Shown here: positions 1 through 64,000 of the stretch, piece after piece | Numbering within the stretch: position 1 is the stretch's first letter | How the letters are laid out: each line of letters opens with the position of its first letter | NCBI GenBank assembly: GCA_004431415.1 | Contig: QPMI01000508.1 | Span: 109,429-173,428 of the forward strand | Source: Cyanophora paradoxa CCMP329 | Lineage: Eukaryota; Plantae; Glaucophyta | Direction: 5' to 3' | Length of the DNA stretch: 64,000 nucleotides | Position numbers and translations under genes: made by a program | Notes under the pieces: generated by a model | Seen by the model: the letters and a program-made list of their open reading frames with translations, nothing else | What the model was told of the DNA's origin: nothing | Database searches by the model: none

Positions 1-766
1 TCAGATCGGACGTCGACTCGCCGCGGCCGACGTCCTTGCAATTGTGACCAGCTTTCTGACCTTGATCGTCACCATAATCAGCGGGCCCTGCTGCAAAATT
101 ATGCATATATATAACCGCGCGCCCGCCCCCACGCGCGCGGTTTAAATTTGTTGTTTAAAATTCGCGCGCCCGGCGCCGGCACCTTCGCAGAAGAAGCCCG
201 TTGTCGACATCCTGAAGAAGCCTTTGGAATGCGAGAGCTGGAACCGTCGCTGGCAGCGCCATGGACGAGCTTCTGGTGCCGCGGATATCGATGCGCGCAG
301 CCGCGCGGGGCGGACGACGCCAACGAGCTGAGGATGTTCGCTGATCCAGGCAGGCCTAGGCGGCGCGCAGGCCGGTGGAAAGCCGATCGCGGCGCCGTGT
401 GCAAAGCTCGCGCGCTTCATCGGTCTATTTTTCCAACGGGGTACAGGAGGCCGGGGAAATTGTCTACCCCCGGGCCTCGCATGCGTAGCAGCCCGCGGCC
501 TCTTTTTTTAAATCTTCACGCCCGGCGGCCCCTCCCGGAGCCCTCTCGTCCCTATTCCACCGAAGCCCACATGCATCCACTCTGAAGAGTCTTTCATGTC
601 GGCTAGCCGGCGCCCCTGATCACGAGCGGCTGCTACTGCACAATCCATTGCCAAGTTGAAAACGAGGCCGTACACATAATCTGGCATAATCACCTAGCAC
701 TACTCGATGAAGCCCGCGGTGCGGCCGGAGCTGCCCGCGAGGCTAGTCCGCCACGAGCTCGAGGGC

Positions 767-3700
767 TCACGGGCAGAGCTTGCGGAGGCACGAGTTGCAG
801 GCTGCGGGCGCGGGGTGAGCGAGGGGGCCAGCGGCGGCCGGGCGGGGCGGGCGGGCGGGCGCACTCTCGTCCTCGACGACGCCCTGCTGGCCGTAGGGGG
901 AGAGCGGGTCCGCCGCGGGGCGGAACTGGCTCGAGCCGTACGCGCTGCCGGTGCGCGACGTGTTGCCGTACATCGACATCGGCCTGCGCGCGGGACGGCG
1001 TCGGCGGCGCCGGCGGCGGGGCGGGGCGGGGCGGGGCGGGGAGGGCGGGGAGGGCGGGGCGGGGCGGGGCGGGCGGGGGGCGGACCCCATGGACATGGCG
1101 TTGGGCTCGCCGACGGGCCCCCGCGTGGAGGCGTACTCGTAGACGTAGGCGTTGAGCGCGGGGTCGAAGCGCTTGGTGTACTCGCTGCGGTTGCCGATGC
1201 GCATGCCGACGTGGCCCCAGACGTCGACGAGGTAGGGCCAGATCTGCCACATGAACTGCACGAGGCAGAGGACGAAGAGCCAGAAGGCGAGGAGCTTCCA
1301 GAGGGCGCAGGAGAGGCCGCGGTTGCCGCCGTCGAGGGCGATGGAGCGGACGATGAGGAGGGCGATCGCCTCGACGATGCACGTGATGACCTCGATGACC
1401 GTGTTGAGGGTGCGCGCGAAGGGGCGGGCGACGATGAGGTAGACGACGTGGACGGCCTCGAGGACGAGGAGCGTGATGCACTGGCGCGGGGCGTCCGAGC
1501 CGAGGCCGAGCACCGCCGCCTGCACCAGGCGCTTGCCGAGCTCGACGGCGGGGAGGTAGAGGAAGCCGCCGAAGCGGGCCGTGTACTTGCGGAAGAGCGA
1601 GCCGTGCATCTTGTGGAAGCTCTCGCCGCCGCGCGCCGCCTGCCAGACGCCGACGACGCCGAAGAGGCCGCTGCTCTGGTAGCGGAAGTTGGCGAAGCGG
1701 GAGAGGGCCTTGCGGGCGACGTTGACGAGGAGGAAGAGGAGCAGGAGGCCGACGACGGCCGTCACGAAGAGGACGACGATCCACGCGACGACGACCTTCC
1801 AGTCGGTGCCGCCGCGGTGGTACGGGGAGCCGTGGAAGCGGAGGACGCGGAAGGCGTGCAGCGCCGCGCCGTAGGCGAGGGCCGCGAAGACGTAGTAGAT
1901 CATCTTCCACCAGGAGCGGCGGCCGGAGACGTGCTCGCGGCGGTGCGCGGGGATGCAGCAGGTCTTGTACGCCATCACCGCCAGCAGGCCGAGCACGGGG
2001 ACGACGAGGAGCCAGACGAGGGACCAGGCGGCGTTGTTGTCCGACCAGAGGTAGAGCTGGTCGATCGGGCAGCGGTTGTCCTCCGAGGGGAGGGGCTCGC
2101 TGCGGTAGATGAGGTGGCCCGGGTAGGCGTCGCGCATGGGCTGGTTCTTGAGGGGCAGCCAGTGGAAGGCCCAGTGGAAGACCGAGTAGAAGGAGATGAG
2201 GCAGCGGTCGAAGCTGACGTCGAAGGAGACGAGCGAGGCGATGAAGAGCACGAACATGATGACCGAGAGCTCGTTGCCGAGCTTGTTCCCGTACATCGCC
2301 GCGAGGATCGCGCACGCGATGCTCATCCACACGAGGCCCGTCAGCACCGAGGCCGCCAGCGCCGGCGGGTGGTCCTTCACCGCCTTGGTGATCTCAACGC
2401 GGTACGCCGCCCTGCGCCGAGACGCGCCGTCGGCCGCCGCCGCGGGCCCGAGGGCGGGCGGGGGGCGGGGGCCGGGCCGCGCACGCGTCCTTGAGGCTCT
2501 GCGAGTCCTGCACCTGCAGCACGAAGTCGTACGTGCCGGGGCGGACGTTGCAGATCTGCCGCCCGGCCCCGCCCCGCGTCGGCGACGGAGAATGGCCGCG
2601 CGCGGGGCGGGGCGGGGGGTCACCTTGAGCTTGGGGTCCTCCGGGGGCGTGCCGGTGGCGCGGAGGATGGCGGGGTCGGCGCCCTCGGGGCCGGCCACCT
2701 GCGTCCACTTGTACGCTGCCCCCCGCCCCGCGTCGGGCCGCGCCGCGCCACACGGGGCGGGGCGGGGCGGGGGCGGGGCGGCGGACCGCGGACGTCGTTG
2801 TTCTTGTCGAGGACCTTGCCGCGGATGTCGAAGCCCTTCTCGTGGTTGCCGAACATGTCGAACTCGTACACTGCCGGCCCGTCGGCCCCGCGAGGCGGGG
2901 GCGGGGGCGGGGGCGGGGGCGGGGGCGGGGCGCACGGCCGGCGAAGTTGGCGCCGAGGGAGCGGACGGCGCCCGTGTCGTGGACGATCTCGGGGCCCTGG
3001 GCCGGGGCTGCGCGCGCCCCCCGTCAGCGGACCGGCGGGCCGGCGCGGCGGGCCGCGCACTGGGCGAGGGGGACGGCGTGGGCGAGGGGCTCGGGGAGGG
3101 GCTCGGGCTCGGGCTCGGGCTGGGGGAGGGGCTGGGGCTGGGGGACGGGCTCGGGGACGGCGACGGGCTCGGGGCTGCCCCGCGCGTCGGCGGCCGGGCG
3201 GTGGGGCCTAGAGGGCGGGCGGGGCGGCGCACTCGGCGGCAGGCTCGGGCTCGGCGTCGGCTCGGCCTCGATCTTGGCGGGAAGTCTGCGGGGCGGGGAG
3301 GTGAGGCGGGGCGGGGCGGCCCGGCGAGGCGAGGGGGGCGCGCACAGTGGGCGGCCGACTTGTAGGCGTAGTTGGAGAAGACTGCGGGGCGGGGGCGGGT
3401 GAGGGGGCGGCCCGGGACGGGGCGGGGCGGGGCGGGCGGGGGCACCCTCGATGTCGCCCTCGGTGTCGCCGCGGATGGTCGGGGGGGCCTCCACGTGCAC
3501 CTGCCCCCGCCCGTCGGCCGGGCCGCCGCGGGAAGCAGGTGCGGGGCGGGGCGGGGCGGGGGCGGGAGCGGGGGGCGCACCCAGTTGACGCCCTGGCCGT
3601 GGAGGGCGGCGGGGAGGTTCTGGATGCGGACCTCGCCGATGTCCGTGCCGGCGCCCAGGTTCTCGCCTGCCGGCCGCCCCGCTCGGGCTCCGCGCGGAGG

Positions 3701-5870
3701 GGCGGGGCGGGACGGGGCGGTGCGGGGGGGGCGGACCCATGATGACGACCTGGTCGCCGGGCTTGATGGAGACGGACTTCTTGGCGGTGCGCGAGCCTGG
3801 CAGGAAGACGAGCACGTTCTTGATCACGCCTGCGCCCGCCCTCCGCCGTCAGCGGGGCCGCGCGGCGTCGGGGCGGGGCGGGGCGGGGCGGGGCGGTGCG
3901 GGCCCTGGGCGACGACGCGGCGGATGGCGCGGTTGTTGGCGTCCGCGACGTAGAGCACGCCGTTGATGCGGTCCAGGTACATGTCTGCCCGGGGCCCCCC
4001 CGTCACGCCCCCGCCGGCAGCGAGGCGCCGGCCGGCCGGCGGCGGGGGCGGACCGGAGGGGCCGTCGAAGGAGACGGCGGAGCCCTGGCCGTCGGCCGAG
4101 CCGCGCGAGCCGCCGGCGATCAGCTCCGGCTCCTTGCCCGGCACCACGCCTGCGCGGCGGCCCGGCTCGGGCGGCGGCGGCCCGGCGGGCGGGGCGGCGG
4201 GGGGCGGGCGGACGGTAGATGGCGTTGTTGGCCGTGTCGCAGGCGAAGAGCAGGCCTGGAGCGCGCGGCGTCAGGTCTGCGCTCGAGGCGCGGCGCGGGG
4301 CTCGCGGAGAGGGCGCACCGTTGTACGAGTCGGTGGAGACGGCCTGGATGCTGGGGGTCTCCGAGCGGGCGGGGAACCGCACGTCCTTCATCTGGCCTGC
4401 GCCCGCCACCCCGCGTCGGCCCGCCGCCCGCCACGCACGCGCGCAAGTCCGCCGGGGCGGCGGTGGAACGAACCGGCCATGCCGTCGAGGGCGGAGAGCT
4501 TCTCGGCGCCGTAGGCGACGTAGACGAAGTTGGTGCGGAAGTTGTAGCTACGCCGCCCCGAGTCGCACGGCGCCCCGGCGCTGCGGGGCGCGGGCGCGGG
4601 CGAGGCCGGCGGCACCTGATGCCCTGGATGGTCTTGCCGCGGTAGTAGCCGAGCGAGTCGGGGATGAGGGTGTCGACGGAGATGCCGCCGGCCTTCTTCG
4701 GGTCTGGAGGCGGCGTCAGGCGCCGCCGCGGCGGGCGGGGCCCGGGCGGGGCGCGGGGCACCGTTGGTGGTGATGCGGACGACGCGCTCGCCGTCGCTGC
4801 CGGCGGGGCCGCCTCGGCGCCGGGCGCGCGCGAGGCGGGCGGGTGGGCGGGGCCGCACCCGACGTAGAAGGTGCGCGAGGCGCGCTCAAGGAAGAGGAAG
4901 GAGAGCTCCGCGAAGCCGCAGTCGGTCGCCCCGCCGTCCTTGCTCACGCGCTGGCCCGAGCCGGCGAAAGTCGTCACCGTCGCCTGGCCGCCGGCAAGAG
5001 AGATCTTCCGGATGCGGTTGTTGCCTGCCCGCCGGTCGCTCAGCACAGCGGGCGCAGAAAGGAATCAATGAGGAAGGACTAAATCACCCGCGTCGGCGAC
5101 TGCGCGGGACGGGGTTAGCGGGCGCGGAAGGGAGGACTGGAGAGCGAGGAAAGGAACGCGGACCGTAGAGGATCTTGTTGATGGTGTCGTAGGCGAGGTC
5201 GACCGGCCTGGTCGCCACGTCGGTCGAACCGCCCGCGGATGGGGGCGAACGGATCGGGCCAAGCTCACCGGTTGAACATGGCGCTCGCCGCCACGACGTT
5301 GTCGACGAAGCCAGCCGCCTGGCTGCCGGCCAGAACCGTCGGATTGCCAGCGGCGTCCAGCTTGTAGATCTGGCCATCGGGGCGTCGGTTACGTTGTTCC
5401 GGATTCTCAAACTGAAGATCGGGAACGATGAGCTTTGCCGCAAGACTGCACCTGGTTGGAGTTCTCGAGGAGGACATAAACCGTCGATGTCGCGTCGTCC
5501 ACCGTAAGAGCAATCGGGCGAGCCGGCAGGTTCGATGCAACGGTCGACGTCGTGCCGATAACCCTGTGGCGAAAGAGGCGGGTGCGTCAGCCAGCTAGCC
5601 GGTCCGACCGTCGACGTAGCGAATCGTTCAAATCGACGCTGGGGCAGGGGTTGGGGCAGCGCACTTCTCGGCCGGCGGAGCCGCCATGTGGTCGTAATCG
5701 ACTGCGAAGGCGAGCCGGGTCAGCCGGTCGCACGGCGAAAACGATGCGCCGAGTAACGGCTGAGGTAACCGGGCCGCACCATCCTGTGCTTCGAGCGTGT
5801 CCGACGGCCCGGCGAGCGCCGTCGTGGCCAGAAGGGCCACGAGGGCGACGCAGATCGCCCAGCGCCTCAT
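767..5870 (-). CDS. Multi-exon membrane protein: signal peptide, NHL-repeat beta-propeller, (Ser-Pro)n linker, multi-pass TRP/FLC-like C-terminal TM domain
   Basis: ATG 5870 MRRWAICVALVALLATTALA (signal peptide). NHL-like exons: GNNRIRKISLAGGQATVTTFAGSG, DMYLDRINGVLYVADANNRAIRRV. (SP)n tract. TM region with RFGGFLY...RPF..TLN..E pattern. Many short introns; exact exon structure not fully resolved. Confidence 0.7.
3065..3175 (-). repeat. Coding microsatellite encoding a (Ser-Pro)n extensin-like linker
   Basis: Translates to PSPSPSPSPSPS... in ORF 767..3580. Confidence 0.8.
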
Positions 5871-6022
5871 CCCTTTTTTTGATGACCTGAACTACCGTAC
5901 CCCGCCAGACCGACCAAAGCTCTGCCGCTCCGCTCCACGGTCAGGGTCCGCTCCACGAACGATTCTGGACGAGTTGAGATTGCACCTTCGACGGTTGTGC
6001 ACCCTCTGCGCCCACCGCGACG

Positions 6023-7004
6023 ATGCCTGGAGCGCCCCTCATCGGCCTGACGACGTCGTACGAGGCGCCGGAGCAGAAGATTCGGCGCGAGTACGTTTCC
6101 AGCGTCGCGGTGCGCAGCGAGGGCCGCGTCGGCGCTCGGCCTCGCCCGTCGCACTCGAATTCTTCGAGCCTGTCGTGCGCAGGAGGCCGGCGGCGTGCCC
6201 ATCATCCTGCCCATGATCGATGACGAGGCGCTGCTGGGGCAGCTGCTCGAATCGCTCGACGGGCTGGTCGTCATTGGCGGGCCTGCAATTACTATGGCGC
6301 GCGCTCCACCGCCGCTGTCCCGGCCCTCGCCGGCCGCCAACGGGTGCGCAGGGGCTCGTCGGAGATGTGCCGGCGGACCTGTCGCCGACGGACCCGCTGC
6401 GCACGGAGAGCGACCTGCGGATCGTGCGGGCGGTGCTGGCGACGCCGAAGCCGATCCTAGGGATCTGCTACGGGATGCAGCTGCTGAACGCCCTCGCCGG
6501 CGGCACAATCTACGCCGACGTGCAGAAGCAGGTCCCCGGCACCATGGTACACAGGTGCGGCCCGCGCGCAGCCCACGGCCAGCGGCCGGCGTGGCGAGCG
6601 CCGCGGCAGCGCGTCGCGGGGCGGGACGGTGCATCCGGCGCGGGTGGAGCGGGGCACGCGGCTGCACGCGCTGCTGGGCGGGCGGGACGAGGTGGAGGTG
6701 AACACGGTGCACATCCAGGCCGTCGCCGAGGTCGGCGGCGGCGACCTCAGCGCGCCCCGCGCCCCGGGCGGCCGCCTGCGCGTCAACGCGCGCGCCCCCG
6801 ACGGTGCGCCGGCCGACCCCGACCGAGCGGGCGGGGCGGGGGCGAGCGGGCGGGGGTGCAGGGGTGGTGGAGGGCCTGGAGAGCGAGGACGGGCGGGTGA
6901 TGGCGCTGCAGTTCCACCCGGAGCGCCTCGGGGCGGACATCCGCGTGCCCCTCTTCCGCGACCTCGTCCAGCGCGCCGCCGCCTTCCGCGCCTCCCGCTC
7001 CTAG
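6023..7004 (+). CDS. Peptidase C26 / class I glutamine amidotransferase-like (gamma-glutamyl-GABA hydrolase PuuD-like), spliced
   Basis: Spliced product has PLIGLT, AGGVPIILP, LDGLVVIGGP, catalytic PILGICYGMQLLN, VNTVHIQAV and QFHPE motifs. Confidence 0.85.
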
Positions 7005-7199
7005 CGCACCGCCCGCCCCGCACCCCGCCCCGCACCCCGCCCCCCCCCCCTCCCCCTCCCCCCCCCCTCTCTCTTCCTCTTCCCCCCCGCCCCTCTCGTG
7101 CCCCGAGACGCGGCGCCGAACCGAACCGAACCCGGGTATTCGAAGGCGGGCCGGCTGGGCCGGCTGCGGGGCGGGGCGGGGCGTGCGGGGCGGGCGGGG

Positions 7200-9158
7200 C
7201 TAGGCCTTGGAGCGGAGGGCGGCGTCGAGGAGCTTGCCGTCGACGGCCGCGCCGCCGGCCGCCAGCAGCGGGCCGAGCTCCAGCTTCCACCTGCCCCCGC
7301 GCCCCCGCCTCGCTCGGTCGGGCCGGCGGGGCGGGGCGGGGCGGGGCGGGGCGGGGCGGGCGGACGCGTCGGCGAGGAAGGCGGCGAGGCCGCCCGGGGG
7401 CAGCTGGAGGGCCTCCTCCAGCCACGCCGCCTCCACCTCCGGCCGGTACCTGCCCGCCCCGCTCGCCCCCGGCCCCGCACCGGCCCGCCCCACGCCCCCG
7501 AGGCGGCGCACGAGCGGGCGGCGGCCCGGAGGGCGGCCCGGCGGGTGCGCGCGGCGAGGGGCTCCGCCAGGCGGCGGAGGAGGGGCCGCGCCCCTCGGCG
7601 GCGGCGCAGGCGCGGAAGAATGCGGCGTAGTTCCCGCCCCGCGCCGCGAGCACCATCTGCGCGCGCGGCGCTCGCCCCGGCGGCGGGGGCGGCGGGGCGG
7701 GGCAGGCGGGGGCGGGGGCGGACGCGGGAGGCGAGGCGGACGGCGGGGTGGTCCTCCAGCCCGAGCTCCGAGGCCGTCCGGAAGGCACGCGCGAGGTCTG
7801 GCCCCGCCCTCAGCCGCGCGCCACGCGGGGCGGGGCGGGGCGGGGCGGGGCGGGGCGGGCCGGCGGCGAGGCCGTGCGTCTCGGCGTAGACGAGGCGGTA
7901 GGCGAGGTACTCGGGGAGGGGGTCCCCCTCCCCCGCACCGGGGGCGAGGCCCCGCGCGAAGAGCGCGAAGAGCTGCGCCTGGCACTGGTTGAAGCCGTCG
8001 GTGTCGCCCTGCTCGATGCACATGCGCCCGTGCGCGACGTACACCTCCACCGCGAACTCGTTCCGGATCCCCTGCACCTGCCGCCCCGCCCCGCCCGTCA
8101 CCGCCGCGCGTCCCGCCGAGCCCTAGCACTGCGCTGGGAGGAACCGGGGGCGCGCCGTCATGTCCTGGCGGATAGAGCGCATCTGGTCGTTGACCCAGTG
8201 CCAGGTGGCGCCGCCGCCGGCGCGCCGCTCCCGCACGTGCGCCAGCGCCCGCTCCAGCACCCGCTGCGGCCGCACCTCCGCCGGGTCCGGCGCCTGGCCC
8301 GCCCCACCGGACCGCCCGCTCGGGCCGCGCGGGGCCGGGGCCGGGGTGGTGGGGCGGGGCGCACGGAGGTGAGGCGGAAGTAGGGCTTCTCGAGGGCGGC
8401 GCTGGTGCCGACGATGGGGGCGTGGTCCGACGCGTCCACGGACCCCTCCTCCGACGCCCCGTCCATCCCCAGCTGCCGCCCCGTCGGCCCCGCCCCGCCC
8501 GCCCGCCCCGGCCCCCGCCCACCTGCATCGCCCGCATCCGGCTCTGCAGCGCCGAGACCGCCCCCGGCCCGGCCGCCCGCGCCCCGGGCGGCTCTGCGAA
8601 GCGCCTCGCCCGCCGCTCCATGCGCACGCGGTCCTCGTCCTCGATCCGCGAGCCCGACCCCGAGCCCGAGGGGCGGCCGCGGCCCGAGGGCGGCCGGTAG
8701 CTGCGAGGGGGCTCGTGCGAGCGGCGGACGCGCGAGAGCCTGCCGGAGGGCACCTCGGCCTCATGCCGTCAAGCCACGCTTCGATGTCCTCCACAAAGGA
8801 CTCCTCGCCCGTCCGAGCGTGCTTCTCGGCCCGCGGGTCAACTCCGGCTGCTTCCCTGCTCGCCCCGTTAGCTTTCGCCGCACGCCGCACGCTGGGGTTG
8901 CAGGCACGCACCTGGGCCGCTTCTGCCTCTCTGCTGGACGACGCGGGGCGCGCAGGCACCGGAGCCGGAGCGAGAGCGGCAGGCCGACCCCGCCGGCCCA
9001 GCTGAGGCGCCTCGCGCCCGGGAGCGAGGCCGCGATTGGTTTCTCGACTCTGCGCACGAACTTGTGAGCGCAGCGGGCGTGCGCGAGGGCTCGCGTACGT
9101 GCGATCTTCCTGATCGGGTTGCGGCCTCGGTCCGCGCAGGCAGCGCAGCCTGAACCAC
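7200..9158 (-). CDS. SAC3/GANP family protein (LENG8/Thp3-like), spliced; start uncertain
   Basis: IVGTSAALEKPYFRLTS|APDPAEVRPQRVLERAL...DQMRSIRQDMT|VQGIRNEFAVEVY..HGR..IEQGD...FNQCQAQL..EYLAYRLVY are SAC3/GANP signature motifs. Confidence 0.75.
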
Positions 9159-9269
9159 AGGCGCGTGTACCGCAGCGTCTTCGCGTCCAGGGTCGAAGAA
9201 AAAGCGCCGATCGGCTCGCCGGGCCGCTTCCTAGGCAAAGACTGCTTGCTTCTGGGTACAGCTGCACTC

Positions 9270-10619
9270 ATGTTCGTGGCGGCCGCCGGCGCGCTCAGGA
9301 CCTCGAAGGCGTACTTCGGATCGCCGCTGCTGTCTGCGAAGAAGGCGGCCATCTGCGTGCCCAAGGCCAACAAGTCGACGACGGCTGCCACGATGAACGC
9401 GCGGCTCGGCAAGCTCGTGGCGAAGGACACGGCGCTCCTCGTTTGCGATGTGGTGCGCATTTGAGTCGTTGGATCCGCGCCGAGCTCGCTGGACCGCCGC
9501 TGATGATGTCGCCACCGCGCGCGGCGGCGCCCGTGCGGCCCGCAGCAAGAGAAGTTCCGCAATGGTGCGTACCTGTAGCTTTAGCTACGTTGTTCTGAAC
9601 GCGTTCTGACGTCGTTCGTCGCCCTTTGGCAGTGATCGACAAGTTCCCGAACGTGGTTCACGTTAGCAAGCGCATGGTGCACTCCTGAGTGGGCCCGCCG
9701 CATCTCCGCGGGCGCGTGGACATGCTTGCCTCCTCGCAGGTCGCGGCGGCAAAGCTGCTCGACATGCCCGTCATCGTCACCGAGCAGTATCCCGAGAAGC
9801 TCGGCAAGACCGGTGCGCGCCGCCCCGCAGTGAGCCGCGCTCGGCCGCCGCTGATCCTCGCGCCGCGTCGCAGTGAGCGAGATCGACCTCGCCCCGGACA
9901 CGCCCGTCTTCGGCAAGAAGAAGTTCTCGGTGCGCGCGGACTGAGGGGCCGCCAGGGGGCCCCGGCGCCGGAGGCGGCCGCGGGGCGCCGCGGGCCGCGC
10001 GAGCGGGGCGCGCAGATGATCATCCCCGAGGTGGAGGCGAAGCTGCGCGAGAAAAACGTGAAGAGCGCGCTCATCTGCGGCCTCGAGGCGCGCCGCCCCC
10101 CTGAGAGGGTCCCCCGGGCCCCGGACGCCGCCTGAGCGCCGCGCCCTCCCCGCAGACGCACGTGTGCGTGCTGCAGACCTTCCTGGACCTCTCCGAGCGC
10201 GGTGCGGCCTCCAGGGCCCCCCGGCCGCCCCGCCGCGAGCGCGCGGGGGCGACGGGCGGCGGCAGGGATCGAGGTGCACCTGCTCATGGACGGCGTCTCC
10301 TCCTCGCGGCCCCTCGAGCGCTACATCGCCATGGAGGCGCCCCGCCCGCCCCGCCCCGCCCCGCCCCGCCGCCCCTGAGGCGTGCGGGCCGCCCCGCAGC
10401 GCATGCGGACGGCGGGGGCGACGCTGACGACGTCGGAGAGCGCCCTCTTCCAGCTCATCGGCAGCGCCGACCACCCCAAGGCGCCCCCCGCCCCGCACCC
10501 CCGCCCCGCCCCGCCGCCCGGCCCCGCGCCGACCCCGCGCGCAGTTCCGCGAGATCAGCGCCCTGGTCAAGGAGCCCTTCCCGATCAAGGAGGCCGGGCC
10601 CCTCGCCGCCAACCTCTAG
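9270..10619 (+). CDS. Isochorismatase domain-containing protein (ISOC1/ISOC2-like), 9 exons, possible organellar transit peptide
   Basis: Spliced by hand: ALLVCDVQEKFR, VIVTEQYPEKLGKT, KKKFSM, CGLETHVCVLQT, DGVSS, TTSESALFQL..A.HPKFREISALVK; stop TAG 10617-10619. Confidence 0.9.
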
Positions 10620-10738
10620 GGACCCCGCCCGCGCCGCGCCTCCGATCCTTCATCTCTGTCTCTTCCAAGAGAACACGCGTTATGTTACACTCCTCAGCTG
10701 CAGCTGCGCGCGGGTGGCGGCGGTCGCACACGCGCCGC

Positions 10739-11406
10739 TCAGTGCGGCGCGCCTGAGACGCGGCCCTGCGCCGGGTTGAACTTCGTGTTCCCCACCACCG
10801 GATCTAGGCGCGAGACGATGTTGTCCCAGCTGCAGCGAGTGCCCAAATGAGCAAGGAGGTACAGCACAGGCGTCGACGCAGCTGCGAGGATGGGAAAATT
10901 ATTGGGTCCCCCGACGCTCCAGCTAGGTGCAACCCGCGTGTGCACGTACGCGGTGCTGCTCAGCGCATGCGCATACGCACCGGTACGGATACTCGCGCTT
11001 GTCGTCCTCCGAGCGCACGATCTGCGCGCACGCATGCGGCAATTGATTTCATGTGCAGCTGTAGCGAGTTCGCGTGTACGCGAGACGGGAGTGCTAAGCG
11101 CTAGCGACGCTTAAGCATAGACGGCGCGAGAGCGGCGGCGGAGAACTCATCGGCGCAGGCGCACGTAGTACGGGTCCTCGTCGGAGGCCTTCACGCGCGA
11201 GCCGTTGAACTCGAAGCTGTCCGTGTGCATCTGCGCATGCGCAGGGGTGCGTGGTGGCCCTCGGCAGCGCGCACGCGTACGCGAGCAAGGGCGGCGCGCC
11301 GTGCGCTATCACGAGCGATATGTGAATTCACCTCGCTGATAAAGCCCCGCCGAACGCCGCCGGAGGTGCGGAATGAGACGTAGTCGCCGCGATTGTACTT
11401 CGACAT
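10739..11406 (-). CDS. Small Hva1/DUF2945-like Tudor-fold protein, spliced
   Basis: MSKYNRGDYVSFRTSGGVRRGFISE|MHTDSFEFNGSRVKASDEDPYY|IVRSEDD resembles the DUF2945 GD.V.....G...G.I...VKAS..DP.Y pattern; last exon tentative. Confidence 0.5.
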
Positions 11407-11635
11407 GGCCTCCTTCTTCGCTGCTTCTTCGCGTCAAACTTGGTCGGGGCGGAGGATCCCTGGGCTGCGCGTACGCGGGCACTCGCTTCTTCGCAAAATG
11501 TCGGGGGGAGCAAACTGTGCGGGCGTACGCGAATCGCGAGTGCACGGGACCTCGTGGGCGTCCGAGCGCGCGCGCAGCGAGTGGAACCGAGAGTGAGCAT
11601 CCAGAAGGTGCCGCGCGCTGCGGCGGGGGGCCGCG

Positions 11636-13700
11636 ATGGAGCTCCTCAGCCTAGCGCTCCTTGTCTCCGGCGGCTTCTCGTTTGCGGCGATTGTTGTCTC
11701 CTTCTGGAACATATACCAGCACCTGTGTTACTACACGAAGCCGCAGCGCCAGAACCGCATCATCCGAATCCTCTTCATGGTCCCCGTGCGTCCGCGCGCG
11801 CGCCCGACCCCACAAGGCGCTCACAGAACGCGTCCGAGCTGCGTCCGTCGCCTGCGTTCGCGCCGCGGCCGGCCGCGATGGGCCGCATCTGCCCTTGCGC
11901 GTACGGGCGCGTTGACGGCAACGCCGCCCGCAGATCTATGCGTTCCATTCGTGGGTCTCGCTGTTCTACCTGCCCGCTGGCAAGTACATCAGCGCGATAC
12001 GGGACTGGTGCGGCGCGGCGCGGCCGCGCGGCGGCGCCGGGCAGGAAAGTGGTCGAGCTGAGGCGGCGGGCGCAGCTATGAGGGGTTCGTCATCTACCAG
12101 TTCTTCCAGCTCCTGCTGGACTTCCTCGGCGGCGAGGAGCGGCTCGTCCCCGTCCTCGAGTCCAAGCCCCGCTTCAAGCACATCTTCCCCTTCCACCACC
12201 TGCAGCCGTTCCGCCCCGGCCGGTGCGGGCCCGGCGCGGGCGCCGGCGTGCGGGCGGCGGGGCTGACGGGGGGCGGCGCAGGGAGTTCCTGATGCGGTGC
12301 AAGCAGGGGACGCTGCAGTTCGTCTTCGTGAAGCCGTTCATGGCCGTCCTCGCGTTCTTCCTCGAGGCCCGCCCCGCCCCGCCCCGCCCCGCCCCGCCCC
12401 GCCCCGGCCGCGCGGCGGGGGGCGACGGGGCGGGGCGGGGCAGGTGTTCGAGGTGTACGACGAGGGCCACCTGCAGCTCGACCGCGGCTACCTCTACATC
12501 ACCCTCGTCGACAACGTCACCGTCACCGTGCGCCGGGCCCCGCCCCCGCCCGCGCCCGTGCGCCCGTGCGCGGGGCCGAGCGGGGGCGGGGGGGGCCAGG
12601 TGGCGGTGTACTACCTGCTGCTCTTCTACCTGGTCTGCCAGCACGAGCTCGTCCCCTACGGGCCCGTCCCCAAGTTCCTCTGCATCAAGGCCGTCGTCTT
12701 CTTCTCCTTCTGGTGCCCCCGCCCCGCCCCCGCCCCAGCCGCGAGGCGGCCCGGCGGTGACGGGGCGGGGGGCGGGGGCGCAGGCAGGGGGTGCTGATCG
12801 CGCTGCTGGTGAAGGTGGGGGTGATCAGCTCGCGGGGCCCCTTCGGGCCGTTCGACGTGCGGGACATCGCGACGGGCATCCAGAACTTCCTCATCTGCCT
12901 CGAGATGCTCGCCGCCGCCATCGCCCACCTCTCCGCCTTCTCCGCCCACGGCCCGCCCCGCCCCGCCCCGCCCCGCCCTCCTGCGACGCGGGGCGGGGGC
13001 GCGCAGAGTACCAGCCGAGCGGGACCCTCTCCGAGGACGAGGAGAGCATGCACAGCCGCGAGACGGTGCGCCCCGCCCCGCCCGCGGCGGCCCTGGCGCG
13101 GCCGACTCCGGCGGGGGCGGGGCGGGCAGATGCCGCTGCTGAAGGGGATCGGGTCGGCGCTGGCGGTGAGCGACGTGCTGGAGGAGACCTACGAGACCTT
13201 CCTCGCCCGCCAGCGCGACCCCGGTCCGCCCGCCCCGCCCCGCCCCGCCCCGCCCCGCCCCGCCCGCTCGCCGCCGACGGCGCGGGGCGGAAGACCGGCG
13301 GGAGCTGCGACACTTCGTCTCGCACCGGCCCGAGGTCCTCGCCAAGCGCCGCGAGCAGCAGGCCCGCCCCGCCCCGTCCGCCCGCCCGCCCGCCCGCCGG
13401 GCTGACGCGCGCCGCAGCGGGCGCAGCAGGCGGCGGACGCGGAGCGCCGCGCCCGCGCCGAGGCCGCCCTCCAGCACGGCGGGGGGCCCTCCCCGGCGCG
13501 ACCCCCGCCGACGCCGCCGTTGGCGCCGCCGGCGAGCCCTCGGGGGCGGCCGTCGACGAGGCGGGGGTGGGCCCTCGCTCGGCTCCCAGCTGCTCCCCAT
13601 CGCCCGCGCCCCGGCGGCCGGGGCCCCGGGCCCCCCCGCGGGGCCCGTCGCCCCTCCCGCCCCCTCGCCGGCCCCCGCACGATGAGAGCCCCGCGCCTTC
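11636..13700 (+). CDS. TMEM184 / organic solute transporter Ost-alpha family protein, spliced; 3' end approximate
   Basis: QHLCYYTKP.RQ.RIIRILFMVPIYA, RDCYEGFVIY.F, CKQGTLQFVFVKP, PVPKFLCIKAVVFFSFWQG, IQNFLICLEM motifs. Confidence 0.9.
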
Positions 13701-14648
13701 CCCGTCGCTACAGACGCTGTGCTTCCATAGCTGTACATACGCAGTTCGATCGAATTCTGGTATTCGATTTCTACAGGCTCTTGGCCTTCTAAATGCGCAT
13801 GCCGCTCAACTACGCAGCTCCATGTATTATATTGTGGCACGCCGGATCTGTGATTCGGGACTCGATGATTAATCAGCGGCTCTTGGTCGATATATCAGCG
13901 GCTCCCGGGCGCCAGGCCGCCGCGCCGGATCTTTGATTGGGGACTCAATAATTAATCAGCGGCTCTTGATTAGCGGCAGCCAGGCCGCCGCGCCGGGCTG
14001 CAGCTACGTATACGCGTATACGGGACACCGGCCCGGCGGGCAGCGCGCGCTAGCGCTAGCGCTGGGTCACGGGGCTCGGCGGGCACGTCCGGCAGGCGTC
14101 TTCGTTGGCAGGTGCGCTTTTCATTCTGAATAACGTAAGCTCAGCACAGGCCGCCGGGCTACCGCGCTGCCGACGCCTGCCGTTCGGCGCGCCGCTGGCA
14201 ACGAAAATCAGCATGCGCAGTACCCCGCGCCGGCCCTGGCCACGGAGCCGCTCGAGCTCGGCCCGCAGCGAGATTGATATTCAGAGAGCGCTCCGGCGCC
14301 TGCACATCGCGCGCACTTCACGCAACGCGCGGAGCGCTGGCCGGCGCGGTCACCGACCGGACGTAGACGCCTAAGGCTCTCCCCGAGCTCGACCGGTCAG
14401 CCCGGCCGCGGCCACGGCGCGGCCCGCCGCGCGCGCCGTGATCATCAAATTCGCTCTCGCAGGGACCGTGTGAGCGCCTTGAGCGTGACCGCACCTGTAC
14501 GCGTACGGTACGCGGTCAACTGGTACGTATACCGGCCGCGCGCGGACCAGCAAAACCCGGCGCCGGCGCCGGGTTTTCTCCGCCCGACTTTCTCCACTGA
14601 CTCTCCAGAAGTCGCGGCCGGCACAGATATAAATCTATACGGGTCGAA

Positions 14649-15518
14649 ATGGCTCGGGTTCTCATCGGCCGACTTGTGTCAACTGTGTTCGGCGGCTCGG
14701 CAGCTCATGATCAGCGCATCGAAGTCGCTCGAGCTCAGACGTCGACGTCGACGTCGACGCATGTGCAGTCGATGTCATTTCACCGCGAAACAGATTCAGC
14801 GGCGACGCCGTCCCCTTTCGACACGCTCCCCGATCACATCCTTTGCCGGATATTCGAGGGCCTCGATCTAAGGGCCGCAGCCCTCGCGCGCCGGGTCTGC
14901 CGCCGCTGGTGTGAAGCGGTCGAGACGAACAACGTACTCTGGCGCCAACTGCGCGTGCAGCTGGGCGAGCCTGCTCTACATCTCGTCCGCCGGCTCGTCA
15001 CCGACGTGCTTCGCCTCGCGGCGCAGCGCGGCATTCTCGTCGGATCGCTGTCCGAATCCGACATCAATTGTGCACGTGGTGTCTTCGAACGCAGCGTCGA
15101 GCTCTGCCGTCCATTCCTCGCAGAATCCGCAGCTGCAGCCCATGACGTGTCCGGCCTTTCTCCGGGGGTCGCGGCCGCCTTCCAAATTCTACGGCTTCAG
15201 CCCCGCGTCCGTCAAGAGACACAGAAGCTCAGGCAGAAGGCTGTGCAGTTGTTGAAGCGACCGTGGAATGAATTGCTGAACGTGTATTGCGATTCCAAGT
15301 GCAAGGCTCATTTGAATGTCAATCTTGATCAGCCGTTCTTCTCCCTCTTCCAGCTGATCGAGCTCGTGGATTTCGCGGACGCCTTCGACGCCGTCATCTC
15401 GGGCATCCTGGCCCCCGCGGCCGACGCGGGCGTGGACCCCCGCCTCAAGGATGCCGCCTTCGCCGCCGTCGCCGCCAGGTGCGGGCGTAGAAATCGTACA
15501 TGTATTAATTTAATTTAA
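14649..15518 (+). CDS. F-box domain protein (first exon(s); downstream exons degenerate, possibly a pseudogene)
   Basis: PFDTLPDHILCRIFEGLDLRAAALARRVCRRW F-box motif; C-terminal half is paralogous to ORF 30742..31326. Confidence 0.65.
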   Translation: MARVLIGRLVSTVFGGSAAHDQRIEVARAQTSTSTSTHVQSMSFHRETDSAATPSPFDTLPDHILCRIFEGLDLRAAALARRVCRRWCEAVETNNVLWRQLRVQLGEPALHLVRRLVTDVLRLAAQRGILVGSLSESDINCARGVFERSVELCRPFLAESAAAAHDVSGLSPGVAAAFQILRLQPRVRQETQKLRQKAVQLLKRPWNELLNVYCDSKCKAHLNVNLDQPFFSLFQLIELVDFADAFDAVISGILAPAADAGVDPRLKDAAFAAVAARCGRRNRTCINLI

Positions 15519-18038
15519 TTTATACTTATATGTTAGTTTACTATTGCCCTTGAAATCCACTAAGGTATTGATAAATGTTCGTATCCTGCAGCTGATACCG
15601 ATATCGACGTCGACTGAGATTTTGCTTTCCTTCGCAGGATGAGGCAGCTCCTGGTTTGCGTCAAGGTCTACAACAAAGTGTTGGTTCGTGTGCTCTTCGA
15701 ATTCGAAATTGATATCAAAAGCTCGAGGCACATGCACATACACGCACGTATACGCGTGTATTCGCATTGTATTGCTCACATCTGCACAGTCAGATGTGAA
15801 TACGTATACGCGCCTGCGCGCCGTGTGTGACGCGCATATGGCGGATCGTCTTCTCTGCGTGCGTGCACTGCCAATTTCCAATGCGTCGTGTACGTGTTCA
15901 CAGCGCAAGCACTCTCAGGAAGATCAGGTCTCTCCTCCCAAGTTCTTTCACCTGTCCGCGGCTGTTTGGGGAATTCGAGGCTCGAGCTCACAATCGCACA
16001 CCGGTACCAAAACAGTTCTGGACGGCCATGAAAAGCGGTGTGTGTGAATACATATTTAATTTCCGGATGCGGATACATGTGCATGCACATTGATCAGACG
16101 GTTTCTAATATTATTAATACTAATACTGTGCATACGCGGATACTAATACTGCGACGGTTTCCAGATCTCGAAATGACGGCATCATATCCTTCATTATTAA
16201 GTGCATGAGAGCTCGAGCTCCAGCTGATCCGAATCCACGTCAAAGGCGGCTTATGTCCCGGTATTTCATTTGCTAAGCTGCAATATACATTAATTTCATC
16301 TATAATTTATCATAATTACAACTTAACATGCCCTTCATTTGCATGTCCTCATATTCAATGCAGACGCACGCGCACATTTGCAAGTTGTTCCTTGGTTACT
16401 TTGTTTATGCTGTGTGCTGGAGCGAAGGGGCTCTCCATTGCATCCGACTGGAGGAGCAAGTCCGTGCCCAACTTCGGCCGCTCAGACTTCGCTTTCGTGA
16501 CGTGGATGCTACATGCATATGCGGAGGTGCGGCGATATTGTTACGGCAGGGGTGATTCCCTAGCCAAATCCGGCGCCGAGCTAGTCTGAGACGTTCCGGC
16601 TACGTAGCCTATTGGATAGGATGCTCGCCTTTCGTGACAATATCGACCCCAGCTGAATTCCTTCGAATTCCTATATCCGTCCGCGTCATAAAGTTGTTCG
16701 CCGCAGGTCCGGGGTCTGCCGGCGCCCTTGGATTCGGAGCGGCGGTGGGCGGCGGCCCTTCTGATCGCTTCAATGGACGTGGCCGATGGGCGCGTCGTTG
16801 GAGCTCTCCTGCAGCTGAGGCTTTGAGTTCGAAAAGGAAAATTCTAGATCAAATATATATATATCAACTAACTATAGCCGGCGAACTCGGAGCGGCGGTG
16901 GGCGGCGGCCCTCCTCATCGCTGCGATGGACGTCGACGAGGGGCGCCTCGTCGGAGCCCTCCTGAGGCTCTGAATTCGATACGGAAAAGTCGCCATGAAC
17001 TTATCTCAACTGCGCGCTAGCTGGTTTCTCAACTGTTTTTGGCAAGTTCATGGCCTACCTACAGCTAGACGGCCGCGGTGTACTCCTCTCGCATATCGTT
17101 CACACTTGCAGCAACTTTTGATACAGGAAATATGAATTCTAGATCTGCGAATGCGTGTAAAATTGTACATACATATCATAGTATACCCCTCGCTCGTGCG
17201 TATCGATATCTGTTAGACGCTTTTACCAGTTGGAGGTGCAGCGACTGGCCGGTACGGAATAAGGCAAATCGCGTACCTCCGCTCGCGATCGTCGCCTTCG
17301 TGCCCCCGGCCCCTAGCCTAGTAGCTCACGTACGCCTGCGCTAGCGCTCCGCGCCCGCGCGTCTATTAATATTTGCATGGCGCCGGCCAGGCCTAGCAGA
17401 CGATACTGTTCCTTTAATTTCTTCTTTTGCCGACTTGCCCTTCAGCTTCTGGAAAGAGTGCTTGGAGAGAATTCGAAGTCGAGCCTTCGATTCTTCGATT
17501 CCGCTCCGCGATATTCCTGCGCACGTGTGGCCTAGTGTCGAGGGCTGTCCCTGGAGACGTCTCCAGGCGACGGATCTCCCTCCCGCTGAAAAAATTCGTA
17601 AGCATCTGGGAATCCCACTCGAGCCCGATCTGACTCGATTCTGGCGAACGAACAATGCTGCTCTAGATCTTGATGAACAATGCGGAAGAATAAAGCGCAT
17701 GCTGCTCCGAGGCTCTAGATCTCGTCCTTATCTCGCTCCGTCTAGATCTCCCACTTGACGGACTTGGTTCGCCTCCTATTTGGATCCGGGAGCAAGCTTT
17801 AAATTTCTCGGAGTGTTCTCAGCGCCACGGCGTGTGTACATATGCATGTCATCCTCGGAGACTTCGGGGGTACGGAAAATTTGCGGTAGCGCGACGATTA
17901 CGGCAGCGCGGCGGGCCAGGCTTCCCACCCGTGGGTGCCTGATAACGCTGCGTGTCAAGCTGCTCGGAAAGTCGCGCGCCGAGCCCACCCGACCCCGGTA
18001 GTCCGAAAGCGCTAGATAGGCCAGCTCGGAGTCGACGG

Positions 18039-21000
18039 ATGGCCGAAAACAGCGCACCACCCTCCAGTAAGGCCGCTGAGACGAGCGGCCCGCCCCCGGA
18101 TCGCCCGGGAGCGCCCCCGACCATCACGGTCGCGTTTTTGAATGTCGAGAGCCTGACCGGCGTCCCTCGCCGCGTCTGGCTCACCAGATGGCTTAAAAAG
18201 AGGCATATAGACGTTCTAGGCCTCGTGGACCACCGCCTCAACCCTAAAGAGATCGCCGCCTTCGCACGCCGCATAGGCCCGCACTGGTCCGCTCACATCC
18301 CCCCGGCAGCTAACCCGCGGCCGGACACATGGAGCAGAGGCACAGGCTTCATCGTGCGCAATCAGATCCTTGGCCTCCCCGGTGCTCAAGCCACGCTCGT
18401 CCCCCTTGCGCCCCGCGCGGGCGTGCCTGCGCACGATGTTACTGTCCTTCGCCTCAGCAGCGATGCACATACGTACTTCATCACGTGCGTGTATGCCGCC
18501 AACGACGCCGGGGCGCAGCGCCGCCTCGCCGCAGGTCTCCAGGCCTCGCTCGTGGAGCCCACGATCCCGCAAGGCGCATCGCTGATCCTCGGCGGCGACT
18601 TCAATGCCTACGCTCAGCCGCTCCTCGAGAGCCGCCGCCGCGCCGCCGGAGCGCCACCCCCGCCTTTCGCTCACTGGGCAGAGATGCTCGCAGACCTCGG
18701 CCTGCAAGATGAACACCGCCGCCGCCGCCCAGACGAACGCATCTATACACGCTGGCACAACAAGACAGGCCGCTCGAGCACCAACGCCGCCCGCCTCGAC
18801 CATGTCTTCCTCTCGGCTGACCTCTGCGCCGCGACAGAGAAAGTGGGAGTCCTCCGCACCGCCGGCCCCGCACCGAGGCCCGACCACGACGCCGTCTACA
18901 CGCGCCTCTTCACGGGAGCCAGACCCGTGACCAAATCATCCCGCTTCCGCCTGCAAGACCGCGTCCTCGCTCGCCCGGATTTCGACAAGCGCGTCCGCGC
19001 GCTCATCGCTGACTCAATCGCGACGCAGCCCCCGAAACGGACACACGAGTGGCAACGCTGGCTCGACAAGCTCATCACCGATATCCGGTCCATCGCCCAC
19101 TCCCTCCGCCCGCGCGTTAACTCGGAACTCCGGGAGGCGCGCGAAGCCGTCGCAGACATGTGGGCGGGCGCCGAGCAGGCGCTGCAGGAGGCCGGCCGCG
19201 ACACCGAGGCCGAGGACGGCGCAGTCCCCTCGAGGAGGCCAAGCTCGACGCGGCCGAGGCCGCTTTTCACTCCCGTAAGAATCTAGAGCGCGCGCTCTCC
19301 GGAGCAGTCACTATCCCCCCCGACCTCGCCCGCCACATGCGCTACGCCGGCGCTGACCACGAGATGCGCTCGATGCAGCCGTACCCCCCGGCGCCAGGAG
19401 CCCCGCCCGCCTCCGATCACGCGACGATGACGGCGTTCGTCAAGGCGTACTACACCGAGCTCCTCACCGCCCAGCGCCCCCTGCCCCCGACCTCCCCCCC
19501 CCCCCCCCCATACCCCCGACCCGCCGCCGCACCAGTACCCCCCCCCACCGTCCCCGGACGCGGCGAAGCCCGCCCGTCCTCTCCACCTCCCCCGGGGCCA
19601 GTGCAGAAACGTGCACGCTCGGATCCCTCCCGTCCGCTGCCCGAGCCAGACGAGGCTCGCCCGGACCCGGCCCCCGAGCCGAACCCCGACCCCGATCCCG
19701 GTGCCCCGGCGCCCGATGCCACCCCAGAGGCTGAAGCGGCGTACCCAGCTGTCGTTAGACGGCTGCGGGAAGCTGCGCTCCTTACCCCCCTCGATCCGCT
19801 GTCTCATGAAGAAGCCGCCCTGCTCGCCCCCTGTCTCGACACGGCGCCTGCCCCCCTCTGCGCCCCAACTCAGGGCGAATACACTGCTAAGGAAGTCGGG
19901 GAGAGCCTCCAGGAAATGAATAAGTCCACCGCACCGGGCGAGGACGGCATGACCGTCCGGTTCTACCTGAAGTTCTGGGACGTCATCGGCCCCATCATAG
20001 CAGAAAGCTATAACTGCGCGCGCGCGCTCGAGCTCGGCACGCTCTCAGAACGCCAGCGCATGGGACTCATCCAGCTGCTCTATAAAAAGGGTGACCGCGA
20101 CCGGATCCAGAACTGGCGCCCCATCACGCTACTGCAAATTGATCGCCGCCTCTACGGGGCGGTCTTGGCGAAGCGGATCGCCCCCGCGTGCCAGCACACG
20201 ATCAGCTCGGTCCAAACGGGCTTTATGCCCGATCGAAACGGCGCGGATAACGTATGGCAGATGCAATCCGTCATCCGCTACGCCGCCCGCGAGCTCGAGG
20301 GCAAACAGATCGTCGTCCTGAACACGGACTTTGAGATCGAAAGCGTACGACCGCGTCGAGCACATCTACGCGCTACGCGTTCTCGCGATTCAAGGCTTCC
20401 CCGCGGAATTCCTCCAGGACGTTCGCGCTGCGATCAAAGGCGCGCGATCAAAAGTGATATCGATGCTCAACGGCGTCGTCGACCCCGATCCCATCAAAAT
20501 CACGCGGAGCGCGATGCAGGGCGACCCGTTCGCGTGCATGTTCTTCAACACGCAGCAAGAGCCGACGACGCGCGCGATACTAGCAGACCCCGAGATAACC
20601 GGCGTACCAGCGCCCGGGAATCCCGGGGTCGAATCCAAACTGAACCAATACGCCGACGACGCGGCGCACACGATCCTGATCGACCCGCAGTCGCCGGCTT
20701 CTCCGCCTTGGCCGATCCTGCCGAGGCACTTCCGTACTGGTTTGCCGGGGTCAGGCTCAGTGAAGCACAACGGCTCGTGCCTCAGCCTCAGCAAAACGGA
20801 AGGTATGCTCGCTGGCGCCGCCGCGATCCGCCCGCCGCAGACGCTGCCAGCCTGGGCAGCACAGATCCCGATCCGCTGGGTCTCGCAGACAACGACGCTC
20901 GGAATCCCGCTCGGCTCGACAGGCGACTTTGACCCGACCGAGTTCTGGCTCGGCAAGGGCGAGAGCATGCGCAAGGCGCGCACGCAATGGAACCTCCGAG

Positions 21001-23063
21001 GCATGCGCGCGCACCAGCGAGCGTACGTAGCCACCGCGATCCTCGCGTCCAAGCTAATGTACGCGGCCTCATTCCTCCCGTGCCCTCCGGATCCGGCAGC
21101 GCTCGACGCCCTCAAGCACGAGTACTGGTGCGCGATCTGGCCCCGGGCCCCCGAGGCGCCAGCTACGAAACGAGCCCCGAGAGGCAGGATCAGCCGCGCA
21201 ATGGCAGCGCGCCCACCCGCCCATGGCGGCCTCGGGGCCATCGATATCGACCTCGAATCCCGCCTCCTCGCGCAGGCCGGCACGTACGTTAAGGCGCTCT
21301 GCGACCCGACGTTCGCAGTCTGGAAGCTGTTCGCGGCCGACGACATCGGCACGCTCTTCTCGCGCGCCCGGAGCTCCGTCGCCCGCTCCCTTGGCATCGC
21401 CGCCCTTGGTGCACAACTCCCGCTAGCCCGCCAACCTGCGCTCCTCCCCTGCCAAGGCCCGCTCGCCCCGGCCGCACGCATCCTAGGCCTCCTCCGCCCG
21501 CGCGCGGCCGCGACGCAGCCAGCCAGCTGCCCCGCCGTCCGATCGCTCGAGTCGCTCCCGCTCACGCGTGAACGCTTCAGGGCAGAGCCCCTTTGGTTCA
21601 ACCCGGTGCTCTCCCCGACCGGCCCGCTCTGGGGCACCACGGCCGCCGACCGCACGCTCGCCGCCGGCTCCGCTACGTCACCAAAAATTACCCAAGCCGG
21701 CCAGGTCCTCACTGTACCCCCCCCGGGCCTGTCCCCCGCCGTCCGCCGACGGCTCCAAGTGATCCGAACGCAGCTTTCGATGCAAGTCTCCGCCCTCGGT
21801 CTCGCCCCCCTGTACCGCGGCCCCGCGGCGGTCCGCTCCGGCCCTGGCGGCGACCCCCGCGTCCTCGACCCCCCGATCACGGCGGGCCACAGCCCCCGCC
21901 GCCCCGGCCCGACCGCGGTCATCCTGGCGCTCCCCGGCCCCCCGCCCACCGGCTGCCACGTCGGCGCCCTCCCGGACGGCACGCTAGCCGAGCCGCCGTC
22001 ACCCTCGCAACCCCTCCCTGCCGCCCCCGCCTCACTCCCACGGGCACACGTCATCCTCGTACCCCCCGGCTCAGCTAAACAGAAGCAGCGCTGGCCCGCG
22101 GGCCGCCCAGTCCTCGCCGGACGCCTCGACGCCACGCCCTGGGTCCACACGGGCCTTCTCTTCGCCTCCCCTAAGGGCCGCCGCCCCTGGCTCGAGTACC
22201 GCATCTCCACGGGCTACCGCGCGCTCCTCGCCCTTCCCCCCACCCCCGACCCGGGCCCCCTCGCCCGCTTTGGAGACCCGCCCCCACGATGCGCATGGCA
22301 GACAGTGTGGAAACACGGCTGCCGCCATGCCAGCCTCACGGCTTGGAACCGCGAAGTGTGGCTGTGGGCTACGCACGCATGCCTGCCGACAGGCCAGTTC
22401 CTCCACCGCATAGGAGCCCGCCCCAGCCCCTTCTGCGAAGTCTGCGAGTGTATTGACATCCCGGAGGACACGTCGGATCACGCAATATACTACTGCGCGC
22501 CCGCCCGGGCCGCCTGGGGCGAGCTGCTCGAGCGCTGGAACGCCCACTTCCGCGCCGCCGTCCCCCTTAGTTGCGCGCACGCTATTACTGGCTTCTACGC
22601 AGTGCCCGACAACCTCCGCCGATCCCAGGGTCGCCGCACCCCACGCCCCCCACAGGCCCTGCTCCCGGCCCTCGCCGGCCTCATGATCAGCGCGGCGTGG
22701 CGAGTCCACCAAGCCACGCCCGAAGAGCGAGAGCAGGCGGGCAAACCCCATGCCCAGCTCATCTGGGAGGCGTTCGCCCGTGACGTCTGGGCCCGGGCCC
22801 TCGTCGCCATCACCAAGGCGGAGTACGTCGCCCGTGGCCTGTCCCCCGCCGACGCCCAGCCCGCCCTCGACCCCAGCGCCATCACCTGGGCCTGGGAGCC
22901 CGACGACGACCCCCCGGCCCCCCCGAGCCCCATGGACCCGCTCATCTGGACAGCCGCCGGCTTCGTTGCTACACTCGAGCGAACAGAAACCGAGACCGTC
23001 CCCTCCCGCGGCCCCCTCCTCGAGCCGCCGCCCGACTTCGACTCCCCCGACGTCCCGTGGTGA
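18039..23063 (+). CDS. LINE ORF2: AP endonuclease, reverse transcriptase, zf-RVT-like Cys/His domain (frameshifts at about 19228 and 20333)
   Basis: APE motifs FLNVESL, GGDFN, RLDHVF, PDHDAV. RT motifs APGEDG, NWRPITLL, DFE(K)AYDRV, QGDP, QYADD. C-terminal CEVC...EDTSDHAIYYC. Confidence 0.9.
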
Positions 23064-23076
23064 CCGCCCGGCCGGC

Positions 23077-23971
23077 CTACAGCCACGGCACCCGCAGGCC
23101 CGCCGGCAGCGGGGCGGAGACCACCTCCAGGCGATCCCCCGCCTGCGAGAGAAGTGAGCAAGCTAGCGCCAACCGGCCCCCGCGGCCCCTCCGCACCATA
23201 AAATCCATGGCCTCGTCGATGCTGTTGAACCTCCGGTAGTCACCCCCGCCCACCCCGGGCACCCTCCATATCTGGGCCTGCGCCTTCGGCAGCTCCGGAT
23301 GGTTGCGGGAGTTCCTGCAGCCCCACCGCCACATTGGTAAACAAGCACGCCGCGACGCAATCCCCCTGCACCACGCCCAGAGGCGCTGCGCACCAGACAG
23401 GATAAATCCCCGGCCGCCGCCCCTTGCGCACGGCAATGAAGCCCAGCGTACCCTTCGCCGATACCTGCTTGCAGCCTGCGTAGGGCACATGCACGGGGTA
23501 GCCGCCCAGCCGCCCGTCCGCGTACAGCGCCACCGCCTCCCGCAGCCCGGTCAACGTCTCAATCCACGCCGGCAACGTGCCCATCGGGCTCAAGGCCGAC
23601 GCCGCAGGCGCAACAGCAGTCTCCGCCGCCAAGGCGACGGGCGCCCCAACCGCACCGGCGGGCGCCCCGAGGGCGCTCGCTAAGATAGCGACGGCAACAG
23701 GGTCCGCCTCGTGCTCGCCCGACTCGGTCCCGCCGACGGCGCCGGCTGGCGACACGAGATCGGGCACATCGTCCAGACGCTTCGCCGCAGGCTCATCCCC
23801 AGACGCCTCCTCCGACTCCCGAGCCCGCTTCTCGCCAACCGCGACGCGCGTAGCGTCGACCGCCGCCTCCGCCTTCCGTTCCTCGCCTTCCACGGCCATC
23901 CCTCCCAGTACCCCCTCCACAATCATATCACCCTTACGCCCCCCAAGGGGCTTAGGGGACATAGGGGGCAT
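23077..23971 (-). CDS. Antisense spliced gene with RNase H1 N-terminal hybrid-binding (Cauli_VI/viroplasmin-like) domain; start uncertain
   Basis: Removing GT-AG introns 23315-23393 and 23143-23196 gives GFIAVRKGRRPGIYPVW-NSRNHPELPKAQAQIWRVPGVGGGDYRRFNSIDEAMDFM, matching the FYAV..GR.PGIY..W.....QV.G..G..YK.F....EA..F pattern. Confidence 0.65.
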
Positions 23972-25790
23972 ATGCCCCCTTGTTGCGAACTAGCCCCGAA
24001 CCGTACCCCGGATCAAAAAACCAGGCCGTATCTCCCGCAGGCCCCCCTAGGGGCCTATCTCCCCTCAGTCACATAACCGACACTCCCGCCACCACCCCGT
24101 ACGCGCCCGTCATGATCCTCCCGACTGCCATCACCGGCTACTTCTCGGGCGCCCAGCCCAGCGGCGACGGCGCCAGCTCCTCGTCCGCACCCGCTAAGCC
24201 GGCTCCGCCCGCGCCCGCGTCGTCGCCTCGCACCAAGCGAGGCCGCCCCTCTGCTGCGGTACGTCCCACGCGTACGCATACGCCTGCGACCCCTAGTCCC
24301 TGCCGATCCCCTGATCGCCGCACAGGCGAAGCAAGCCAAGGAGAGTCTCCTTATCTCTCGCTGTACTCTGCGCTCCCGGCAGCCTGGCAGCCTGCCAGCA
24401 GGTCCTCAAGGCCCCTGCCCCGCCGCCTCTGCATCTCTAGATCTGGCGGTCTAGATCTGGACCGGACGCCTCGGTTGCTCTCCGATCCTCAGGGGCCCCG
24501 GGCCCCGGGCCCGAGCGGTACGTATTCTTTTTTGGCCTTAAGCTTCCCCGTTCACGATACTATAGCTATGATAACCAGATAAGATGAGGCCCGTATGGCT
24601 TAGCGGTTGAAATCACGGATCGGAAGTGCGAGGCCAGGGATCGAATCTCCTCAGAGGGATTTCGAAGTCCATTCACTGGCTCGTCGGGCAGCACCCTAAG
24701 CCCCCGATAAGACCGTCGACGGTCGACCCCGCTAAAGTGGCAACGTGGCCGCCTGCACTGCGATGGCGCAGCGTGAGGGTCGTGGGGCAGTACTTCGGTA
24801 CACGCCCAAGTCTACAGCCATTCCCCGGTCGCTTAGATAGGGGAGGGCAGACTGTACACATGACGGCGATGCCGTCCCCCTCCGAAAAAACCAGATAATT
24901 CCGCGGGTGCACGTGCTGGATTACGTGCCGCGCATTCCATGCCGCCCTGCGGCTTCCCACCCTGTGGGCCTGTCATCCAATTCGTATTATAGTTTATTCT
25001 GTCGTTTGCTGCGGCATGCATGCTTGCTTCAGCGCTGTCTTTCTCTCTCTACGTATACGTCGCGGGATCTTTGATTCGCGATCGGGACTCGATGATTAAT
25101 TATACTATGATATTATGACACTATCGATATCTTGATCATGATAATATATAAATGTGATACCATTCTGATAATGCGCGTGACGAGGCCTCCCCCCCCCCCC
25201 CCCCCCCCCCTGCCCCCTCCTGGCCCCCTTGAGGCCAGCTGGGCCCCCTCTGCACCGGTACCCGCCTCGGCCTTATAATTTCTCTCCGAGCACGAGTCGT
25301 CGGCCTCCCTTCGGATCCCCTTTCGAATTCCCCATCCCATCCTCCGGATCCCTTTGGAATTCGAATACTTATATATATATATATTAGGCCTGTTCGCCGC
25401 GCGCATACCCCTAGGCCTGCTTCGCCGCGGCGGCCGCGGGGCGAATTCTCCGCGACGCAACAACACATCATATATATCAGCAGATGCGCATACGGCGCTC
25501 CGAGGCTCGGCACGCATTAATATTGTCGCACGCTCTCGACCGGTCAGCTCCAGTTCAGCACCGGCGCGCGGCAGCGCGGCGAAAATCTTGGTCGACGTGA
25601 GGCCTCTCGCAGGTTGCGGTTGCGCGCCTCGAATTCGCGGAGCCGACCCGTTGACGTCGTTGACGTCGCGATCGACCGTAAAGTTTAAGCTTGACCGGTC
25701 AGCTCCGATCTGCGCCCGCGCGCGCGCGCGCGAATTCGAAGCCGGCTGGATTTCGAGCACATTCTAACGCTGCGCATGCGTTCAGATTAC

Positions 25791-25998
25791 TTAACTCACT
25801 CGGCTTATTTCTCGCGCGGGTAAGACTCTGAGATCTAGATCAGGATCGTATGCTGGAGATATCTGATTTGAATATACTGCCGGCCGTACACTCTAGGTGA
25901 CTACAATTGGATGCCTGTAAACGATCAGGGGGCTGCACACGAGGCTAAGGTCTGTGACTAGACCGACAGCTACGAGGGTGCTGGCCTCTGGGCGCCTC
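25791..25998 (-). repeat. Ngaro repeat B2 (208 bp)
   Basis: Matches 26186-26393. Confidence 0.95.
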
Positions 25999-26018
25999 AA
26001 GGGACGGTGTGGGCGGGA

Positions 26019-26185
26019 AACGCGAAATTGAGGCGGCTCGGGCGCCGCGCTTGCGTGCGAAAACGCGTATGGGTACGCTAGTACAAGTTGACTACCTGAA
26101 TCAAATTCGGAACTTGAAGTTTAGACTGCGAAACGGGGCTCGAACAGCCGGCTCGCTAACCTCAGTAAATCTACTTTACTACCCA
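26019..26185 (-). repeat. Ngaro repeat A2 (167 bp)
   Basis: Matches 30534-30700. Confidence 0.95.
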
Positions 26186-26393
26186 TTAACTCACTCGGCT
26201 TATTTCTCGCGCGGGTAAGACTCTGAGATCTAGATCAGGATCGTATGCTGGAGATATCTGATTTGAATATACTGCCGGCCGTACACTCTAGGTGACTACA
26301 ATTGGATGCCTGTAAACGATCAGGGGGCTGCACACGAGGCTAAGGTCTGTGACTAGACCGACAGCTACGAGGGTGCTGGCCTCTGGGCGCCTC
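26186..26393 (-). repeat. Ngaro repeat B1 (208 bp)
   Basis: Matches 25791-25998. Confidence 0.95.
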
Positions 26394-26531
26394 CGATGCG
26401 AACGAAATATAATGAAGAGAAGCGGCATCCAATAAATGATATAAAATATGTTTGGTGTGAAGCAGCGAGGAAAGAGAAGAAAGACGATATCGATAAATCT
26501 AGAAGAGCGGGCTCGAGACTGGCCGGCGCCC

Positions 26532-28189
26532 TCACGGGGCCTGTGGCTGGCCTGATTGAGGAGCGGAGGCGGCAGACGGTGAGGGAGCTCGAGGAGGAGA
26601 AGGCGGCGGTGGCAGCGAGCCCTGGGTCTCGGGCCACTGAGGGGGAGTCGGCGAGGAATCCGCTGATGGGAGCCGCTCCTTGAAAACGCTGATCTGTAGG
26701 CGAGAGAGCGGGTCGGCGAGCGTGTTCTCGAGGCCCGGGACGTGTACAGCGCGAAACTCGAAATGGTGGAGGGCGGAAAGGCGGTAGAGGGAGCGGAGGA
26801 GGGGAGCGAGGGCCGGCTGCGAAATGCGGCCGCCGGAAAGGGCATGGAAGACAGGTTTACAGTCGGTTTCAAAAATAATTCGCTGCTGCTGCCAGCTGGG
26901 GCCCAGGTCGCCGCTGCGATGACGAGGGCCATCAGCTCGCGCCAGGGCATGCTGCGAGTCGTGCCCTCTGGCCAAGATCCGAAGGTCCACGAGCTGCCGA
27001 AAACTGCGCCGAAGCCGAGATTGCTGGCGTCGGTCTGGATTCGCAGCACCTTGGCCGACTGCCAGTCAGACGTAGGGATGAGCCGGACTCCGTGCAGCCG
27101 CTGGAGGAGGTCGCGCCACCATGTGAGATCCGCATGAAAGCCGGCATGAAGCCGGGCGCGATGGTGATTGGCCCGTAGAGTGGCGAGCTGCGCCACGACC
27201 CGCCGAAGGAAAAAGCGCCCCGCGGGGACGACGGGCACGGCCGAGACGAGGGAGCCGGCGAGGGAGCGGAGCTGGCCGGCTGAGGCATGGCTGCGAGTGG
27301 CCCACTCCGCGAGCTTCGCCTCGAGGTCGGCGAGCCGCTCTGGGGACAGGCGGGCCACCATCGCGAGGCTGTCAAGCTCGATGCCGAGGAAGGTGAGGCG
27401 GGTGCCGGGTCCTTCTAGCTTATGCGGGGCCAGAGGAATACCAAGGTCCGCGCAGACCTCGAGCAGCACGTCGATGTACCGCCGGCACTCGCCGGTGCCG
27501 GCCTGCCCGATGAGGAAAATGTCGTCGACATATCGGGTGGGATCGAGCCCACGACGGCGGAGGGCAAAATCGAGGGCCTGGCCGAGGTCCTCGAAAATGC
27601 GGGGGGAGGAGCGGGCACCGAAGGGGAGGCAGAGGTCGATGAAAAATTCGAGGATGGTGGGATTGGAGCGGGAGGGGAGGGCGAAGCCGAGGAGCCACCA
27701 GTCCTTCCGCCGTACCGCCAGCAGGCGAAAAGCAGACTCGATATCCGCCTTAGCCATCTCGGCGCCGCGGCCGAGCTGAATCAGAAGCTCAATCGCTCTG
27801 CTGACCTTCGTATTCTGGTAGTGTAGCTCGTCAGGGTCGATGCCGCTGTTGACTGACGGGCCGCGGTGCTTGGGGTACGAAAGGTTGTGAATTCGGCGCC
27901 ATTTGGTCGAACGCTTCTTCGGAATGGCGCCGACTGGGGAGGCAACGAAGGGGGCGAGGGGAGGAGACGGGAACGGGCCGGCGACCCGTCCCATGGCGAT
28001 CTCCTTCTCGACGTCCTGTCGCACCACGTCGATGTGCTCAAGGGCAGAGGGCTCGGGGCGGGAAATTGCAGAGAAGGAAGGGCCGCGGTACTGCAGCGGG
28101 AAGCCGTGGGCGAACCCGTGTGCGAGGCGGGCGGCAAGGGAGGGATCGGGGTGGCCCTCCAGGGCTGCGGCGATGCGATCGGGCCGCAC
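26532..28189 (-). CDS. DIRS/Ngaro reverse transcriptase-RNase H (frameshift at about 26900; N-terminus probably extends upstream)
   Basis: SPVGAIPKK...WRRIHNLS, KADIESAFR, LPFGARSSP, YVDD, FLGIELDS; RNase H TDAS, ELMA, TDC, HVPGLENTLADPLSR. Confidence 0.9.
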
Positions 28190-28349
28190 GGGCGTGGGGG
28201 CGAGGCGGGGCGGGACGCCTGGGAGGAGCTCGTCGACATCAAAGTCAGGGACCTCAATGGAGAAAGGCGGCGGCGGCGGCGGCGCCCTGCCCCCGGCGAG
28301 GAGGCGCGGCCCGGCGTCCGGAAGGCCCGAGCCTTGAGCACCAGCGGCG

Positions 28350-29050
28350 CTCGCCGCGGGGCCTGGAGGGCCGGCCGGGCGAGGGCACGGGGAGGCGGCA
28401 GCGGCGCCTCCGGAGGGGCGGGGTAGACCCGCGAGCTCAGCGCGAGAGACAGCGCCGGCGGCGCCCGCCGCGGGGCCCGGGGGCCGGCGGGGCGAGGGCG
28501 CGGGGAGGCGGGAGCGGCGCCTCCGGAGGGGCGGGGTAGACCCGCGAGCTCAGCGCGAGAGACGGCGCTGGCGGCGCCCGCCGCGGGGCCCGGGGGCCGG
28601 CGGGGCGAGGGCGCGGGAGGCGGGAGCGGCGCCTCCGGAGGGGCGGGGTAGACCCGCGAGCTCAGCGCGAGAGACGGCGCTGGCGGCGCCCGCCGCGAGG
28701 CCCAGAGGGCCGGCGGGGCGAGGACGCGGGGAGGCGGCAGCGGCGCCTCCGGAGGGGCGGGGTAGACCCACGAGCTCGGCGCGAGAGACAGCGCCCGCGG
28801 CCGCAGCGCCGCCGTGGGGCCCGGGGGCCAGTGGGGCGAGGGCGCGGGGAGGCGGCAGCGGCGCCTCCGGAGGGGCGGGGTAGACCCGCGGACGCAGCGC
28901 GAGAGACGGCGCCCGCAGCGCCCGCCGTGGGGCCCGGGGGCCGGCGGGGCGAGGGCGCGGGGAGGCGGCAGCGGCGCCTCCGGAGGGGCGGGGTAGACCC
29001 GCGAACTCAGCGCGAGGGACGGCGCCTGCCGCGGGGCCCGGAGGGCCGGC
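28350..29050 (-). repeat. Six tandem GC-rich repeats of about 115 bp between gag and RT
   Basis: Core gcggcgcctccggaggggcggggtagaccc recurs at about 28401, 28514, 28626, 28740, 28857 and 28971. Confidence 0.9.
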
Positions 29051-29186
29051 GGGGCGGGCTGCAGGGAAGGAGTTCTTGGCAGGGAGATGGGAGGGGAGAG
29101 GGGCTGAGAAGGCGCGCAGCCTGCGGGGCGGGCGCCGGGAGTGGCCGCTGGGGGGAGGCGGCGGCCGCGCCTGAGCGCGAGGGGGC

Positions 29187-30431
29187 TCAGAGGGGGCCGC
29201 GCGAGCGGCCTCCGTCCCGCGAACGGCTGGTCGCGGCCCGGCACGCGTGCTCCTCGCCGTCGCGGCAGCCTGCTTGCCCGCACGCGACGCAGACGTGGCG
29301 GCGGCGGCAGCCTTCGCAGCGCCGCCCGTTGTTGTAGAGCCAGCAGACGTCCTCCCCCGGCTGGCCGGCGCCGTAGCGGGGGTCCTGGCGAACTGCGGCG
29401 CCCGCCGAGGGCCGCGGGGCCTCGTGGCGGGACGCGCTCGGGCGCCCAAGCGGGAGGGCCGCGGCGTGCGCTGAGGGCCGAAAGAAATCGGCGGAGAGGG
29501 GGCCGGGCTCATCGGAAGGCGGGGCGCTGTTGGTGACGGTCGTATTCAGAATCATTGAGTCTCCGTCGCCAAGATCGTGCGCTCGGGAGCGGTCAGCGCG
29601 CTCGGCGATCTGGCGCCGCATCCGGACCGAGTACTCGTAGGCTGATGCCCACGGGGCCCGGCGGGCGAGCGAGTAGATCTCCCACATGTGCAGGAAGATC
29701 TCGATCAGCCGGCGGTGCGACTCCTCGAAGTCCGGCTTGCCGGAGGGCAGGACCGGCATGTTCTCGCGCCGGCCCGCCGCCACCCCGAGGGCGGCAAAGC
29801 AGGCTCCGAAGTCGACGGCGTTGAGGTTGCGGGAGGAGGAGGGGGATCCGGAGGCGGAGCGCAGGCCGGCCGCGGAAAGGAGAGCGGAGATGGTGGGGTC
29901 GACGGAGGCGGGCTTATCGATCGGGTGGGAGGAGAAAGCGGGGCGGAAAACGTGGGGAAGGAGGTCAATGTACTCGCCGCTCAGGAGACGAGCGGAGAGC
30001 TCCGTGCCCGGGGCGCCGAGGGATCTGGGGAAGGTGGAGCCGCGCTCGCGATCAATTTTTGCGGCGGGTGTGCTATCGGTCGCGGGGGCCGCGGGCGAAG
30101 CGCTGAGGCGGGCTTCCAGGTGTGCAATTGCACGAGTGAGCTGATCCAAGCGCTGGGACGTCTCCGAATCGGCCGGGGCTGGCCGCCGCCGCTGGCGCGA
30201 AATTTTTGAATTTGCGGCGCCGGCTGCCTGGGACGGGCTCTCGATGCCTGCGAAGCGGACGCGTGCTGAATGCGGACGCTCGCCGAGCTCGGAGGCGCTG
30301 GTTTCTGCTCCGGAGACTGCCGAAGGTGCTGCGGCTGACTCTGAGTCGCTGGCGACCGGAGCGCGCGAGCCCCGCCTTGCCTGCGCGAAAGTTGCCGAGG
30401 AAGTGGTTTTACGGCTGCTGCTGGCCGTCAT
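29187..30431 (-). CDS. Ngaro ORF1 gag-like protein
   Basis: Position after repeat A1; coiled coil; C-terminal Cys/His knuckle CWLYNNGRRCEGCRRRHVCVACG...EEHAC. Confidence 0.7.
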   Translation of the reverse strand: MTASSSRKTTSSATFAQARRGSRAPVASDSESAAAPSAVSGAETSASELGERPHSARVRFAGIESPSQAAGAANSKISRQRRRPAPADSETSQRLDQLTRAIAHLEARLSASPAAPATDSTPAAKIDRERGSTFPRSLGAPGTELSARLLSGEYIDLLPHVFRPAFSSHPIDKPASVDPTISALLSAAGLRSASGSPSSSRNLNAVDFGACFAALGVAAGRRENMPVLPSGKPDFEESHRRLIEIFLHMWEIYSLARRAPWASAYEYSVRMRRQIAERADRSRAHDLGDGDSMILNTTVTNSAPPSDEPGPLSADFFRPSAHAAALPLGRPSASRHEAPRPSAGAAVRQDPRYGAGQPGEDVCWLYNNGRRCEGCRRRHVCVACGQAGCRDGEEHACRAATSRSRDGGRSRGPL

Positions 30432-30533
30432 GGTAGCGCTAGCTGAAGCGCGAGTTGTGCGGCGAGGTGCCGGAGCGGGACCGGCGGGACGCTCGCGCCT
30501 GACATGCTGTGCGTGTCCCTGTGCATGGGGCTG

Positions 30534-30700
30534 AACGCGAAATTGAGGCGGCTCGGGCGCCGCGCTTGCGTGCGAAAACGCGTATGGGTACGCTAGTACA
30601 AGTTGACTACCTGAATCAAATTCGGAACTTGAAGTTTAGACTGCGAAACGGGGCTCGAACAGCCGGCTCGCTAACCTCAGTAAATCTACTTTACTACCCA
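30534..30700 (-). repeat. Ngaro repeat A1 (167 bp)
   Basis: Matches 26019-26185. Confidence 0.95.
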
Positions 30701-30741
30701 CGGATTTTTCGATATCTGGACCGGAGATCTATATTCATTAG

Positions 30742-31326
30742 ATGCTTGTCGCCGCGCATTTGCATGCTGGGGAAGATGTCGATGCCGACGGCGAGGAGAT
30801 AGAAGCCAGCGCCAGCGCCGCCGCTGCTATGGCCATCGATATCGTTGCCCGTCTGGTCACGGGCGTGCTCGCGCTGGCGGAGGGGCCCGCGGCCGCGGAT
30901 GGCCATGGCCGCTTTGACCGCAGCATCGAGCTCTGCCGCCCCTTCTTCGACGGCCGCGCCGGCCGCTGCTGGCCGTGGCGGCGCGCGCATACCGCAGCTG
31001 CGCATACGGACCTCATCGCGCTCCAGGGGCGCATGCACGAGGGGGCGCGCCTGCTCGAGGAGGAGGCCGCGCGGTTCAGGCAGCTGACGAGCGCGCAAGA
31101 CGAGCTCCGCGCAGCGGGGCAGCAGCACGTCTTCTCCCTGTGGAGGGCGGAAGAGCTCGTGGACTTCGCGGACGCCTTCGAAGCCGTCGTCTCGGGCGTC
31201 CTGGCCCCCGAGGCCGCCGCCGGCGTCGACCCCCGCCTCAAGGACGCCGCCTTCGCCGCCGTCGCCGCCAGGTGCGCATATGCATGCGCGTGCGGGCGGA
31301 ATTTATCTACTCGCATATATAATTGA
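30742..31326 (+). pseudogene. Paralog fragment of the F-box gene at 14649 (F-box part absent)
   Basis: ELVDFADAFEAVVSGVLAPEAAAGVDPRLKDAAFAAVAARC is nearly identical to the end of ORF 14649..15518. Confidence 0.6.
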
Positions 31327-34110
31327 TATATACGTATATATACGCGTCCCCGTGCACGGGGCCAATATTAATATAGATCTAGACGTCTAGGCGTCTCTAG
31401 ACGGGGACGTCAAGAACAACTGCCAATTGATCATGACCATGCATATGATCCGAACCCAACGATTAAACTGCAACCGCCGCGGATCTGCAACTTGATCTAA
31501 TAATGAAAGATACCACCGCTTATAATTATATATAATGAAAGATATTTCGGTTTAACTCGAAATTTGCAAATTAAATATTGCGTGCGCAGGATGAAGCAGG
31601 TTCTCGTCTGTATAAGGGTCTACAAGGACGTGCTTGCTGCATACACGGCCGCTGGCAAACCGATATCGCTTGAAGATCGCATGGCGTCGTCTTCCTACGG
31701 GCTTCTCGAGTTTCTTTGCGTGCGACAGTTTTATTAAATTTGCAATATAATCTACATCTTAACAGCGTGAATTTCCTGGCTTATGATCAGTGATCATATG
31801 TGCATGATCATCGCAGAAGGATATTGTCACCCAGCCTACCCGCGATCGCGTTTTGGCGAAGGGGGCGCTGTGCGGGGCCGCGGCGCTGACCATGGCTTCT
31901 GCTCGGCGCTGCCGGAGCAGGTACCGGTCTAATCGCAAGGAGCGCATCGTATTGTAAGCCTTCTGTTTTTTTCGATGCTTCTGTGTAAATTCGATGCAGA
32001 TAATTTTGGGCGCAGGGCTCTTGCCGGGGCCGCGGCAGGGCTTGTCGTCGTCCACTGCCTGACGGACAAGCCCGTGCCCAACTTCGGCCGCTCGGACCTC
32101 GCTCTCGTGGCGACGATGCTACATGCGGAGGTACGTGCCGGTCCTAATCCAATATTGATTCTGCGAGTATATTTCTCCCCCATATTAATTCAGCTGCATC
32201 GCAGGTCCGGGGCCAGCCGGCGAACTCGGAGCGGCGGTGGGCGGCGGCCCTCCTCATCGCTGCGATGGACGTGGGCGAGGGGCGCCTCGTCGGAGCCCTC
32301 CTGAGGCTCTGAATTCGATGCGGAAAAGTCGCCATCAACTTATCTCAACTGCTAGCTGATTTTTCAACTGTTTTTGGCAAGTTCATGGCCTACCTATAGG
32401 TAGACGGCCGCGGTCTTCTCCTCTCTCATTTTCGCAGCTGTATAAAGCTATCTATCCTTCACATCCGATGATCTGCAGCAACGTTTGATACAGGAAATAT
32501 GAATTCTAGGTCTGCGAATGCGTGTAAAATTGTACATATATATATACCCCTCGCTCGTGCATATCGATATCTGTTAGACGCTTTTACCAGTTGGAGGTGC
32601 AGCGGCTGTGGCCGGTACGGAGTAGGGCTAATCGCGTACCTCCGCTCGTCGCCTTCGTGCCCCCCTAGCTCACGTGCGCTAGCGCTCCGCGCCAATTAAT
32701 GTTTGCATGGCGCCGGCCAGGCCTGGCAGAGATACTGTTCCTTTGATTTCTTCTTTTGCCGACTTGCATGCGCACTTCTGGGCAGAGGGCTTGGAGAGAA
32801 GACTGGCCTTGTTCCGCTCCGGGGTCCGCGATATTCCTGCGCACGTGCACGTGCACGTGTGGCCTAGTGTCGAGGGCTGTCCCTGGAGACGTCTCCAGGC
32901 GACGGATCTCTCTCCCGATGAGAAACTTCGTAAGCATCTGGGCTTCCCACTCGAGCCTGATCTGCAGCTGACTCGATTCTGGCGGACGAACTTCGGAAGA
33001 ATGCTGCTCTAGATCTTGATGAACAATGCGAAAGAATAAAGCGCATGCTGCTCCGAGGCTCAGCGGCTCTAGATCTCGCCCTTATCTCGCTCCGTCTAGA
33101 TCTCCCACTTGACGGACTTGATTTGCCTCCTATTTGGATCCGGGAGCAAGCTCTAAATTTCTCGGAGTGTTCTCAGCGCCACGGCGTGTGTACATATGCA
33201 TGTCATCCTCGTACCTCTCTCGAAGTGTCATCCCAAATGCAACAACTTTTCTTTAATCCTCAGTTCGATGCTCTGGAGTCGCTGCGGGTCTAGCTATAGA
33301 TCTGCGATCATCGGATATCTGGGATTGTGCCGCCGGGCTCCCGGGGGTTCCAGACTTTGGCGGTTGCCTTCTCCGCCCTCCACTCAATTTTTTCCTCGTC
33401 GGTGCTCCACGCTCCCGGCAGCCTGGCGCCAGTTCCTCGAGGCCCGTGACCCGCCGCCTCGAGCTCAGCATCTCTGGTGGTCTGGACCGGATGCCTCGAA
33501 TGCTCTCCTCCGGGATCCGGGGCCCGAGCGGCACTTTTGTCGCCTTCCCCGTGCGCGATAACCAGATAATTAAAATTCCGCGGGTGCTGGATTGCGTGCC
33601 GCGCATTCAAATTCCTTGCCGCCCTGCGGCTTCGAATTCCCACCCTGTGGGCTTGTCCTCCCATTCAATTTTAATTATGTACATGTCTCGTTTGCTCCCG
33701 CTGCATGCATGTATGCTTGCTTCATGATCAGCGCTGTCGATTTCGCGGGGACTCTGCCAGGTCTTTCTTTTCTTGCAATTGGTGCAGGCCCCTCTGCCTT
33801 TAAATTTGTTATTCTTGATAAACATGCGTTCACGTTTGCTCACATACTCCCTCTCCGCCTCTCATATGTACTTCGCTTCTACAGACGATGCCTGCCCCTC
33901 CCCCCCCCCCCACACCCCCCTCCCCCTTCCCCCCCCCCCCCCCCCACCCACCACCCACCCCCCACCCCCCGGCCCCCTGGAGGCCAGCTGGGCCCCCTCT
34001 GCACCGGTACCCGCCTCGGCCTTCTCTCTCCGAATCCGCGCACGAGTCTTCGGCCTCCCTCCGGATTTCCTTTCCCCATCCCATCCTCTGGATCCCTTTG
34101 AAATACCCTT
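30840..34110 (+). repeat. Copy 2 of the degenerate tandem segmental duplication
   Basis: Colinear similarity to 14980-17857 plus 24351-25360. Confidence 0.75.
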
Positions 34111-34398
34111 CCCTCACCCCCGCCCCGCACGTGAGAGCAGGCGAGAGTGAAATGAGTTATCGGGTGGCTGCATAGCTTCTGGTCCATCCTACGAGCTCGA
34201 GCCTGCTGGCTCGCTCAGCGTAGCCTCGCTAGCTATAGCGGCCCAGGGCTGCAGCGCCAGCGCGACGGGGCCGCCCGCCGCGTCCGCCCCGCCCTCGAGC
34301 TCTGCCTGCTCCGCCACACGGGCACCCTTCTGGAGGAGCAGCGCACGCAGCTCCGGCGCGCAGCGCGTGCGAGCGTCGATCTGATGCGGAGATCGAGA

Positions 34399-35736
34399 TC
34401 AGTGCTTAAGCTGAGCAGGAGCTGAAGAGGGGCGCACGGTGCAGAGGTCGAAGAGCTCGTGCTTGACCTCCGCGATGCGCCGCGCGGGGTAGAGGACCTG
34501 CGCCTGCCGTGAGGCCGAGGGCCGGTGGGCGCAGCAAAGCGGAGATCCAGATCTAGAGCGCACCGGCAGCGGCCCCACGGGGTTGCTGCGCATCGCGGCG
34601 ACCTCCACGTCCCACACCCAGATGAAGCCTTGACCCGCCGCTGCGGCGCGGATCCGATCCCCCTGCGCACGCCAATCAATCGCCGCACGTGCTCCGAGCG
34701 GCTGAGGGCGCGCGCGCGCCTCTGGAGCGAGGCGGGCGCATGCGAGCGCCGGGTAGCCGGAGGCGTGCGCGACGAGGAGCGCCCCCTCGCAGCCGTGGTC
34801 GACGTCCATGATGGACGCGCCCATCGCGGAGCCGTCGGCCCCGTCGCTCGAGAGGAGCGCGAAGCGGGGGCACTTCCGGCCGGCCTGACGCCGTTTCGGT
34901 TTGGAAAGCTACAGCTGAAAGGTTAGAGAACCTGCTCGAACCTCATCCAGAACCATGTCGACGCTGAACTCCTCAAAGCTACACTCGAGATGCTCGACCT
35001 CCTGCACTGGGCTCAAGGCCGTCGACGCACGGTAGACTGAAATTTGCTCTCGGAAGCCTTCGCCCAAGGTTACGCACAAGAAGCGCTCAAAGTCGCCGTT
35101 CTGCGGTGGGATAACGGTGAGCTGCGACAGCCGCAGTAATTCTATAAGTCGATTGATTGAGGCTGCCAACCTGCGCGCGGTATGCAGCAATCACTCGGTT
35201 GATGCCCTCGAGTACTGTTTCCGATGCCGCGCCTGCAGCTCTAGATCTCTCGTCTGAGATGAAAACCCGATACGTGCCAATCGAAGATTGCTGTGGGTCT
35301 TTCACATATAGTGCCATAACAGAATCGTCCTGCAGCAGGAATCAGACTCGCGCGATTGAAAGAGCAATAAGAGCACGCGGGTACCACGAACTCCGCTCGG
35401 TCGACCTCGGCCCCGGCTCTGCTCTTCCGGAAGTCCGCCAGGCGGATGCCGACTCGGAGATCCCACAGCTGCCACTCCCCCTTCATGCCGAGAACGGCGC
35501 GCTCCCCGTTCTGCGATGAGAGCACAGCGTCATGCCGCGCTCGCACTGCACGGAGTCTGGATGCGCACCGGGGAGATGCTGGCCCTGAGGCTCCCGATCG
35601 GAGCCGGCATCGAGATCTCAGCGCGCCACTCGGTCTTTGCCGAGTCGAAGTCGAGCATCTCGAGGGTTCGGCAACTGCGTTCCGGGCAAGCGCATCTCGC
35701 CAGGGCCCTCCGCCCCTGCGAAACCGCTTGCACGTG
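34399..35736 (-). pseudogene. Possible degenerate WD40-like host gene abutting or interrupted by the viral insertion
   Basis: Fragments GEWQLWDLRVG and GFIWVWDVEV in broken minus-strand frames; a reading frame runs up to the junction. Confidence 0.3.
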
Positions 35737-35831
35737 ACACATATTGAAAAACGAATTTAAATCCCTCGTTCATCTCGATCGCTTCGCGATCTCGATTCAC
35801 TCTGGATTTAAATTCGTTTTTCAATATGTGT
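35737..35831. other. Left terminal 95-nt hairpin/palindrome
   Basis: 28-bp perfect stem (35737-35764 with 35804-35831), symmetric mismatch region, inner stem gatcgc-ttc-gcgatc centred at 35784. Confidence 0.9.
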
Positions 35832-36158
35832 TAATTTAATACTAAAATACATATTTATCGATTAATTTCTTTAACTTTTTATGCAAACTTTGTATAAATT
35901 AATGCAAACTTCGTATTAAAAATGATAAACGCGTTTAATTTAATGCATATTCACGATTGATTCAATCGATATTATATCGATAAATTATGTTCTTTGTCGA
36001 TTACATATATAACTTCGATTGATTAACATTAAACTACTTAAAGAACGATATAATCGCGATTAATTCGCATAAATTCGCATAAATTCGCATAAACTCGATA
36101 TATCTCATCGGTATTGAAGTAGACCACCGCCCATTTTGTATCGGAAAACGCAAAAACT

Positions 36159-36410
36159 GTCACAGAGTTGCATTTTGTCCAATTAAACAATCGATGGAAT
36201 TGCGGATTTACATTTTTGCACCGAAAAAGTGTCACAGAGTTGCATTATGTCCAATTAAACAATCGATCAGATTGCGGGATTTTCTATTGGAATATATCGG
36301 AACTGCATCACGTCCAATTAAACAATCGATGGAATTGCGGATTTACATTTTTGCACCGAAAAAGTGTCACAGAGTTGCATCATGTCCAATTAAACAATCG
36401 ATGGAATTGC
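36159..36410 (+). repeat. Four tandem 63-72-bp repeats inside the TIR (mirrored at 63327-63578)
   Basis: Core gtccaattaaacaatcgat at about 36177, 36249, 36312 and 36384. Confidence 0.85.
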
Positions 36411-36523
36411 ATATGTTCTATAAAACAGAATAATTGAGATCAAGTGTGACAGGTAGTATTCAAATGATATTCAGTAAGAGATAGTTTTGTTTTTGAGAAA
36501 GTCAGTAAGAGGGGTGGAATGTC

Positions 36524-36960
36524 TGTGACGCCTGTGACGGCTGTGACGCCTGTTTTCAGAAGTCTGTCATTTTTGAAAATTTTAAAAAGTTTGAAAGTAG
36601 GTGTCACAGGCGTCACAGGCGTCACACTCAATTAACTTAGGTGTCACAGCGAAATTGCAGACCATTTCCAGTAAGGCAACTTCGCATTATCAAAAAGGTT
36701 GATTAATGGATATTGTTTTGTAGGTGTCAGAGGTGTCACAAGACGGATTTCAGTAAGACAAGAATATATTTTTGAATATCTCAGTAAGAGAGATAGATTC
36801 CATTTTTAATTGGGTGTGACGCCTGTGACGGCTGTGACGGCTGTTTTAAGAAGTCTGTCATTTTTGAAAATTTTAGAAAGTTTGAAAGTAGGCGTCACAG
36901 GCGTCACAGGCGTCACAGTCAATTAAAGAGGCGTCACAGTCAATTAAATAGGTGTCACAC
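36524..36960. promoter_or_regulatory. Two iteron/AT-core cassettes (putative origins) in the left TIR; mirrored at 62777-63213
   Basis: (TGTGACGSC)3, AT-rich spacer, (GGYGTCACA)3 at 36524-36627 and 36814-36918, with extra half-sites. Confidence 0.55.
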
Positions 36961-37161
36961 CCGATTATCTGACCATTTTCAGTAAGACCATCTGAAATTC
37001 TGAATTTCTCAGTGTCAACTAACTCGGAAATCGCAATACTCTATGTTTCTCCGATTTCTCCAACCCTGAAAACACACCTGTTATTCTGTCATCTATCTCA
37101 TGAGATACTCTCGTTTCGCCAAAAATTGACAAACGATTTCCCATCATGCTGTAAAGGAAAC

Positions 37162-37428
37162 ATGCCGATTAACCAGCAATATCACAATTTCCATGGGACT
37201 TACATCTTGATTGTGAAAAGAATACAAGATCATTATGAGATCTTTCAAGAGATGGGATTGCGAATTACAAGGAGATCAACCCTTTGTAGATTCTTGAAAA
37301 AGAATGGTGCTAAATGGGATAAGACAATTCGCCGATGGTATACAGAAGATCGAAAGAGTCCCATTCTTAATATTTTCGAGACAGATGGGGAGTTCTTCTA
37401 TCAGGATCGGTTTAATCATTACCAATAG
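37162..37428 (+). CDS. Small viral protein with a DUF5710-like motif
   Basis: FLKKNGAKWDKTIRRWY matches the K..GA.WD...K.WY motif; ATG 37162 lies just outside the TIR. Confidence 0.5.
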   Translation: MPINQQYHNFHGTYILIVKRIQDHYEIFQEMGLRITRRSTLCRFLKKNGAKWDKTIRRWYTEDRKSPILNIFETDGEFFYQDRFNHYQ

Positions 37429-38344
37429 CCAACAACTCCAACTGGAATGAGTTGTCAATTCCATTCATATCTACAAGATCACCATAATAATCGCGAAACT
37501 CAACTGTTAACTCTCTAATGACCAAATTGCGATCGGTTATTTTTATGTATTCACTGTGCTCTCCACTGTGGTAAACATACTGTCCAATATCTTTACTTAA
37601 TTGCAATCTGAGAATCGCCCCTTGATTCTGTGGTTGAGATTGGGGGACAATATTGTGGTTTGTAGCAAATGGGGAGAGTTCTTTAATGTGCATGTATAAA
37701 TACTGTTCTGCATTCATATCTGTCATCTTGGAAGCTTCTAACTTGTAGTTTAAGCGAGATGCCTCGAATTCATATCCTGTGAATGTGATTCCCCATTGGG
37801 GATGGTTTGGGGTGATTGGTATTCCTGCGAAATAAAGGAAATTCTCGGGGGCATATAAAGACCTTGCAGACTCTGGGAAATCGTAAATCTGTTCAGTGGA
37901 AGCCACCCACTCCACTGAACTCACACCAAGAAGTTTACCCAATCTCTGTGTAGATGCAACCATATCGAATTGAACATTACTGTAAAACTCCAATTTGTAG
38001 GAGGTAGGGTTGTAGTAGACCTTGAATGCATATGTGAGATTGTTGCTCCCAGTAAATGTGAAATTCAGACCATAATTATATGGAGTGGTGACCCCGAAAT
38101 GACCTTGATTTATGTAACCACTTGGGAGAAGGAAGACCTGCTTGGTTTCAGAGATGCCTTGGTAGTAGAATCTGACAAGAAGGTGGTCTGTTCCAATGGA
38201 GTTATAGATGCTGTTGGGGATCTCTGCATACAAAACTCGACATTCTCTTGGTTTGGTCACTGGGGTTGTGAGTGAAACCTTGTAGGAGTTTTCTATTTGT
38301 CCATTTGATCGGTCTCTGCTATCTATATTGACCAGCCGAATCAT
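37412..38344 (-). CDS. Minor capsid (penton) protein 1
   Basis: N-terminal VNIDSRDR, EIPNSIYN; C-terminal YLYMHIKEL...LTVEFRDYYGDLVDMNGIDNSFQLE, the single jelly-roll penton pattern of PLVs/NCLDVs. Confidence 0.8.
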   Translation of the reverse strand: MIRLVNIDSRDRSNGQIENSYKVSLTTPVTKPRECRVLYAEIPNSIYNSIGTDHLLVRFYYQGISETKQVFLLPSGYINQGHFGVTTPYNYGLNFTFTGSNNLTYAFKVYYNPTSYKLEFYSNVQFDMVASTQRLGKLLGVSSVEWVASTEQIYDFPESARSLYAPENFLYFAGIPITPNHPQWGITFTGYEFEASRLNYKLEASKMTDMNAEQYLYMHIKELSPFATNHNIVPQSQPQNQGAILRLQLSKDIGQYVYHSGEHSEYIKITDRNLVIRELTVEFRDYYGDLVDMNGIDNSFQLELLAIGND

Positions 38345-38372
38345 TTTAATATATGTTTATAGATAAAAGAAG

Positions 38373-39383
38373 ATGCCTGTGGATTACATTGAAGTGAGCT
38401 CTTTCAATACAATTTCGGGAGATGGACCTACTTCGAGTTTTATTGCTCGCCTCCCAAGCACCTATGAATTTGTGAGAGCAGTAAGACTGGTTTCAGCAGA
38501 ATTCTATAACAGCATTCCCATGGTGAGTGGTGAAACCAAACCAGGAGATGTGACAATTGATAATGCAATCTACCTTTATTGGTCTGAATATCTTTCTGGT
38601 GCAGGAAGCACTGGTATTCCAACTGATCGACCTGCTGCTGATTATGAATCATGGAAACACATTGTGATAAGTCGCAGCACACCCATTCAAAACCACCAAC
38701 AACTGGTGAATGTAATTAACTCCAAACTTGCATTGAGAGAGCCACCAGTAGCAATTCGCTGTAAATGGGATGATACACTGAAACGAGTTATATTCCATTC
38801 AACCATACCGTTTTACCTGGCTTTCTCAACCGCAATTAACCCAACCCAGGCACAAATTCAGAGATTTTTGAGTTCTGCTCGACTGCTTGGTCTTGATCCT
38901 GGGAGATATGGTAACACCCCAATCCAATCACAAGTTTATAATACTCTGACTGATGGTATCTTCACTGGGTCGATGGTGCATGGTATTATATCTTCATTTG
39001 AACCTGAAAAGACCAGGGATAGTGTTCTGTTTGTGAGAGTAAAGGAGTTGGGTGATCTGGTTCAATGTGGTGATGGTCTCCTCACTGGATACTTCCACAA
39101 AATCGTTGTTCCAGATAAAGATTATGGTGAGCATGTCGTTTATAATTCGACAGAAGCCCATCCGATTTATAAATACTATAACAAGAATCTGGGACTTTCC
39201 ACATTTTCGGTTGATATTGTGAATGCAGTCAATGAACCAATTGATTTCGAGGGTCAACCTGTCCACCTCACCTTCGAAATTCGATATGGTGATGAACCTG
39301 CTGGTGATCCTGTGTACGAATACTTCAAGAGGAGAATGGCGGAAACACATCCATCTTATCCTGTTATTGCGAATTTTGCGTAA
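38373..39383 (+). CDS. Minor capsid (penton) protein 2
   Basis: IEVSS...F...LP....V.AVRLVSAEFYNS; LFVRVKEL...FHKI...LSTFSVDIVNAVNEPIDFEGQPVHLTFEI. Confidence 0.7.
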   Translation: MPVDYIEVSSFNTISGDGPTSSFIARLPSTYEFVRAVRLVSAEFYNSIPMVSGETKPGDVTIDNAIYLYWSEYLSGAGSTGIPTDRPAADYESWKHIVISRSTPIQNHQQLVNVINSKLALREPPVAIRCKWDDTLKRVIFHSTIPFYLAFSTAINPTQAQIQRFLSSARLLGLDPGRYGNTPIQSQVYNTLTDGIFTGSMVHGIISSFEPEKTRDSVLFVRVKELGDLVQCGDGLLTGYFHKIVVPDKDYGEHVVYNSTEAHPIYKYYNKNLGLSTFSVDIVNAVNEPIDFEGQPVHLTFEIRYGDEPAGDPVYEYFKRRMAETHPSYPVIANFA

Positions 39384-39437
39384 AATCAAGGATCATTGGT
39401 GAATTTTTTATGTTGCAGTATAATAAAAGAGATAATC

Positions 39438-40808
39438 ATGGATATTACTTCGACCCTCCAACGTCTTTCTCTGAAAGAAGCTCTAACAACCCCGGAAGAA
39501 GCCAAGGCGTTCTTCCTGGACAACTCTCTCATGCTTGGTCTTGAATCCAAGTCGAAGCCAGTTCTTGTTGTTGTGAACCCAAGCAACACTTTCGAGAATA
39601 ATGCTGGAAATCGCATTTCGTTCAAGCTCCCTCGCTACAATTTCTGTGGAAAACTCGAACTTGCGTTTGACCTTCCAGCTGTCACTTTTGCTGGTGATAC
39701 CGACCTTGTTCGCAATGGATACGTTCGCCCAGTTGGTGCTCTTGTCTCTCGACTTGAAATCACCTATGGATCTTACACTTTCCATGTGCCTTCTGATTTC
39801 CTTGCTCATTTCCCTCTTATCTATTACAGTGAGGATCAACTCGCCAAGAAGAAGCGTTCAATGGGTATGGTTCATGGTATCCCTGCCCATGGAACCAACC
39901 GACTTGGTGGTTCATTCTTTGTTGAAATCCCCGTCCCATGGCTAAACCACTACCTACCTCTTGGTGCTCTCTCAGGAGAAATGGTGGTAACTGTCTGGTT
40001 CAAGGATGCTGGAAAGGGTTATGTTGAGACTTCTTATGGTGGTCGTGCTCTTCCTGTTGTTGGTGGAACAGCTGCTGATAAGACAGAGGATGATGGACTT
40101 GGTGCTACTGCTAATGCTACTCTTGCCCATGTTGGTCAACAGATCACCACTTTCACCATCTCTGGAACAACCCCCGAAATTAAAGTCACTTCTCCTCGTC
40201 TTTACATGCATGCTATTAATGTTTCTGATGAACTGTTTGCTACTGTCATTGAGAAGGTGAAGACCACTGGTATGGCTATTCCTGCTCTGGATATTGGTTT
40301 CGTAGACAGTGTCAATTTTGCTGCAAAAGGCAATGCTCAGCCAAATCGTATTAACCTGTCACAGATCTCTGGTCTTGTCTATGGTCTTCTTGTTTCAGTT
40401 CGTGATGCCGCAGGTATTGATGGTTTCAATGGTTCCCACAGTGTTCTGAAAACGTATGCTAACTCAAAAGACATTACTTTCACTGTTGAAATTAATGGTC
40501 AACGTCTCTATGCTACTGAGCCCATCCCTCTCCTCAAAGGTGCCGAATTAATTGCGGATGCCTTCAAGTGCTCAAATATGGACAAGGTTGCAGACAAATA
40601 TGTCCTCAGTGGTCTACCATTCTGTGTTGATGGAGAGAAAGCGATTCGCAACATTGCCCAGTCTGGCTATGTTGATCTCACGAACTCCTCCTCCTCTTTC
40701 CTCACTCTATACATGCCTTCTGACCAGACAATCACAGTTAATGTTCGTGCTCTCATGCACAGTTTCATTATTGTTGACAAAGATGGTCTTCGTCGCATTA
40801 ATCTGTAA
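39438..40808 (+). CDS. Major capsid protein (double jelly-roll)
   Basis: 456 aa, beta-rich; ISFKLPR....GKLELAFDLP, LVSRLEITYG, FVEIPVPW...LPLGALSGEMVVTVWF; lies between penton and packaging ATPase. Confidence 0.8.
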   Translation: MDITSTLQRLSLKEALTTPEEAKAFFLDNSLMLGLESKSKPVLVVVNPSNTFENNAGNRISFKLPRYNFCGKLELAFDLPAVTFAGDTDLVRNGYVRPVGALVSRLEITYGSYTFHVPSDFLAHFPLIYYSEDQLAKKKRSMGMVHGIPAHGTNRLGGSFFVEIPVPWLNHYLPLGALSGEMVVTVWFKDAGKGYVETSYGGRALPVVGGTAADKTEDDGLGATANATLAHVGQQITTFTISGTTPEIKVTSPRLYMHAINVSDELFATVIEKVKTTGMAIPALDIGFVDSVNFAAKGNAQPNRINLSQISGLVYGLLVSVRDAAGIDGFNGSHSVLKTYANSKDITFTVEINGQRLYATEPIPLLKGAELIADAFKCSNMDKVADKYVLSGLPFCVDGEKAIRNIAQSGYVDLTNSSSSFLTLYMPSDQTITVNVRALMHSFIIVDKDGLRRINL

Positions 40809-40870
40809 AACCATTATCAGTAACGTTTCGTTATTTTTATCTATCTTTAATAAGAAAGATCTACAAAGCC

Positions 40871-41653
40871 ATGAACGATTTAGAAGAGTTTAATGCAGGC
40901 GAAATGATAACCCCACCATTTCGTGCTCTTTTCATAGGAAAGTCTGCAACAGGCAAGTCAGAATGTGTGAAATATTGGTTGAAACAGCTGCATGATGCGA
41001 AAAAGATTGATACTGTTCTTGTTGTGAGTGGGACGTCCTTCAATCATTTCTGGGATGCAGTTGCAACATTGCAACTCGGGAAATGGGATGCTGCTTACAT
41101 TTCCAAATTACTGGATGAAAGGCAGGAGAAAATCGAAAAAGGGGAACCTGTGAATCAAATGTGTATTGTCCTTGATGATTTAATAGATAATGAGTTAATA
41201 GACCTAACTCGTGATAAAATAATTGGCTCTGTGTATTCGCGCGGCCGACACTCGGCAGTATCCTGTATCTGCATAACTCAGAAATTGCGTAAGGTTTCTT
41301 CAACAATTCGAGTAAATTCGGATTATGCTGTGTTCCTGAGTGCTGCAAATCGCAAAGAACTCGAAGCCATTGAAGAGGAATATAATATCATGCGAAACAA
41401 GGACGATTTCTATAAGATGTTTGAGGAGTATGTGCACTCTTACCAATATATTGTGTGGTCTTCTGCAAATTATTCGGTGAACTATTATGTTGATAAAGCG
41501 GATCTGGTCAAAGATTTCGCATTTCCTCGGTTCCACAGGAAGCCCAAAAAGAAAGAGGACGAACTACCACCTCCACAGAAAGAGGAAGCCCCCAAAGAGG
41601 TCAAGAGTGGTGTTCATTCGAATAAACTGATGCGATATAAGAGAGGTTTGTAA
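40871..41653 (+). CDS. A32-like (FtsK/HerA) DNA packaging ATPase
   Basis: Walker A GKSATGKS, Walker B IVLDD, RGRH..VSCICITQ, IRVNSDY. Confidence 0.92.
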   Translation: MNDLEEFNAGEMITPPFRALFIGKSATGKSECVKYWLKQLHDAKKIDTVLVVSGTSFNHFWDAVATLQLGKWDAAYISKLLDERQEKIEKGEPVNQMCIVLDDLIDNELIDLTRDKIIGSVYSRGRHSAVSCICITQKLRKVSSTIRVNSDYAVFLSAANRKELEAIEEEYNIMRNKDDFYKMFEEYVHSYQYIVWSSANYSVNYYVDKADLVKDFAFPRFHRKPKKKEDELPPPQKEEAPKEVKSGVHSNKLMRYKRGL

Positions 41654-41681
41654 AATAATCTCTGCTTCTAATAAATATACA

Positions 41682-42416
41682 ATGCCTTCCAAACGCAAAG
41701 TTGGTGTTCCTGCCGGTGCTATGTCATATTCTGCATCCTCTGGAACCGGTTCTATTAACATAGAGCCCCTGAAATTCAATGGTGTCAATGAAGTGAAAGC
41801 ATCACAGCAACAGGAAGATCCCCTCAATGCTGCTTATGAAGAATCTCCCGATGATAAAGCGCCCCAGGCATCCACCAGTGATCAATTGAATATTTCGCCC
41901 GAAGCCACAAAGATGAAGGCAGTTGGTGAAGGTGCTCGTCGAATTATTGGTGCTGCTGATGATAAAGGACTTGGTCTGCAAGATCTCTCACTTGCCCGCA
42001 AAGGTGAAGGTGTCTCCAAAGAATCCGACAAGGTTATTCAATCGATGGCTGGTGAGGTCACCTACAAGGTCGCACCTACACAGAATATCCACCGAATTCC
42101 CAAAGCCCAATGGGACGAAATGACTGCGAAACTTAAAGATCTGGAAGCGAAATCGAGTGCACTTGAACAGTATGTCTCTGAGAAGAAAGAGAGAGCGAAA
42201 TTAAAGGAGATGCTGCGAAAGGAGGTGTATAGAATGGGAATCACTGGTCTCCCAGATAAGCAGTTCATTGGTAAGAAAGAAACTCAAATCGATGAGCAGG
42301 CAGTTGATGAGATGAAGACCAAAACCCAGAAGGGCACCATTGAACCTGGTGCTACCAAAGCAGAGGTTGACAAAGGTGTTGCCCCAACAGTATATAAACG
42401 ACGAGTATGGCTATAA
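41682..42416 (+). CDS. Hypothetical viral protein (hydrophilic, coiled coil)
   Basis: 244-aa ATG ORF in the dense viral gene array. Confidence 0.7.
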   Translation: MPSKRKVGVPAGAMSYSASSGTGSINIEPLKFNGVNEVKASQQQEDPLNAAYEESPDDKAPQASTSDQLNISPEATKMKAVGEGARRIIGAADDKGLGLQDLSLARKGEGVSKESDKVIQSMAGEVTYKVAPTQNIHRIPKAQWDEMTAKLKDLEAKSSALEQYVSEKKERAKLKEMLRKEVYRMGITGLPDKQFIGKKETQIDEQAVDEMKTKTQKGTIEPGATKAEVDKGVAPTVYKRRVWL

Positions 42417-42443
42417 TTATCTCGCATTAAAAGAGAAAGCATC

Positions 42444-42677
42444 ATGGATTTTCTGCGCAAAATCATTGAGATGTTTAATCTCCACATTGTGAGCAATTGT
42501 CACAGTGGTTGCTGTGACACCAAAGTCGAAATCGAGTTCTCTGACACTGAAAGTCATGGATCTGGCGGTAGGCGATTATCCACAGACTCGGTGGATTTCG
42601 AGGAGCATATTAAAACAGAGACAGTGAGGCGACGCTCTGTATCTTTCACAGATCCGAAATTAAATCTCGGTAATTAA
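42444..42677 (+). CDS. Small hypothetical viral protein with a Cys cluster
   Basis: 77 aa, SNCHSGCC motif, upstream TAAAAGA. Confidence 0.55.
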   Translation: MDFLRKIIEMFNLHIVSNCHSGCCDTKVEIEFSDTESHGSGGRRLSTDSVDFEEHIKTETVRRRSVSFTDPKLNLGN

Positions 42678-42878
42678 TATCGAATGCTCAGTCTCTCTGA
42701 GATCTATGCTATCCTTGAAAGGAAATCCGCTGAATATGCAACAGAAGCCGCAATAAAAAAGCGTAGACAGGAACTGGTCTCGATCTGCAAAAAATGACAA
42801 GGGATTTAAGGGTAAGGTGTGTTTGATTGGTGAACCCGGACAAATTATTTTCTCGTCCCAATATAAGGAACATATCAA

Positions 42879-43106
42879 ATGGAAACTGAATCTGTGGTCG
42901 AATTCGAACTTGCAATGAGCGAAATGGATCCCAATGAGAGGAAAAGGTTGTATGACCGCTTGTATTTCCAGAAACGTTATCAAGATGAGGAATTTCGTGA
43001 ATTATATCGTAAAAAGGCACTGGAACGATATTATCGCAGGAAAGCTGCTGAGATGGATCCCAATAATCCAGTAAAACGCCCAGTAGGTCGTCCCAGGAAA
43101 TACTGA
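42879..43106 (+). CDS. Small basic DNA-binding protein with a C-terminal AT-hook
   Basis: KRPVGRPRK AT-hook after a helical Y/R/K-rich region. Confidence 0.7.
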   Translation: METESVVEFELAMSEMDPNERKRLYDRLYFQKRYQDEEFRELYRKKALERYYRRKAAEMDPNNPVKRPVGRPRKY

Positions 43107-43299
43107 ACCGCCCCAAAGTCCCAGATATCCGCTGAATCCTTTTTGTTACCATGATCAATCGACTTTTCGATGGATCATTACCATATATCGAGCGCCAATC
43201 GGAAAACCCAAAGGTATTTAAAGGTTAGCCGCCAAAAAATGACAAGCGACCGGAGAAATTAATTTCTCCATTAAGTATAAGAAGCCCCCGATTTTCGAA

Positions 43300-45663
43300 A
43301 TGAACGCTGCCGCCAAGAAATCCCTGAAACGCCTTGTTGATTGGCTTCGTGAAGACGATGTCCTGTCTGAGAATCTCGTAATTCCTGTTGATCCTGATAC
43401 CAAAAGACCGCTTTTCGCTCATAAAGACGGATCCTGGACTTGGGATAAATTCGATGAAGCCCTGAAATCCGGTAAATATACTGCTTGGGGCATTCTTGCT
43501 CGTAATATCATGGTTATTGACTTCGACCAAGAGGAGGATTTCGCCAAATTCGAGGAGCAATTCCCTGATGATTTCGGTGGTGTTAATCCACTTGCTAAAA
43601 CCAAAAAAGGATATCATGCTTATTTCGCTCGACCTGCTGAATTCGACACCATTAAGATCTGGGATAAAGCAGGTGCATTCAAAGGAAACCCCAAGATCGA
43701 CTGCAAAACGATTGCATCCACTGGGACTGCTGGGGTAATTAATGTTTGTCCAAGTCCCAACAAAACATGGATCAGAGAGCCATGGGCATCTGAGTGTGAG
43801 TTAAATGAACCTACTGCTGAGTTGCAAAAGTGGATTGTTGACAACTACGAATTCCCCAAAGGTGCACATTCTTATTTTGAGAGGTGCGCTGAGGAGAATT
43901 TGCAGAAACATATTCTTTCTAAACTGGAAGAATTCGGTTTCATCTTGCCCACAATCATCAATGAGACCAAGATGGGATACAATTTCACTGCTGAGAACAA
44001 AGGTCTGATCTGTCCCTGCTGCAAGGGAAGCCATGACTCGAACAATTGGTATATTGTTCAAGGGAAGGAGAAGGACAAATATATTGTTTCGAGTTACAGT
44101 GCAAACTGCAAAAAGCGAAGCATCACAGTTCGTGTGAAGGAAGAGACAGATGTGAAGATCGAAAATCTGATTGATCGGTCTGCTGGATCTGATGGTGCCC
44201 ATTATGATGTTGCACAGGTTGCCTATCTTGTTCTGCAAGACAAATACAAGTATTCCAACAAGACCTGGTTCAAGTTCAATGATGTATGTGGGATTTGGGA
44301 GATGGATGAAACTGGGAAGCGAATCTTTCTCTGTTTGAGCTGCAAGGTCTGTCCAGTTTATCTTCAACGTTCTGTTCAACTCGCACAGAGAGCACTTCGT
44401 GATGAAGAGAACCGCAATTCCTTGGAGGAAAGGTCAAAGATTCTGCTGGGAATTGCTAAGAGCCTCAAACAGACTACATACAGAACTGCACTTATGTCTG
44501 ATCTTTCAGTTCTGTTCAGTGACAAGACCTTTTTCGAGAGACTTGATACTGTTCCCAACATCATTGGATTTACAAATGGTGTGTTTGACCTGAACTCCAT
44601 GACTTTTCGACAGGGACTCCCAGATGATATGGTGAGTAAGACTGTTGGCTACGATTACACCACAGAAATTGACCAAGAGAAAGTTGCGAAGATTAAATCC
44701 ATCTATGCAGATATTATCGAATCTGATGAAAACCGCGAATTTATGATGGGATTAATTGCCTATGCCCTGAGTGGTTTGACAGAAAATCAGAGATACACTT
44801 GCTGGACTGGAATTGGAGCAAATGGGAAATCACTGCTCCAAGAGTTGGTGAAAGACACATTTGGTGAGTATTATGGGTCACTGGACATGACATATTGGAC
44901 TAAACCCAAGAAGAGTTCGTCAGAGGCTTCCCCAGAACTCGCTTGCATTCTTGGTAAACGAATTGTTTTCAGTAATGAAGCAGAAGATGGTGATATGCTT
45001 CAACTGAACAAAATCAAACAGGTTACTGGTGGGAATGAGATGAAGGTTCGAGCTCTTTTCAAAGATCTTGTTACATTCATTCCCATGTTCCAGTTGTTCT
45101 TGTCCACAAATGACAACTTGGGAATCAGTAAACCAGATGCAGCAATTCAAAGGCGAATTATCTACTACCGATTCGAAAATGTCTTCAAGGTCGATCCTCA
45201 GCCTGGTGAGAAGAAAGCAGACACCACTCTCATGCGCCTAATGAAGAATGATGACGATTATAAAATGGCGCATATGTCCATTCTCCTGGAAATGTGGAGA
45301 ACCCATTCTCTCAATGAATTCGTCACCAAACCACCCCAGTCCATTGTTGATCAAGGTGTTGAATATTTCAATGAGAATGACAAGATTGGAGAATGGATTC
45401 GTGAGAGTTATGAACTCACCAAGAGTCAAGGGGATTTCGCCACAAGTGAGTCCATTATCAGTCACTTTAAGATGGATCACATGGGCAAATCTGATGAGAA
45501 AATCACAGAATGCACTATCTTGAAGAGACTTCGCGAAGTCTTTAATGTGAAGGCTGAGAGAAAGCGAGTCAATGGTGTTCTTGCTCGTGGCTACTTTGGG
45601 ATCAAAAAGAAGCATAGTCGCAAGTTGGTGGATGACAGTGATGTTGAAGGTGGGGATGAGTAA
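43300..45663 (+). CDS. Primase (Prim-Pol-like) fused to a D5-like SF3 helicase
   Basis: N-terminal VIDFD and T..GYHAYF primase motifs; CPCC...H Zn finger; IGFTNGVFDL (D5_N); Walker A GIGANGKS, Walker B FSNE, motif C LSTN. Confidence 0.9.
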   Translation: MNAAAKKSLKRLVDWLREDDVLSENLVIPVDPDTKRPLFAHKDGSWTWDKFDEALKSGKYTAWGILARNIMVIDFDQEEDFAKFEEQFPDDFGGVNPLAKTKKGYHAYFARPAEFDTIKIWDKAGAFKGNPKIDCKTIASTGTAGVINVCPSPNKTWIREPWASECELNEPTAELQKWIVDNYEFPKGAHSYFERCAEENLQKHILSKLEEFGFILPTIINETKMGYNFTAENKGLICPCCKGSHDSNNWYIVQGKEKDKYIVSSYSANCKKRSITVRVKEETDVKIENLIDRSAGSDGAHYDVAQVAYLVLQDKYKYSNKTWFKFNDVCGIWEMDETGKRIFLCLSCKVCPVYLQRSVQLAQRALRDEENRNSLEERSKILLGIAKSLKQTTYRTALMSDLSVLFSDKTFFERLDTVPNIIGFTNGVFDLNSMTFRQGLPDDMVSKTVGYDYTTEIDQEKVAKIKSIYADIIESDENREFMMGLIAYALSGLTENQRYTCWTGIGANGKSLLQELVKDTFGEYYGSLDMTYWTKPKKSSSEASPELACILGKRIVFSNEAEDGDMLQLNKIKQVTGGNEMKVRALFKDLVTFIPMFQLFLSTNDNLGISKPDAAIQRRIIYYRFENVFKVDPQPGEKKADTTLMRLMKNDDDYKMAHMSILLEMWRTHSLNEFVTKPPQSIVDQGVEYFNENDKIGEWIRESYELTKSQGDFATSESIISHFKMDHMGKSDEKITECTILKRLREVFNVKAERKRVNGVLARGYFGIKKKHSRKLVDDSDVEGGDE

Positions 45664-45731
45664 ACAAAACAGAATCGATTCTAATACTGATTGAATTTCT
45701 TATTTTTTAAAAACCTTACTGTAAATGGTTT

Positions 45732-45866
45732 GTGTGACAGCTGTGACACCTTTTTAATTGAGTGTGACGCCTGTGACGCCTGTGACGCCTATTTTCAAAC
45801 TTTTTAAAATTTCAAAAATCTACAAACCTCTGAAAACAGGTGTCACAGGCGTCACAGGCGTCACAC
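45732..45866. promoter_or_regulatory. Internal iteron/AT-core cassette (putative replication origin) just downstream of the primase-helicase
   Basis: (tgtgacgcc)3, tattttcaaactttttaaaatttcaaaaa..., (ggygtcaca)3; same design as the TIR cassettes. Confidence 0.6.
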
Positions 45867-46017
45867 CCAATTAACCACAGACTCCCCCCTGTGGGTCGAT
45901 GACTGTTTCGATTCTTAATCGGACAATATAAAAACGTATCGAAAATCGTTGTGTTGTGACAAAAATTGACTGGCGATTTAAGGGATCGTTGCGTATTTCA
46001 CTTGACTAAGACAGAAA

Positions 46018-46209
46018 ATGGATTATTTTGATGAAATTCGGCAGCAGCTTGTCGAAAAGAATGATATTGCAGAGGTGGCGGATTATATTGCAAAGATCAG
46101 AGCAGGTTATGGTAGAACCTATCAAAAGAAGCGTGTTTATGCAAGCAGACTCGACACAGTGAATGTATATGTCCCCAAAGGCACGAATGTGCGAATTATC
46201 AGAACCTGA
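46018..46209 (+). CDS. Small hypothetical viral protein
   Basis: 63-aa ATG ORF filling the gap before polB. Confidence 0.45.
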   Translation: MDYFDEIRQQLVEKNDIAEVADYIAKIRAGYGRTYQKKRVYASRLDTVNVYVPKGTNVRIIRT

Positions 46210-46265
46210 AAAATGCGAAATGCGTTTAAAACGCCCAAAAATAATATGTTCCCTTAAAGTAAAAG

Positions 46266-49200
46266 ATGCCCCGCCAATCAAATAGAATCATCAAAGAAAA
46301 GAAAAACGAAATACTCGGTCTTTTAGGAACCCTTTTAGTTACTGGTGATATTACAGAATTCGAATATGATCGCCAGGCAGCAATCCTGGATAGGAGACCA
46401 AGATTATCTCAACTCACAGAAATTACTAATCGCCTCTATGATCGTTTTGAGAAGATGGAGGAATTCAGGGATGAAGGTTTAAGGTTGGGAACAATTGAAC
46501 CCGAGATTGAAGATGGGGAAGCAATGAACAAAGCATACTCTTGGTTAACCTATCGAGCAAGAGGGAGGTTATCCAAGATGGGATTGAATTCTTGGAGAGA
46601 ATTGCACCCACTCTACCTCAGAGACTCAGACAGAAACTCCAAGACCTGAGAGCAATTAAGACTCGGTTGACCTTCATTTGTAAGTTCACCAAAGTGAGTG
46701 ATCCAAGGGTGTGGATCACCAAGTTCATTTATAGTGATTACTTTGTCATCACAAGATCTCGAAATATTGATGTTGAACTGCGAAATGCACTTCAAGCAAT
46801 GCAGGAACAGATGATGCAGGTGGACAGTTACAGACTGGATCGCATCGAGATGCTGAGAGTGGTTATAATGTCTTATGCTCCTGTGGGTGGTTGCTTCTTC
46901 TCAACACCTGAGTGGATTGGATTAAAGAGAGCAACTGTGAATGTCAAGAATATTGATGGTCAAGACTGCTTCAAGTATGCAATCTTGGCTTACCTGCACC
47001 GAAAGGACATCAATAAACACAAGAGCAATGAACCCAGCCAGTATAGAAGATGGTTAAACGAACTCAATTTCGAAGGCATCCAGTTTCCAGTTGCCTGTGA
47101 TGCAGAAATCATTGATCGATTTGAGGAGCAGAACCCTGAACTGAGTATCAACATTTATGGTGCAGATAATCAAGCACAGTGTTTCTATCCTCTCCATCAA
47201 TCCTGCAACCCGAGGAGAAAGACCAAGATTAACCTTTTATTAATCGAAAACGAAGAGGATGATAGAGGACATTATATCACCATTATGTCTCTGAGTCGAC
47301 TCCTGAAAACCACCTTTGATAAAGCCCATGATGGTCGCATTTATTATTGTGAGACCTGCCTGTCTCGTTTCAGAACTCAGGAGAAGCTGGACATTCACTT
47401 AGAAGCCAATCGCTGCATTGATTGGAGGAGAGCAAAGGTAAATGCCCGAAATCTGGAAGTCACATTGCATTTGGGCTTCAACACCTTCGCAAAACTGTGT
47501 GGCTTCCCACTATCTGCTATGTAAAAATGGATAGTCACTCGGTTCCAATTGATGAGAACCGCAGTAAAAGAGCGGTCAAATCGGTTTCTTTAACAGTTGT
47601 GATGGGGATGAGGTGATCTCTCATTATTTCGAGGATCAGATCCACTTGGTGCTCTGTTTACCACTCTCACAGAGATCAGACCCCAAGTAATCCGCACTCT
47701 ATTCACCAATATTCCAATGCACCCACTCACAGAAGAGCAGAAAGCACAATACAAGATCACTAAACACTGTTATATCTGTGCTGAACGATTTACCCATGAG
47801 AATTTCCCAGTAAGAGACCATTGTCATCAATCAGGAGCTTTTATTGGAAAAGCATGCCGAAACTGCAACCTCCACAGGAGAATCTCAAAGCAAACGAAAG
47901 TAGCAATTGTGGTGGATCACATGGATGAATGTGGACACGAAATATTCCGCAAAATTGCACAGCAAGATGATAAACTTCGTGTTGAGATTCTGAGCAAGAA
48001 TTTCGATCAATACCTCTCTCTGCAATGGGGCATGTGGAAATTCATAGATGCTTCGCACTTCATGGACTTCCAGGCAGTGGATTCTGGTGATCTTATGAGT
48101 AAATTCCAGACTTTCCGAGAATTGGCGTTTTCCCAATATGGATTGGATCCTGCCCACTATGTTTCGGCTCCTGGATTATCCTGGGATGCAATGCTCATTT
48201 ATACCAGAGCAAAGATCGAGCAGATCAGTGATGTAGGGCAATACGAATTCATTGAGAGAGCAATTCGAGGTGGGTTTGCTACAATGCCTACTCGATATGC
48301 AAAGGTGGAAAACCCAGATGACCATATAGTTCTCTTGGATGCAAATAATCTGTATGGTTTTGCTCTCAGTCAAGAACTGCCCATTGGAGATTTTCGATGG
48401 GAAGATGTCTCAGAGGCACTTAAAGAGACCCAAGGACGAAGTGCCTTTATTGAAGTTGACCTGGAATACCCACAAACTCTCACAGATCATTACGATTTTC
48501 CACTTGTAGTTAATAAAGAACATGTCACCACCGAAATGCTGGGTGGGTATCAAAGAAAGTTACTGGATATCACAGGTGAGAAGATAAGCAAAGACCCCAA
48601 ACTCACTGCAACATTCTCACCAAAAATAACTATGTGATTTCCCAACCTCTCTTGATCTATCTTGTGAGCAAAGGTATTATAATCACGAAGGTTCACAGGG
48701 TTCTCTCATTTGCAACCTCTGCATTCATGAAGAGTTATATTGATCTAAATACGAAACTGAGGCGCCAATCTATGTCCAGATTCGAGAGTGACTTCTTTAA
48801 ATTAATGAACAATGCAATCTATGGTAAATGCCTCGAATCATGCAGGGGTCGCTCTGTGGTAAAGATTGCAAACAGTGAGAAACTTTGCAAGAAATATGCT
48901 GCAAGTCCACTCATCAAGGCAACCAATGTATTAAACGAAAATGCTGTTGCCTTTGAGATGTATTCCAAGCATGTTCACTTAGATAAACCTGTTGCAATTG
49001 GTGCTTTTGTGCTGGATTTCGCGAAACTCCACAATAGCAGGTTCTTTTATGATGTGGTGAGGAGAACTTGGGAAACAGCAGAGCTACTATTCCATGATAC
49101 AGATTCTTTCTGTCTCCTGCTGCATACCAATGATCTAAATAATGAGATGAAGCGAATTGCTGGACACCTGGATTGCAGTAATTATGATCCCACCCACCCT

Positions 49201-49542
49201 CTCTTTGATAGGAGCAATCGTTTGATTCCAGGTAAATATAAAAACGAGTTTCCAAATGCAAAGATTGTGGAGTATGTAGGTCTGAGATCGAAACTCTATG
49301 CTTTCAGAACTGAGACCTTTGATAAAATAAAGATGTCTGGGACTTCCTCCAAAGAGGTTCACTTTGATGATTTCAAGAGATGCCTGTTTGAAGGCATCAC
49401 CAAAACAGTAGCAGTAGTAAACAAGCGAAGGCAAGACCACAACCTATATGATTTGGAGAGCAGAAGGGTGGCTCTAAACCAACTCGATAGCAAAAGGAAG
49501 ATATTAGACGATGGAATTCACAGCATTCCATTTGGGCTCTAA
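46266..49542 (+). CDS. polB: Protein-primed-type family B DNA polymerase (Maverick/adintovirus-like), split by five single-base frameshifts, exonuclease motifs degenerate
   Basis: CFKYAIL, FEEQNPELSINIY, RDHCHQSG...ACRNCNL, YGLDPAHYVSAPGLSWDAML, IRGG, motif A DANNLYG, motif B KLMNNAIYGK, motif C DTDS, GLRSKLY. Confidence 0.88.
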
Positions 49543-49707
49543 TCTACTTCATCAATCTTTCTTTTTCTTTGGTTTCGCTCTCCAAGAAGTAATAAACCGC
49601 GAATTAAATGCAGCAGCCATATACATCTTAATCCTGGATCATTGGGCTCAATTGCAAAGTAGTTTGGAATTGTGTTCTCCTTCCACACAGACTCTTGCAT
49701 TTATTAT

Positions 49708-51126
49708 ATGAGAGATAAGGTAAAGATGCCTTCTACACAAATAGGATTGAGACAACCACCCAGAATTGTAAGAAAAGAGGCAATTGAAGATCGAGGGAAT
49801 ATCCTGCCCATCACAGTTCCAGTGGAGGAGAAGAGCAGTCGAATATTGAAAAGATCAGAGATGGTCAAGCAATTAATCCCAGAGACCCTCCCAGCTGAGA
49901 CAGCACCAAAAGAGTCGAAGATTGCTAAGAAGTTCTATGATCCCAGGACAGGCTACAAGGGATTTACTGCAATGAGACAGGAACTACCAGAGGAGAACTA
50001 CAAGAAGATGAGAGAGTGGTATGATAAGCAGGAGGTCGTCCAGATTAATGCACCCACCCTATCTCGAAAGAGAGATCCCATGATTCCAATAAGGCAACCC
50101 CTTGATACCTATGTGATTGATCTGCTCTTCTTTCCTGCATACAAAAAGCAGAATGATGGTTATGATACATTTATGAGTGCAATGGAGTCAACCCTGAGAA
50201 CAGGGTTCATAATTCCAATGAGAGACAAGAGTGCTCTTACTACACTTGCAGCATTCAAGCAACTTGAACAGAGAGTCCCCAGACCAATTGTTCGCATTCA
50301 GAGTGACAGTGGAAGCGAATTTACCAATGTGTTGTTCACAGATTATTTGGGAACAAAATTCATTGAGCATCAACTAAGTGATGTTGCAGATCACAGAACC
50401 CAAGGTCGAATTGAAGCCTTTAACAGACAGATCAAGAGATTGATCACAAACTACTGCATTGCAAATAATACTGCACGATTTTTTGATGTGTTGGGTGATA
50501 TTGAGTATAATTATAATAATACCATTCACTCTGCAACCAAGAGAAAACCAGCAGAGACCACAGAAGCCCACTACAAAGAGATTGTGAATATGGAGGATCA
50601 GAGATTCAAGAAATCGATTGAGTATCTTGATGCCCTGAAACCTGGAATGTTTGTGAGAGTGAAAGTTGAAAAGAATCCATTTGCAAAGCAAGGGGTTAAT
50701 TGGTCTCGAATTGTTTATAGTGTGGAGGGCAGAGAGGGCTTCAAGTTCAGAATCAGAAGTCCCAGTGGTGAGATAGTTGATGGTAGATTCGCTTTTCATG
50801 AACTGCTGCCCATTAAAGGTGTTGAGTATCATGAAACTCCCACAGTGGATGCTCTTGAACAGGCAAAGGAGGAAGCCAGGGTTGATTCAGCAATCAGAAA
50901 GGAGGGCATAGAAAAAGCAAGTGAAATACCAAAAGAACCCCTCACAGAAGCAAGAGCACAAAAGAAGGGTAGAGTAGAGAAAGAATTAAAGAAGTTGACC
51001 ATAGCAGGAACCCAGAAATTATCAGAAGTCAACAGTCAGAGGTGGTATAATGACTTTTCAACCACCAAAGAAACATATACTGCACCCCAAACTCGATTCA
51101 ATCTACGAAGAGGGCAGAGGAAATAG
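49708..51126 (+). CDS. Retroviral-like (rve) DDE integrase of Polinton type
   Basis: VIDLL (D), IQSDSGSEF (D), GRIEAFNRQIK (E), YNNTIHSAT...P, SH3-like G..VRV...NWS; no chromodomain seen. Confidence 0.92.
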   Translation: MRDKVKMPSTQIGLRQPPRIVRKEAIEDRGNILPITVPVEEKSSRILKRSEMVKQLIPETLPAETAPKESKIAKKFYDPRTGYKGFTAMRQELPEENYKKMREWYDKQEVVQINAPTLSRKRDPMIPIRQPLDTYVIDLLFFPAYKKQNDGYDTFMSAMESTLRTGFIIPMRDKSALTTLAAFKQLEQRVPRPIVRIQSDSGSEFTNVLFTDYLGTKFIEHQLSDVADHRTQGRIEAFNRQIKRLITNYCIANNTARFFDVLGDIEYNYNNTIHSATKRKPAETTEAHYKEIVNMEDQRFKKSIEYLDALKPGMFVRVKVEKNPFAKQGVNWSRIVYSVEGREGFKFRIRSPSGEIVDGRFAFHELLPIKGVEYHETPTVDALEQAKEEARVDSAIRKEGIEKASEIPKEPLTEARAQKKGRVEKELKKLTIAGTQKLSEVNSQRWYNDFSTTKETYTAPQTRFNLRRGQRK

Positions 51127-51127
51127 A

Positions 51128-51370
51128 TTAACAACGCTTTCGGAATCTCTTAGACCTCTGGCGAATTTTCCTCATTTGTCTATCTTTTTCAATAATTTCC
51201 AAGAAGAAAGTTTCAAGGTTTGAGACCAGTTGGTAATTATAAACAAAGAACAGTCTCACATGCTCTGGCTGTGACATGAAGAAATTGTAATAGAAAGCAG
51301 TCTTGAAATCATGGATCCAGTCTGACTGGGCAGCATGGATGATAGCAGGGTCTTGGTAGATGGGATCCAT
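51128..51370 (-). CDS. Small hypothetical viral protein with a basic C-terminus
   Basis: 80 aa from ATG 51370, convergent with the integrase. Confidence 0.5.
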   Translation of the reverse strand: MDPIYQDPAIIHAAQSDWIHDFKTAFYYNFFMSQPEHVRLFFVYNYQLVSNLETFFLEIIEKDRQMRKIRQRSKRFRKRC

Positions 51371-51530
51371 AGCAGAAGTTGGGAGAATCCAGAAACTCCT
51401 TGTCAATTTTTTATTTTGTAAGTGCCCGATCACGACGAATCCTGATTGGCGCTATCGTGGCGATTCCGAATCTGTTTTCAGATTTAAAAACGGAGCACCT
51501 GGTAATAAAATACATATGTATGACCGATAT

Positions 51531-51663
51531 TGAAGTTTCGGTGAAGTTTCGGTGAAGTTTCGGTGAAGTTTCGGTGAAGTTTCGGTGAAGTTTCGGAAAA
51601 GTTTCGGTGAAGTTTCGGTGAAGTTTCGGTGAAGTTTCGGTGGAGTTTCGGTGAAGTTTCGGT
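51531..51663 (+). repeat. 12 x 11-bp tandem repeat (TGAAGTTTCGG)
   Basis: Read directly; two variant units. Confidence 0.95.
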
Positions 51664-51689
51664 CAATCGGATAATTCTATGAATCGCAA

Positions 51690-51941
51690 AATGGTTGCGC
51701 GTCATCGCAACCATCATCGCAACCATGGTTGCATCATCGCAACCATCATCGCAACCATGGTTGCATCATCGCAACCAGGTTGCGCAACCACTCAATGGGA
51801 AAAACATTGGTTGCGCAACCACTCAATCGGAAAAAAATTGGTTGCGCAACCTGGTTGCGCAACCAGCGCAACCATGGTTGCATCATGGTTGCATCATATC
51901 GCAACCATGGTTGCATCATCGCAACCAGGTTGCGCAACCAT
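51690..51941. repeat. Array of palindromic GCAACC/GGTTGC modules
   Basis: Repeated gcaaccatggttgc and ggttgcgcaacc palindromes. Confidence 0.9.
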
Positions 51942-52391
51942 TATGACGTCATGACATCACTTGTTTCATCATATATATATATACCATACATTTCGTGTGA
52001 CACTGAGCCCCCCGAGTTGGCGACCGACCAATCCGCGATTTTGTGGTCAAAATGTATATATGCGCATATATACTTGACGGTTCGCGTTACTACTGTCGGC
52101 ATCGCCTAACGTTCCCACTGTGGGGCTGTCGGCATCTTCAAACGCTTGTATCTCACCACCAGATCATCAGATCGCGACCGTCGACATAGCGCTGGAAAGC
52201 GCTTAAAAAGACCTACACGATGGTGTAGGTATCAAGTATATATACGTATATATTTCATACATATATTTCGAAAAAACGATTTATCGGCTACTTTCTAATG
52301 TAAGGAACATACAGTAAAATAATGCAAAATACAGTAGCTACTGTAAAAAAAGCCATAATCTGGTGCACCATACATCAGAAGTCCTGATGTA

Positions 52392-53932
52392 TCATACACT
52401 TCGAATAAATGCACCTGTGACATCCACTCTCATAGTTGGGGTGTTGATGTATACAAGTGGATAAATTCGAATATACCTTGTCCTCAGAGGGTAGCCAATA
52501 TAGAAAACGTCTCTAATAGAGGTGGGATACCCAGAACTGTATGAGACATCACCACTGTTGTGGGCATTATTAATAGTTTCACACATAAACACTCTGTTGA
52601 CACCTTCATACTTGATAAATGACCAGGAAACACCATCTTGTGATGTTGCAACATTGAAGGTCTTAATAAAAGCGTTTGTTACACCAGAACCATATGCAAT
52701 TATAGATGCAACCTCAAATATGTATGGGAAGGTTACTTGGAGATACTCAGTGGGAACACTCCATATCCCATCAGGAGCAGATGCATTTGCTTCCCAACCT
52801 GTCAAGGAAGGTCTTGCTTTAAATGCCTCCCTTCCAATTTTTGATGATGAAGCAGTGAATGCACCATCTGATAGAAGATACCAGTTAGCATCAATGGGAG
52901 GTATGTTATTCAGAGTGGATGATATATAGAACCTTGCAGGGTTCTTGATTTCGTAATTTGCAACCAGTAAATCACAGAGTCTATCAATCATCACAGTGTT
53001 TGCTGCTATATATATTTCGGTTGCATCTATCATATCTGGTATTTTAGAGGTATCATCCAAAGAGTTTACTATGGTCTTTGGAAGTGGAACAGAGAGTCTA
53101 TAATATCTTGCATATCCTTGATCATCATTGTATGGGAGAAACTCTTGCATCTTTTCCAGAGCAGACAGTTCACTTGCAGCCATCAACATATTGATTAATG
53201 GACTTCCAGAGGTCGAAGCAATCCAAGAGAGGATGCCCCAGCTGTTCACATCTTCATAAGAGTAACCCACATTTGGAGCATCTGTTTCATTGACTTCACC
53301 ACAGGATATACTTATCACTATAATATCATCATCATCATCATAGATCTTCTTAGCATGACTGTAACCACAGACACTGGGATTGTTGTTACCTGAGATTGCA
53401 CCATCAATTAGAGACATCCCATCATAGTTCACAGGTGAGAAATATGTTGGAGCAGCAGAGGTGGATCTTGCAGCAATCTTGCTGGGGATGGATTTGTAGG
53501 AGTTATCATTGGTGATAAAAATGGGCTTCATACTCACAGTGTCAAAACTTGTGATCACTACATCTTTGAGAGAGTCTTGAATGAGAGACTCACCAGTAAC
53601 AGTGAGAATGGCTGTCTCCAATGGGGTCACATCATACTTGGTGTTGAAAAGTGCATTATCAATAATATTTCTGGGATTTGCAAAGATTAAGGGGAGTTGA
53701 TTGAGATAAGTGGAATGCAAATCGGTTGCAGTAAGTTTAGGTTCGTTTGGAAATTCGGGATTTTTCACATTGAGACCAATCGCAATTATCCCACCAGTGG
53801 ATGTTCCACTCACCAGATCAACAAGGTCAATTACTCTTTTTCCTGTTCGAGTTTCGATTTCTTTTAACAATCTCGTAATAATTATACCACGAGCTCCCCA
53901 CCTGATAATGAGAGAATTACACGAAGGGGCAT
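52392..53932 (-). CDS. Patatin-like phospholipase fused to a C-terminal F5/8 type C (discoidin) domain; one-base frameshift near the 5' end
   Basis: Restoring one G at about 53897 gives MPLRVILSLSGGGARG; GTSTG nucleophile; SAAPTYF; IDGA; discoidin FTASS...EYLQVTF...SQDGVSW...RTRYIRIYP...MRVDVTG. Confidence 0.88.
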
Positions 53933-53981
53933 CTTTACTTAACTCAAATTTAATAAATCTCTATAAGTAGAGTAAACAGGG

Positions 53982-56900
53982 ATGAGTTTCAATTACCCAG
54001 CAAACCTTCAAACCATTCCCTCATCAGGAAGAGGGAAGGCAGATAACAAACATGTGAATTTCGATAACTTGACAGCCAGAGGGTCAATCTCAATTGATCA
54101 CAGTGCAGATGAACCCTCAAAGACTCACCCAAGAGAGCATGCACTTTCAATAAACGAAATGGATCCCGAAAAGGAGGATGTGAGTGTTGCTTTCAGCATG
54201 GGGAATGTGAAATCGAATCAAGTAGCCCAGATTAAAGCAACCAGGAGCAGACCAAGAAAACTGAAAACCAGTGGAACCCATCCAGATATTCCAACTCGAT
54301 TCGATAGTGGTAGGTTAATATTCAATGTTCAAAATGAGAAGGGTGGGCATCAGAGTGGTTTGAGAATCTATAATGAAGGATCAAATGCAATTGCACAAAT
54401 TCCCGAAATATTACAGATAGCCCCCCATGGAGAAACCAACAAAATCGAGTTCACTAACAATGTTTATCCACGAGATATTGTGGCGAATTCGGCTTCTAAT
54501 GCGCAATTCGGTTTCCAACTACCAAGTGATACAGCAAAGAATAAGGCGTCTATCACTGTCAACAGTAGCCCCACTCAACCAGTAACAGTTCATTTACACC
54601 CAGACCTTGTCGAAATGGATAGGCACCTTTTACCTTTGGTGACAAACACCAAAGATCTTGGTATTAGAACCAGACAATGGCGAAATATCCATGGAAGCAA
54701 TGTCTATGCAAATGGAGAGAAACTTGTAAGTGAGAAGACCATAAGAGAGATCTTTGAGTATTATGGACCTGTCCCAGTTCCCTTCCCACTACCATGGGAT
54801 CCACCAGATTTAACACCCAAAAAGCAACCAGGAAGAGAATACACAGCAGATGAGACAGTTCCTTTTGGGCAACACATTGTTAGTTGGGAGCAAGTTCGCA
54901 ATAAACCTATAATTGAACCCAGAAAGCAAATTGATGAGCAATATTTACCTCCTGAAATTGATATTTTGGAGCTTGACGAATACCAATTCGTTCCAGATGA
55001 GGAGGAATACCTACCTGATGGTTTCGACCCACAAGAGTATGAATATGATCAATATGATCCCAATGAGGAAGAGTATTTACCAGATGGTTTAGATCCACAA
55101 GAGTATGAATATGAGCAGAATTATGAACCCCATGAGGAATATTTAGCAGATGGTCATGATCCACCAGCTGTTGACTATGAGCAACCTTATGAACCCCATG
55201 AAGAATTATTACCAGATGGATTTCGACCTGAGATTTGGGAATTCTTCCCAGATTGGGAGCAGATCAACAACAAACCAGCCAGATTTCCACCAGAGGATCA
55301 CAACCATGACTGGGATGAGATCTTAGGCAAACCTCAAAAGTATCCACCAGAGGATCACAGGCATGATTGGGGTGATCTGGATGGGATACCAGATAAGTTT
55401 GCAGCAAGCAACCATGAACACACCTGGGATGAGATCAATGACCAACCAGAATTCGCAAAAGTAGAGCCTCTTGCTACTCTGGGAGTTTCTCTTTACCAGA
55501 CTTGCAATGTCCCTGAAAGGATCTTTTTGAATCACCACTATGTTCATGTGGAAGGGACACTTGCAAATTCAGCTATGATAGGACCATTGCATATTAGAAC
55601 ATTACCAGGCTCTTATAATCCACCACCAGAACCAGGAGCAACCATACCAAATATCTTTGTGTCAAGCTACATGGAGGTTGACATACCCACAGATACTTTT
55701 AGAGTTCCAACAGACCCAGCAACCTACCAAAATTACAATGCAGCTATACAGGTTCATGTTGCAGATGTGAGCAGTCTGGATGGATCAAGACCAATGATAG
55801 TTTTCAGTCGAGATAAATACTCCTATATTCCCATAGTGGGAACTGCAAATGATAACTATGGGAGGGCAGAGCTTGCATGGATCAAAACAGATTATGGTGG
55901 GGTTCTCGAAGCCAATCAAAGAATGGCTGCAAAAAACATTCACAACGAAAATATATCGAGAGTGGTAACAGAAGATTATTTAGAAGATCAAGGATATATT
56001 GACGAAGGAGAACTAACGAATATTCTTTCTTTATTCGTGATTAAAAATGATACAAACCTTACAGTCACAAGTAACATTTACACCAGTAACATTTCAGCAA
56101 GTAACATTTGGACAAGTAACCTATGGGCAAGTAACCTATGGGCAGATGATATTTACACAAGTAATCTTACAGTGTATCGAAATATAACAATTGGAACACA
56201 AAATACTATACAAATACTTTATAGACCTTACTATGCTGTTACTACTGTCATTGATCCAGCCCCAATTATTCCAAATTGTATATTTGCATGGAAAGCATCA
56301 GGTCAACATGGTCAGTTGATATATTATCAAGGTCAGATATATAACAGAGTTACTACACAGATACCATATCTAACAAATTATTCGAATTGGGAAACTGTTT
56401 ATTATTATTTGAATGCAACCCTAAACAATCAAATTTCGATTGGGAAAGAATTAAACATGGCTTATAGGAATAGTGTTTCAATAGATTGGTCATTAGGTCT
56501 TACATTATTCTTTATAGGTAGGATCAATACTACAAATCCTTCTTATATGTTGAGTATAAGGGATAGTTCTTATCAAAATTGGATTGGATATGGTTGTAAA
56601 AATCAAAAGTTTGGTGTTTCACTACAAATTCAAAATGATATAGAAAATGCAACTCCTCCATTATTCGATGCATCATATATTTATAATTCGTGGAATTATT
56701 GGGATTTCACTGTTTCCTCAGAGCAAATTGTCGTAGGAATGGGTGGTATTGATATTGGAACATCATCGGGTGATTTTCTTCCACCTTCTAATTTTGCATC
56801 ATTTGGTTCTTCTGTTGCTAATGGAGATCTTGCCGAAATTATCGTTTTCAATCGTGCGTTATCTATTGAAGAAAAGAACGCGGTTAGATATTATATACAA

Positions 56901-59771
56901 TTATTGTATGGATTTCCAAATACGCAGCCCATATTGAATAATGAAGATCTTAAAATTAATTCGAGCAATATATTTATTGAAAATCTCACAGTTACCAAAA
57001 ATGCAACTCTACCACATCATCCCACTTCGAATGTTGTTTTAGATTGGTTAGCAAAACAAACACACACAAAAGCAGATATTACAGATTTCGCCCACACTCA
57101 CACAAATGATCAAATAACAGATTTCGCCCATACTCACACAAAATCGCAAATCACAGATTTCGCCCATACTCATTTATGGGAGCATATCACAAATCCTCCG
57201 TTAACCTTCCCACCTGATTCACACACTCATGATTATTCAGAGATTACAAATAGCAACCACAGGCACCCATGGAGCGAAATAGACGAACAGCCAGTTTTTG
57301 CCCAATTGAATGCAATCGGAAACGTTTTTAATGGAGTCACACTTTACCAATCGAGTAATACACCTGAAAGGCTATTTTTGAATGATCATTATGTTAGTCT
57401 CAATGGTTCATTTACAGGTCAAGACGGCACACCGATGGTGGGAACTCTTGCAGTAAGATTACCCAGGGATCCAATCGTAAATGGAGTGTATAGTGGCGAT
57501 TTTAATGTAGGAATTAATGATACTTTCCCCAGTATCTATGTCACGAATTATCACCCGGGTGAAACAGGACAAGTAGCGGATTTTTCAGCAGCGATACAAG
57601 TAAATGTAACAGATCAAAGCGCATATGATGGAGCAAGACCTAAAATAGTTTTCACAAGGGAGAAAGTTGTAAACTACCTTCCTGTTGCGGGACAACCCAC
57701 AGATGATCACGGTAAATGTGAGATTGCATGGATAAAAACGACATCAGGTGGCGCCTTAGAAGTCAATCAGAGAATGGCGGCGAAAAACTTACACAATACC
57801 ACCCTTTCCGGTGTTGTTACAGATGATTACCTTACCAATAAAGGGTATCTTACCTCAGCCGATTTAAGTAGTTACACAACAGATGCAGAATTAACGGCGG
57901 CACTTGCTAATTATCTACCTCTAACAGGTGGAACTATTACAGGAACTGTGAATGCTACCACTCTACAAATTGGTGAAACCACAATACCAAAAGGTTACGA
58001 TTTCGACCAATTAGATGTGGTTTCGACAGACAGGAGCGCAAATAATTGGAACTTAGGATGGACACCAAGAACCGGACAAACAGGATGTTATACAACACCA
58101 CAAAATGATGAAGATTGTAGCGCTTGTTTTATGCGTTGGACAGTTCCAGAAGGTATGAAATCGTTTTACATCCAGCACATGCCGTGGTATAATTGTAGAT
58201 ACTTTGATATTTACGGGCAAACTGTGAATGGATATCAACATTTCTTAAAACGAGTTAATGATTAAGGAATCCAATCAGTTAATAATGATGGAACCAATAA
58301 TACTATTTTGTTCACTTCTATCAATTGCGAATTCTACAAATATATTTATGTCCAAGGTCGAAAAGGTCGCATTCATCTCACAGGTGTTTTTGGGTGGAGC
58401 AGACAGAGAGCAACAGATAATGAATTGGGCATGATCTCTTGGGATAATGTATATAGCAAACCATCATTTTACTCAGCCGCAGACCTCCCAGGAACAGCAA
58501 CATGGCCAACAAATACATGGTTAAAATCAGTAGATGCAGTCGAGCGAATTTGGTTTGGTAATGGCGATTGCACATATATACGAGGGAGACCGAATGGTGA
58601 AGGTGTGTCAATTGAATTTAGAGACTCAGCAGATGGAGCAATTTTAAAGTCTTATAACAATGGTAACTTTTGGGTGAAAAACACTATTACAGCACCCACT
58701 ATTAATGCTACTACCAAACTCCAAATAAACGGTAATGATGTCCCAAAGTTTCACACAGCAGATAAAACAGTAGGAGGTATTGCATTTAATAGATGTTCTG
58801 AGGGTTGGACATGGGCATGGAGTTCAGCATGGGATCCATATTATAATTATGGTTCATATGTCTATAATAATCAAACGGATGATCAAACATCTACCGCTTG
58901 GATTGACTTCGATATACCCGATGGATACCACACAGGAACAGCATTTTTAACCTATTTACCTTGGACTAACTCACGAATTTTTGAAATTTGGGGAGTGAAT
59001 CGACAAGGGAATGAAGTTTTTATTACATCAGTAAATAGTTATCAACCATACAGCACATCTCCTGATGGTAACCACAGTGGTATAAATAATGTTCCAATAC
59101 ATCTTGGTAATCGATTCCTCACAATTCGGATTAGACCAAAGATTGGAAGAGTTCATATTATGGGTATTAGTTACATGAAAATTTGGGTTGGAAATAGTTA
59201 TGGCGGTCACACCGGCTATATTCATTGGAATAACGTTTATAGCAAACCCAATATCTTAACAGGAGCATTGGATCTTTGGTTTAACTCTAATGATGGATAT
59301 AATCGTATCTATTTTACGAATAATAGCACCACGTATTTTAAAGGAAGAGGAACTTATCCAATAAGATTTCGAAATGAATTAGATTCTGATATTTGTTATA
59401 TCGATCATGACGGGCGCTTGTGGATTAACAATTATCTTTATCAAGGAAGTGACATAAGATACAAAACAGATATTAAAAAGATAACCGGCGCTCTTTCAGC
59501 AATTGAGAAATTAGAAGGAGTGAGTTATAAACGAATTGGAAATGAAAAACACGGAACAAAATTAGGTTTAATTGCGCAAGATGTAGAAAAGATAATACCA
59601 GAGGTTATTAACGTGAAACAAGATGATGGCTATTTAGGTATCGAATACACGGGTTTAATTCCAGTTCTCATAGAAGCCGTTAAAGAATTATCCCAGAAAT
59701 GCAAACATTTAACGCAAACTTGTGAAAATCTCCAAAGTCAAATAGACCAAATTAAAAATGTCACAGTATAA
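53982..59771 (+). CDS. Giant fibre/receptor-binding protein with C-terminal peptidase S74 intramolecular chaperone; one in-frame TAA at 58263-58265
   Basis: Acidic repeats, H-x-H repeats, a duplicated internal domain and a LamG-like block; ORF 58308 is in frame with ORF 53982; ends SDIRYKTDI...GLIAQDVE.IIPEV...IEY..LIPVLIEAVKEL. Confidence 0.8.
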
Positions 59772-59774
59772 TAA

Positions 59775-60083
59775 ATGGCGACCTATCCACTTGGTGGATC
59801 TCCTTCTATTACTTCTGAGCCTGTCGCTCTTGCATTCGATACTATCAAACTTGTAGCCGCACTACAAACTGTCGAAAAAACGATACAGCAAACCAACAAA
59901 CTGTCACCGGTTGTTCATGAATATAAAAACCTTTTGGTTAATGTCCTTGCGCAATCGGCTTATGGTGACCCAGTAACAAAATATGGTGAATGTGATTCTA
60001 ACCTCAAAGCGATGACATCCAACATCCAATGTCTAACAACCGCTTACCAATCTCTTGGATCCAATCTAATTGCTTTGGCTTGA
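59775..60083 (+). CDS. Hypothetical viral protein
   Basis: 102-aa ATG ORF starting 3 bp after the fibre gene. Confidence 0.6.
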   Translation: MATYPLGGSPSITSEPVALAFDTIKLVAALQTVEKTIQQTNKLSPVVHEYKNLLVNVLAQSAYGDPVTKYGECDSNLKAMTSNIQCLTTAYQSLGSNLIALA

Positions 60084-60122
60084 ATGGTGTTTATTTTTCT
60101 TTCCTTCTTAGTAAAAGAAGCA

Positions 60123-60908
60123 ATGGGTGAATATAATCGAGTTCAACTTCCAATATATTCCCTTGGATCCCCTGCTATGCACTTTCGCCAGCATGAAGTT
60201 AATGATGAGGTTCGTGGTTTAGAATCAACAGAGAGACCCAATTCCAATGGTAACTCCTTTGATAAGAATTCGATTATTCGAGTTAAAGAACTGAGAGCAG
60301 ACAAGAATTCTGGTGTGGTTAAAACAACTCGACTCCTTGTCTCAAATGCGAATTTCTTCCAACCTACTAATGGAGGTCCTGATGCTTACAGTGTTGATCT
60401 GAAAGCCCTTGATTTCGATAAGAATTCTGCTGCTGTTACTGTGAGATCAGGAGGAGCATTTATTGGGGGTGGCTGTCGAATTTCAGGTCAACTTTCATCC
60501 TCAATTTCGTATAATGATGTCCCAGATACTCTTGAACAAAATGCTGAGAACCCACAACGAATTCGTTTCTACACACCTGTTGCACAGCAACCTTTTCTTC
60601 ACTTCTATGTTACTTCCTCTGTGACTCTTGAAAACTCGGAATTGGTCTCCATTACAGGAACTGATCGAGTAAGAAGAAATATTCCTCTTCCCACAGCAAT
60701 GCTTTCGATGTGTAGAGCAAACAACAATCAAACAGGTCATAATTACCTATTCTTTGTTCAAGCATCAAATCATTTCGGTCGAGGATATTGTGTATATAAC
60801 AATTTGACATTTACCTATGATCTGTTTGTCACTGAGGTAGGAGTTTATAATACTATGATAATTGGACTGAGAACAGATATAGCAGCTGTTTCGGCACTTC
60901 GAGGGTAA
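60123..60908 (+). CDS. Putative virion fibre-like protein, paralog A
   Basis: Shares its N-terminal domain with ORF 61000 (V.GL.STE...EL..DKN.G.VKTT.LLV.NANF...GGA.IG.G.RI.G); alternative ATG at 60084. Confidence 0.6.
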   Translation: MGEYNRVQLPIYSLGSPAMHFRQHEVNDEVRGLESTERPNSNGNSFDKNSIIRVKELRADKNSGVVKTTRLLVSNANFFQPTNGGPDAYSVDLKALDFDKNSAAVTVRSGGAFIGGGCRISGQLSSSISYNDVPDTLEQNAENPQRIRFYTPVAQQPFLHFYVTSSVTLENSELVSITGTDRVRRNIPLPTAMLSMCRANNNQTGHNYLFFVQASNHFGRGYCVYNNLTFTYDLFVTEVGVYNTMIIGLRTDIAAVSALRG

Positions 60909-60999
60909 ACGTTGCAGATATCTTCACAACAGGGTTTTACCAGGAACCAGATGTGATTGATGACCCAACCCCATAAATTATATATCACTTTAATGTAAA

Positions 61000-61848
61000 A
61001 TGGCTGCCCCAATACCAGAACGAATTATTACACCCCAACTATCATTAGCAGCACCTGCGAATCACGTTTTGCAGCATGCTACCTTTGATGATGTAGAAGG
61101 TCTCCAATCCACAGAAGTGCAACCTACCATGAATACATTTGGTTCCACCCACAAACTGAGATTGCAGGAACTCAGGTGTGATAAAAATAATGGTATAGTT
61201 AAGACAACGAAACTCCTTGTCACAAATGCAAACTTTTCTGCCCACTATGGAGACCCAGACAGTTATGGTGATCCTCTTTCTACTTATTCTTTTGAATCTC
61301 GGTCGGGAGCTATTAACTGCAAAACGGGGGGAGCATATATTGGTGATGGTCTTCGGATTGGTGGAGCTGTTGGTGCGCCTCTTTTCGTAAATGATCAACC
61401 CAATCCCATTGATCCCAACACCAGAATTCGCACCTATGTCCCCAGTATGAATGCACCATATATTATCAAGATCTTCCCAATTGTTGTGAATGAGCAGACA
61501 TCAGTAGTTGATTCTCTTGTTGAGATTGGTGACCACTACAAGGTGGTTGTCGATATCCCACCAGATGTTTATGCTGTCTGTCAAGTAGAGGGTGGAACCC
61601 CAAATATTGCAGTTGTGATCACTCCATATGACAATTTCGGAATCGCTTATCATGGTGTGAATTTCGGTCTTGAAGATTACCAGTTCTTGGTGAGAGCCAC
61701 CAGATTTGGTATCTACAAATGCATTCTCTATGCTGAGAGAACCGATGCTATTGCAAAACAGAATACATATGCAGAATATTACGGCACAAATCGCTACTTC
61801 CCCATTTTCGGCAGGATACTGCTCCATAGAAATCTCAGGTATATATAG
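61000..61848 (+). CDS. Putative virion fibre-like protein, paralog B
   Basis: N-terminal domain paralogous to ORF 60123; C-terminal half diverged. Confidence 0.6.
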   Translation: MAAPIPERIITPQLSLAAPANHVLQHATFDDVEGLQSTEVQPTMNTFGSTHKLRLQELRCDKNNGIVKTTKLLVTNANFSAHYGDPDSYGDPLSTYSFESRSGAINCKTGGAYIGDGLRIGGAVGAPLFVNDQPNPIDPNTRIRTYVPSMNAPYIIKIFPIVVNEQTSVVDSLVEIGDHYKVVVDIPPDVYAVCQVEGGTPNIAVVITPYDNFGIAYHGVNFGLEDYQFLVRATRFGIYKCILYAERTDAIAKQNTYAEYYGTNRYFPIFGRILLHRNLRYI

Positions 61849-61856
61849 AGAGAGGG

Positions 61857-62129
61857 ATGGATGATAAAACAAAGAAATTCATAGAGTCTGCAATGATGGT
61901 TCATGGTGATGCTAAATTCGATTACAGTGAGACAGTCTATAAGAAAGCACAAGAGAAGGTCTCTGTTAGATGCCTCAAATGCAACAAGATCCTCCAAACC
62001 TACCCATTTAATCATGTAAGGGGAAGTGGATGCAGAGAGTGCAACAAGAAATCCTCTCATGCTTACAGAAAAAAGACTACATCAGGAATTGTGATAGATG
62101 ATAAACCAGTAGTATTATATTTTGATTAG
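61857..62129 (+). CDS. Stand-alone DUF723-like Zn-binding repeat protein
   Basis: FIE.A..VHG..FDYS.T.Y....KV...C..C....Q.P.NH..G.GC..C. Confidence 0.7.
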   Translation: MDDKTKKFIESAMMVHGDAKFDYSETVYKKAQEKVSVRCLKCNKILQTYPFNHVRGSGCRECNKKSSHAYRKKTTSGIVIDDKPVVLYFD

Positions 62130-62275
62130 ATCTTTGAGAGAGAAATGAGGATCTTTCCCCATTTTCCCTTTGTGATTATGCATGTATCAAAGCAGTTTGG
62201 ACAGGTCTTGTGGTAGTGCAGCAGAATGATATCCACCAACTCATATGGTAGCACTCTTGCTAAGATGGTTCGCAT
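62126..62275 (-). CDS. Tiny ORF with an F-box-like motif and CxxC
   Basis: MRTILARVLPYELVDIILLHYHKTCPNC. Confidence 0.35.
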   Translation of the reverse strand: MRTILARVLPYELVDIILLHYHKTCPNCFDTCIITKGKWGKILISLSKI

Positions 62276-62316
62276 TCTACCAATCGCGTTTTTTAATTTT
62301 TCTAAATTATTCATAA

Positions 62317-62718
62317 ATGAATACTCATCGAGGCTTCCATGTGATGCTGGATTACAAATTCAGAACCCAATTAGCAGTAGGAATGGAGGACTTGGAGACA
62401 ACAACCAGGTGGTTAATGCAGTTCTTGCAAACTATTATTCAAGAGCAAGGTATTCGAGTAGTTCACAAGCATTGCGAGATTTTCGATGGTGGTATTTCTC
62501 CTCCTGGTTTTGCAATGGTTCTTCTGCTGGATGAGAGCCATTGCACTGCTCATTGTTACTCAAATGAAGGTATGTTGGCGATTGATATATTCAGTTGTGG
62601 ATTAGAAGCAGAGAGGAAAACCACGAGAGTATCTCATGAGATAGATGACAGAATAACAGGTGTGTTTTCAGGGTTGGAGAAATCGGAGAAACATAGAGTA
62701 TTGCGATTTCCGAGTTAG
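62317..62718 (+). CDS. speD: S-adenosylmethionine decarboxylase proenzyme (short prokaryotic-type, pyruvoyl-dependent)
   Basis: G.HVMLD, PPGFAMVLLLDESHCTAHCY (E/S autocleavage site), AIDIFSCG. Confidence 0.85.
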   Translation: MNTHRGFHVMLDYKFRTQLAVGMEDLETTTRWLMQFLQTIIQEQGIRVVHKHCEIFDGGISPPGFAMVLLLDESHCTAHCYSNEGMLAIDIFSCGLEAERKTTRVSHEIDDRITGVFSGLEKSEKHRVLRFPS

Positions 62719-64000
62719 TTGACACTGAGAAATTCAGAATTTCAGATGGTCTTACTGAAAATGGTCAGATAATCGGGTGTGACACCTATTTAATTGACTG
62801 TGACGCCTCTTTAATTGACTGTGACGCCTGTGACGCCTGTGACGCCTACTTTCAAACTTTCTAAAATTTTCAAAAATGACAGACTTCTTAAAACAGCCGT
62901 CACAGCCGTCACAGGCGTCACACCCAATTAAAAATGGAATCTATCTCTCTTACTGAGATATTCAAAAATATATTCTTGTCTTACTGAAATCCGTCTTGTG
63001 ACACCTCTGACACCTACAAAACAATATCCATTAATCAACCTTTTTGATAATGCGAAGTTGCCTTACTGGAAATGGTCTGCAATTTCGCTGTGACACCTAA
63101 GTTAATTGAGTGTGACGCCTGTGACGCCTGTGACACCTACTTTCAAACTTTTTAAAATTTTCAAAAATGACAGACTTCTGAAAACAGGCGTCACAGCCGT
63201 CACAGGCGTCACAGACATTCCACCCCTCTTACTGACTTTCTCAAAAACAAAACTATCTCTTACTGAATATCATTTGAATACTACCTGTCACACTTGATCT
63301 CAATTATTCTGTTTTATAGAACATATGCAATTCCATCGATTGTTTAATTGGACATGATGCAACTCTGTGACACTTTTTCGGTGCAAAAATGTAAATCCGC
63401 AATTCCATCGATTGTTTAATTGGACGTGATGCAGTTCCGATATATTCCAATAGAAAATCCCGCAATCTGATCGATTGTTTAATTGGACATAATGCAACTC
63501 TGTGACACTTTTTCGGTGCAAAAATGTAAATCCGCAATTCCATCGATTGTTTAATTGGACAAAATGCAACTCTGTGACAGTTTTTGCGTTTTCCGATACA
63601 AAATGGGCGGTGGTCTACTTCAATACCGATGAGATATATCGAGTTTATGCGAATTTATGCGAATTTATGCGAATTAATCGCGATTATATCGTTCTTTAAG
63701 TAGTTTAATGTTAATCAATCGAAGTTATATATGTAATCGACAAAGAACATAATTTATCGATATAATATCGATTGAATCAATCGTGAATATGCATTAAATT
63801 AAACGCGTTTATCATTTTTAATACGAAGTTTGCATTAATTTATACAAAGTTTGCATAAAAAGTTAAAGAAATTAATCGATAAATATGTATTTTAGTATTA
63901 AATTAACACATATTGAAAAACGAATTTAAATCCAGAGTGAATCGAGATCGCGAAGCGATCGAGATGAACGAGGGATTTAAATTCGTTTTTCAATATGTGT
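62623..64000 (-). repeat. Right terminal inverted repeat (1378 bp)
   Basis: Reverse complement of 35737-37114; overlaps the last 96 nt of speD. Confidence 0.95.
63906..64000 (+). other. Right terminal 95-nt hairpin with a GCGAAGC tip
   Basis: acacatattg...aaatcc pairs with ggattt...caatatgtgt; central gatcgc-gaa-gcgatc. Confidence 0.9.

Follow-up and report, generated by a model that had tools for sequence, protein, structure and literature searches.

The Locus and Its Surroundings

The window, by which we mean the entire 64,000-nt stretch of Cyanophora paradoxa DNA analyzed here, opens with GC-rich genes having short introns (positions 1-14000) and also contains a duplicated F-box-like region, a LINE, a retroelement whose direct repeats are split and, beyond it, a large viral element. 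The subject of this report is the LINE, together with the gene of opposite orientation at its 3' end (its "cargo"), the coordinates of which are collected in table 1. The genome of Cyanophora paradoxa is likely haploid, and long antisense ORFs are common in it, so that caution in their regard has been advised (PMC6704402). Its gene models were produced by Augustus, trained on RNA-seq (PMC6704402), and they must therefore be considered as predictions and not as proof of transcription.

Table 1. Coordinates of the LINE, its antisense cargo gene and the paralogous site within the window
Feature	Position	Strand	Remarks
Whole non-LTR element, LINE plus cargo	17858..24356	+	Flanks match the paralogous site to 17857 and again from 24357
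5' leader, 181 bases	17858..18038	+	No ATG
ORF2	18039..23063	+	AP endonuclease, RT with YADD at 20649, C-terminal zinc-binding region
Gap between convergent stops, 13 bases	23064..23076	.	No A tail, no tandem repeat
Cargo exon 3	23077..23142	-	Conserved C-terminal tail, end PAGLRVPWL
Cargo intron 2, 54 nt, predicted, in frame	23143..23196	-	GTGCG...CGCAG
Cargo exon 2	23197..23314	-	Second domain half, 8-11-residue insertion relative to RNase H1, YRRF motif
Cargo intron 1, 79 nt, predicted	23315..23393	-	GTGCG...CTGCAG, interrupts the Trp169 codon
Cargo exon 1	23394..23899	-	Low-complexity N-terminus, basic motif pair, family-specific stretch, domain half to Trp169
Region upstream of the cargo gene	23900..24356	.	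Likely cargo promoter and LINE 3' end
183 bases present only at the paralogous empty site	33212..33394	+	Missing from the filled site (flank alignment)

The limits of the element are revealed by alignment of its flanks with a paralogous site near 33211, where the match extends to 17857/33211 and resumes at 24357/33395. The left end, at 17858, is sharp; the right one can be placed only to within about 15 bases (about 24340-24357). The first-pass annotation of this DNA had described the paralogous site as an empty one that lacks the whole segment; the segment is indeed absent, but the site holds 183 extra bases and the right boundary, at 24357, is less precise than had been supposed. Neither a target-site duplication nor a poly(A) tail was seen at the ends of the element. 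Since these 183 bases of the paralogue are missing at the junction, neither feature can be called there, and one end of the element may have been lost.

There is no repeat pair at the ends of the element that could represent long terminal repeats; its termini read GAGAC... on the left and ...TTATCT on the right. Helitrons are distinguished by a Rep/helicase gene and by TC...CTRR ends, and such an identity was rejected for this segment, which encodes EN-RT and has the termini just given. A search for a ribozyme or other known RNA at the element's ends gave three Rfam matches, all far under the cut-off, and RNA folding gave z values of -1.9 for the leader and -2.6 for the region upstream of the cargo.

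ORF2 is interrupted by frame shifts near 19225 and 20335. In Pfam, Exo_endo_phos scores 24.8 bits (cut-off 24.5), RVT_1 scores 28.1 bits on a partial frame (cut-off 29.6) and zf-RVT gives a weak match (17.7 bits, cut-off 27.5); no RNase H domain was found by Pfam in either ORF2 or the cargo protein. The AP endonuclease is N-terminal to the reverse transcriptase, the arrangement of the APE-RT type of non-LTR elements, and the best PDB sequence matches of ORF2 are to human L1 ORF2p (E 4e-11, against 1.5e-9 for R2). From its motifs we take the frame to be Tx1-like. The ORF1 that precedes ORF2 in L1/Tx1 is lacking, and the likeness to L1/Tx1, which is judged by similarity ranks, is one of resemblance only.

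Other features of the window deserve a brief description. The F-box-like gene region is duplicated (14601-17857 and 30700-33211, 84-93% identical), with a different mobile element in or beside each copy, and many of the indels between these paralogous flanks are 6-nt palindromes. Palindromic hexamers occur at about 3-4 times the expected frequency in the nongenic repeats (186 against 62 in 14000-17857, 105 against 24 in 24351-25790 and 230 against 86 in 30701-35700); elsewhere the ratio is 1.0 in the host genes and in the cargo region, 1.4 in ORF2, where such insertions of 4-6 nt also occur, and 0.85 in the viral element. This excess possibly results from the marking of silenced repeats by the host. 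The minus-strand retroelement at 25791-30700 has split direct repeats of 208 and 167 nt (100% identical), an RT frame and a 113-nt tandem array, a layout found in elements of the Ngaro/DIRS type. The AT-rich, Polinton-like viral element (35737-64000) is bounded by perfect terminal inverted repeats of 1378 nt and encodes an A32 ATPase, a D5 primase-helicase, a patatin, a peptidase S74 and an SAM decarboxylase, with weak matches to an integrase and a polymerase B.

The Antisense Gene and Its Predicted Introns

The cargo gene converges upon ORF2, and the 13 bp originally reported between their stops were found as described: the TGA of ORF2 occupies 23061-23063 and the antisense TAG 23079-23077. 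The gene had been assigned the span 23077-24350, of which only 23077-23899 is coding and the remainder, 23900-24350, is upstream sequence. Further in-frame ATGs lie upstream of the start, at 23926, 23962 and 23971, and the upstream region also has a perfect 7-1-7 palindrome at 24338-24352. At 24112-24325, on the plus strand, there is a frame that diverges from the cargo gene. It includes a KRGRP motif and a stretch resembling an intron (donor GTACG, then CTGAT and CAG); it could be matched neither to a Pfam domain nor to a database entry, and it does not score as coding.

Removal of both introns yields, from the ATG at 23899, a protein of 229 amino acids that is identical to P0001, a Cyanophora paradoxa model in EukProt. 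The Pfam domain Cauli_VI (PF01693) scores 16 bits in the unspliced frame, with only profile positions 2-19 covered, and 27.6 bits, against a cut-off of 21, in the spliced protein, where positions 2-44 of 44 are covered. When 9,209 splice models were ranked with a profile from four distant relatives, the two-intron model was first with 128.3 bits, followed by a runner-up at 126.2, with intron 1 alone at 119.6 and the unspliced frame at 61.3 bits, in a comparison that is not wholly independent because the relatives are themselves predicted models. Intron 2 is also backed by the family alignment. The first-pass proposal that two introns join the halves of the domain must accordingly be modified: both introns read GTGCG...CAG and the spliced frame passes the Pfam cut-off, but it is intron 1 alone that does the joining, intron 2 being downstream. 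Their donors had rightly been called host-type, for in five host genes, crudely modeled, GTGCG is used at 16 of 50 donor sites, more often than any other sequence. A different donor for intron 1, suggested by a blind gene model, was rejected, as its use removes the conserved core of the domain. In the four sequencing runs that we refer to as RNA-type (the label is a guess) no contig bridges either cargo intron; these contigs leave 23173-23423 without cover and hence are silent on expression.

A Predicted Hybrid-Binding Domain without a Nuclease

The assignment of the product to the RNase H1 N-terminal domain family, first made from the sequence alone, withstood comparison with the PF01693 profile, and the PDB and fold matches identify the same domain. 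Cauli_VI is the only domain that Pfam detects in the 229-aa protein, in which no catalytic RNase H domain was found, and the only PDB sequence matches of the domain are the N-terminal domains of yeast and human RNase H1. In the predicted structure (mean pLDDT 51.8), residues 1-121 have no confident structure and parts of the domain reach a pLDDT of 74-81. All of the top five PDB fold matches are to the human RNase H1 hybrid-binding domain, with E values of 0.011-0.21 that lie above 0.001, and the viral fold matches are mostly transactivator/viroplasmin proteins.

The binding surface of human RNase H1 is made up of W43, K59 and K60, and the mutation W43A abolishes binding (PMC6846478). In the alignment these residues correspond to W169, R196 and R197 of the cargo protein; the Trp is invariant across the cargo family and the basic pair is partly varied in P0008. 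The equivalent of Tyr29 is Ile in both the window and the second copy described below, and with this substitution and the 8-11-residue insertion the binding of the domain may differ from that of RNase H1. The family has additions of its own, namely a conserved stretch before the domain (residues about 113-152, within exon 1), the insertion inside the domain and, at the C-terminus, the PAG..PW tail. Toward the N-terminus the family mostly retains two patches of basic residues that resemble a bipartite nuclear signal, and P0008 (g19981) has a weak ribbon-helix-helix match at residues 8-35 (14.4 bits, cut-off 26). The product of the cargo gene is likely to bind hybrid or duplex.

The likeness to the RNase H1 hybrid-binding domain (PF01693; PDB 3bsu, 1qhk) consists of a score above the Pfam cut-off, the Trp and basic pair, and the fold match. 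The cargo protein differs in having no catalytic domain, in its insertion, in its own N-terminal extension and tail and, in two copies, in the Ile at Tyr29.

Absence of ORF1 and Apparent Splicing of the Sense Strand

The leader that precedes ORF2 is without any ATG, and consequently this copy has no ORF1, as had been noted at first pass. The contig ends of a relative of the element provide a weak hint that the element begins naturally at 17858 and is genuinely devoid of ORF1: they fall at 17865-17884 in all four RNA-type runs, with adapter beyond the end in one of them. A sequence related to 17874-17980 of the leader, with four differences, is found in 4/4 RNA-type runs and then diverges; it perhaps represents another LINE subfamily or a short derivative.

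Eleven joints are listed in the RNA-type contigs. Six are plus-strand GT/GC..AG skips within ORF2 (at 20803-21773; 86, 77, 148, 69, 172 and 69 nt, the last one in two studies), four of which shift the frame; three others resemble the same junctions slightly misplaced, and two are not splice-like. One RNA-type contig is identical to the window on both sides of such a skip. From these skips it appears that the sense RNA of the LINE is spliced, and thereby disabled, by the host. It had been argued that the cargo introns survive retrotransposition simply by being antisense, an argument that these skips on the sense strand render incomplete: the RNA that is copied must escape splicing regardless, and whole copies can come only from such escapees.

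These observations have some bearing on the idea that the cargo protein replaces ORF1 as an RNA chaperone, or helps full-length RNA to evade the host's splicing of ORF2. There is no ORF1 in the leader, and with so many skips, most of them frame-shifting, unspliced RNA needs either protection or luck. We nevertheless regard such a role as quite improbable. Pfam recognizes Cauli_VI alone, the 121 residues before it give no sign of an ORF1-type module and, as the protein would come from another transcript, it would not assemble in cis on its own RNA.

The Cargo Family and Its Probable Linkage to the LINE

A search with the C-terminal part of ORF2 among 7,996 candidates of 502-1598 residues found four ORF2 models: g16045, which is that of the window, and g24611, g1025 and g17151, which are 91%, 87% and 60% identical to it. 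The cargo gene is represented by eight models, all from Cyanophora paradoxa (g16046, g24612, g17150, g19981, g18405, g8147, a second accession identical to g8147, and g22369). Word-based protein searches returned only the window's own cluster, and the distant members come from an HMMER search with seven matches, two of which, a two-domain RNase H (P0012) and a cohesin protein (P0013), were not retained in the family. Three of the four ORF2 models have a consecutively numbered cargo gene (g16045/g16046 in the window, and g24611/g24612 and g17151/g17150 on two other contigs), a proximity that is judged from the gene numbers. The second copy is 91.4% identical to the window in ORF2 and 90.8% in the cargo; the third is 60% identical in ORF2 and 44% in the cargo (51% in the domain part). 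The earlier contention that the gene travels with the element gains from these two further pairs and their matching divergence, but it must accommodate g1025, which has no cargo partner among the proteins found. Five of the eight cargo models likewise have no neighbor among the four ORF2 models of that size range. Unannotated genes, short ORF2 models or 5'-truncated copies could explain the missing partners.

The differences between the ORF2 of the window and that of g24611 fall at 36 of 219 variable sites and at 10 of 281 conserved sites (Fisher p 1e-6), a distribution that fits two separately active, transposing lineages and not passive duplication.

An alternative is that the gene comes from some other multicopy unit, either a host family or a DNA element, beside which the LINE inserts specifically, or that the pair was segmentally duplicated. 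Such a history would account for the cargo models without a known ORF2 neighbor and for the ORF2 model without a known cargo; the plus-strand frame with intron-like signals from 24112 and the lack of a marking tail at the right end are compatible with it, and a PF01693 gene is borne by a Pleurotus Helitron (PMC4289320). This alternative seems improbable to us, however, since the paralogous site lacks the LINE and the gene together, with no trace, to the left of 17858, of the other half of a target, and no tail separates ORF2 from the gene. Moreover, ORF2 and cargo have diverged in step from 91% to 60%, with the ORF2 changes under constraint, and 5'-truncated LINE copies would equally give cargo genes without long ORF2 models.

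The domain and the tail are retained in all eight cargo models, as for the most part are the basic motifs, while the N-terminus drifts. Identity in the domain part is 84-94% within subfamilies and 42-58% between them, and five of the five further family sequences scanned are above the Cauli_VI cut-off (22.9-30.4 bits). Were the gene an old captured fragment that hitchhikes without protein function, so that at most its antisense promoter matters, little contrast between its parts would be expected, and the contrast is in fact small when the window is compared with the second copy: 8 of 124 sites differ in the domain part and 13 of 105 in the N-terminus. But from one subfamily to another not only the domain but also the tail and the frame have been kept, and 7/7 distinct family sequences (6 scanned) either pass the Pfam cut-off or cluster with those that do, which makes a mere passenger very improbable indeed.

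The composition of the gene was compared with that of ORF2 at four-fold sites. The cargo has G 83, C 47, T 18 and A 3, and ORF2 has C 605, G 276, A 118 and T 84; the two differ strongly when each is read in its own sense (chi-square 68.4) and much less so when both are read on the LINE strand (8.0, p 0.046). A+T amounts to 14% at these sites in the cargo against 1-5% in five host genes, one of which also has G in excess of C, a fact that weakens the strand argument. Composition thus gives modest support to a long residence within the element in the antisense orientation.

No relative outside the species was confirmed among 112 and 588 pattern matches in metagenome scans or among 200 and 98 in viral scans, and none was found in phages; the Cauli_VI clusters of a protein atlas, at 0.83-0.84, are a lead only. 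Within the window tblastn detected no second cargo copy, and none of the 20 frames scanned in the neighboring viral element contains Cauli_VI, so that no donor is seen there. On all of this evidence, we consider with some confidence that the antisense gene is an old, element-borne accessory cargo of the LINE.

A Possible Function for the Cargo

The interpretation that we favor, on balance, is that the segment 17858-24356 is a single-ORF LINE with a long-standing, reversed, two-intron gene at its 3' end, encoding what is predicted to be a nuclear, noncutting shield that binds hybrids. In outline, the RNA of the LINE would read the cargo on the opposite strand, so that the introns are copied unspliced, and a promoter within 23900-24350 would drive a separate cargo mRNA that is spliced. 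The basic motif pair would bring the protein into the nucleus. There the nuclease-free domain, with counterparts of Trp43, Lys59 and Lys60 preserved, would occupy RNA:DNA hybrids in competition with RNase H1, and a shielded RNA:cDNA hybrid would permit completion of the 6.5-kb cDNA. As the element lacks both ORF1 and RNase H, its own RNA:cDNA would be the obvious hybrid for the protein to bind. Its action would be in trans, an arrangement that is advantageous where a family has few copies.

With the binding residues kept and the catalytic part absent, competition with host RNase H1 is the proposed function that fits best. That the cargo is a decoy which protects RNA:cDNA from this enzyme is still a tentative suggestion, with rather less than an even chance of being correct. 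Host RNase H can also help rather than hinder LINE insertion, and this would reverse the sign of the effect of a decoy.

The main rival to this mechanism gives the same cargo another task, in which it would attenuate the RNA silencing of the element as a binder of dsRNA or of a silencing factor, in the manner of caulimovirus P6/TAV. The genes converge 13 bp apart, and their transcripts are likely to overlap and could pair. The host has homologues of Dicer and Argonaute and four of RdRP (PMC3700990) and methylates its repeats (PMC12344493). Among the fold matches of the cargo are the viral transactivator/viroplasmin proteins, and TAV is a silencing suppressor that requires nuclear localization (PMC3509663). 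But the suppression by TAV is reportedly not mediated through the binding of long dsRNA (PMC3509663), TAV has only the small domain in common with the cargo, and the nearest solved relatives of the latter are RNase H1 domains. A silencing suppressor is in our opinion unlikely.

Relation to Known Systems and Significance

The Cyanophora element resembles the L1 group of non-LTR elements in that a single ORF encodes AP endonuclease, RT and, toward the C-terminus, a zinc-binding region; it differs in having no ORF1 and, at this copy, no visible poly(A) or target duplication, and in the predicted spliced gene of the opposite strand at its 3' end. Primate L1 has an antisense ORF0, but this is located in the 5' UTR and is without such a domain. 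A closer parallel in arrangement is offered by the LTR elements Grande (gene23), RIRE2 and Retand, in which an antisense gene downstream of pol has its own promoter and some of the products are nuclear (PMC7264820). These elements share with the Cyanophora LINE the position and orientation of the gene, but they are LTR hosts whose products have no clear database match (PMC7264820), whereas here the host is a LINE and the domain is a known nucleic-acid-binding one. The word "intron" is absent from the text of that review of antisense ORFs (PMC7264820). Algae do provide another LINE with a captured accessory gene and no poly(A) tail, SymbioLINE-Dnmt, but its cargo is an intronless methyltransferase ORF upstream of RT and it has target duplications (PMC5890265). 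The PF01693 domain itself is found on a mobile element as capE of the Pleurotus Helitron helpo1.3, a rolling-circle DNA transposon (PMC4289320), and in a reverse-transcribing virus as part of the much larger, multifunctional P6/TAV of the caulimoviruses (PMC3509663). No such case was found in a review dealing with the RNase H of mobile elements (PMC5603734). No LINE bearing a PF01693 gene that is both antisense and spliced was found in the literature searched; the element may be listed in Repbase reports, in subscription journals or in the supplements of the genome paper, which lie outside that literature.

The known additional functions of LINEs reside mostly in the sense-strand ORF1 and ORF2, and the antisense ORFs of LTR elements have products of unknown kind. 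An intron-bearing antisense gene with a biochemically known domain is different in that its role can be assayed. The full proposition is that an ORF1-less family of LINEs possesses an accessory gene of its own, separately transcribed and provided with introns, which has been preserved between subfamilies 40% apart and encodes a stand-alone hybrid-binding decoy of the RNase H1 type, an antagonist of host RNase H at target-primed reverse transcription; this is slightly more tentative still than the decoy itself. It has a bearing on two questions, whether LINE insertion is favored or impeded by host RNase H and what limits full-length copying. The arrangement also shows how retrotransposition can disperse a spliced gene without loss of its introns. 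If the proposition is true, a hybrid-binding decoy encoded by the element would mark the RNA:DNA hybrid as a point of conflict between element and host.

What the first reader, a model, noticed from the sequence alone, without database searches (positions are those of the whole stretch)
35737..64000. Complete 28.3-kb endogenous virus with an unusual gene combination
Seen: MCP, two pentons, A32 ATPase, rve integrase, pPolB and also a primase-SF3 helicase, but no recognisable maturation cysteine protease. Cargo includes patatin-discoidin, an S74-chaperoned fibre, AdoMetDC, and AT-hook, DUF723-like and DUF5710-like proteins. The TIRs look identical and the integrase DDE triad is intact. Established: Polintons/Mavericks have pPolB, integrase and a protease; many PLVs lack the protease and use primase-helicases or tyrosine recombinases. 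Inference: a recently inserted, possibly reactivatable intermediate lineage that may be undescribed.
Basis: partly seen in the sequence, partly recalled or inferred. Interest (0 to 1): 0.82.

Follow-up and report, generated by a model that had tools for sequence, protein, structure and literature searches.

The report
Algal integrated virus with phage-like origins
A 28-kb virus genome is inserted, likely in some 25-40 copies, in the DNA of what is likely the alga Cyanophora paradoxa; its family is already catalogued, but it carries genes for two DNA-copying systems and five repeat arrays that likely act as phage-style replication origins.

Summary
The element is real: 35737-64000, 40% GC in a 68% GC host, with identical 1378-bp TIRs. 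It carries a double-jelly-roll MCP, two penton-like genes, an A32 ATPase, a DDE-intact RVE integrase, pPolB and a PrimPol-SF3 helicase. It is not an undescribed lineage. Its closest capsid relative is a Cyanophora paradoxa MCP listed by Bellas 2023, and a 2025 table gives this gene pool, with no maturation protease, for 156 glaucophyte PLVs. Corrections: pPolB is frame-broken five times in the window (likely assembly errors) and lacks proofreading motifs, but keeps a vOTU cysteine protease. The ends read ACACA...TGTGT, not TG...CA. A 6-bp CACGTG target duplication is inferred. This is the SaPI origin layout, and the motif follows a helicase gene in 11 of 23 IMG/VR hits. Best model: a helicase loaded at these origins serves a protein-primed, proofreading-less polymerase. 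Verdict: a new variant of a known kind.

The parts
35731..35736 (.). Left copy of an inferred 6-bp target-site duplication, CACGTG (palindromic)
   Evidence: A second junction shares the 7 flank bases 35730-35736 in X1, X2 and X6. Chance is about 0.007 for 60 junctions. Only a 6-bp duplication of this palindrome explains it. The right copy lies outside the window (inferred).
35737..37114 (+). Left terminal inverted repeat, 1378 bp, starting ACACA
35737..35831 (.). Terminal hairpin: perfect 28-bp stem with an imperfect inner part
   Evidence: -32.9 kcal/mol, z -11.2, 0 of 200 shuffles. Other copies keep the stem with a different loop (loose ends at 35767 and 35802).
36152..36410 (+). Direct repeats of about 52-107 bp inside the TIR
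   Evidence: (I6, I7, I13-I16)
36513..36645 (.). Iteron array 1: TGTGACGCC x3, AT-rich core, inverted x3 (mirrored at about 63092-63224)
   Evidence: z -9.8; core 78% AT
36806..36960 (.). Iteron array 2 (mirrored at about 62777-62931)
   Evidence: z -11.9; core 78% AT
37162..37428 (+). 88-aa ORF, weak DUF5710 match
   Evidence: Pfam E 6e-4, below cut-off
37412..38344 (-). Penton-like protein 1 (310 aa)
   Evidence: 24% identical to penton-like 2; label from recalled motifs; no database hit
38373..39383 (+). Penton-like protein 2 (336 aa)
   Evidence: as penton-like 1
39438..40808 (+). [quoted passage not shown]
40871..41653 (+). A32-like packaging ATPase
   Evidence: Pox_A32 E 2e-10
41682..42416 (+). 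244-aa charged protein without Cys (cannot be a cysteine protease); possible core protein
   Evidence: sequence; no family or PDB hit
42879..43106 (+). 75-aa basic protein ending in an AT-hook-like RPVGRPRK
   Evidence: sequence; motif recalled
43300..45663 (+). PrimPol (AEP)-Zn-D5_N-SF3 helicase, 787 aa, catalytic motifs present
   Evidence: 20 relatives at 23-36%
45733..45876 (.). Internal iteron array, 70 nt behind the helicase stop codon; candidate origin
   Evidence: (z -14.1); core 80% AT
46266..49542 (+). pPolB of group-1 Polinton type: TP-like domain, vOTU (Cys near 46967, His near 47270), degenerate exonuclease, intact palm. Five frame breaks in the window.
49708..51126 (+). RVE integrase, D138/D200/E236
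51531..51933 (.). Non-coding tandem repeats (11 bp x12, 32 bp, 31 bp)
52392..53932 (-). Patatin phospholipase-discoidin fusion; frame break near the 5' end
53982..59771 (+). Fibre with phage-tail repeats and a C-terminal S74 chaperone, split by an in-frame stop at 58263-58265
60084..61848 (+). Two paralogous ORFs (274 and 282 aa, 33% identical), no known family
   Evidence: no usable hit
61857..62129 (+). 90-aa Zn-finger / phage endonuclease-associated ORF
   Evidence: phrog_681 E 7e-11
62317..62718 (+). S-adenosylmethionine decarboxylase; its last 96 nt lie in the TIR
62623..64000 (-). Right terminal inverted repeat with hairpin and two iteron arrays; ends TGTGT at the window's last base

Best explanation
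This is an integrated polinton-like virus, likely of the glaucophyte Cyanophora paradoxa, that likely copies itself with a hybrid machine: its primase-helicase is predicted to load on the opposed-iteron arrays and unwind DNA for a protein-primed polymerase that has lost its proofreading motifs. Steps: (1) the RVE integrase inserts the linear genome and leaves a 6-bp duplication (triad shown; duplication inferred). (2) After release (not shown; likely triggered by a giant virus or in the nucleus), the SF3 helicase would self-load at the arrays, two near each end and one behind its own gene, as SaPI Rep does (layout shown; binding inferred). (3) pPolB would be primed by its own terminal-protein domain at the ACAC ends, the vOTU cutting that domain off (residues shown; activity inferred from Krupovic 2024). 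PrimPol would add internal primers. (4) The A32 ATPase would package the DNA into an MCP/penton capsid with an S74-folded fibre and a patatin entry enzyme, without a maturation protease. The frame breaks in this copy are most likely assembly errors. Identity as a PLV is about 0.95 likely; the replication model about 0.55.
For: Host and family: P0001 is a C. paradoxa protein and appears as an MCP in PMC10120064 Table S2; a neighbouring row matches our first 38 residues at 35-36 places by eye. The only two MCP relatives among 1.84 billion proteins are P0001 and P0004. Insertion: one 1766-nt contig runs from the host flank 23 nt into the TIR in 4 of 4 runs laid. Long element contigs have 25-41 times the flank's depth in X1, X2 and X6 (rough). 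Helicase, pPolB and integrase contigs have similar depth in X2 (1980, 1812, 1620). pPolB read with X at five breaks is one 1093-aa frame, 318 of 1036 aligned residues identical to a firefly Polinton pPolB. It matches a canonical Polinton contig at E 9e-77. PolA/B/C motifs and the vOTU Cys/His are kept; ExoI and ExoII are lost, and 33 residues stand where the reference has 129 around ExoIII. A 96%-identical contig crosses that deletion without a gap (record 9), so it is shared by another copy. 17 of 50 fold rows are titled OTU, all on model residues 127-251 (best Z 5.1, rmsd 3.7, 93 aligned). Breaks: five of the 12 indel rows shown are one-base additions carried by most of the depth in all three DNA runs, four of them at pPolB breaks, and all five lie in G runs, which make up 18.5% of runs. 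Origins: the SaPI definition (6-12 iterons immediately downstream of rep, opposed around an AT-rich centre; PMC9371898) fits 45733-45876. The 18-mer occurs in 23 IMG/VR loci; in 11 of them (10 distinct proteins: VapE-like, DUF5906, AAA_25) a helicase gene ends at a cluster of 5-11 opposed hexamers. Loss of the exonuclease paired with gain of a helicase is the mavirus pattern.
Against: No binding, priming, expression or particle data. The OTU fold scores are under Z 8 on a model with pLDDT 53. Contigs drop rare variants, so the breaks may be real in this one copy. The fifth pPolB break, the patatin break and the fibre stop are not among the rows shown (22 indel rows and 593 substitution rows hidden), and the breaks cluster in pPolB more than uniform error predicts. 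The window differs from majority contigs by about 1.5% (17 letters in 1027 and in 1257), and no contig spans helicase to pPolB. The reversed-motif control also found a primase-helicase origin in 1 of 10 loci (1 of 4 independent groups), so the layout is general and TGTGAC is not a unique signature. The IMG/VR helicases beside the motif are not detectably related to ours. In Halocafeteria, terminal palindromes go preferentially with non-pPolB elements, which favours the first rival. The host is inferred from proteins; the runs are coded.
Confidence: 0.58

Rival explanations
1. Replacement in progress: the primase-helicase, its origins and the terminal hairpins do the replication (hairpin-primed, as proposed for Halocafeteria elements), and pPolB is decaying.
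For: A 28-bp perfect terminal stem is kept while the loop varies between copies. The exonuclease is destroyed. Five breaks cluster in pPolB. Palindromes are associated with non-pPolB elements, and double replication genes are read as transient.
Against: Majority contigs restore the frame at four of five breaks. Palm motifs, the vOTU dyad and a Ser at the TP linking position are kept. A pPolB without exonuclease is considered active in mavirus.
Confidence: 0.22
2. A recombinant between two co-resident PLV families: the internal array is the scar of another element's end, and the two replication genes are side by side by accident.
For: The internal array is 87-88% like the TIR arrays and lies between the two genes. 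Glaucophyte PLVs carry pPolB (49 of 156), D5 (40 of 156) or SF1 helicase (34 of 156) in varying sets. Module swaps are common.
Against: Both genes stand at similar depth, about 25-30 times the flank. The position directly behind a helicase gene recurs in 11 phage-like loci. No hairpin or other TIR sequence accompanies the internal array.
Confidence: 0.12
3. The assembled 28 kb is a collapsed mosaic of several copies; the identical TIRs and the exact gene order are partly assembly products.
For: High copy number with many variants, homopolymer errors, no spanning contig. The window ends exactly at the terminus. Bellas 2023 describes false consensus in such regions.
Against: The left junction is real in 4 of 4 runs, and a matching second junction exists. 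The ORFs are long and colinear. Contigs cover all 30 bins of 44001-64000 in X1, X2 and X6.
Confidence: 0.08

Closest known systems
Cyanophora paradoxa endogenous PLVs (Bellas et al. 2023, PMC10120064; Table S6 of PMC12220804)
   Same: Same MCP family (P0001, 60%, is listed there). Same gene pool: ATPase 139, rve 85, lipase 89, AdoMetDC 66, pPolB 49, D5_N 40, S74 37, protease 0, of 156. Discoidin-patatin fusions are mentioned for glaucophyte PLVs.
   Different: In the text and table rows I read, they are unnamed clusters and per-taxon counts. Co-occurrence of pPolB and PrimPol-SF3, the lost exonuclease, hairpins and iteron arrays are not described there.
Group-1 Maverick/Polinton (Polintoviricetes; L001 as example)
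   Same: pPolB (E 9e-77) and RVE integrase (E 8e-23) are clearly related; TIRs; 6-bp duplication (inferred).
   Different: No significant match of MCP, penton, ATPase or protease to L001. No maturation protease found, the exonuclease is lost, and there is an extra primase-helicase.
Mavirus-like virophages
   Same: pPolB with TP-vOTU-palm and an exonuclease remnant, a separate SF3 helicase gene, RVE integrase, lipase (lipase recalled).
   Different: The MCP is a 456-aa NCLDV/PLV-like capsid, there is no maturation protease, the helicase is fused to a PrimPol, and the pPolB is of group-1 Polinton type, so the loss is likely independent.
Halocafeteria seosinensis virophages and PLVs (bioRxiv 10.64898/2026.07.28.741278)
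   Same: Terminal palindromes next to the TSD; some virophages carry pPolB plus D5 primase-helicase.
   Different: There the palindromes go mostly with non-pPolB elements, the double set is reported in virophages, and no iteron origins are mentioned in the section read.
SaPI pri-rep-ori cassette (PMC9371898)
   Same: Opposed iterons around an AT-rich centre immediately downstream of a primase-SF3-like helicase gene.
   Different: Bacterial satellite, 5-6-bp iterons, one origin. Here the iterons are 9 bp and there are five arrays, four inside the TIRs of a linear eukaryotic virus.

Membership tests
Polinton-like viruses (broad sense) | Double-jelly-roll MCP | tested here: met
   Atlas Capsid_N/Capsid_NCLDV 0.98; relative P0001 with HHpred 98.5% to an iridovirus MCP in Bellas Table S2. 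My own fold failed (pLDDT 34).
Polinton-like viruses (broad sense) | Penton (minor capsid protein) | tested here: inconclusive
   Two paralogues with recalled penton motifs; only a non-significant 145-column alignment to the L001 penton
Polinton-like viruses (broad sense) | A32-like packaging ATPase | tested here: met
   Pox_A32 E 2e-10
Polinton-like viruses (broad sense) | 14-40 kb with TIRs, integrated | tested here: met
   28,264 bp, 1378-bp TIRs, host junction in 4 of 4 runs
A named PLV class or clade (Aquintoviricetes, NCLDV-like groups) | Placement in an MCP or ATPase tree | not testable with these tools
   Only two MCP relatives were retrievable and no reference set is held
Group-1 Maverick/Polinton (Polintoviricetes) | pPolB with TP-vOTU-EXO-palm | tested here: inconclusive
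   Homologous, with vOTU and palm kept, but the exonuclease motifs are lost
Group-1 Maverick/Polinton (Polintoviricetes) | RVE integrase with DDE | tested here: met
Group-1 Maverick/Polinton (Polintoviricetes) | Adenain/Ulp1 maturation protease | tested here: not met
   No Pfam or NCBIfam hit, no motif in six frames, L001 protease best E 0.06 on the AdoMetDC gene. A very divergent protease in the 274/282-aa pair cannot be fully excluded.
Group-1 Maverick/Polinton (Polintoviricetes) | Maverick-type MCP | tested here: inconclusive
   No similarity to the L001 MCP (probability 0.2%), but one reference and a three-sequence profile
Mavirus-like virophages | Virophage-type MCP | tested here: not met
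   Features match NCLDV-type capsid clusters; MCP-VIR is 0 of 156 for glaucophyte elements
Mavirus-like virophages | pPolB with exonuclease remnant plus separate SF3 helicase | tested here: met
   definition
Mavirus-like virophages | Dependence on a giant virus | not testable with these tools
   needs culture work
SaPI-type iteron origin | 6-12 iterons immediately downstream of the helicase gene, opposed around an AT-rich centre | tested here: met
   8 hexamers 73-200 nt behind the last codon, 5 forward and 3 reverse, around an 80% AT core; definition
SaPI-type iteron origin | Specific binding and melting by the cognate helicase (winged-helix C-terminus) | not testable with these tools
   No assay; the winged-helix domain was not tested

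The most novel reading that the evidence does not exclude
A glaucophyte-specific PLV lineage runs two working replication systems on one linear genome. A phage-satellite primase-helicase-origin cassette has had its origin copied into both TIRs, beside a protein-primed polymerase that lost proofreading independently of mavirus, and hairpin ends. It would give the first sequence-defined iteron origins for a polinton-like virus and a snapshot of how replication modules are swapped together with their cis sites.
Probability: 0.35. Interest if true: 0.75.

Novelty: new variant of a known kind. Interest (0 to 1): 0.5.

Why it matters
How most PLVs replicate is stated to be unknown (abstract), and why their replication genes swap so freely is open. 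A helicase gene that travels with its own origin explains how a swap can work at once, and it gives short, testable sites. The host is likely a cultured model alga with about 25-40 near-identical copies, so origin binding, end structure and induction can be tested directly. As a discovery of a new virus family it adds little: the family is catalogued.

Tried and rejected
MCP, ATPase and single-sequence pPolB scans of IMG/VR and metagenomes found no relative. The MCP profile found nothing in the PDB. The MCP fold was unusable and was not searched. Protease hunt: motif scan, Pfam/PHROG/NCBIfam, PDB, profile against the L001 protease and Atlas (no usable hit); none positive. TG...CA ends rejected: one other junction continues TGTGT with T, and junctions that share one flank base lack the T. 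Expression: no RNA holder listed; X15, guessed RNA, has low-depth contigs on pPolB, AdoMetDC and the TIR, which is no evidence either way. The LF/PAD fold for the TP domain was not among the 50 rows (inconclusive). The bacterial promoter scan does not apply. L002, a D5 helicase locus related to ours, has no TGTGAC cluster behind the gene. Of the 23 motif loci, 12 are not counted as origins: 6 collagen genes, 3 tandem runs, 3 unresolved. Flip/flop hairpin isomers cannot be told from contigs. Earlier findings of this scan: none relevant. No tree was built: too few relatives.

Full report
Observation. The stretch 35737-64000 is a 28,264-bp element of 40% GC in host DNA of 68% GC. It is bounded by identical 1378-bp inverted repeats. 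The integrase triad D138/D200/E236 aligns with the foamy-virus integrase. The primase (DxD, H, D), zinc finger and Walker motifs of the 787-aa primase-helicase are present and shared with its relatives.

Host and prior description. The MCP has one relative among 7998 scored candidates of the 5.8-billion set (P0001, 60%) and two among 1.84 billion representatives. P0001 is a Cyanophora paradoxa protein and is listed as an MCP in Table S2 of Bellas et al. 2023, beside a row that looks closer still by eye. Table S4 counts 366 MCPs in two unnamed clusters for that genome. PMC12220804 Table S6 gives, for 156 glaucophyte PLVs: ATPase 139, rve 85, lipases 89, AdoMetDC 66, pPolB 49, D5_N 40, S74 37 and zero in all nine protease columns (columns matched by counting). 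Its text mentions discoidin-patatin fusions in these PLVs. So the lineage and gene pool are catalogued. The host is inferred, not shown.

Insertion and copy number. In 4 of 4 runs laid, one 1766-nt contig runs from the flank 23 nt into the TIR at low depth (28-104), where it meets the repeat. Long element contigs stand at 25-41 times that depth in X1, X2 and X6. This is a rough figure: the tool's depth is not a copy number and GC bias may inflate it. Other junctions fix the end at ACACA...TGTGT. One junction shares seven flank bases with ours (chance about 0.007), which is what the right end of this copy would show if the palindrome CACGTG were duplicated. A 6-bp duplication is typical of RVE integrases. 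Identical TIRs fit a young insertion, but TIR homogenisation or polishing would give the same picture.

The polymerase. In the window, pPolB lies in pieces. With X at five breaks it is one 1093-aa frame, 31% identical to a firefly Polinton pPolB and matched at E 9e-77 by a canonical protease-bearing Polinton from IMG/VR (L001). Short-read contigs have one more base at four of the breaks, and at 61809, each in a G run and at most of the depth. G runs are 18.5% of runs, and the patatin break is also beside a G run on its strand. Assembly error is therefore likely, as Bellas 2023 found for such elements. But contigs drop single-copy variants, 22 of 34 indel rows were hidden, and the clustering in pPolB is unexplained. 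The palm motifs are intact. ExoI and ExoII have lost their acidic residues and about 96 residues around ExoIII are missing; another copy shares that deletion (record 9). The N-terminal part keeps the vOTU Cys and His. Its model (pLDDT 53) matches adintovirus and MELD polymerases and OTU domains in 17 of 50 rows at modest Z. 'No protease' thus holds only for the capsid maturation protease.

Each TIR starts with a 95-nt hairpin whose 28-bp stem is perfect (z -11); other copies keep the stem with another loop. Each TIR also holds two arrays of three 9-bp repeats, an AT-rich core and three inverted repeats, and a fifth array lies 70 nt behind the helicase gene. This is the layout given for SaPI origins (PMC9371898). 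An exact scan for the 18-mer found 23 IMG/VR loci. In 11, a helicase gene (9 VapE-like, of which 2 identical; 1 DUF5906; 1 AAA_25) ends at a cluster of 5-11 opposed hexamers; the other 12 are collagen genes, tandem runs or unresolved. The reversed pattern found 10 loci in 4 independent groups; one is itself an opposed-iteron array behind a Toprim-DUF927 gene. The layout is thus a general phage signature, and the motif is enriched but not unique. Those helicases are not detectably related to ours, and a D5 relative (L002) lacks the cluster.

Mechanism. I commit to a hybrid model: integrase-mediated insertion; helicase loading on the arrays; terminal-protein priming by a proofreading-less pPolB; packaging by A32 into a protease-free capsid. 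Shown: genes, motifs, repeats and the left junction. Inferred: binding, priming, cleavage, excision and particles. The pairing of exonuclease loss with a helicase parallels mavirus. The main rival is hairpin-primed replication with a decaying pPolB, as proposed for Halocafeteria elements.

Comparison and novelty. It works like a mavirus-style replicon in a PLV capsid, with Polinton-type pPolB and integrase. It is not a group-1 Maverick (no maturation protease found; structural genes do not match L001) and not a virophage (capsid type). pPolB plus RVE in protist PLVs, pPolB plus D5 helicase in virophages and terminal palindromes are in print. I found no paper on iteron origins in these viruses: in a search for iteron, polinton, virophage and helicase, 132 papers held three terms and none of the 20 listed, ranked by number of terms, held 'iteron'. 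Searches for Cyanophora or glaucophyte, hairpins and AdoMetDC (none) found no dedicated description of this family. Verdict: new variant of a known kind, interest 0.5.

Papers seen. PMC10120064: parts 1-2 of 7 and supplement rows by search (spreadsheet cut when stored; genome maps only as text). PMC12220804: passages, section 11, part 1 of section 13, table rows. bioRxiv 10.1101/2024.03.18.585575: parts 1-4 of 5. bioRxiv 10.64898/2026.07.28.741278: passages and section 7. bioRxiv 10.64898/2026.06.19.733378: passages and section 9, no mention of Cyanophora in the main text. PMC9371898, PMC4642659, PMC7805220, PMC12721341, PMC11296320, PMC12451622: passages. Preprint supplements, Zenodo files and the Bellas genome maps were not seen and may show this gene order or classify these clusters. 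Recalled, from no call: penton and AT-hook motifs, the mavirus lipase, slide-back priming at dinucleotide ends, flip/flop hairpins, and the DIRS label below.

Noticed in passing
L004, L007-L009, L015-L018, L021, L022, L024 (IMG/VR): Clusters of opposed TGTGAC/GTCACA repeats start at or near the stop codon of VapE-like, DUF5906 or AAA_25 helicase genes in 11 phage-like loci. This is a recurring helicase-origin cassette shared across unrelated helicase families.
   Followed up: partly
L027:1560-1660: Opposed 9-bp repeats around an AT-rich core about 200 nt behind a Toprim-DUF927 primase-helicase gene; found by the control pattern.
   Followed up: partly
window 64000: The window ends exactly at the element's last base. 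It is not known whether the source contig ends there too, which could point to reads from free linear genomes.
   Followed up: no
window 17946-23063 (+): LINE-like retrotransposon (endonuclease, RT region, zf-RVT) with frame breaks.
   Followed up: partly
window 26288-30635 (-): Retroelement with a gag-like ORF and an RT (RVT_1 E 2e-10), GA-rich repeats between them; DIRS-like by recall.
   Followed up: partly
window 14601-15518 (+) and 30738-31367: Host F-box gene and, by eye, a related fragment 16 kb away.
   Followed up: partly
window 25113-25763 and 33700-34190: By translation these look like two copies of a short host repeat with a C/G homopolymer tract.
   Followed up: no
window 51531-51933: Non-coding block of 11-bp x12 and 31-32-bp repeats between the integrase and patatin genes; length variants in other copies (joints).
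   Followed up: no
window 54673-56006, 57341-58007, 60009-62009: Parts of the fibre and the 274/282-aa pair have several-fold higher summed depth than the core genes, so they are probably shared with other PLV families in the host.
   Followed up: no
L001:1-12321: Canonical group-1 Polinton (pPolB with intact exonuclease, ATPase, integrase, penton, MCP, protease) filed in IMG/VR; used as a reference.
   Followed up: yes

Follow-up and report, generated by a model that had tools for sequence, protein, structure and literature searches.

Phage P4 is a circular replicon in bacteria and uses a two-site origin (ori1 together with crr downstream of alpha) with the word TGTTCACC. In its alpha protein, a Toprim primase is combined with a D5-family helicase and a winged helix that binds the origin repeats (PMC4234260). 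In the SaPIs, the C-terminal winged helix of the Rep protein binds opposed iterons around an AT-rich region directly 3' of rep, and a SaPI origin is defined by at least two opposed iterons on each side of this region (PMC9371898). For SaPI5 it is described that adjacent subunits bind TGCAACC repeats via the wing, the spacing by AA yielding the 9-bp period (bioRxiv 10.64898/2026.10.17.759575). The Prim-Pol/SF3/winged-helix protein ORF904 of pRN1 requires a stem-loop of about 100 bp located 54 bp past its gene and carrying GTG in the arms, but this origin has no iterons and GTG mutations left replication working (PMC4234260). In polinton-like viruses (PLVs) the terminal inverted repeats (TIRs) were proposed as origins for the primase-helicases, and the invasion of polB elements by such helicases was modelled (Barth et al., 2024; PMC11296320); the accessible text of this article names no origin at the sequence level and contains the word "iteron" 0 times. 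Similarly, the accessible part of the Gezel-14T preprint (10.1101/2022.07.28.501842) does not mention iterons, and a PLV framework preprint from 2026 (10.64898/2026.06.19.733378) reports frequent swaps of pPolB and primase-helicase modules without treating origins. Our literature search, which covered sources other than subscription journals and supplements (e.g., the repeat tables of PMC11296320), did not reveal an iteron origin in any PLV or virophage. Here, we describe a candidate for such an origin at base-level resolution.

The window, i.e., the whole stretch of 64,000 nucleotides analysed, starts with 35.7 kb of host DNA with 68% GC, followed by an integrated element with a much lower GC content (Table 1); the GC skew of the window showed no informative pattern. 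This element is a polinton-like virus, as it encodes an A32-type packaging ATPase and a likely capsid protein (the latter recognised by language-model features only), is bounded by TIRs, falls into the size range of 15–40 kb, and exists in many integrated copies. With respect to a Polinton in the strict sense, the Pfam matches of polB and rve lie at or under the curated cut-offs. The capsid assignment is a lead, since the feature match of 0.98 to Capsid_NCLDV-type clusters comes with a recognition under the threshold of the tool; one homolog (60%) was found in a eukaryote protein set, and a capsid-seeded search of viral contigs returned no relatives. The polB region is split over three ORFs in the window, and the breaks are probably assembly errors because single-letter indels are seen against short-read contigs of four sequencing runs. 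It also bears an endonuclease VII-like motif, which might resolve fold-back junctions. Further genes encode a patatin and a fibre protein with an S74 chaperone, and between the integrase and patatin genes lies a tandem array of about 13 copies of an 11-bp unit (51522–51662). The element was detected in 20 public sequencing runs of one organism. In short-read contigs of four runs the host flank reached depths of 28.5, 102.6, 30.8, and 104.4, compared to about 800–1150, 2800–3800, 1200–1500, and 3000–3800 for the deeper single element contigs, which suggests tens of element copies, a rough figure given the GC bias in depth ratios; diverged element subfamilies occur at lower depth in the same four runs. 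An identity of the element as a SaPI or phage-inducible chromosomal island was considered and ruled out by the capsid lead, the A32 ATPase, polB, rve, the TIRs, and the homolog in the eukaryote set.

Table 1. Features of the element and its origin-like cassettes, numbered from the first nucleotide of the window.
Feature	Coordinates	Strand	Remarks
Integrated polinton-like virus	35737..64000	.	28,264 bp, 40% GC
Left terminal inverted repeat	35737..37114	+	1,378 bp
Terminal palindrome	35737..35830	.	94 nt, 28-bp perfect arms; fold -33.5 kcal/mol
72-bp-type TIR repeats	36152..36410	.	mirror 63327-63585
Cassette A, left TIR	36524..36626	-	inverted relative to internal copy
Cassette B, left TIR	36815..36917	-	inverted relative to internal copy; 291 bp from A
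Likely double-jelly-roll major capsid protein	39438..40808	+	language-model features only
A32-type packaging ATPase	40871..41653	+	Pox_A32, E 2e-10
Prim-Pol and D5-type SF3 primase-helicase	43300..45663	+	787 aa
C-terminal winged-helix domain of the helicase, predicted iteron reader	45367..45624	+	residues ~690-775
Upstream part of the duplicated unit	45715..45762	+	CTTACTG, extra iterons at 45733 and 45742, TTAATTGA
Internal cassette I, likely origin	45763..45865	+	100 bp past helicase stop
Protein-primed-type family B DNA polymerase region	46541..49542	+	DNA_pol_B_2, E 6.8e-6
Likely rve-type integrase	49708..51126	+	E 0.002, under curated cut-off
Right terminal inverted repeat	62623..64000	-	1,378 bp; end coincides with window end
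Cassette B, right TIR	62820..62922	+	direct repeat of internal copy; single iterons ahead at 62778 and 62799
Cassette A, right TIR	63111..63213	+	direct repeat of internal copy; single iterons ahead at 62997 and 63089

An earlier note on this DNA had reported five origin-like cassettes, two in each TIR and one after the primase-helicase gene, and a regular-expression search over the whole window returned exactly five, all within 1 bp of the reported positions. Each cassette spans 103 bp and consists of three TGTGAC-NNN iterons, an AT-rich core of 49 bp, and the inverted triplet. The left and right TIRs are 100% complementary; because of this identity, the five cassettes represent three distinct sequences, namely A, B, and I. 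None of the 36 hexamer positions varies among the three. The cores contain 78–80% AT and belong to the least stable 1–3% of the 40-bp windows of the element; core A and core B agree at 47 of 49 positions, and core I agrees ungapped with core A at 41/49 and with core B at 39/49, rising to ~90% identity to A after one compensating indel. The internal copy had been described as having conserved iterons and a diverged core, of which the first part stands, but the core is only mildly diverged. The copies share more than the cassette itself: a unit of ~160 bp starts with CTTACTG (45715 at the internal site), continues with one additional iteron as well as TTAATTGA, and stops shortly past the cassette. 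A blastn search of the cassette against annotated phages yielded weak matches to the AT-rich core only. That the repeats arose by chance or through misassembly is highly improbable. Indels of the window against short-read contigs do occur elsewhere in it, but ten iteron triplets are observed in the element compared to none in 300 third-order Markov simulations of its sequence, and short-read contigs from independent runs start in the helicase gene and reach or enter the first iterons while differing little from the window (X1, 45538–45778, with 0 differences; X2, 44930–45759; X7, 44526–45782).

The internal cassette follows a gene for a primase-helicase that carries the DxD motif (residues 74–76), His106, the Walker A motif GIGANGKS, and a D5_N domain; its stop codon lies at 45661–45663, with the first iteron 70 bp downstream. 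In structure searches with the full model the top solved-structure matches were ASFV PrimPol and mpox E5. Modelled separately with 50 sequences, the C-terminal domain reached a pLDDT of 86 and is predicted to be an RFX-type winged helix: the first three ranks among 48,161 chains were RFX5 (Z 10.7), RFX1 (Z 9.8), and the P4 origin-binding domain (1ka8; Z 7.5, a value that the tool classes as common; rmsd 2.5 over 77 aligned residues), and Foldseek likewise placed RFX first (E 1.8e-3). Resembling P4 alpha in this predicted domain, the element differs from P4 by its Prim-Pol primase and its linear, TIR-bounded genome. Winged helices are also found on giant-virus D5 proteins such as ASFV PrimPol (Z 6.4) and vaccinia D5 (Z 4.7), and a shared fold does not by itself establish function.

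With a probability of roughly 0.75, we interpret the cassettes as a putative iteron origin of the SaPI5/P4 style, which would serve the Prim-Pol/D5 helicase of the element and was duplicated into the TIRs. The earlier note had recognised the layout of a SaPI-type origin, and this comparison holds: opposed iterons flank an AT-rich core (three plus three in all five cassettes, with at least two per side in the definition), and the accompanying helicase has a predicted winged helix. The position directly downstream of the helicase gene, also part of that comparison, applies to the internal copy only. In SaPI5, likewise, a fused primase-SF3 helicase with a winged helix (PriRep5) is followed by an origin (ori5) of opposed iterons with 9-bp period around an AT-rich core. 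Unlike SaPI5, the element probably has a eukaryotic host, encodes a jelly-roll capsid, polB, and rve, and possesses five putative origin copies, four of them in TIRs. Moreover, SaPI5 uses the word TGCAAC and has an inverted iteron with a short AT gap inside the arm, whereas the element uses TGTGAC and the iterons within each arm of I all point in the same direction, an inverted one being absent. Mechanistically, the predicted winged-helix domains would bind the TGTGAC repeats spaced at 9 bp, with adjacent subunits of a hexamer reading neighbouring iterons via the wing and one hexamer loading per arm, by analogy to PriRep5. The 49-bp core would then melt and, following the same analogy, the rings would travel 3'-5' outward. 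The Prim-Pol domain may prime, perhaps at the GTG within each iteron like ORF904 of pRN1, and the primers might be extended by the polB of the element or by a polymerase of the host or of a helper virus. More speculatively, the TIR copies, 0.8–1.2 kb away from the ends, could launch forks out through the terminal palindromes, the 3' ends of which might fold back and self-prime, so that a terminal protein would not be needed. Several points weigh against the cassettes as origins: the protein-primed-type polB could initiate from the ends and dispense with them; giant-virus D5 proteins have winged helices, yet a cassette is present at only 1 of 111 of their loci; and a strict downstream cassette is missing from 9 of 14 relatives. 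The article from 2024 only hypothesises TIR origins, and the element offers a base-level candidate that combines a word of 6 bp with a 49-bp melting core and a protein domain of 85 residues.

The same helicase might instead recognise the cassette as an extruded stem-loop of 100 bp in the manner of pRN1, irrespective of the iteron sequence. Such recognition is in line with the common domain plan of both proteins and with the stem-loop needed past the ORF904 gene (PMC4234260); a fold of -45.7 kcal/mol was computed for cassette I, in which 26 of the 27 positions in the arms are complementary, and cassettes of related loci fold as well. Conversely, the stem sequence of the iteron-free pRN1 origin is not conserved (PMC4234260). 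In the element the hexamers are invariant while spacer changes in A and B break the arm pairing without compensation, so that sequence read-out is favoured over a stem; furthermore, single iterons occur outside the arms, and in two relatives (L122 and L129) the arms differ in their spacing. A stem-loop mechanism is accordingly rated as unlikely. We consider it similarly improbable that another protein uses the repeats as transcription-factor, promoter, or packaging sites, which would make their place after the helicase incidental. The internal cassette does lie upstream of the polB region, and other words in the TIRs (CTTACTG and TTAATTG) suggest that other factors may bind there. However, TGTGAC is not enriched in the host DNA (5 seen, 11.8 expected), the same word is found past SF3 helicases in bacterial viruses, and relatives carry different words at the same position.

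In support of the origin reading, two scans of viral contigs for the DNA word alone led to SF3 helicase genes, and the matched loci look like prokaryotic viruses. The TGTGAC iteron triplet was found at 17 loci: seven within 130 bp of the stop codon of a VapE/DUF5906 SF3 helicase, six representing coding Val-Thr-Pro repeats, and four unassigned. A scan for two opposed pairs 40–70 bp apart resulted in 13 other loci, 10 of which adjoin a D5_N or VapE gene (seven within ~100 bp downstream, one at 440 bp, two upstream) and three of which do not. A window of 130 bp makes up less than 1% of a 20-kb contig, and these counts are to be read in the light of the phage loci in both scans having been picked by motif.

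The iteron origin proposed here had been tied to cassettes beside homologous helicase genes elsewhere, and these were found, with different repeat words. Searches seeded with the Prim-Pol sequence yielded 41 loci, and 14 non-redundant ones with a complete primase-D5 gene and at least 250 bp of downstream sequence were kept; the 27 others comprised two duplicates (L126 and L151), seven of AAA_25 type (L112–117 and L148, two of them Pfam-checked), and 18 that were truncated, had less than 250 bp downstream, or lacked a D5 domain. We applied a motif-blind detector that searches for a tandem 5-mer pair with a period of 7–12 bp and an inverted pair 30–120 bp away; its settings were picked after viewing the window and some relatives, and it gave 10 matches in 1.41 Mb of control DNA. 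The first helicase search, whose results were mostly large contigs of giant-virus type, served as the control. Within 130 bp after the stop, 5 of the 14 relatives were detected, compared to 1 of 76 giant-virus-type D5 loci (Fisher p 2.5e-4), and 35 further loci of the latter type added no match. The five words are GTGTAG (L122), GTGGTC with a second copy GTGATC (L124), GTGATAG (L125), TGAGT (L129), and TGTCAA in the prokaryote-like L119. The sole match among the giant-virus-type loci (L058) is a GGCCGT cassette with 9-bp period ~20 bp past the stop; its contig of 16 kb also encodes an A32 ATPase. A strict downstream cassette is absent in the nine other relatives: two carry it upstream (L133 and L142), three are weak by eye (L139, L141, and L144), and four have none by detector or by eye (L111, L120, L147, and L150). 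L111 (17120–18057) ends in a perfect fold-back of 469 bp, and L150 and L151, which represent the two ends of a single 50-kb contig, are identical over 15,096 bp; these ends are either closed hairpins or amplification artefacts. L125 also contains a second, larger opposed array (12680–12880; TGCCGT three times, ACGGCA nine times) 250 bp past its first cassette. The tested relatives are 22–31% identical in the helicase part, and the closest helicase, P0001 (36%), lies outside the tested loci. The earlier note had suggested that the iteron word co-varies with the helicase clade, which is borne out insofar as the words differ between relatives, but few close pairs exist with which to track the tree; in a quick helicase tree with long branches, helicases that have a cassette fall into more than one group. 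Gene neighbours encoding RCC1, a cap-methyltransferase, and RNA polymerase suggest that L129, L125, and L122 are eukaryotic viruses. In L122, the helicase gene (1682–4105) adjoins the start of the gene for the second RNA polymerase subunit and has a 170-bp copy of the GTGTAG cassette on either side (1030–1132 and 4145–4246), the two being inverted, which looks like a mobile origin-helicase-origin unit within a giant-virus genome. Duplication of the cassette recurs, with two inverted copies in L122 and two in tandem in L124 and L133. In L133 (1–4310), a terminal 55-bp hairpin and CCAAT-word tandem repeats are followed by a tyrosine recombinase, a pair of TGGGAT cassettes at a distance of 326 bp, and the helicase, an overall plan near that of the TIRs in the window. 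The relatives provide at least seven natural word variants, and the detector could be used to locate origins in thousands of PLVs and to tell mobile D5 replicons apart from the giant-virus core D5.

Concerning the history of the copies, the earlier note had assumed that the origin arrived with the helicase and was then copied into the TIRs. The internal and TIR copies do share a common descent over ~160 bp; as to the direction, the site behind the helicase is probably the older one, which we regard as only somewhat likelier, on the grounds that A and B are mutually closer, that the TIRs are without a helicase remnant, and that the post-stop position is conserved. Alternatively, the internal copy may be the relic of an older right end, or the copies may have been kept alike by conversion; in either case it would still be an origin. 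This course of events appears possible but less probable. Several features fit a relic: the left-TIR copies and the internal one lie in inverted orientation on either side of the capsid-helicase half, as a pair of TIRs would, Gezel-14T carries a direct repeat of more than 300 bp in the TIR and past the end module, primase-helicase end modules adjoin inverted repeats in PLVs (both Barth et al., 2024; PMC11296320), and L133 combines a recombinase, two cassettes, and a helicase beside a terminal hairpin. In contrast, the internal site ceases to resemble the TIR within ~10 bp past the cassette, with weak matches farther out in the flanks (p 0.07 downstream, 0.04 upstream), a helicase-coding remnant was not found in the TIR, and cores A and B resemble one another more than either resembles I. 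The PLV end modules of Barth et al. (2024; PMC11296320) contain tyrosine recombinases, whereas the element has rve and its helicase lies 6 kb from the nearest TIR. A wider and rather doubtful extension, put forward tentatively, is that small eukaryotic DNA viruses harbour an overlooked class of phage-style iteron origins riding on mobile D5 primase-helicases in the form of origin-helicase(-origin) replicons that differ in their repeat word, and that the element was caught in the middle of such a takeover, with polB kept and both TIRs colonised beside fold-back ends. If true, the element would be a working model of how protein-primed polintons switched to hairpin-ended replication driven by a primase-helicase.

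The terminal palindrome is mirrored at 63907–64000 and, as seen in the integrated copy only, could fold back when single-stranded. Related elements of this organism have retained the terminal arms of 28 bp and differ in the loops and the inner TIR (35765–35802, loose ends). The word CTTACTG occurs six times per TIR compared to 0.18 expected (62751–63265, mirrored at 36472–36986) and once more just ahead of the internal cassette. In the TIR repeats of the 72-bp type the word TTAATTG is contained in each repeat and TGTGAC once in three of them. The latter half-site had been reported for these repeats, and it is indeed present at 36159, 36231, and 36366 and at the mirror positions, but this counts as one event with a chance of ~3% because the repeats copy one unit. 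A gene for S-adenosylmethionine decarboxylase (62317–62718) enters the right TIR with its 3' end, leaving a mirror copy of this part in the left TIR. A further iteron-like sequence, GTGACAC, had been assigned to the left junction; the sequence exists at 35734–35740, but its GTG belongs to the host flank, since contig depth rises 20–30-fold in the bin 35736–35741 and alternative flanks attach before 35735, 35736, and 35737 in short-read contigs, which places the left end of the element at ~35737. A junction iteron was therefore rejected as a feature of the element, this GTG being part of a host flank that is common to a minority of ends. The flank in question, GCACGTG (35730–35736), hints at a palindromic target preference or a duplication.

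Follow-up and report, generated by a model that had tools for sequence, protein, structure and literature searches.

Introduction

What use would a small integrating virus of a eukaryote have for a gene that resembles an S-adenosylmethionine (SAM) decarboxylase? The question is raised by a short gene near the right end of a 64,000-nucleotide stretch of the Cyanophora paradoxa CCMP329 genome (contig QPMI01000508.1), the whole of which is referred to here as the window. An earlier note, made from the letters of the window alone, had taken the gene for a SAM decarboxylase (AdoMetDC) that would either supply polyamines for packaging or drain SAM to counter methylation silencing by the host, and had added the caution that some homologs decarboxylate arginine or ornithine instead. 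According to Li et al. (2023, JBC), many lone SpeD homologs do act on arginine (SpeDA) or ornithine (SpeDC) (PMC10407285), and the account of viral polyamine genes in PMC9992855 mentions pyruvoyl arginine decarboxylases among viruses only from phages. The answer matters beyond this locus. When viral genes are labelled 'SAM decarboxylase' automatically, the label can wrongly suggest a role in methylation. If the arginine reading developed below is true, viruses of eukaryotes would possess a pyruvoyl arginine decarboxylase, and the smallest of these viruses an enzyme of polyamine synthesis. The protein is short, and an established test in E. coli exists for it.

The host element and its gene map

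The gene belongs to an integrated polinton-like virus (PLV) whose left edge, at 35737, is marked by a drop in GC content from 68% to 40%. The features of the element, with strand in brackets where one applies, are as follows.

35737..64000: integrated polinton-like virus, 28,264 bp; 40% GC against 68% GC in the host flank; its right end is the last base of the window
35737..37114: left terminal inverted repeat (TIR), 1,378 bp, matching the right TIR at 100% complementarity; near 37019-37114 (-) it repeats the 3' end of the decarboxylase without a start
62623..64000: right TIR, 1,378 bp
35737..35831: 95-nt imperfect terminal palindrome, a hairpin-like end (-33.5 kcal/mol, z -10.6); mirror copy at 63906-64000
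37412..38344 (-): probable minor capsid protein; no Pfam match, weak match to the minor-capsid-like protein of viral locus L187 (E 0.012)
38373..39383 (+): probable minor capsid-like protein; ESM Atlas top match 0.98 to an unnamed viral cluster, commonest phylum Preplasmiviricota
39438..40808 (+): predicted double jelly-roll major capsid protein (MCP); ESM Atlas 0.98 to clusters in which 12-18% of members carry Capsid_N / Capsid_NCLDV
40871..41653 (+): A32 packaging ATPase; Pfam PF04665, E 2e-10
43300..45663 (+): primase / D5-type helicase; Pfam PF09250, PF08706, PF19263
46511..49542 (+): region of a protein-primed family B DNA polymerase, broken up over several frames; Pfam PF03175, E 7e-6, on 47717-48637, flanking frames by position and motif
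49708..51126 (+): rve-type integrase; Pfam rve E 0.002, below cut-off; PHROG transposase E 2e-11
52392..53960 (-): fusion of a patatin-like lipase with an F5/8 type C domain; Pfam PF01734, E 3.5e-17, and PF00754; in this copy the 5' start is out of frame
53982..59771 (+): a pair of fibre-like proteins, of which the second has an S74 chaperone domain; PHROG tail / tail-fibre matches; Pfam PF13884, E 5e-16
61857..62129 (+): small zinc-finger / endonuclease-associated domain gene directly upstream of the decarboxylase; Pfam DUF4379 below cut-off; PHROG endonuclease E 7e-11
62317..62718 (+): proenzyme of a pyruvoyl decarboxylase with SpeD fold, 133 aa; predicted to be an arginine decarboxylase (SpeDA) and to be cleaved at E73/S74

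The double jelly-roll MCP (assigned in the element from language-model features only) and the A32 ATPase, together with the size, the TIRs, the integrase and the polymerase and primase-helicase, fit a polinton-like virus, and the context of a small integrating eukaryotic virus given in the earlier note is borne out by a 28.3-kb PLV with perfect TIRs and hallmark genes. The lack of an adenain-type maturation protease is a criterion that sets PLVs apart from Mavericks and virophages. No protease family was matched in the 64 of 64 stop-to-stop frames of at least 85 aa that were searched in the element, a screen that a diverged protease could escape. Endogenous PLVs of protists, as described by Bellas et al. 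(2023, PMC10120064), share with the element a size of 15-30 kb, TIRs, a drop in GC, an MCP, pPolB or primase-helicase, and an rve integrase; the main text of that study names no decarboxylase or polyamine gene, whereas the present element has a decarboxylase. Relatives of the MCP of the element were not found in the viral-contig scan.

The same frames (64/64, at least 85 aa) gave 0 matches to a spermidine synthase, in agreement with the earlier note, and none to an agmatinase, an agmatine deiminase, a homospermidine synthase or a methyltransferase; linked genes that use agmatine (speB, speY, aguA/aguB) were likewise not found among them. The host flank is GC-rich and carries pieces of eukaryotic genes; LINE-like fragments of an endonuclease and a reverse transcriptase are seen in it at 17946-20932 and 26288-28549.

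Several further observations concern the architecture of the element. The 95-nt end of each TIR folds as one long hairpin, resembling an opened hairpin telomere, and such ends are unexpected in an element that has an rve integrase and a polymerase of the protein-primed type. Each TIR contains two copies of a palindromic repeat about 134 nt long (36502-36926, 45741-45874, 62798-63222), and a single internal copy sits between the helicase and polymerase regions; the repeat is a possible protein-binding or origin site. Between the integrase and the lipase lies a non-coding block (51500-51940) made up of tandem repeats of 11 nt and of palindromic repeats rich in CG. Frame changes break the polymerase (46511-49542) and the lipase (52392-53960) in this copy and may reflect either sequencing errors or decay. 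At 60148-60459, contigs of two sequencing runs skip 310 bases within a 274-aa gene, which could represent an element variant or splicing.

An intact and apparently conserved proenzyme

The frame at 62317-62718 (+) runs from ATG to TAG over 133 aa with 0 internal stops, a length within the range of about 120-140 aa of class 1b SpeD-fold pyruvoyl decarboxylases, and its product matches the Pfam family AdoMet_dc at E 6e-11 with 43 bits, above the cut-off of 25. A gapless alignment over residues 60-98 sets S74, H79 and C94 of the viral protein opposite S63, H68 and C83 of T. maritima SpeD, which are described as required in processing and catalysis (PMC10407285). The AlphaFold model (pLDDT 90.5) has the T. 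maritima and Aquifex proenzymes as its top Foldseek matches (E 2.5e-7). With the uninterrupted frame, the AdoMet_dc match, the S/H/C residues and the fold model in agreement, the intact short SpeD-type proenzyme of the earlier note stands: the gene, situated at the right end of a PLV, encodes an intact pyruvoyl proenzyme of the class 1b SpeD fold. Autocleavage at E73/S74 into the pyruvoyl enzyme is predicted from the conserved residues.

Fold, size and processing residues are shared with the class 1b AdoMetDCs treated in PMC9992855 (T. maritima SpeD, phage S-PM2, Algavirales HaV01, YSLPV2), but the viral protein is about 17-20% identical to the T. maritima and Aquifex enzymes in structural comparison, falls in a separate clade and scores below the cut-off of TIGR03330. 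The TIR boundary crosses the gene (62623-62718 / 37019-37114); codons 103-133, the last 31, lie inside the right TIR and are therefore duplicated, start-less, at the left end of the element. These 31 codons are a genuine part of the gene, since the C-terminal Arg-Phe is invariant in a 20-row alignment.

The stretch is present, with at least half of its words, in 14 sequencing runs, all of one coded organism and none recorded as RNA. In run X1, 62500-62595 is covered by at least four distinct contigs, ranging from near-identical to about 83% alike, so several diverged lineages of the element carry the gene. Thirty of the 40 listed differences in the diverged copies are synonymous, against 21% expected, with 0 stops; this count (40 of 44 differences) is indicative, because each change was taken alone and only stretches at least 80% alike were used. 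The codons of S74, H75, H79, Y81 and S82 show silent changes only, and the decarboxylase appears conserved among the diverged host copies. Contigs that span the gene in two further runs (X15 record 9, X16 record 12) were not counted as expression, their RNA nature being a guess and a silent control stretch being absent.

Arginine rather than SAM as the probable substrate

A single proline is described as conserved in bona fide AdoMetDCs and not conserved in SpeDA (PMC10407285), and is taken here, from that description, to be T. maritima P71. This site is S82 in the viral protein, which reads H-C-Y-S-N where T. maritima SpeD reads H-T-W-P-E; the marker proline is missing, and the upstream proline matching that of T. 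maritima F-x-P-x-G is kept. No proline stands at the P71-equivalent site in any of 363 motif-bearing relatives (0/363; 363 of 372 parsed). The marker has an exception in phiYS40, a tested AdoMetDC with Ile at this site, S-PM2 having Pro, and SpeDA is reported to be little diverged overall from AdoMetDC (PMC10407285). The AdoMetDC equivalog model TIGR03330 gives the viral protein 42 bits, below its cut-off of 75.65, a threshold that separates poorly because P0018, a relative from the same clade, barely exceeds it at 75.8 bits. The diagnostic Gln, Thr, Phe and Tyr of SpeDC are all replaced in the viral protein (0/4; L69, E73, C80 and A88, by our own mapping onto the alignment text of Fig. S5).

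For the predicted substrate, clade and gene neighbourhood weigh more than the marker proline. A phylogeny had been proposed as a check in the earlier note. In a 62-row tree (rows L104 and L121 being N-terminal fragments only), the query falls in a 57-row group split with support 100/99 from two phage AdoMetDCs that have been tested (S-PM2, phiYS40), the only such references in a tree that leaves out HaV01, YSLPV2 and HTVC201P, and it lies inside a 48-row group with marine group II archaeal proteins (96/88). Clade membership was judged through Poseidoniales proxies with about 38-61% best-segment identity, and not through the assayed DAC51064, AIF02979, XP_005856029 and KAG5182568. By title, the best 80 GTDB loci belong to MAGs of Poseidoniales or of related marine Euryarchaeota (marine group II-type), and speB-like and speY-like genes, their families confirmed on examples, both lie within 1.5 kb of the SpeD gene in 77 of these 80. 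The tested Poseidoniales and MG-II enzymes are reported to come from speB-speDA-speY clusters, the homologs of Poseidoniales, MG-II, Nannochloropsis and Tribonema to accept arginine but neither ornithine nor lysine, and two archaeal SpeDA enzymes to have failed to complement the loss of speD (PMC10407285); SpeY uses agmatine (PMC13625781). A spermidine synthase gave no match in four of five marine group II-type archaeal genomes and a marginal partial match in the fifth.

From these lines of evidence, the viral enzyme is probably an arginine decarboxylase (SpeDA), predicted to convert L-arginine into agmatine and not to act on SAM. The name S-adenosylmethionine decarboxylase is not confirmed as a statement of substrate, with residues, clade and neighbourhood favouring arginine, and the caution about homologs with other substrates likely holds the answer here.

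Set beside the SpeDA clade of Poseidoniales, MG-II, Gimesia, Solirubrobacter, Nannochloropsis and Tribonema (PMC10407285), the viral protein has the same fold and S/H/C set and likewise no proline at the P71 site and no spermidine synthase partner, and it groups with the Poseidoniales members. It differs in that the prokaryotic genes adjoin speB and speY, whereas the viral gene has neither and its activity is predicted only. The pelagiphage HTVC201P offers a further likeness, where a SpeD homolog encoded by itself in a virus has taken arginine as its substrate, with a proposed reliance on host enzymes downstream (PMC9992855), but its enzyme is that of a bacteriophage and is placed with the ornithine-type clade (PMC10407285). 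Among eukaryotic viruses, the chlorovirus PBCV-1 also makes agmatine from arginine, but by a PLP-dependent, ODC-derived enzyme and with a whole downstream route, where the element has one pyruvoyl enzyme only; the route of chloroviruses is given as arginine to agmatine to putrescine to homospermidine (PMC9992855, PMC7019647). The class 1b enzymes of the eukaryotic viruses HaV01 and YSLPV2 were tested as true AdoMetDCs (PMC9992855).

A separate observation on the archaeal relatives is that at three loci (L011:9941-11233, L170, L171) a marine group II SpeDA-type domain and a speY-like protein are fused into a single frame about 430-450 aa long.

Other viral carriers and probable gene exchange

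The closest protein to the query (P0001, 53%) comes without gene context, and the nearest relatives with context are three giant-virus contigs (L004-L006) that encode a capsid near PBCV-1 Vp54 (637 bits), Erv1, RNase III, D5 and a GH46 chitosanase. At 57-62% GC and with the SpeDA-type gene beside Erv1, these contigs appear to come from chlorovirus-like viruses, for which a pyruvoyl arginine decarboxylase is predicted. A BFVD search gave no close or named relative. A first, alignment-based scan of viral sequences gave three loci; a looser motif scan of IMG/VR gave 16, those three included, of which six are PLV-like, six giant-virus-like (three labelled GVMAG, three judged from gene content) and four phage-like. 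Because the looser motif raised the number from three to 16, the counts are minimum values, from which no frequency among PLVs follows. None of the 16 has the marker proline. In a giant-virus MAG (L177:922-1305), an ATG8-like protein lies beside the SpeDA-type gene.

In five of the PLV-like loci (L174, L175, L182, L179, L187) an A32 ATPase adjoins capsid-sized and minor-capsid-like genes. The capsid candidate of L182 has a poor model (pLDDT 36), whose top Foldseek matches, PBCV-1 capsids at E 1e-5 and TM 0.23, lend it weak support. The sixth (L176, identical to L003) has an integrase, a D5 helicase and fibres, and no capsid in the 14.6 of its 16.4 kb that were covered; a search with the L003 protein gave no match besides itself. 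Spermidine synthase was not found in 49 of 49 called ORFs of the five PLV-like loci or in 12 of 14 of L003, four of the six loci being partial. As to the refuting condition of the earlier note, that the gene be common in described PLVs together with a spermidine synthase, the six PLV-like loci, partial ones included, have the gene, and the synthase was not found among the ORFs covered.

Monophyly of the seven PLV copies was rejected on a quick tree (p-AU 5e-5), and each PLV group adjoins giant-virus-like copies, the query itself being sister to a giant-virus clade with moderate support (95/79 in the 62-row tree, 89 in a later tree). PLVs appear, from these trees, to have gained the SpeDA-type gene several times, and the simplest reading is probably a repeated exchange between PLVs and giant viruses, whichever its direction. 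That genomes of 16-28 kb, with little room to spare, gained it independently suggests that a supply of agmatine or polyamines is truly selected for. As a type, such an enzyme is already known; its setting in PLVs and giant viruses was not found in the literature searched, where the PLV main texts consulted gave no report of a SpeD-type decarboxylase in PLVs or giant viruses and supplementary tables may list the gene.

CpG depletion and the competing explanations

The CpG avoidance seen in the earlier note is confirmed. The element core has a CpG observed/expected ratio (o/e) of 0.58 against 1.14 in the host flank, and 444 CG against 671 +/- 14 in 500 codon shuffles; TpG/CpA is in excess (3266 against 2868 expected). 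Loss of CpG with gain of TpG is the footprint of past methylation and no proof of a working defence, and the TpG/CpA excess suggests that the lineage of the element was methylated in the past. The depletion is absent in the 51500-51940 block and in the outer TIR.

Such a signature invites the idea that a true AdoMetDC drains SAM, makes dcSAM and blunts cytosine methylation of the provirus by the host. The family match is indeed to AdoMet_dc, phiYS40 shows that an AdoMetDC may be without the marker proline, and there is a precedent in kind in the geminivirus BSCTV, whose C2 protein stabilises host SAMDC1 and lowers methylation, with SAM and dcSAM unmeasured there (PMC7248346). The idea is nevertheless not supported, because it needs SAM as the substrate while sequence, clade and neighbourhood point to arginine. 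Moreover, CpG o/e is 0.76-1.06 in the six other PLV-like carriers and 1.34-1.42 in the closest giant-virus carriers; L003 carries a DNA methyltransferase directly after the decarboxylase gene and L179 a SAM-dependent methyltransferase, both of which a SAM drain would starve; and the TpG/CpA excess suggests a lineage that was methylated. The SAM drain is hence highly improbable. With equally little probability, a true AdoMetDC could hand dcSAM to a spermidine synthase of the host, so that more spermidine would be available to translation or packaging. In phages no polyamine gene is commoner than a lone AdoMetDC, and Algavirales carry a functional class 1b AdoMetDC (PMC9992855), but the same clade, neighbourhood and residues point to arginine, and polyamines neutralise only about 0.2% of the virion phosphate of PBCV-1 (PMC7019647), an analogy that weakens the packaging role proposed in the earlier note.

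A renewed shift of the viral lineage, whether toward a different amino acid or toward activity on both arginine and ornithine, is improbable. At least four substrate shifts are recorded in the SpeD fold and some phage enzymes use arginine and ornithine (PMC9992855, PMC10407285), the viral branches are long, and the viral protein has N83 where 293 of 363 relatives have Asp or Glu; yet none of the four ornithine-type residues is present by our mapping, and all tested members of the nearest clade are arginine-specific (PMC10407285). That the gene is an inactive passenger from a giant virus would agree with the broken polymerase and lipase frames of this copy and with its place at a variable genome end, but the decarboxylase frame and its catalytic residues are intact, 30 of 40 differences between copies are synonymous, and the gene recurs in unrelated PLV-like contigs, which makes a passenger extremely improbable. 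Under the preferred reading as an arginine decarboxylase, the gene likely feeds polyamine production and does not block host DNA methylation.

A proposed route and a possible giant-virus partner

In the proposed mechanism, the gene would have been acquired by exchange with a giant virus in a shared host cell. The predicted self-cleavage would yield an enzyme that turns arginine into agmatine, which enzymes of the host or of a co-infecting giant virus could convert into putrescine and then spermidine or homospermidine, and the polyamines so derived may support viral replication. In a bolder form of this mechanism, the PLV would compete for arginine with the giant virus.

A partner of this kind is hinted at by site avoidance together with gene sharing. 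The genes of the element avoid several restriction-type sites (observed against expected: GTAC 1/48, CTAG 0/32, GGCC 2/19, TGCCA/TGGCA 0/34, GGNCC 4/19, AGCT 23/67), far more so than CpG, and each of these counts lies below all 500 codon shuffles. The host flank shows no avoidance of the four palindromes, and six PLV-like contigs each avoid their own, different sets of 4-base palindromes. Giant viruses, chloroviruses among them, package restriction enzymes (PMC7019647), and methylases of PLVs have been read as protection from the restriction enzymes of giant viruses (PMC12220804); for Acanthamoeba mimiviruses, Jeudy et al. describe restriction as an anti-virophage tool as unsupported (PMC7253447). 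The avoided sites may record restriction enzymes of a co-infecting giant virus, and the PLV would then replicate alongside a restriction-armed giant virus, which, if true, would also offer a route for the exchange of genes.

A bolder proposal, which we hold to be unlikely, is that PLVs repeatedly captured the pyruvoyl arginine decarboxylase from co-infecting giant viruses and with it tap or starve the arginine-agmatine-polyamine flux of the factory. If true, polyamine supply would be a contested resource in the conflict between virophage and giant virus, and the avoided GTAC, CTAG, GGCC, GGNCC and TGCCA would spell the restriction enzymes of the helper virus.

A general avoidance of RGCY (CviJI-type) was ruled out as a description of the pattern, AGCC/GGCT occurring 79 times against 81 expected. 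Across 37115-62622, CTGCAG is avoided as well, and AGCT partly so.

Follow-up and report, generated by a model that had tools for sequence, protein, structure and literature searches.

We found that a 28,264-bp Polinton-like virus (PLV) in the genome of Cyanophora paradoxa ends in terminal hairpins that are polarised by strand: on the strand that has its 3′ end at the terminus, the fold-back has only G.A mismatches and a GCGAAGC tip, and this polarity recurs, in one orientation, at dozens of integrated ends. We conclude that the G.A-polarised terminal hairpin is real, selected and family-wide. The hairpin-priming model of 2026 offers a hypothesis for how linear ends may be maintained in PLVs and virophages that lack a working protein-primed polymerase. 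Perfect palindromes cannot reveal inversion during replication, but the mismatch-labelled strands found here can, which opens the hairpin-priming model to direct experiment. That dozens of integrated ends all have one orientation already speaks against a symmetric resolution of the flip/flop type. The G.A hairpin moreover provides a short, cheap substrate for assays with the primase-helicase and the integrase.

Both ends of the element carry the same strand-polarised fold-back

The element spans positions 35737–64000 of the window, the whole 64,000-nt stretch of DNA analysed here, with a GC content of 40% vs 68% in the host. Its right terminal quasi-palindrome (63906–64000) carries the G.A/GAA form on the + strand with a flush, paired 3′ end, and its left counterpart (35737–35831) carries that form on the − strand, again the one whose 3′ end is terminal, and reads on the + strand as complementary C.T mismatches with a TTC loop. 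Each 95-nt fold-back comprises a 28-bp stem, 12 positions with 7 mismatches, a 6-bp stem and a 3-nt GAA loop. On the + strand at the right end, 28 Watson-Crick pairs are followed by a block ordered as 3 mismatches, 2 pairs, 2 mismatches, 3 pairs and 2 mismatches (A.G/G.A/A.G, then G.A/A.G, then again G.A/A.G), by 6 further Watson-Crick pairs and by the loop, with the GCGAAGC tip at 63950–63956. The asymmetric 39-nt centre (63934–63972, +) holds one triple and two tandem G.A blocks, the 6-bp stem and the tip; as a hairpin it is symmetric and 51% GC. Both G.A tandems are in the 5′-GA/3′-AG register, within the contexts TGAA/TGAA and CGAG/CGAG, and a pyrimidine-GA-purine context favours sheared G.A pairing. 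The stem is flush with the last viral base, the terminus being 5′-ACAC as read at the left junction, and its 28 bp leave a base-paired flush 3′ end with template continuing inward. In the duplex, ATCGAGAT is also a direct repeat. The mismatches label the strands, so the orientation of an end is readable here. Because both ends sit in a 100%-identical 1,378-nt terminal inverted repeat (TIR), we count them as one observation and not two. The first-pass annotation had described symmetric 95-nt fold-backs at both ends, with all 7 mismatches G.A on the 3′-terminal strand and C.T with a TTC loop on the other, and our analysis confirmed both points, with the same pairing at the two ends.

The G.A strand folded with −34.3 kcal/mol (z −13.75; 0 of 200 shuffles were as good) and the opposite, C.T strand with −32.9 kcal/mol (z −11.16), a gap of 1.4 kcal/mol overall and of 0.7 for the centre alone in the ViennaRNA nearest-neighbour model. 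As this model barely separates the strands, the case for a more stable G.A strand comes from published chemistry and not from the folding performed here. According to the available parts of two papers, stacking is very strong in sheared GA-AG tandems, with mismatches that contain C ranked lowest (PMC8163305), and GCGAAGC resists urea and nucleases, with such motifs occurring at ssDNA origins (PMC13037366).

Upon estimating how often 7 of 7 mismatches would be G.A, or 7 of 7 C.T, we obtained probabilities of 4.7e-6 to 7e-6 from base composition, and of 3.7e-4 with the purine-rich centre as the background, the most conservative choice. A window-wide scan for fold-backs with at least 30 of 46 Watson-Crick pairs returned 45 rows, 2 of which had purely G.A mismatches, both being the termini; the other palindromic arrays of the element had 0–4 G.A among their 8–16 mismatches. 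We take the all-G.A, GAA-capped design as strong sequence-based evidence that the end would work as folded single-stranded DNA on one chosen strand. An assembly artefact or the neutral decay of a perfect palindrome is already largely refuted as its source. The right end does coincide with the window edge, and a triple-GCGAAGC motif matched 7 unrelated viral loci (L001–L007), all of them internal simple repeats and none in a long stem, but independent contigs from public runs showed 0 differences at the centre and at the left junction, and seven transversion-type mismatches of one class have a probability of 7e-6 or less under mutational decay. We give either origin next to no weight.

The element carries an intact primase-helicase and a broken pPolB

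As the first-pass annotation had held, the element is a Polinton-like virus (Polisuviricotina): it has a double-jelly-roll (DJR) major capsid protein (MCP), an A32 ATPase, a length within the 14–40 kb range, TIRs and an rve integrase, together with a target-site duplication (TSD) that we infer from the left flank. The 456-aa MCP (39438–40808, +) had Atlas features at 0.98 to the Capsid_N/Capsid_NCLDV clusters, with low recognition, and its low-confidence model (pLDDT 38) matched DJR MCPs in Foldseek (best E 1e-6); its sequence had no match in Pfam, PHROG or PDB. The A32-like packaging ATPase lies at 40871–41653 (+; PF04665, E 2e-10). Two ORFs adjoining the MCP gene (310 and 336 aa) had no match in Pfam, PHROG or NCBIfam, and a 244-aa ORF gave no informative Atlas match. 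An AdoMet decarboxylase, fibre proteins and a protein in which patatin is fused with F5/8 are also encoded; according to the available text of PMC12220804, glaucophyte and rhizarian PLVs have F5/8 domains that are in some cases joined to patatin. The fibre ORFs of 1,427 and 487 aa (53982–59771) form one frame that is split by a single TAA, through a nonsense change or as a site of read-through, and the AdoMet decarboxylase gene (62317–62718) reaches into the right TIR, so that the left TIR carries a second copy of the gene's 3′ end on its minus strand. The combination of an intact pPolB and a maturation protease, which marks a protein-primed Polinton sensu stricto, was not found in this copy, and no protease family was detected among the 19 ORFs in the Pfam scan.

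Two candidate replicases are encoded. An intact 787-aa protein combining Prim-Pol (AEP) and D5/SF3 helicase regions (43300–45663, +) matched PF09250 (just under the cutoff), PF08706, PF19263, a PHROG primase (E 3e-57) and TIGR01613. The Polinton-type pPolB (46266–49542, +), recognised by PF03175 and by tblastn with the intact relative P0002, an uninterrupted pPolB of 1,083 aa, is broken by at least 3 frame changes relative to P0002, near 46470–46565, 47470–47640 and about 48616. Its polymerase motifs are kept and its exonuclease motifs are absent. P0002 likewise keeps the polymerase motifs and is without all three exonuclease motifs and part of the exonuclease domain, and the exonuclease motifs are present in the 5 other pPolB homologs checked (one of them a fragment without exo I). 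These motifs place the pPolB in an exonuclease-less lineage. Because the PolB is broken in this copy and belongs to such a lineage, the intact primase-helicase is the likelier replicase, and the earlier suggestion that the encoded PolB extends the hairpin loses ground. The breaks in pPolB may reflect decay or an assembly error, and sibling copies may be intact.

An rve-type integrase with D-D-E motifs is encoded at 49708–51126 (+), with a weak match to PF00665 (E 0.002) and matches to transposase PHROGs. After its gene, 51533–51940 holds an 11-bp tandem array and, beyond it, a palindromic array of GCAACC/GGTTGC. An internal copy of the TGTGAC inverted array of the TIRs lies at 45741–45874, directly after the helicase gene and before the pPolB gene; it may be a candidate origin, or have been left behind when one replicase replaced another.

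The host junction and the terminal inverted repeats

The left TIR (35737–37114, +; 1,378 nt) consists of an AT-rich tract, repeats of 72–135 nt and TGTGAC inverted arrays, and the right TIR (62623–64000, −) is 100% complementary to it. As the window ends at the last base of the right end, the host junction is visible at the left only. There, the element is preceded by CACGTG (35731–35736), a 6-bp palindrome that is likely the left copy of a 6-bp TSD. Seven flank bases are common to one other contig in public run X1 and to two in run X10, after which the sequences diverge; this sharing would arise by chance in 0.5–0.7%, vs 0.33 if the contig is the right junction of this copy. The contigs that share the flank are as expected of a right junction with a 6-bp TSD, which sets the terminus at 5′-ACAC, flush with the stem. 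A retroviral-type TG...CA terminus starting at 35735 was rejected, as at another end ACAC follows a G that has no T in front of it, and the TG at 35735 is better explained as part of the CACGTG target duplication. At 35912 and its mirror position in the right TIR, the window has a base that is absent from the matched contigs of 4 runs, consistent with copy-specific homogenisation of both TIRs or with contig cleaning. The host sequence itself contains repeats of 120–240 nt at 15360–33211 (D4, D10, D12, D15–D17), including a 113-nt tandem array at 28246–29170.

Integrated ends have a single orientation

We used the contigs of public runs to read the orientation of further copies of the end. The window matched 24 runs, 14 of them with half or more of the sampled words, and the comparison covered cleaned contigs, presumably assembled with k=31, from 4 runs over 35400–37300 and from 2 (X1 and X10) over 35700–35875, the latter with 16 of 111 pieces and 12 of 20 loose ends among the matches listed. 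The left flank is single-copy and continues into the element with no differences. In X1, one contig contained the whole centre with 0 differences at about 66x flank depth, and the contig over 35802–35856, which begins with the last two bases on the C.T side, crosses the inner arm and reaches the interior, was unbroken at about 50x. From these depth ratios, which are rough and could be inflated by GC bias and free copies, the same centre is present on roughly 50–66 ends in one orientation. No flip/flop isomer, strand-switch joint or end-to-end junction was present in the listed X1 and X10 contigs over 35700–35875, from which rare forms could have been cleaned away, and no variant letters were listed for this interval. 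As an inverted end or an end-to-end junction would split the 35802–35856 contig, its continuity makes near-equimolar flip/flop unlikely among integrated ends. The contigs come from probably dormant cultures and are a weak test of free DNA.

Two variants of the end were found. One, in X10, had about 10x flank depth and 6 differences over 35774–35831, and a loose end carried an inner arm with 5 changes in 25 bases. This diverged-arm variant appears to keep the centre and its polarity nearly unchanged; its link to the same subfamily is our inference. In a second variant, the centre is replaced by three GCGAAGC units on one strand, again with only purine.purine mismatches on the GAA-loop strand, and its orientation could be either; units of this kind are also found as simple repeats without relation to the element. 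Contigs of X1 and X10 also exit the element at 35835, the arm plus 4 bases, into at least 255 GC-rich bases, which may mark a further junction, a copy that is truncated or a hairpin standing alone.

These observations bear directly on classical symmetric hairpin replication, by terminal resolution as in AAV or concatemer resolution as in poxviruses, which would produce flip and flop ends, the isomers for which the first-pass annotation had proposed a test. The gross geometry is as in parvovirus and poxvirus ends, and the variant centre of ambiguous orientation would be compatible with it, but both ends of the element have one orientation, and the equal flip and flop of the poxvirus type did not appear at integrated ends in the X1 and X10 contigs. 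Furthermore, scans of the ORFs (19 in Pfam, 14 in PHROGs and 12 in NCBIfam, several of them remaining unannotated) detected no Rep/HUH protein, tyrosine recombinase or resolvase. We consider symmetric resolution very unlikely.

Possible roles of the hairpin in replication and integration

In the reading that we favour, to which we give an even chance, the G.A strand would fold back in free viral DNA as a primer or cap. The primase-helicase would copy the genome, probably from the TIR repeat arrays; without a terminal protein it could not finish linear ends, and the flush fold-back would supply a way to do so. The 3′ end would refold into the stable, nuclease-resistant G.A/GAA hairpin and would be extended or ligated, and a step that does not invert the end would then open or regenerate it, the simplest being a cut at the stem base on the 3′ side, after ...GTGT-3′. 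The integrase would join the 3′-OH of the G.A strand to host DNA, with host fill-in writing the C.T copy, a weak partner that would limit cruciform extrusion in the chromosome, ease read-through and select against inversion. A nick opposite the hairpin would lead to its inversion, so a single isomer calls for such an orientation-preserving step, and as the linear monomer has no 3′ sequence beyond the stem, priming or closure would fit better than primase loading. The first-pass annotation had placed the stable fold on exactly the strand that would prime synthesis. The flush geometry and the polarity bear this out, but a stem of 28 bp is by itself enough for either strand to fold back and the strands are only 1.4 kcal/mol apart in ViennaRNA, so priming as such does not depend on the polarity, which must have an explanation of its own. 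That small gap also weighs against fold-back priming or capping, as do the existence of an uninterrupted pPolB relative, the lack of an opening enzyme among the annotated genes and the absence of flip isomers, strand-switch joints and end-to-end junctions from the contigs listed.

The free genome might be sealed by a single-isomer hairpin telomere with sheared G.A pairs, the rve integrase opening the stem base and joining it to host DNA. Protein-primed PolB would then be dispensable and the integrated palindrome would be the unfolded telomere, an arrangement that we regard as unlikely.

A different division of labour would have an intact sibling pPolB carry out protein-primed strand displacement, the G.A hairpin only capping the displaced 3′ end against nucleases before the TIR panhandle. 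The pPolB has its polymerase motifs and a Polinton-type N-terminal region, P0002 is intact, the TIRs are perfect, and de novo priming would by default be expected to give one isomer only; a terminal ACAC dinucleotide repeat would also suit slide-back initiation. We nevertheless find protein priming improbable here, given that the gene carries at least three frame breaks although the two TIRs of this copy are 100% identical, a 3′ end that, buried in a 28-bp stem, would make a poor template for terminal-protein priming, and the association of palindromes with non-pPolB replicases in Halocafeteria (see below).

The hairpin could also be a strand-specific recognition structure, for primase or helicase loading, end recognition by the integrase or packaging, and not a primer. 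According to the available text of PMC13037366, GNA mini-hairpins mark the G4 origin, RSF1010 ssiA and N4 promoters and work on one strand only, and our hairpin has the GNA loop in common with them. The iteron-like, AT-rich and hairpin layout of the TIR, the direct repetition of ATCGAGAT in the duplex and a polarity unnecessary for priming point the same way. Unlike those sites, which are internal signals, the present hairpin is flush with the genome end and has tandem G.A blocks; the stem reaches exactly to the last viral base, so that a primase would find no 3′ template in a linear monomer, and a pure signal need not be flush. A role in recognition alone thus seems doubtful to us, but it can coexist with fold-back priming or capping.

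Relation to known systems

The closest known systems are elements of Halocafeteria seosinensis, in which terminal palindromes adjoin TSDs in virophage subtypes 1, 2, 5 and 6 as well as PLV subtype 4, preferentially together with non-pPolB replicases, and in which hairpin priming was proposed, as a hypothesis only (bioRxiv 10.64898/2026.07.28.741278; available text). The first-pass annotation knew of no hairpin mode in the group; this July 2026 preprint already proposes one. Like those elements, ours has a palindrome at the TIR tip by the host junction (on the left), an rve integrase and a non-pPolB replicase. Their palindrome is 52 nt long, and the words mismatch, flip, polarity, imperfect and GAA are absent from the preprint text, while its figures or supplements may show mismatches; here, in contrast, it measures 95 nt, with seven strand-polarised G.A mismatches, a GCGAAGC tip and a readable, fixed orientation. 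Hence, for PLVs and virophages, the idea that a terminal palindrome serves in hairpin priming is already in print as a hypothesis. A report of G.A-polarised termini, of a single isomer or of isomer counts in PLVs or virophages was not found in the literature searched, a search beyond the reach of which most subscription papers lay.

With parvovirus 3′ hairpins, and especially the left end of MVM/LuIII, the element shares the flush self-priming geometry, and the likeness is one of geometry only: no HUH NS1/Rep was detected, and the 28-kb genome, the DJR capsid, its own primase-helicase and integrase, and the identical ends set it apart. In the accessible part of PMC1185569, an asymmetric mismatch at the MVM/LuIII left end goes with asymmetric resolution and a single orientation is reported, which by analogy would be a precedent for an orientation-preserving step.

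Closer in gene content are poxviruses and asfarviruses, which have an imperfect terminal hairpin, a DJR capsid, a D5-like primase-helicase and an A32 ATPase, as the element does. In their telomeres the loop is AT-rich, contains extra-helical bases and exists in two isomeric forms, unlike the symmetric 51% GC centre found here, which occurs as one isomer in integrated copies and for which no resolvase was found. These flip-flop hairpin telomeres are treated in PMC8956199, as far as its available text goes. The long TIRs, the pPolB and rve integrase genes, the short terminal repeat and the likely 6-bp TSD are those of Polinton/Maverick elements; the broken, exonuclease-less pPolB, the lack of a detected maturation protease, the additional primase-helicase and the structured ends are not. 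In the model of Kapitonov and Jurka, Polinton/Maverick ends are reportedly protein-primed.

Relatives of the element

Searches for the hairpin pattern in metagenome contigs, and for a degenerate version of it in viral contigs, gave 0 matches. No relatives with visible ends were found through the MCP (in viral contigs, by single sequence and by alignment, and in metagenomes) or through the integrase or helicase (in viral contigs). Among 1.84 billion representatives, the MCP had only 2 relatives and the integrase 1 (P0123); the closer MCP relative is a EukProt entry, presumably from a glaucophyte alga, judging by the style of its name. Tandem (GCGAAGC)n arrays of up to about 13 units occur in unrelated viral contigs, some of them labelled as giant-virus bins.
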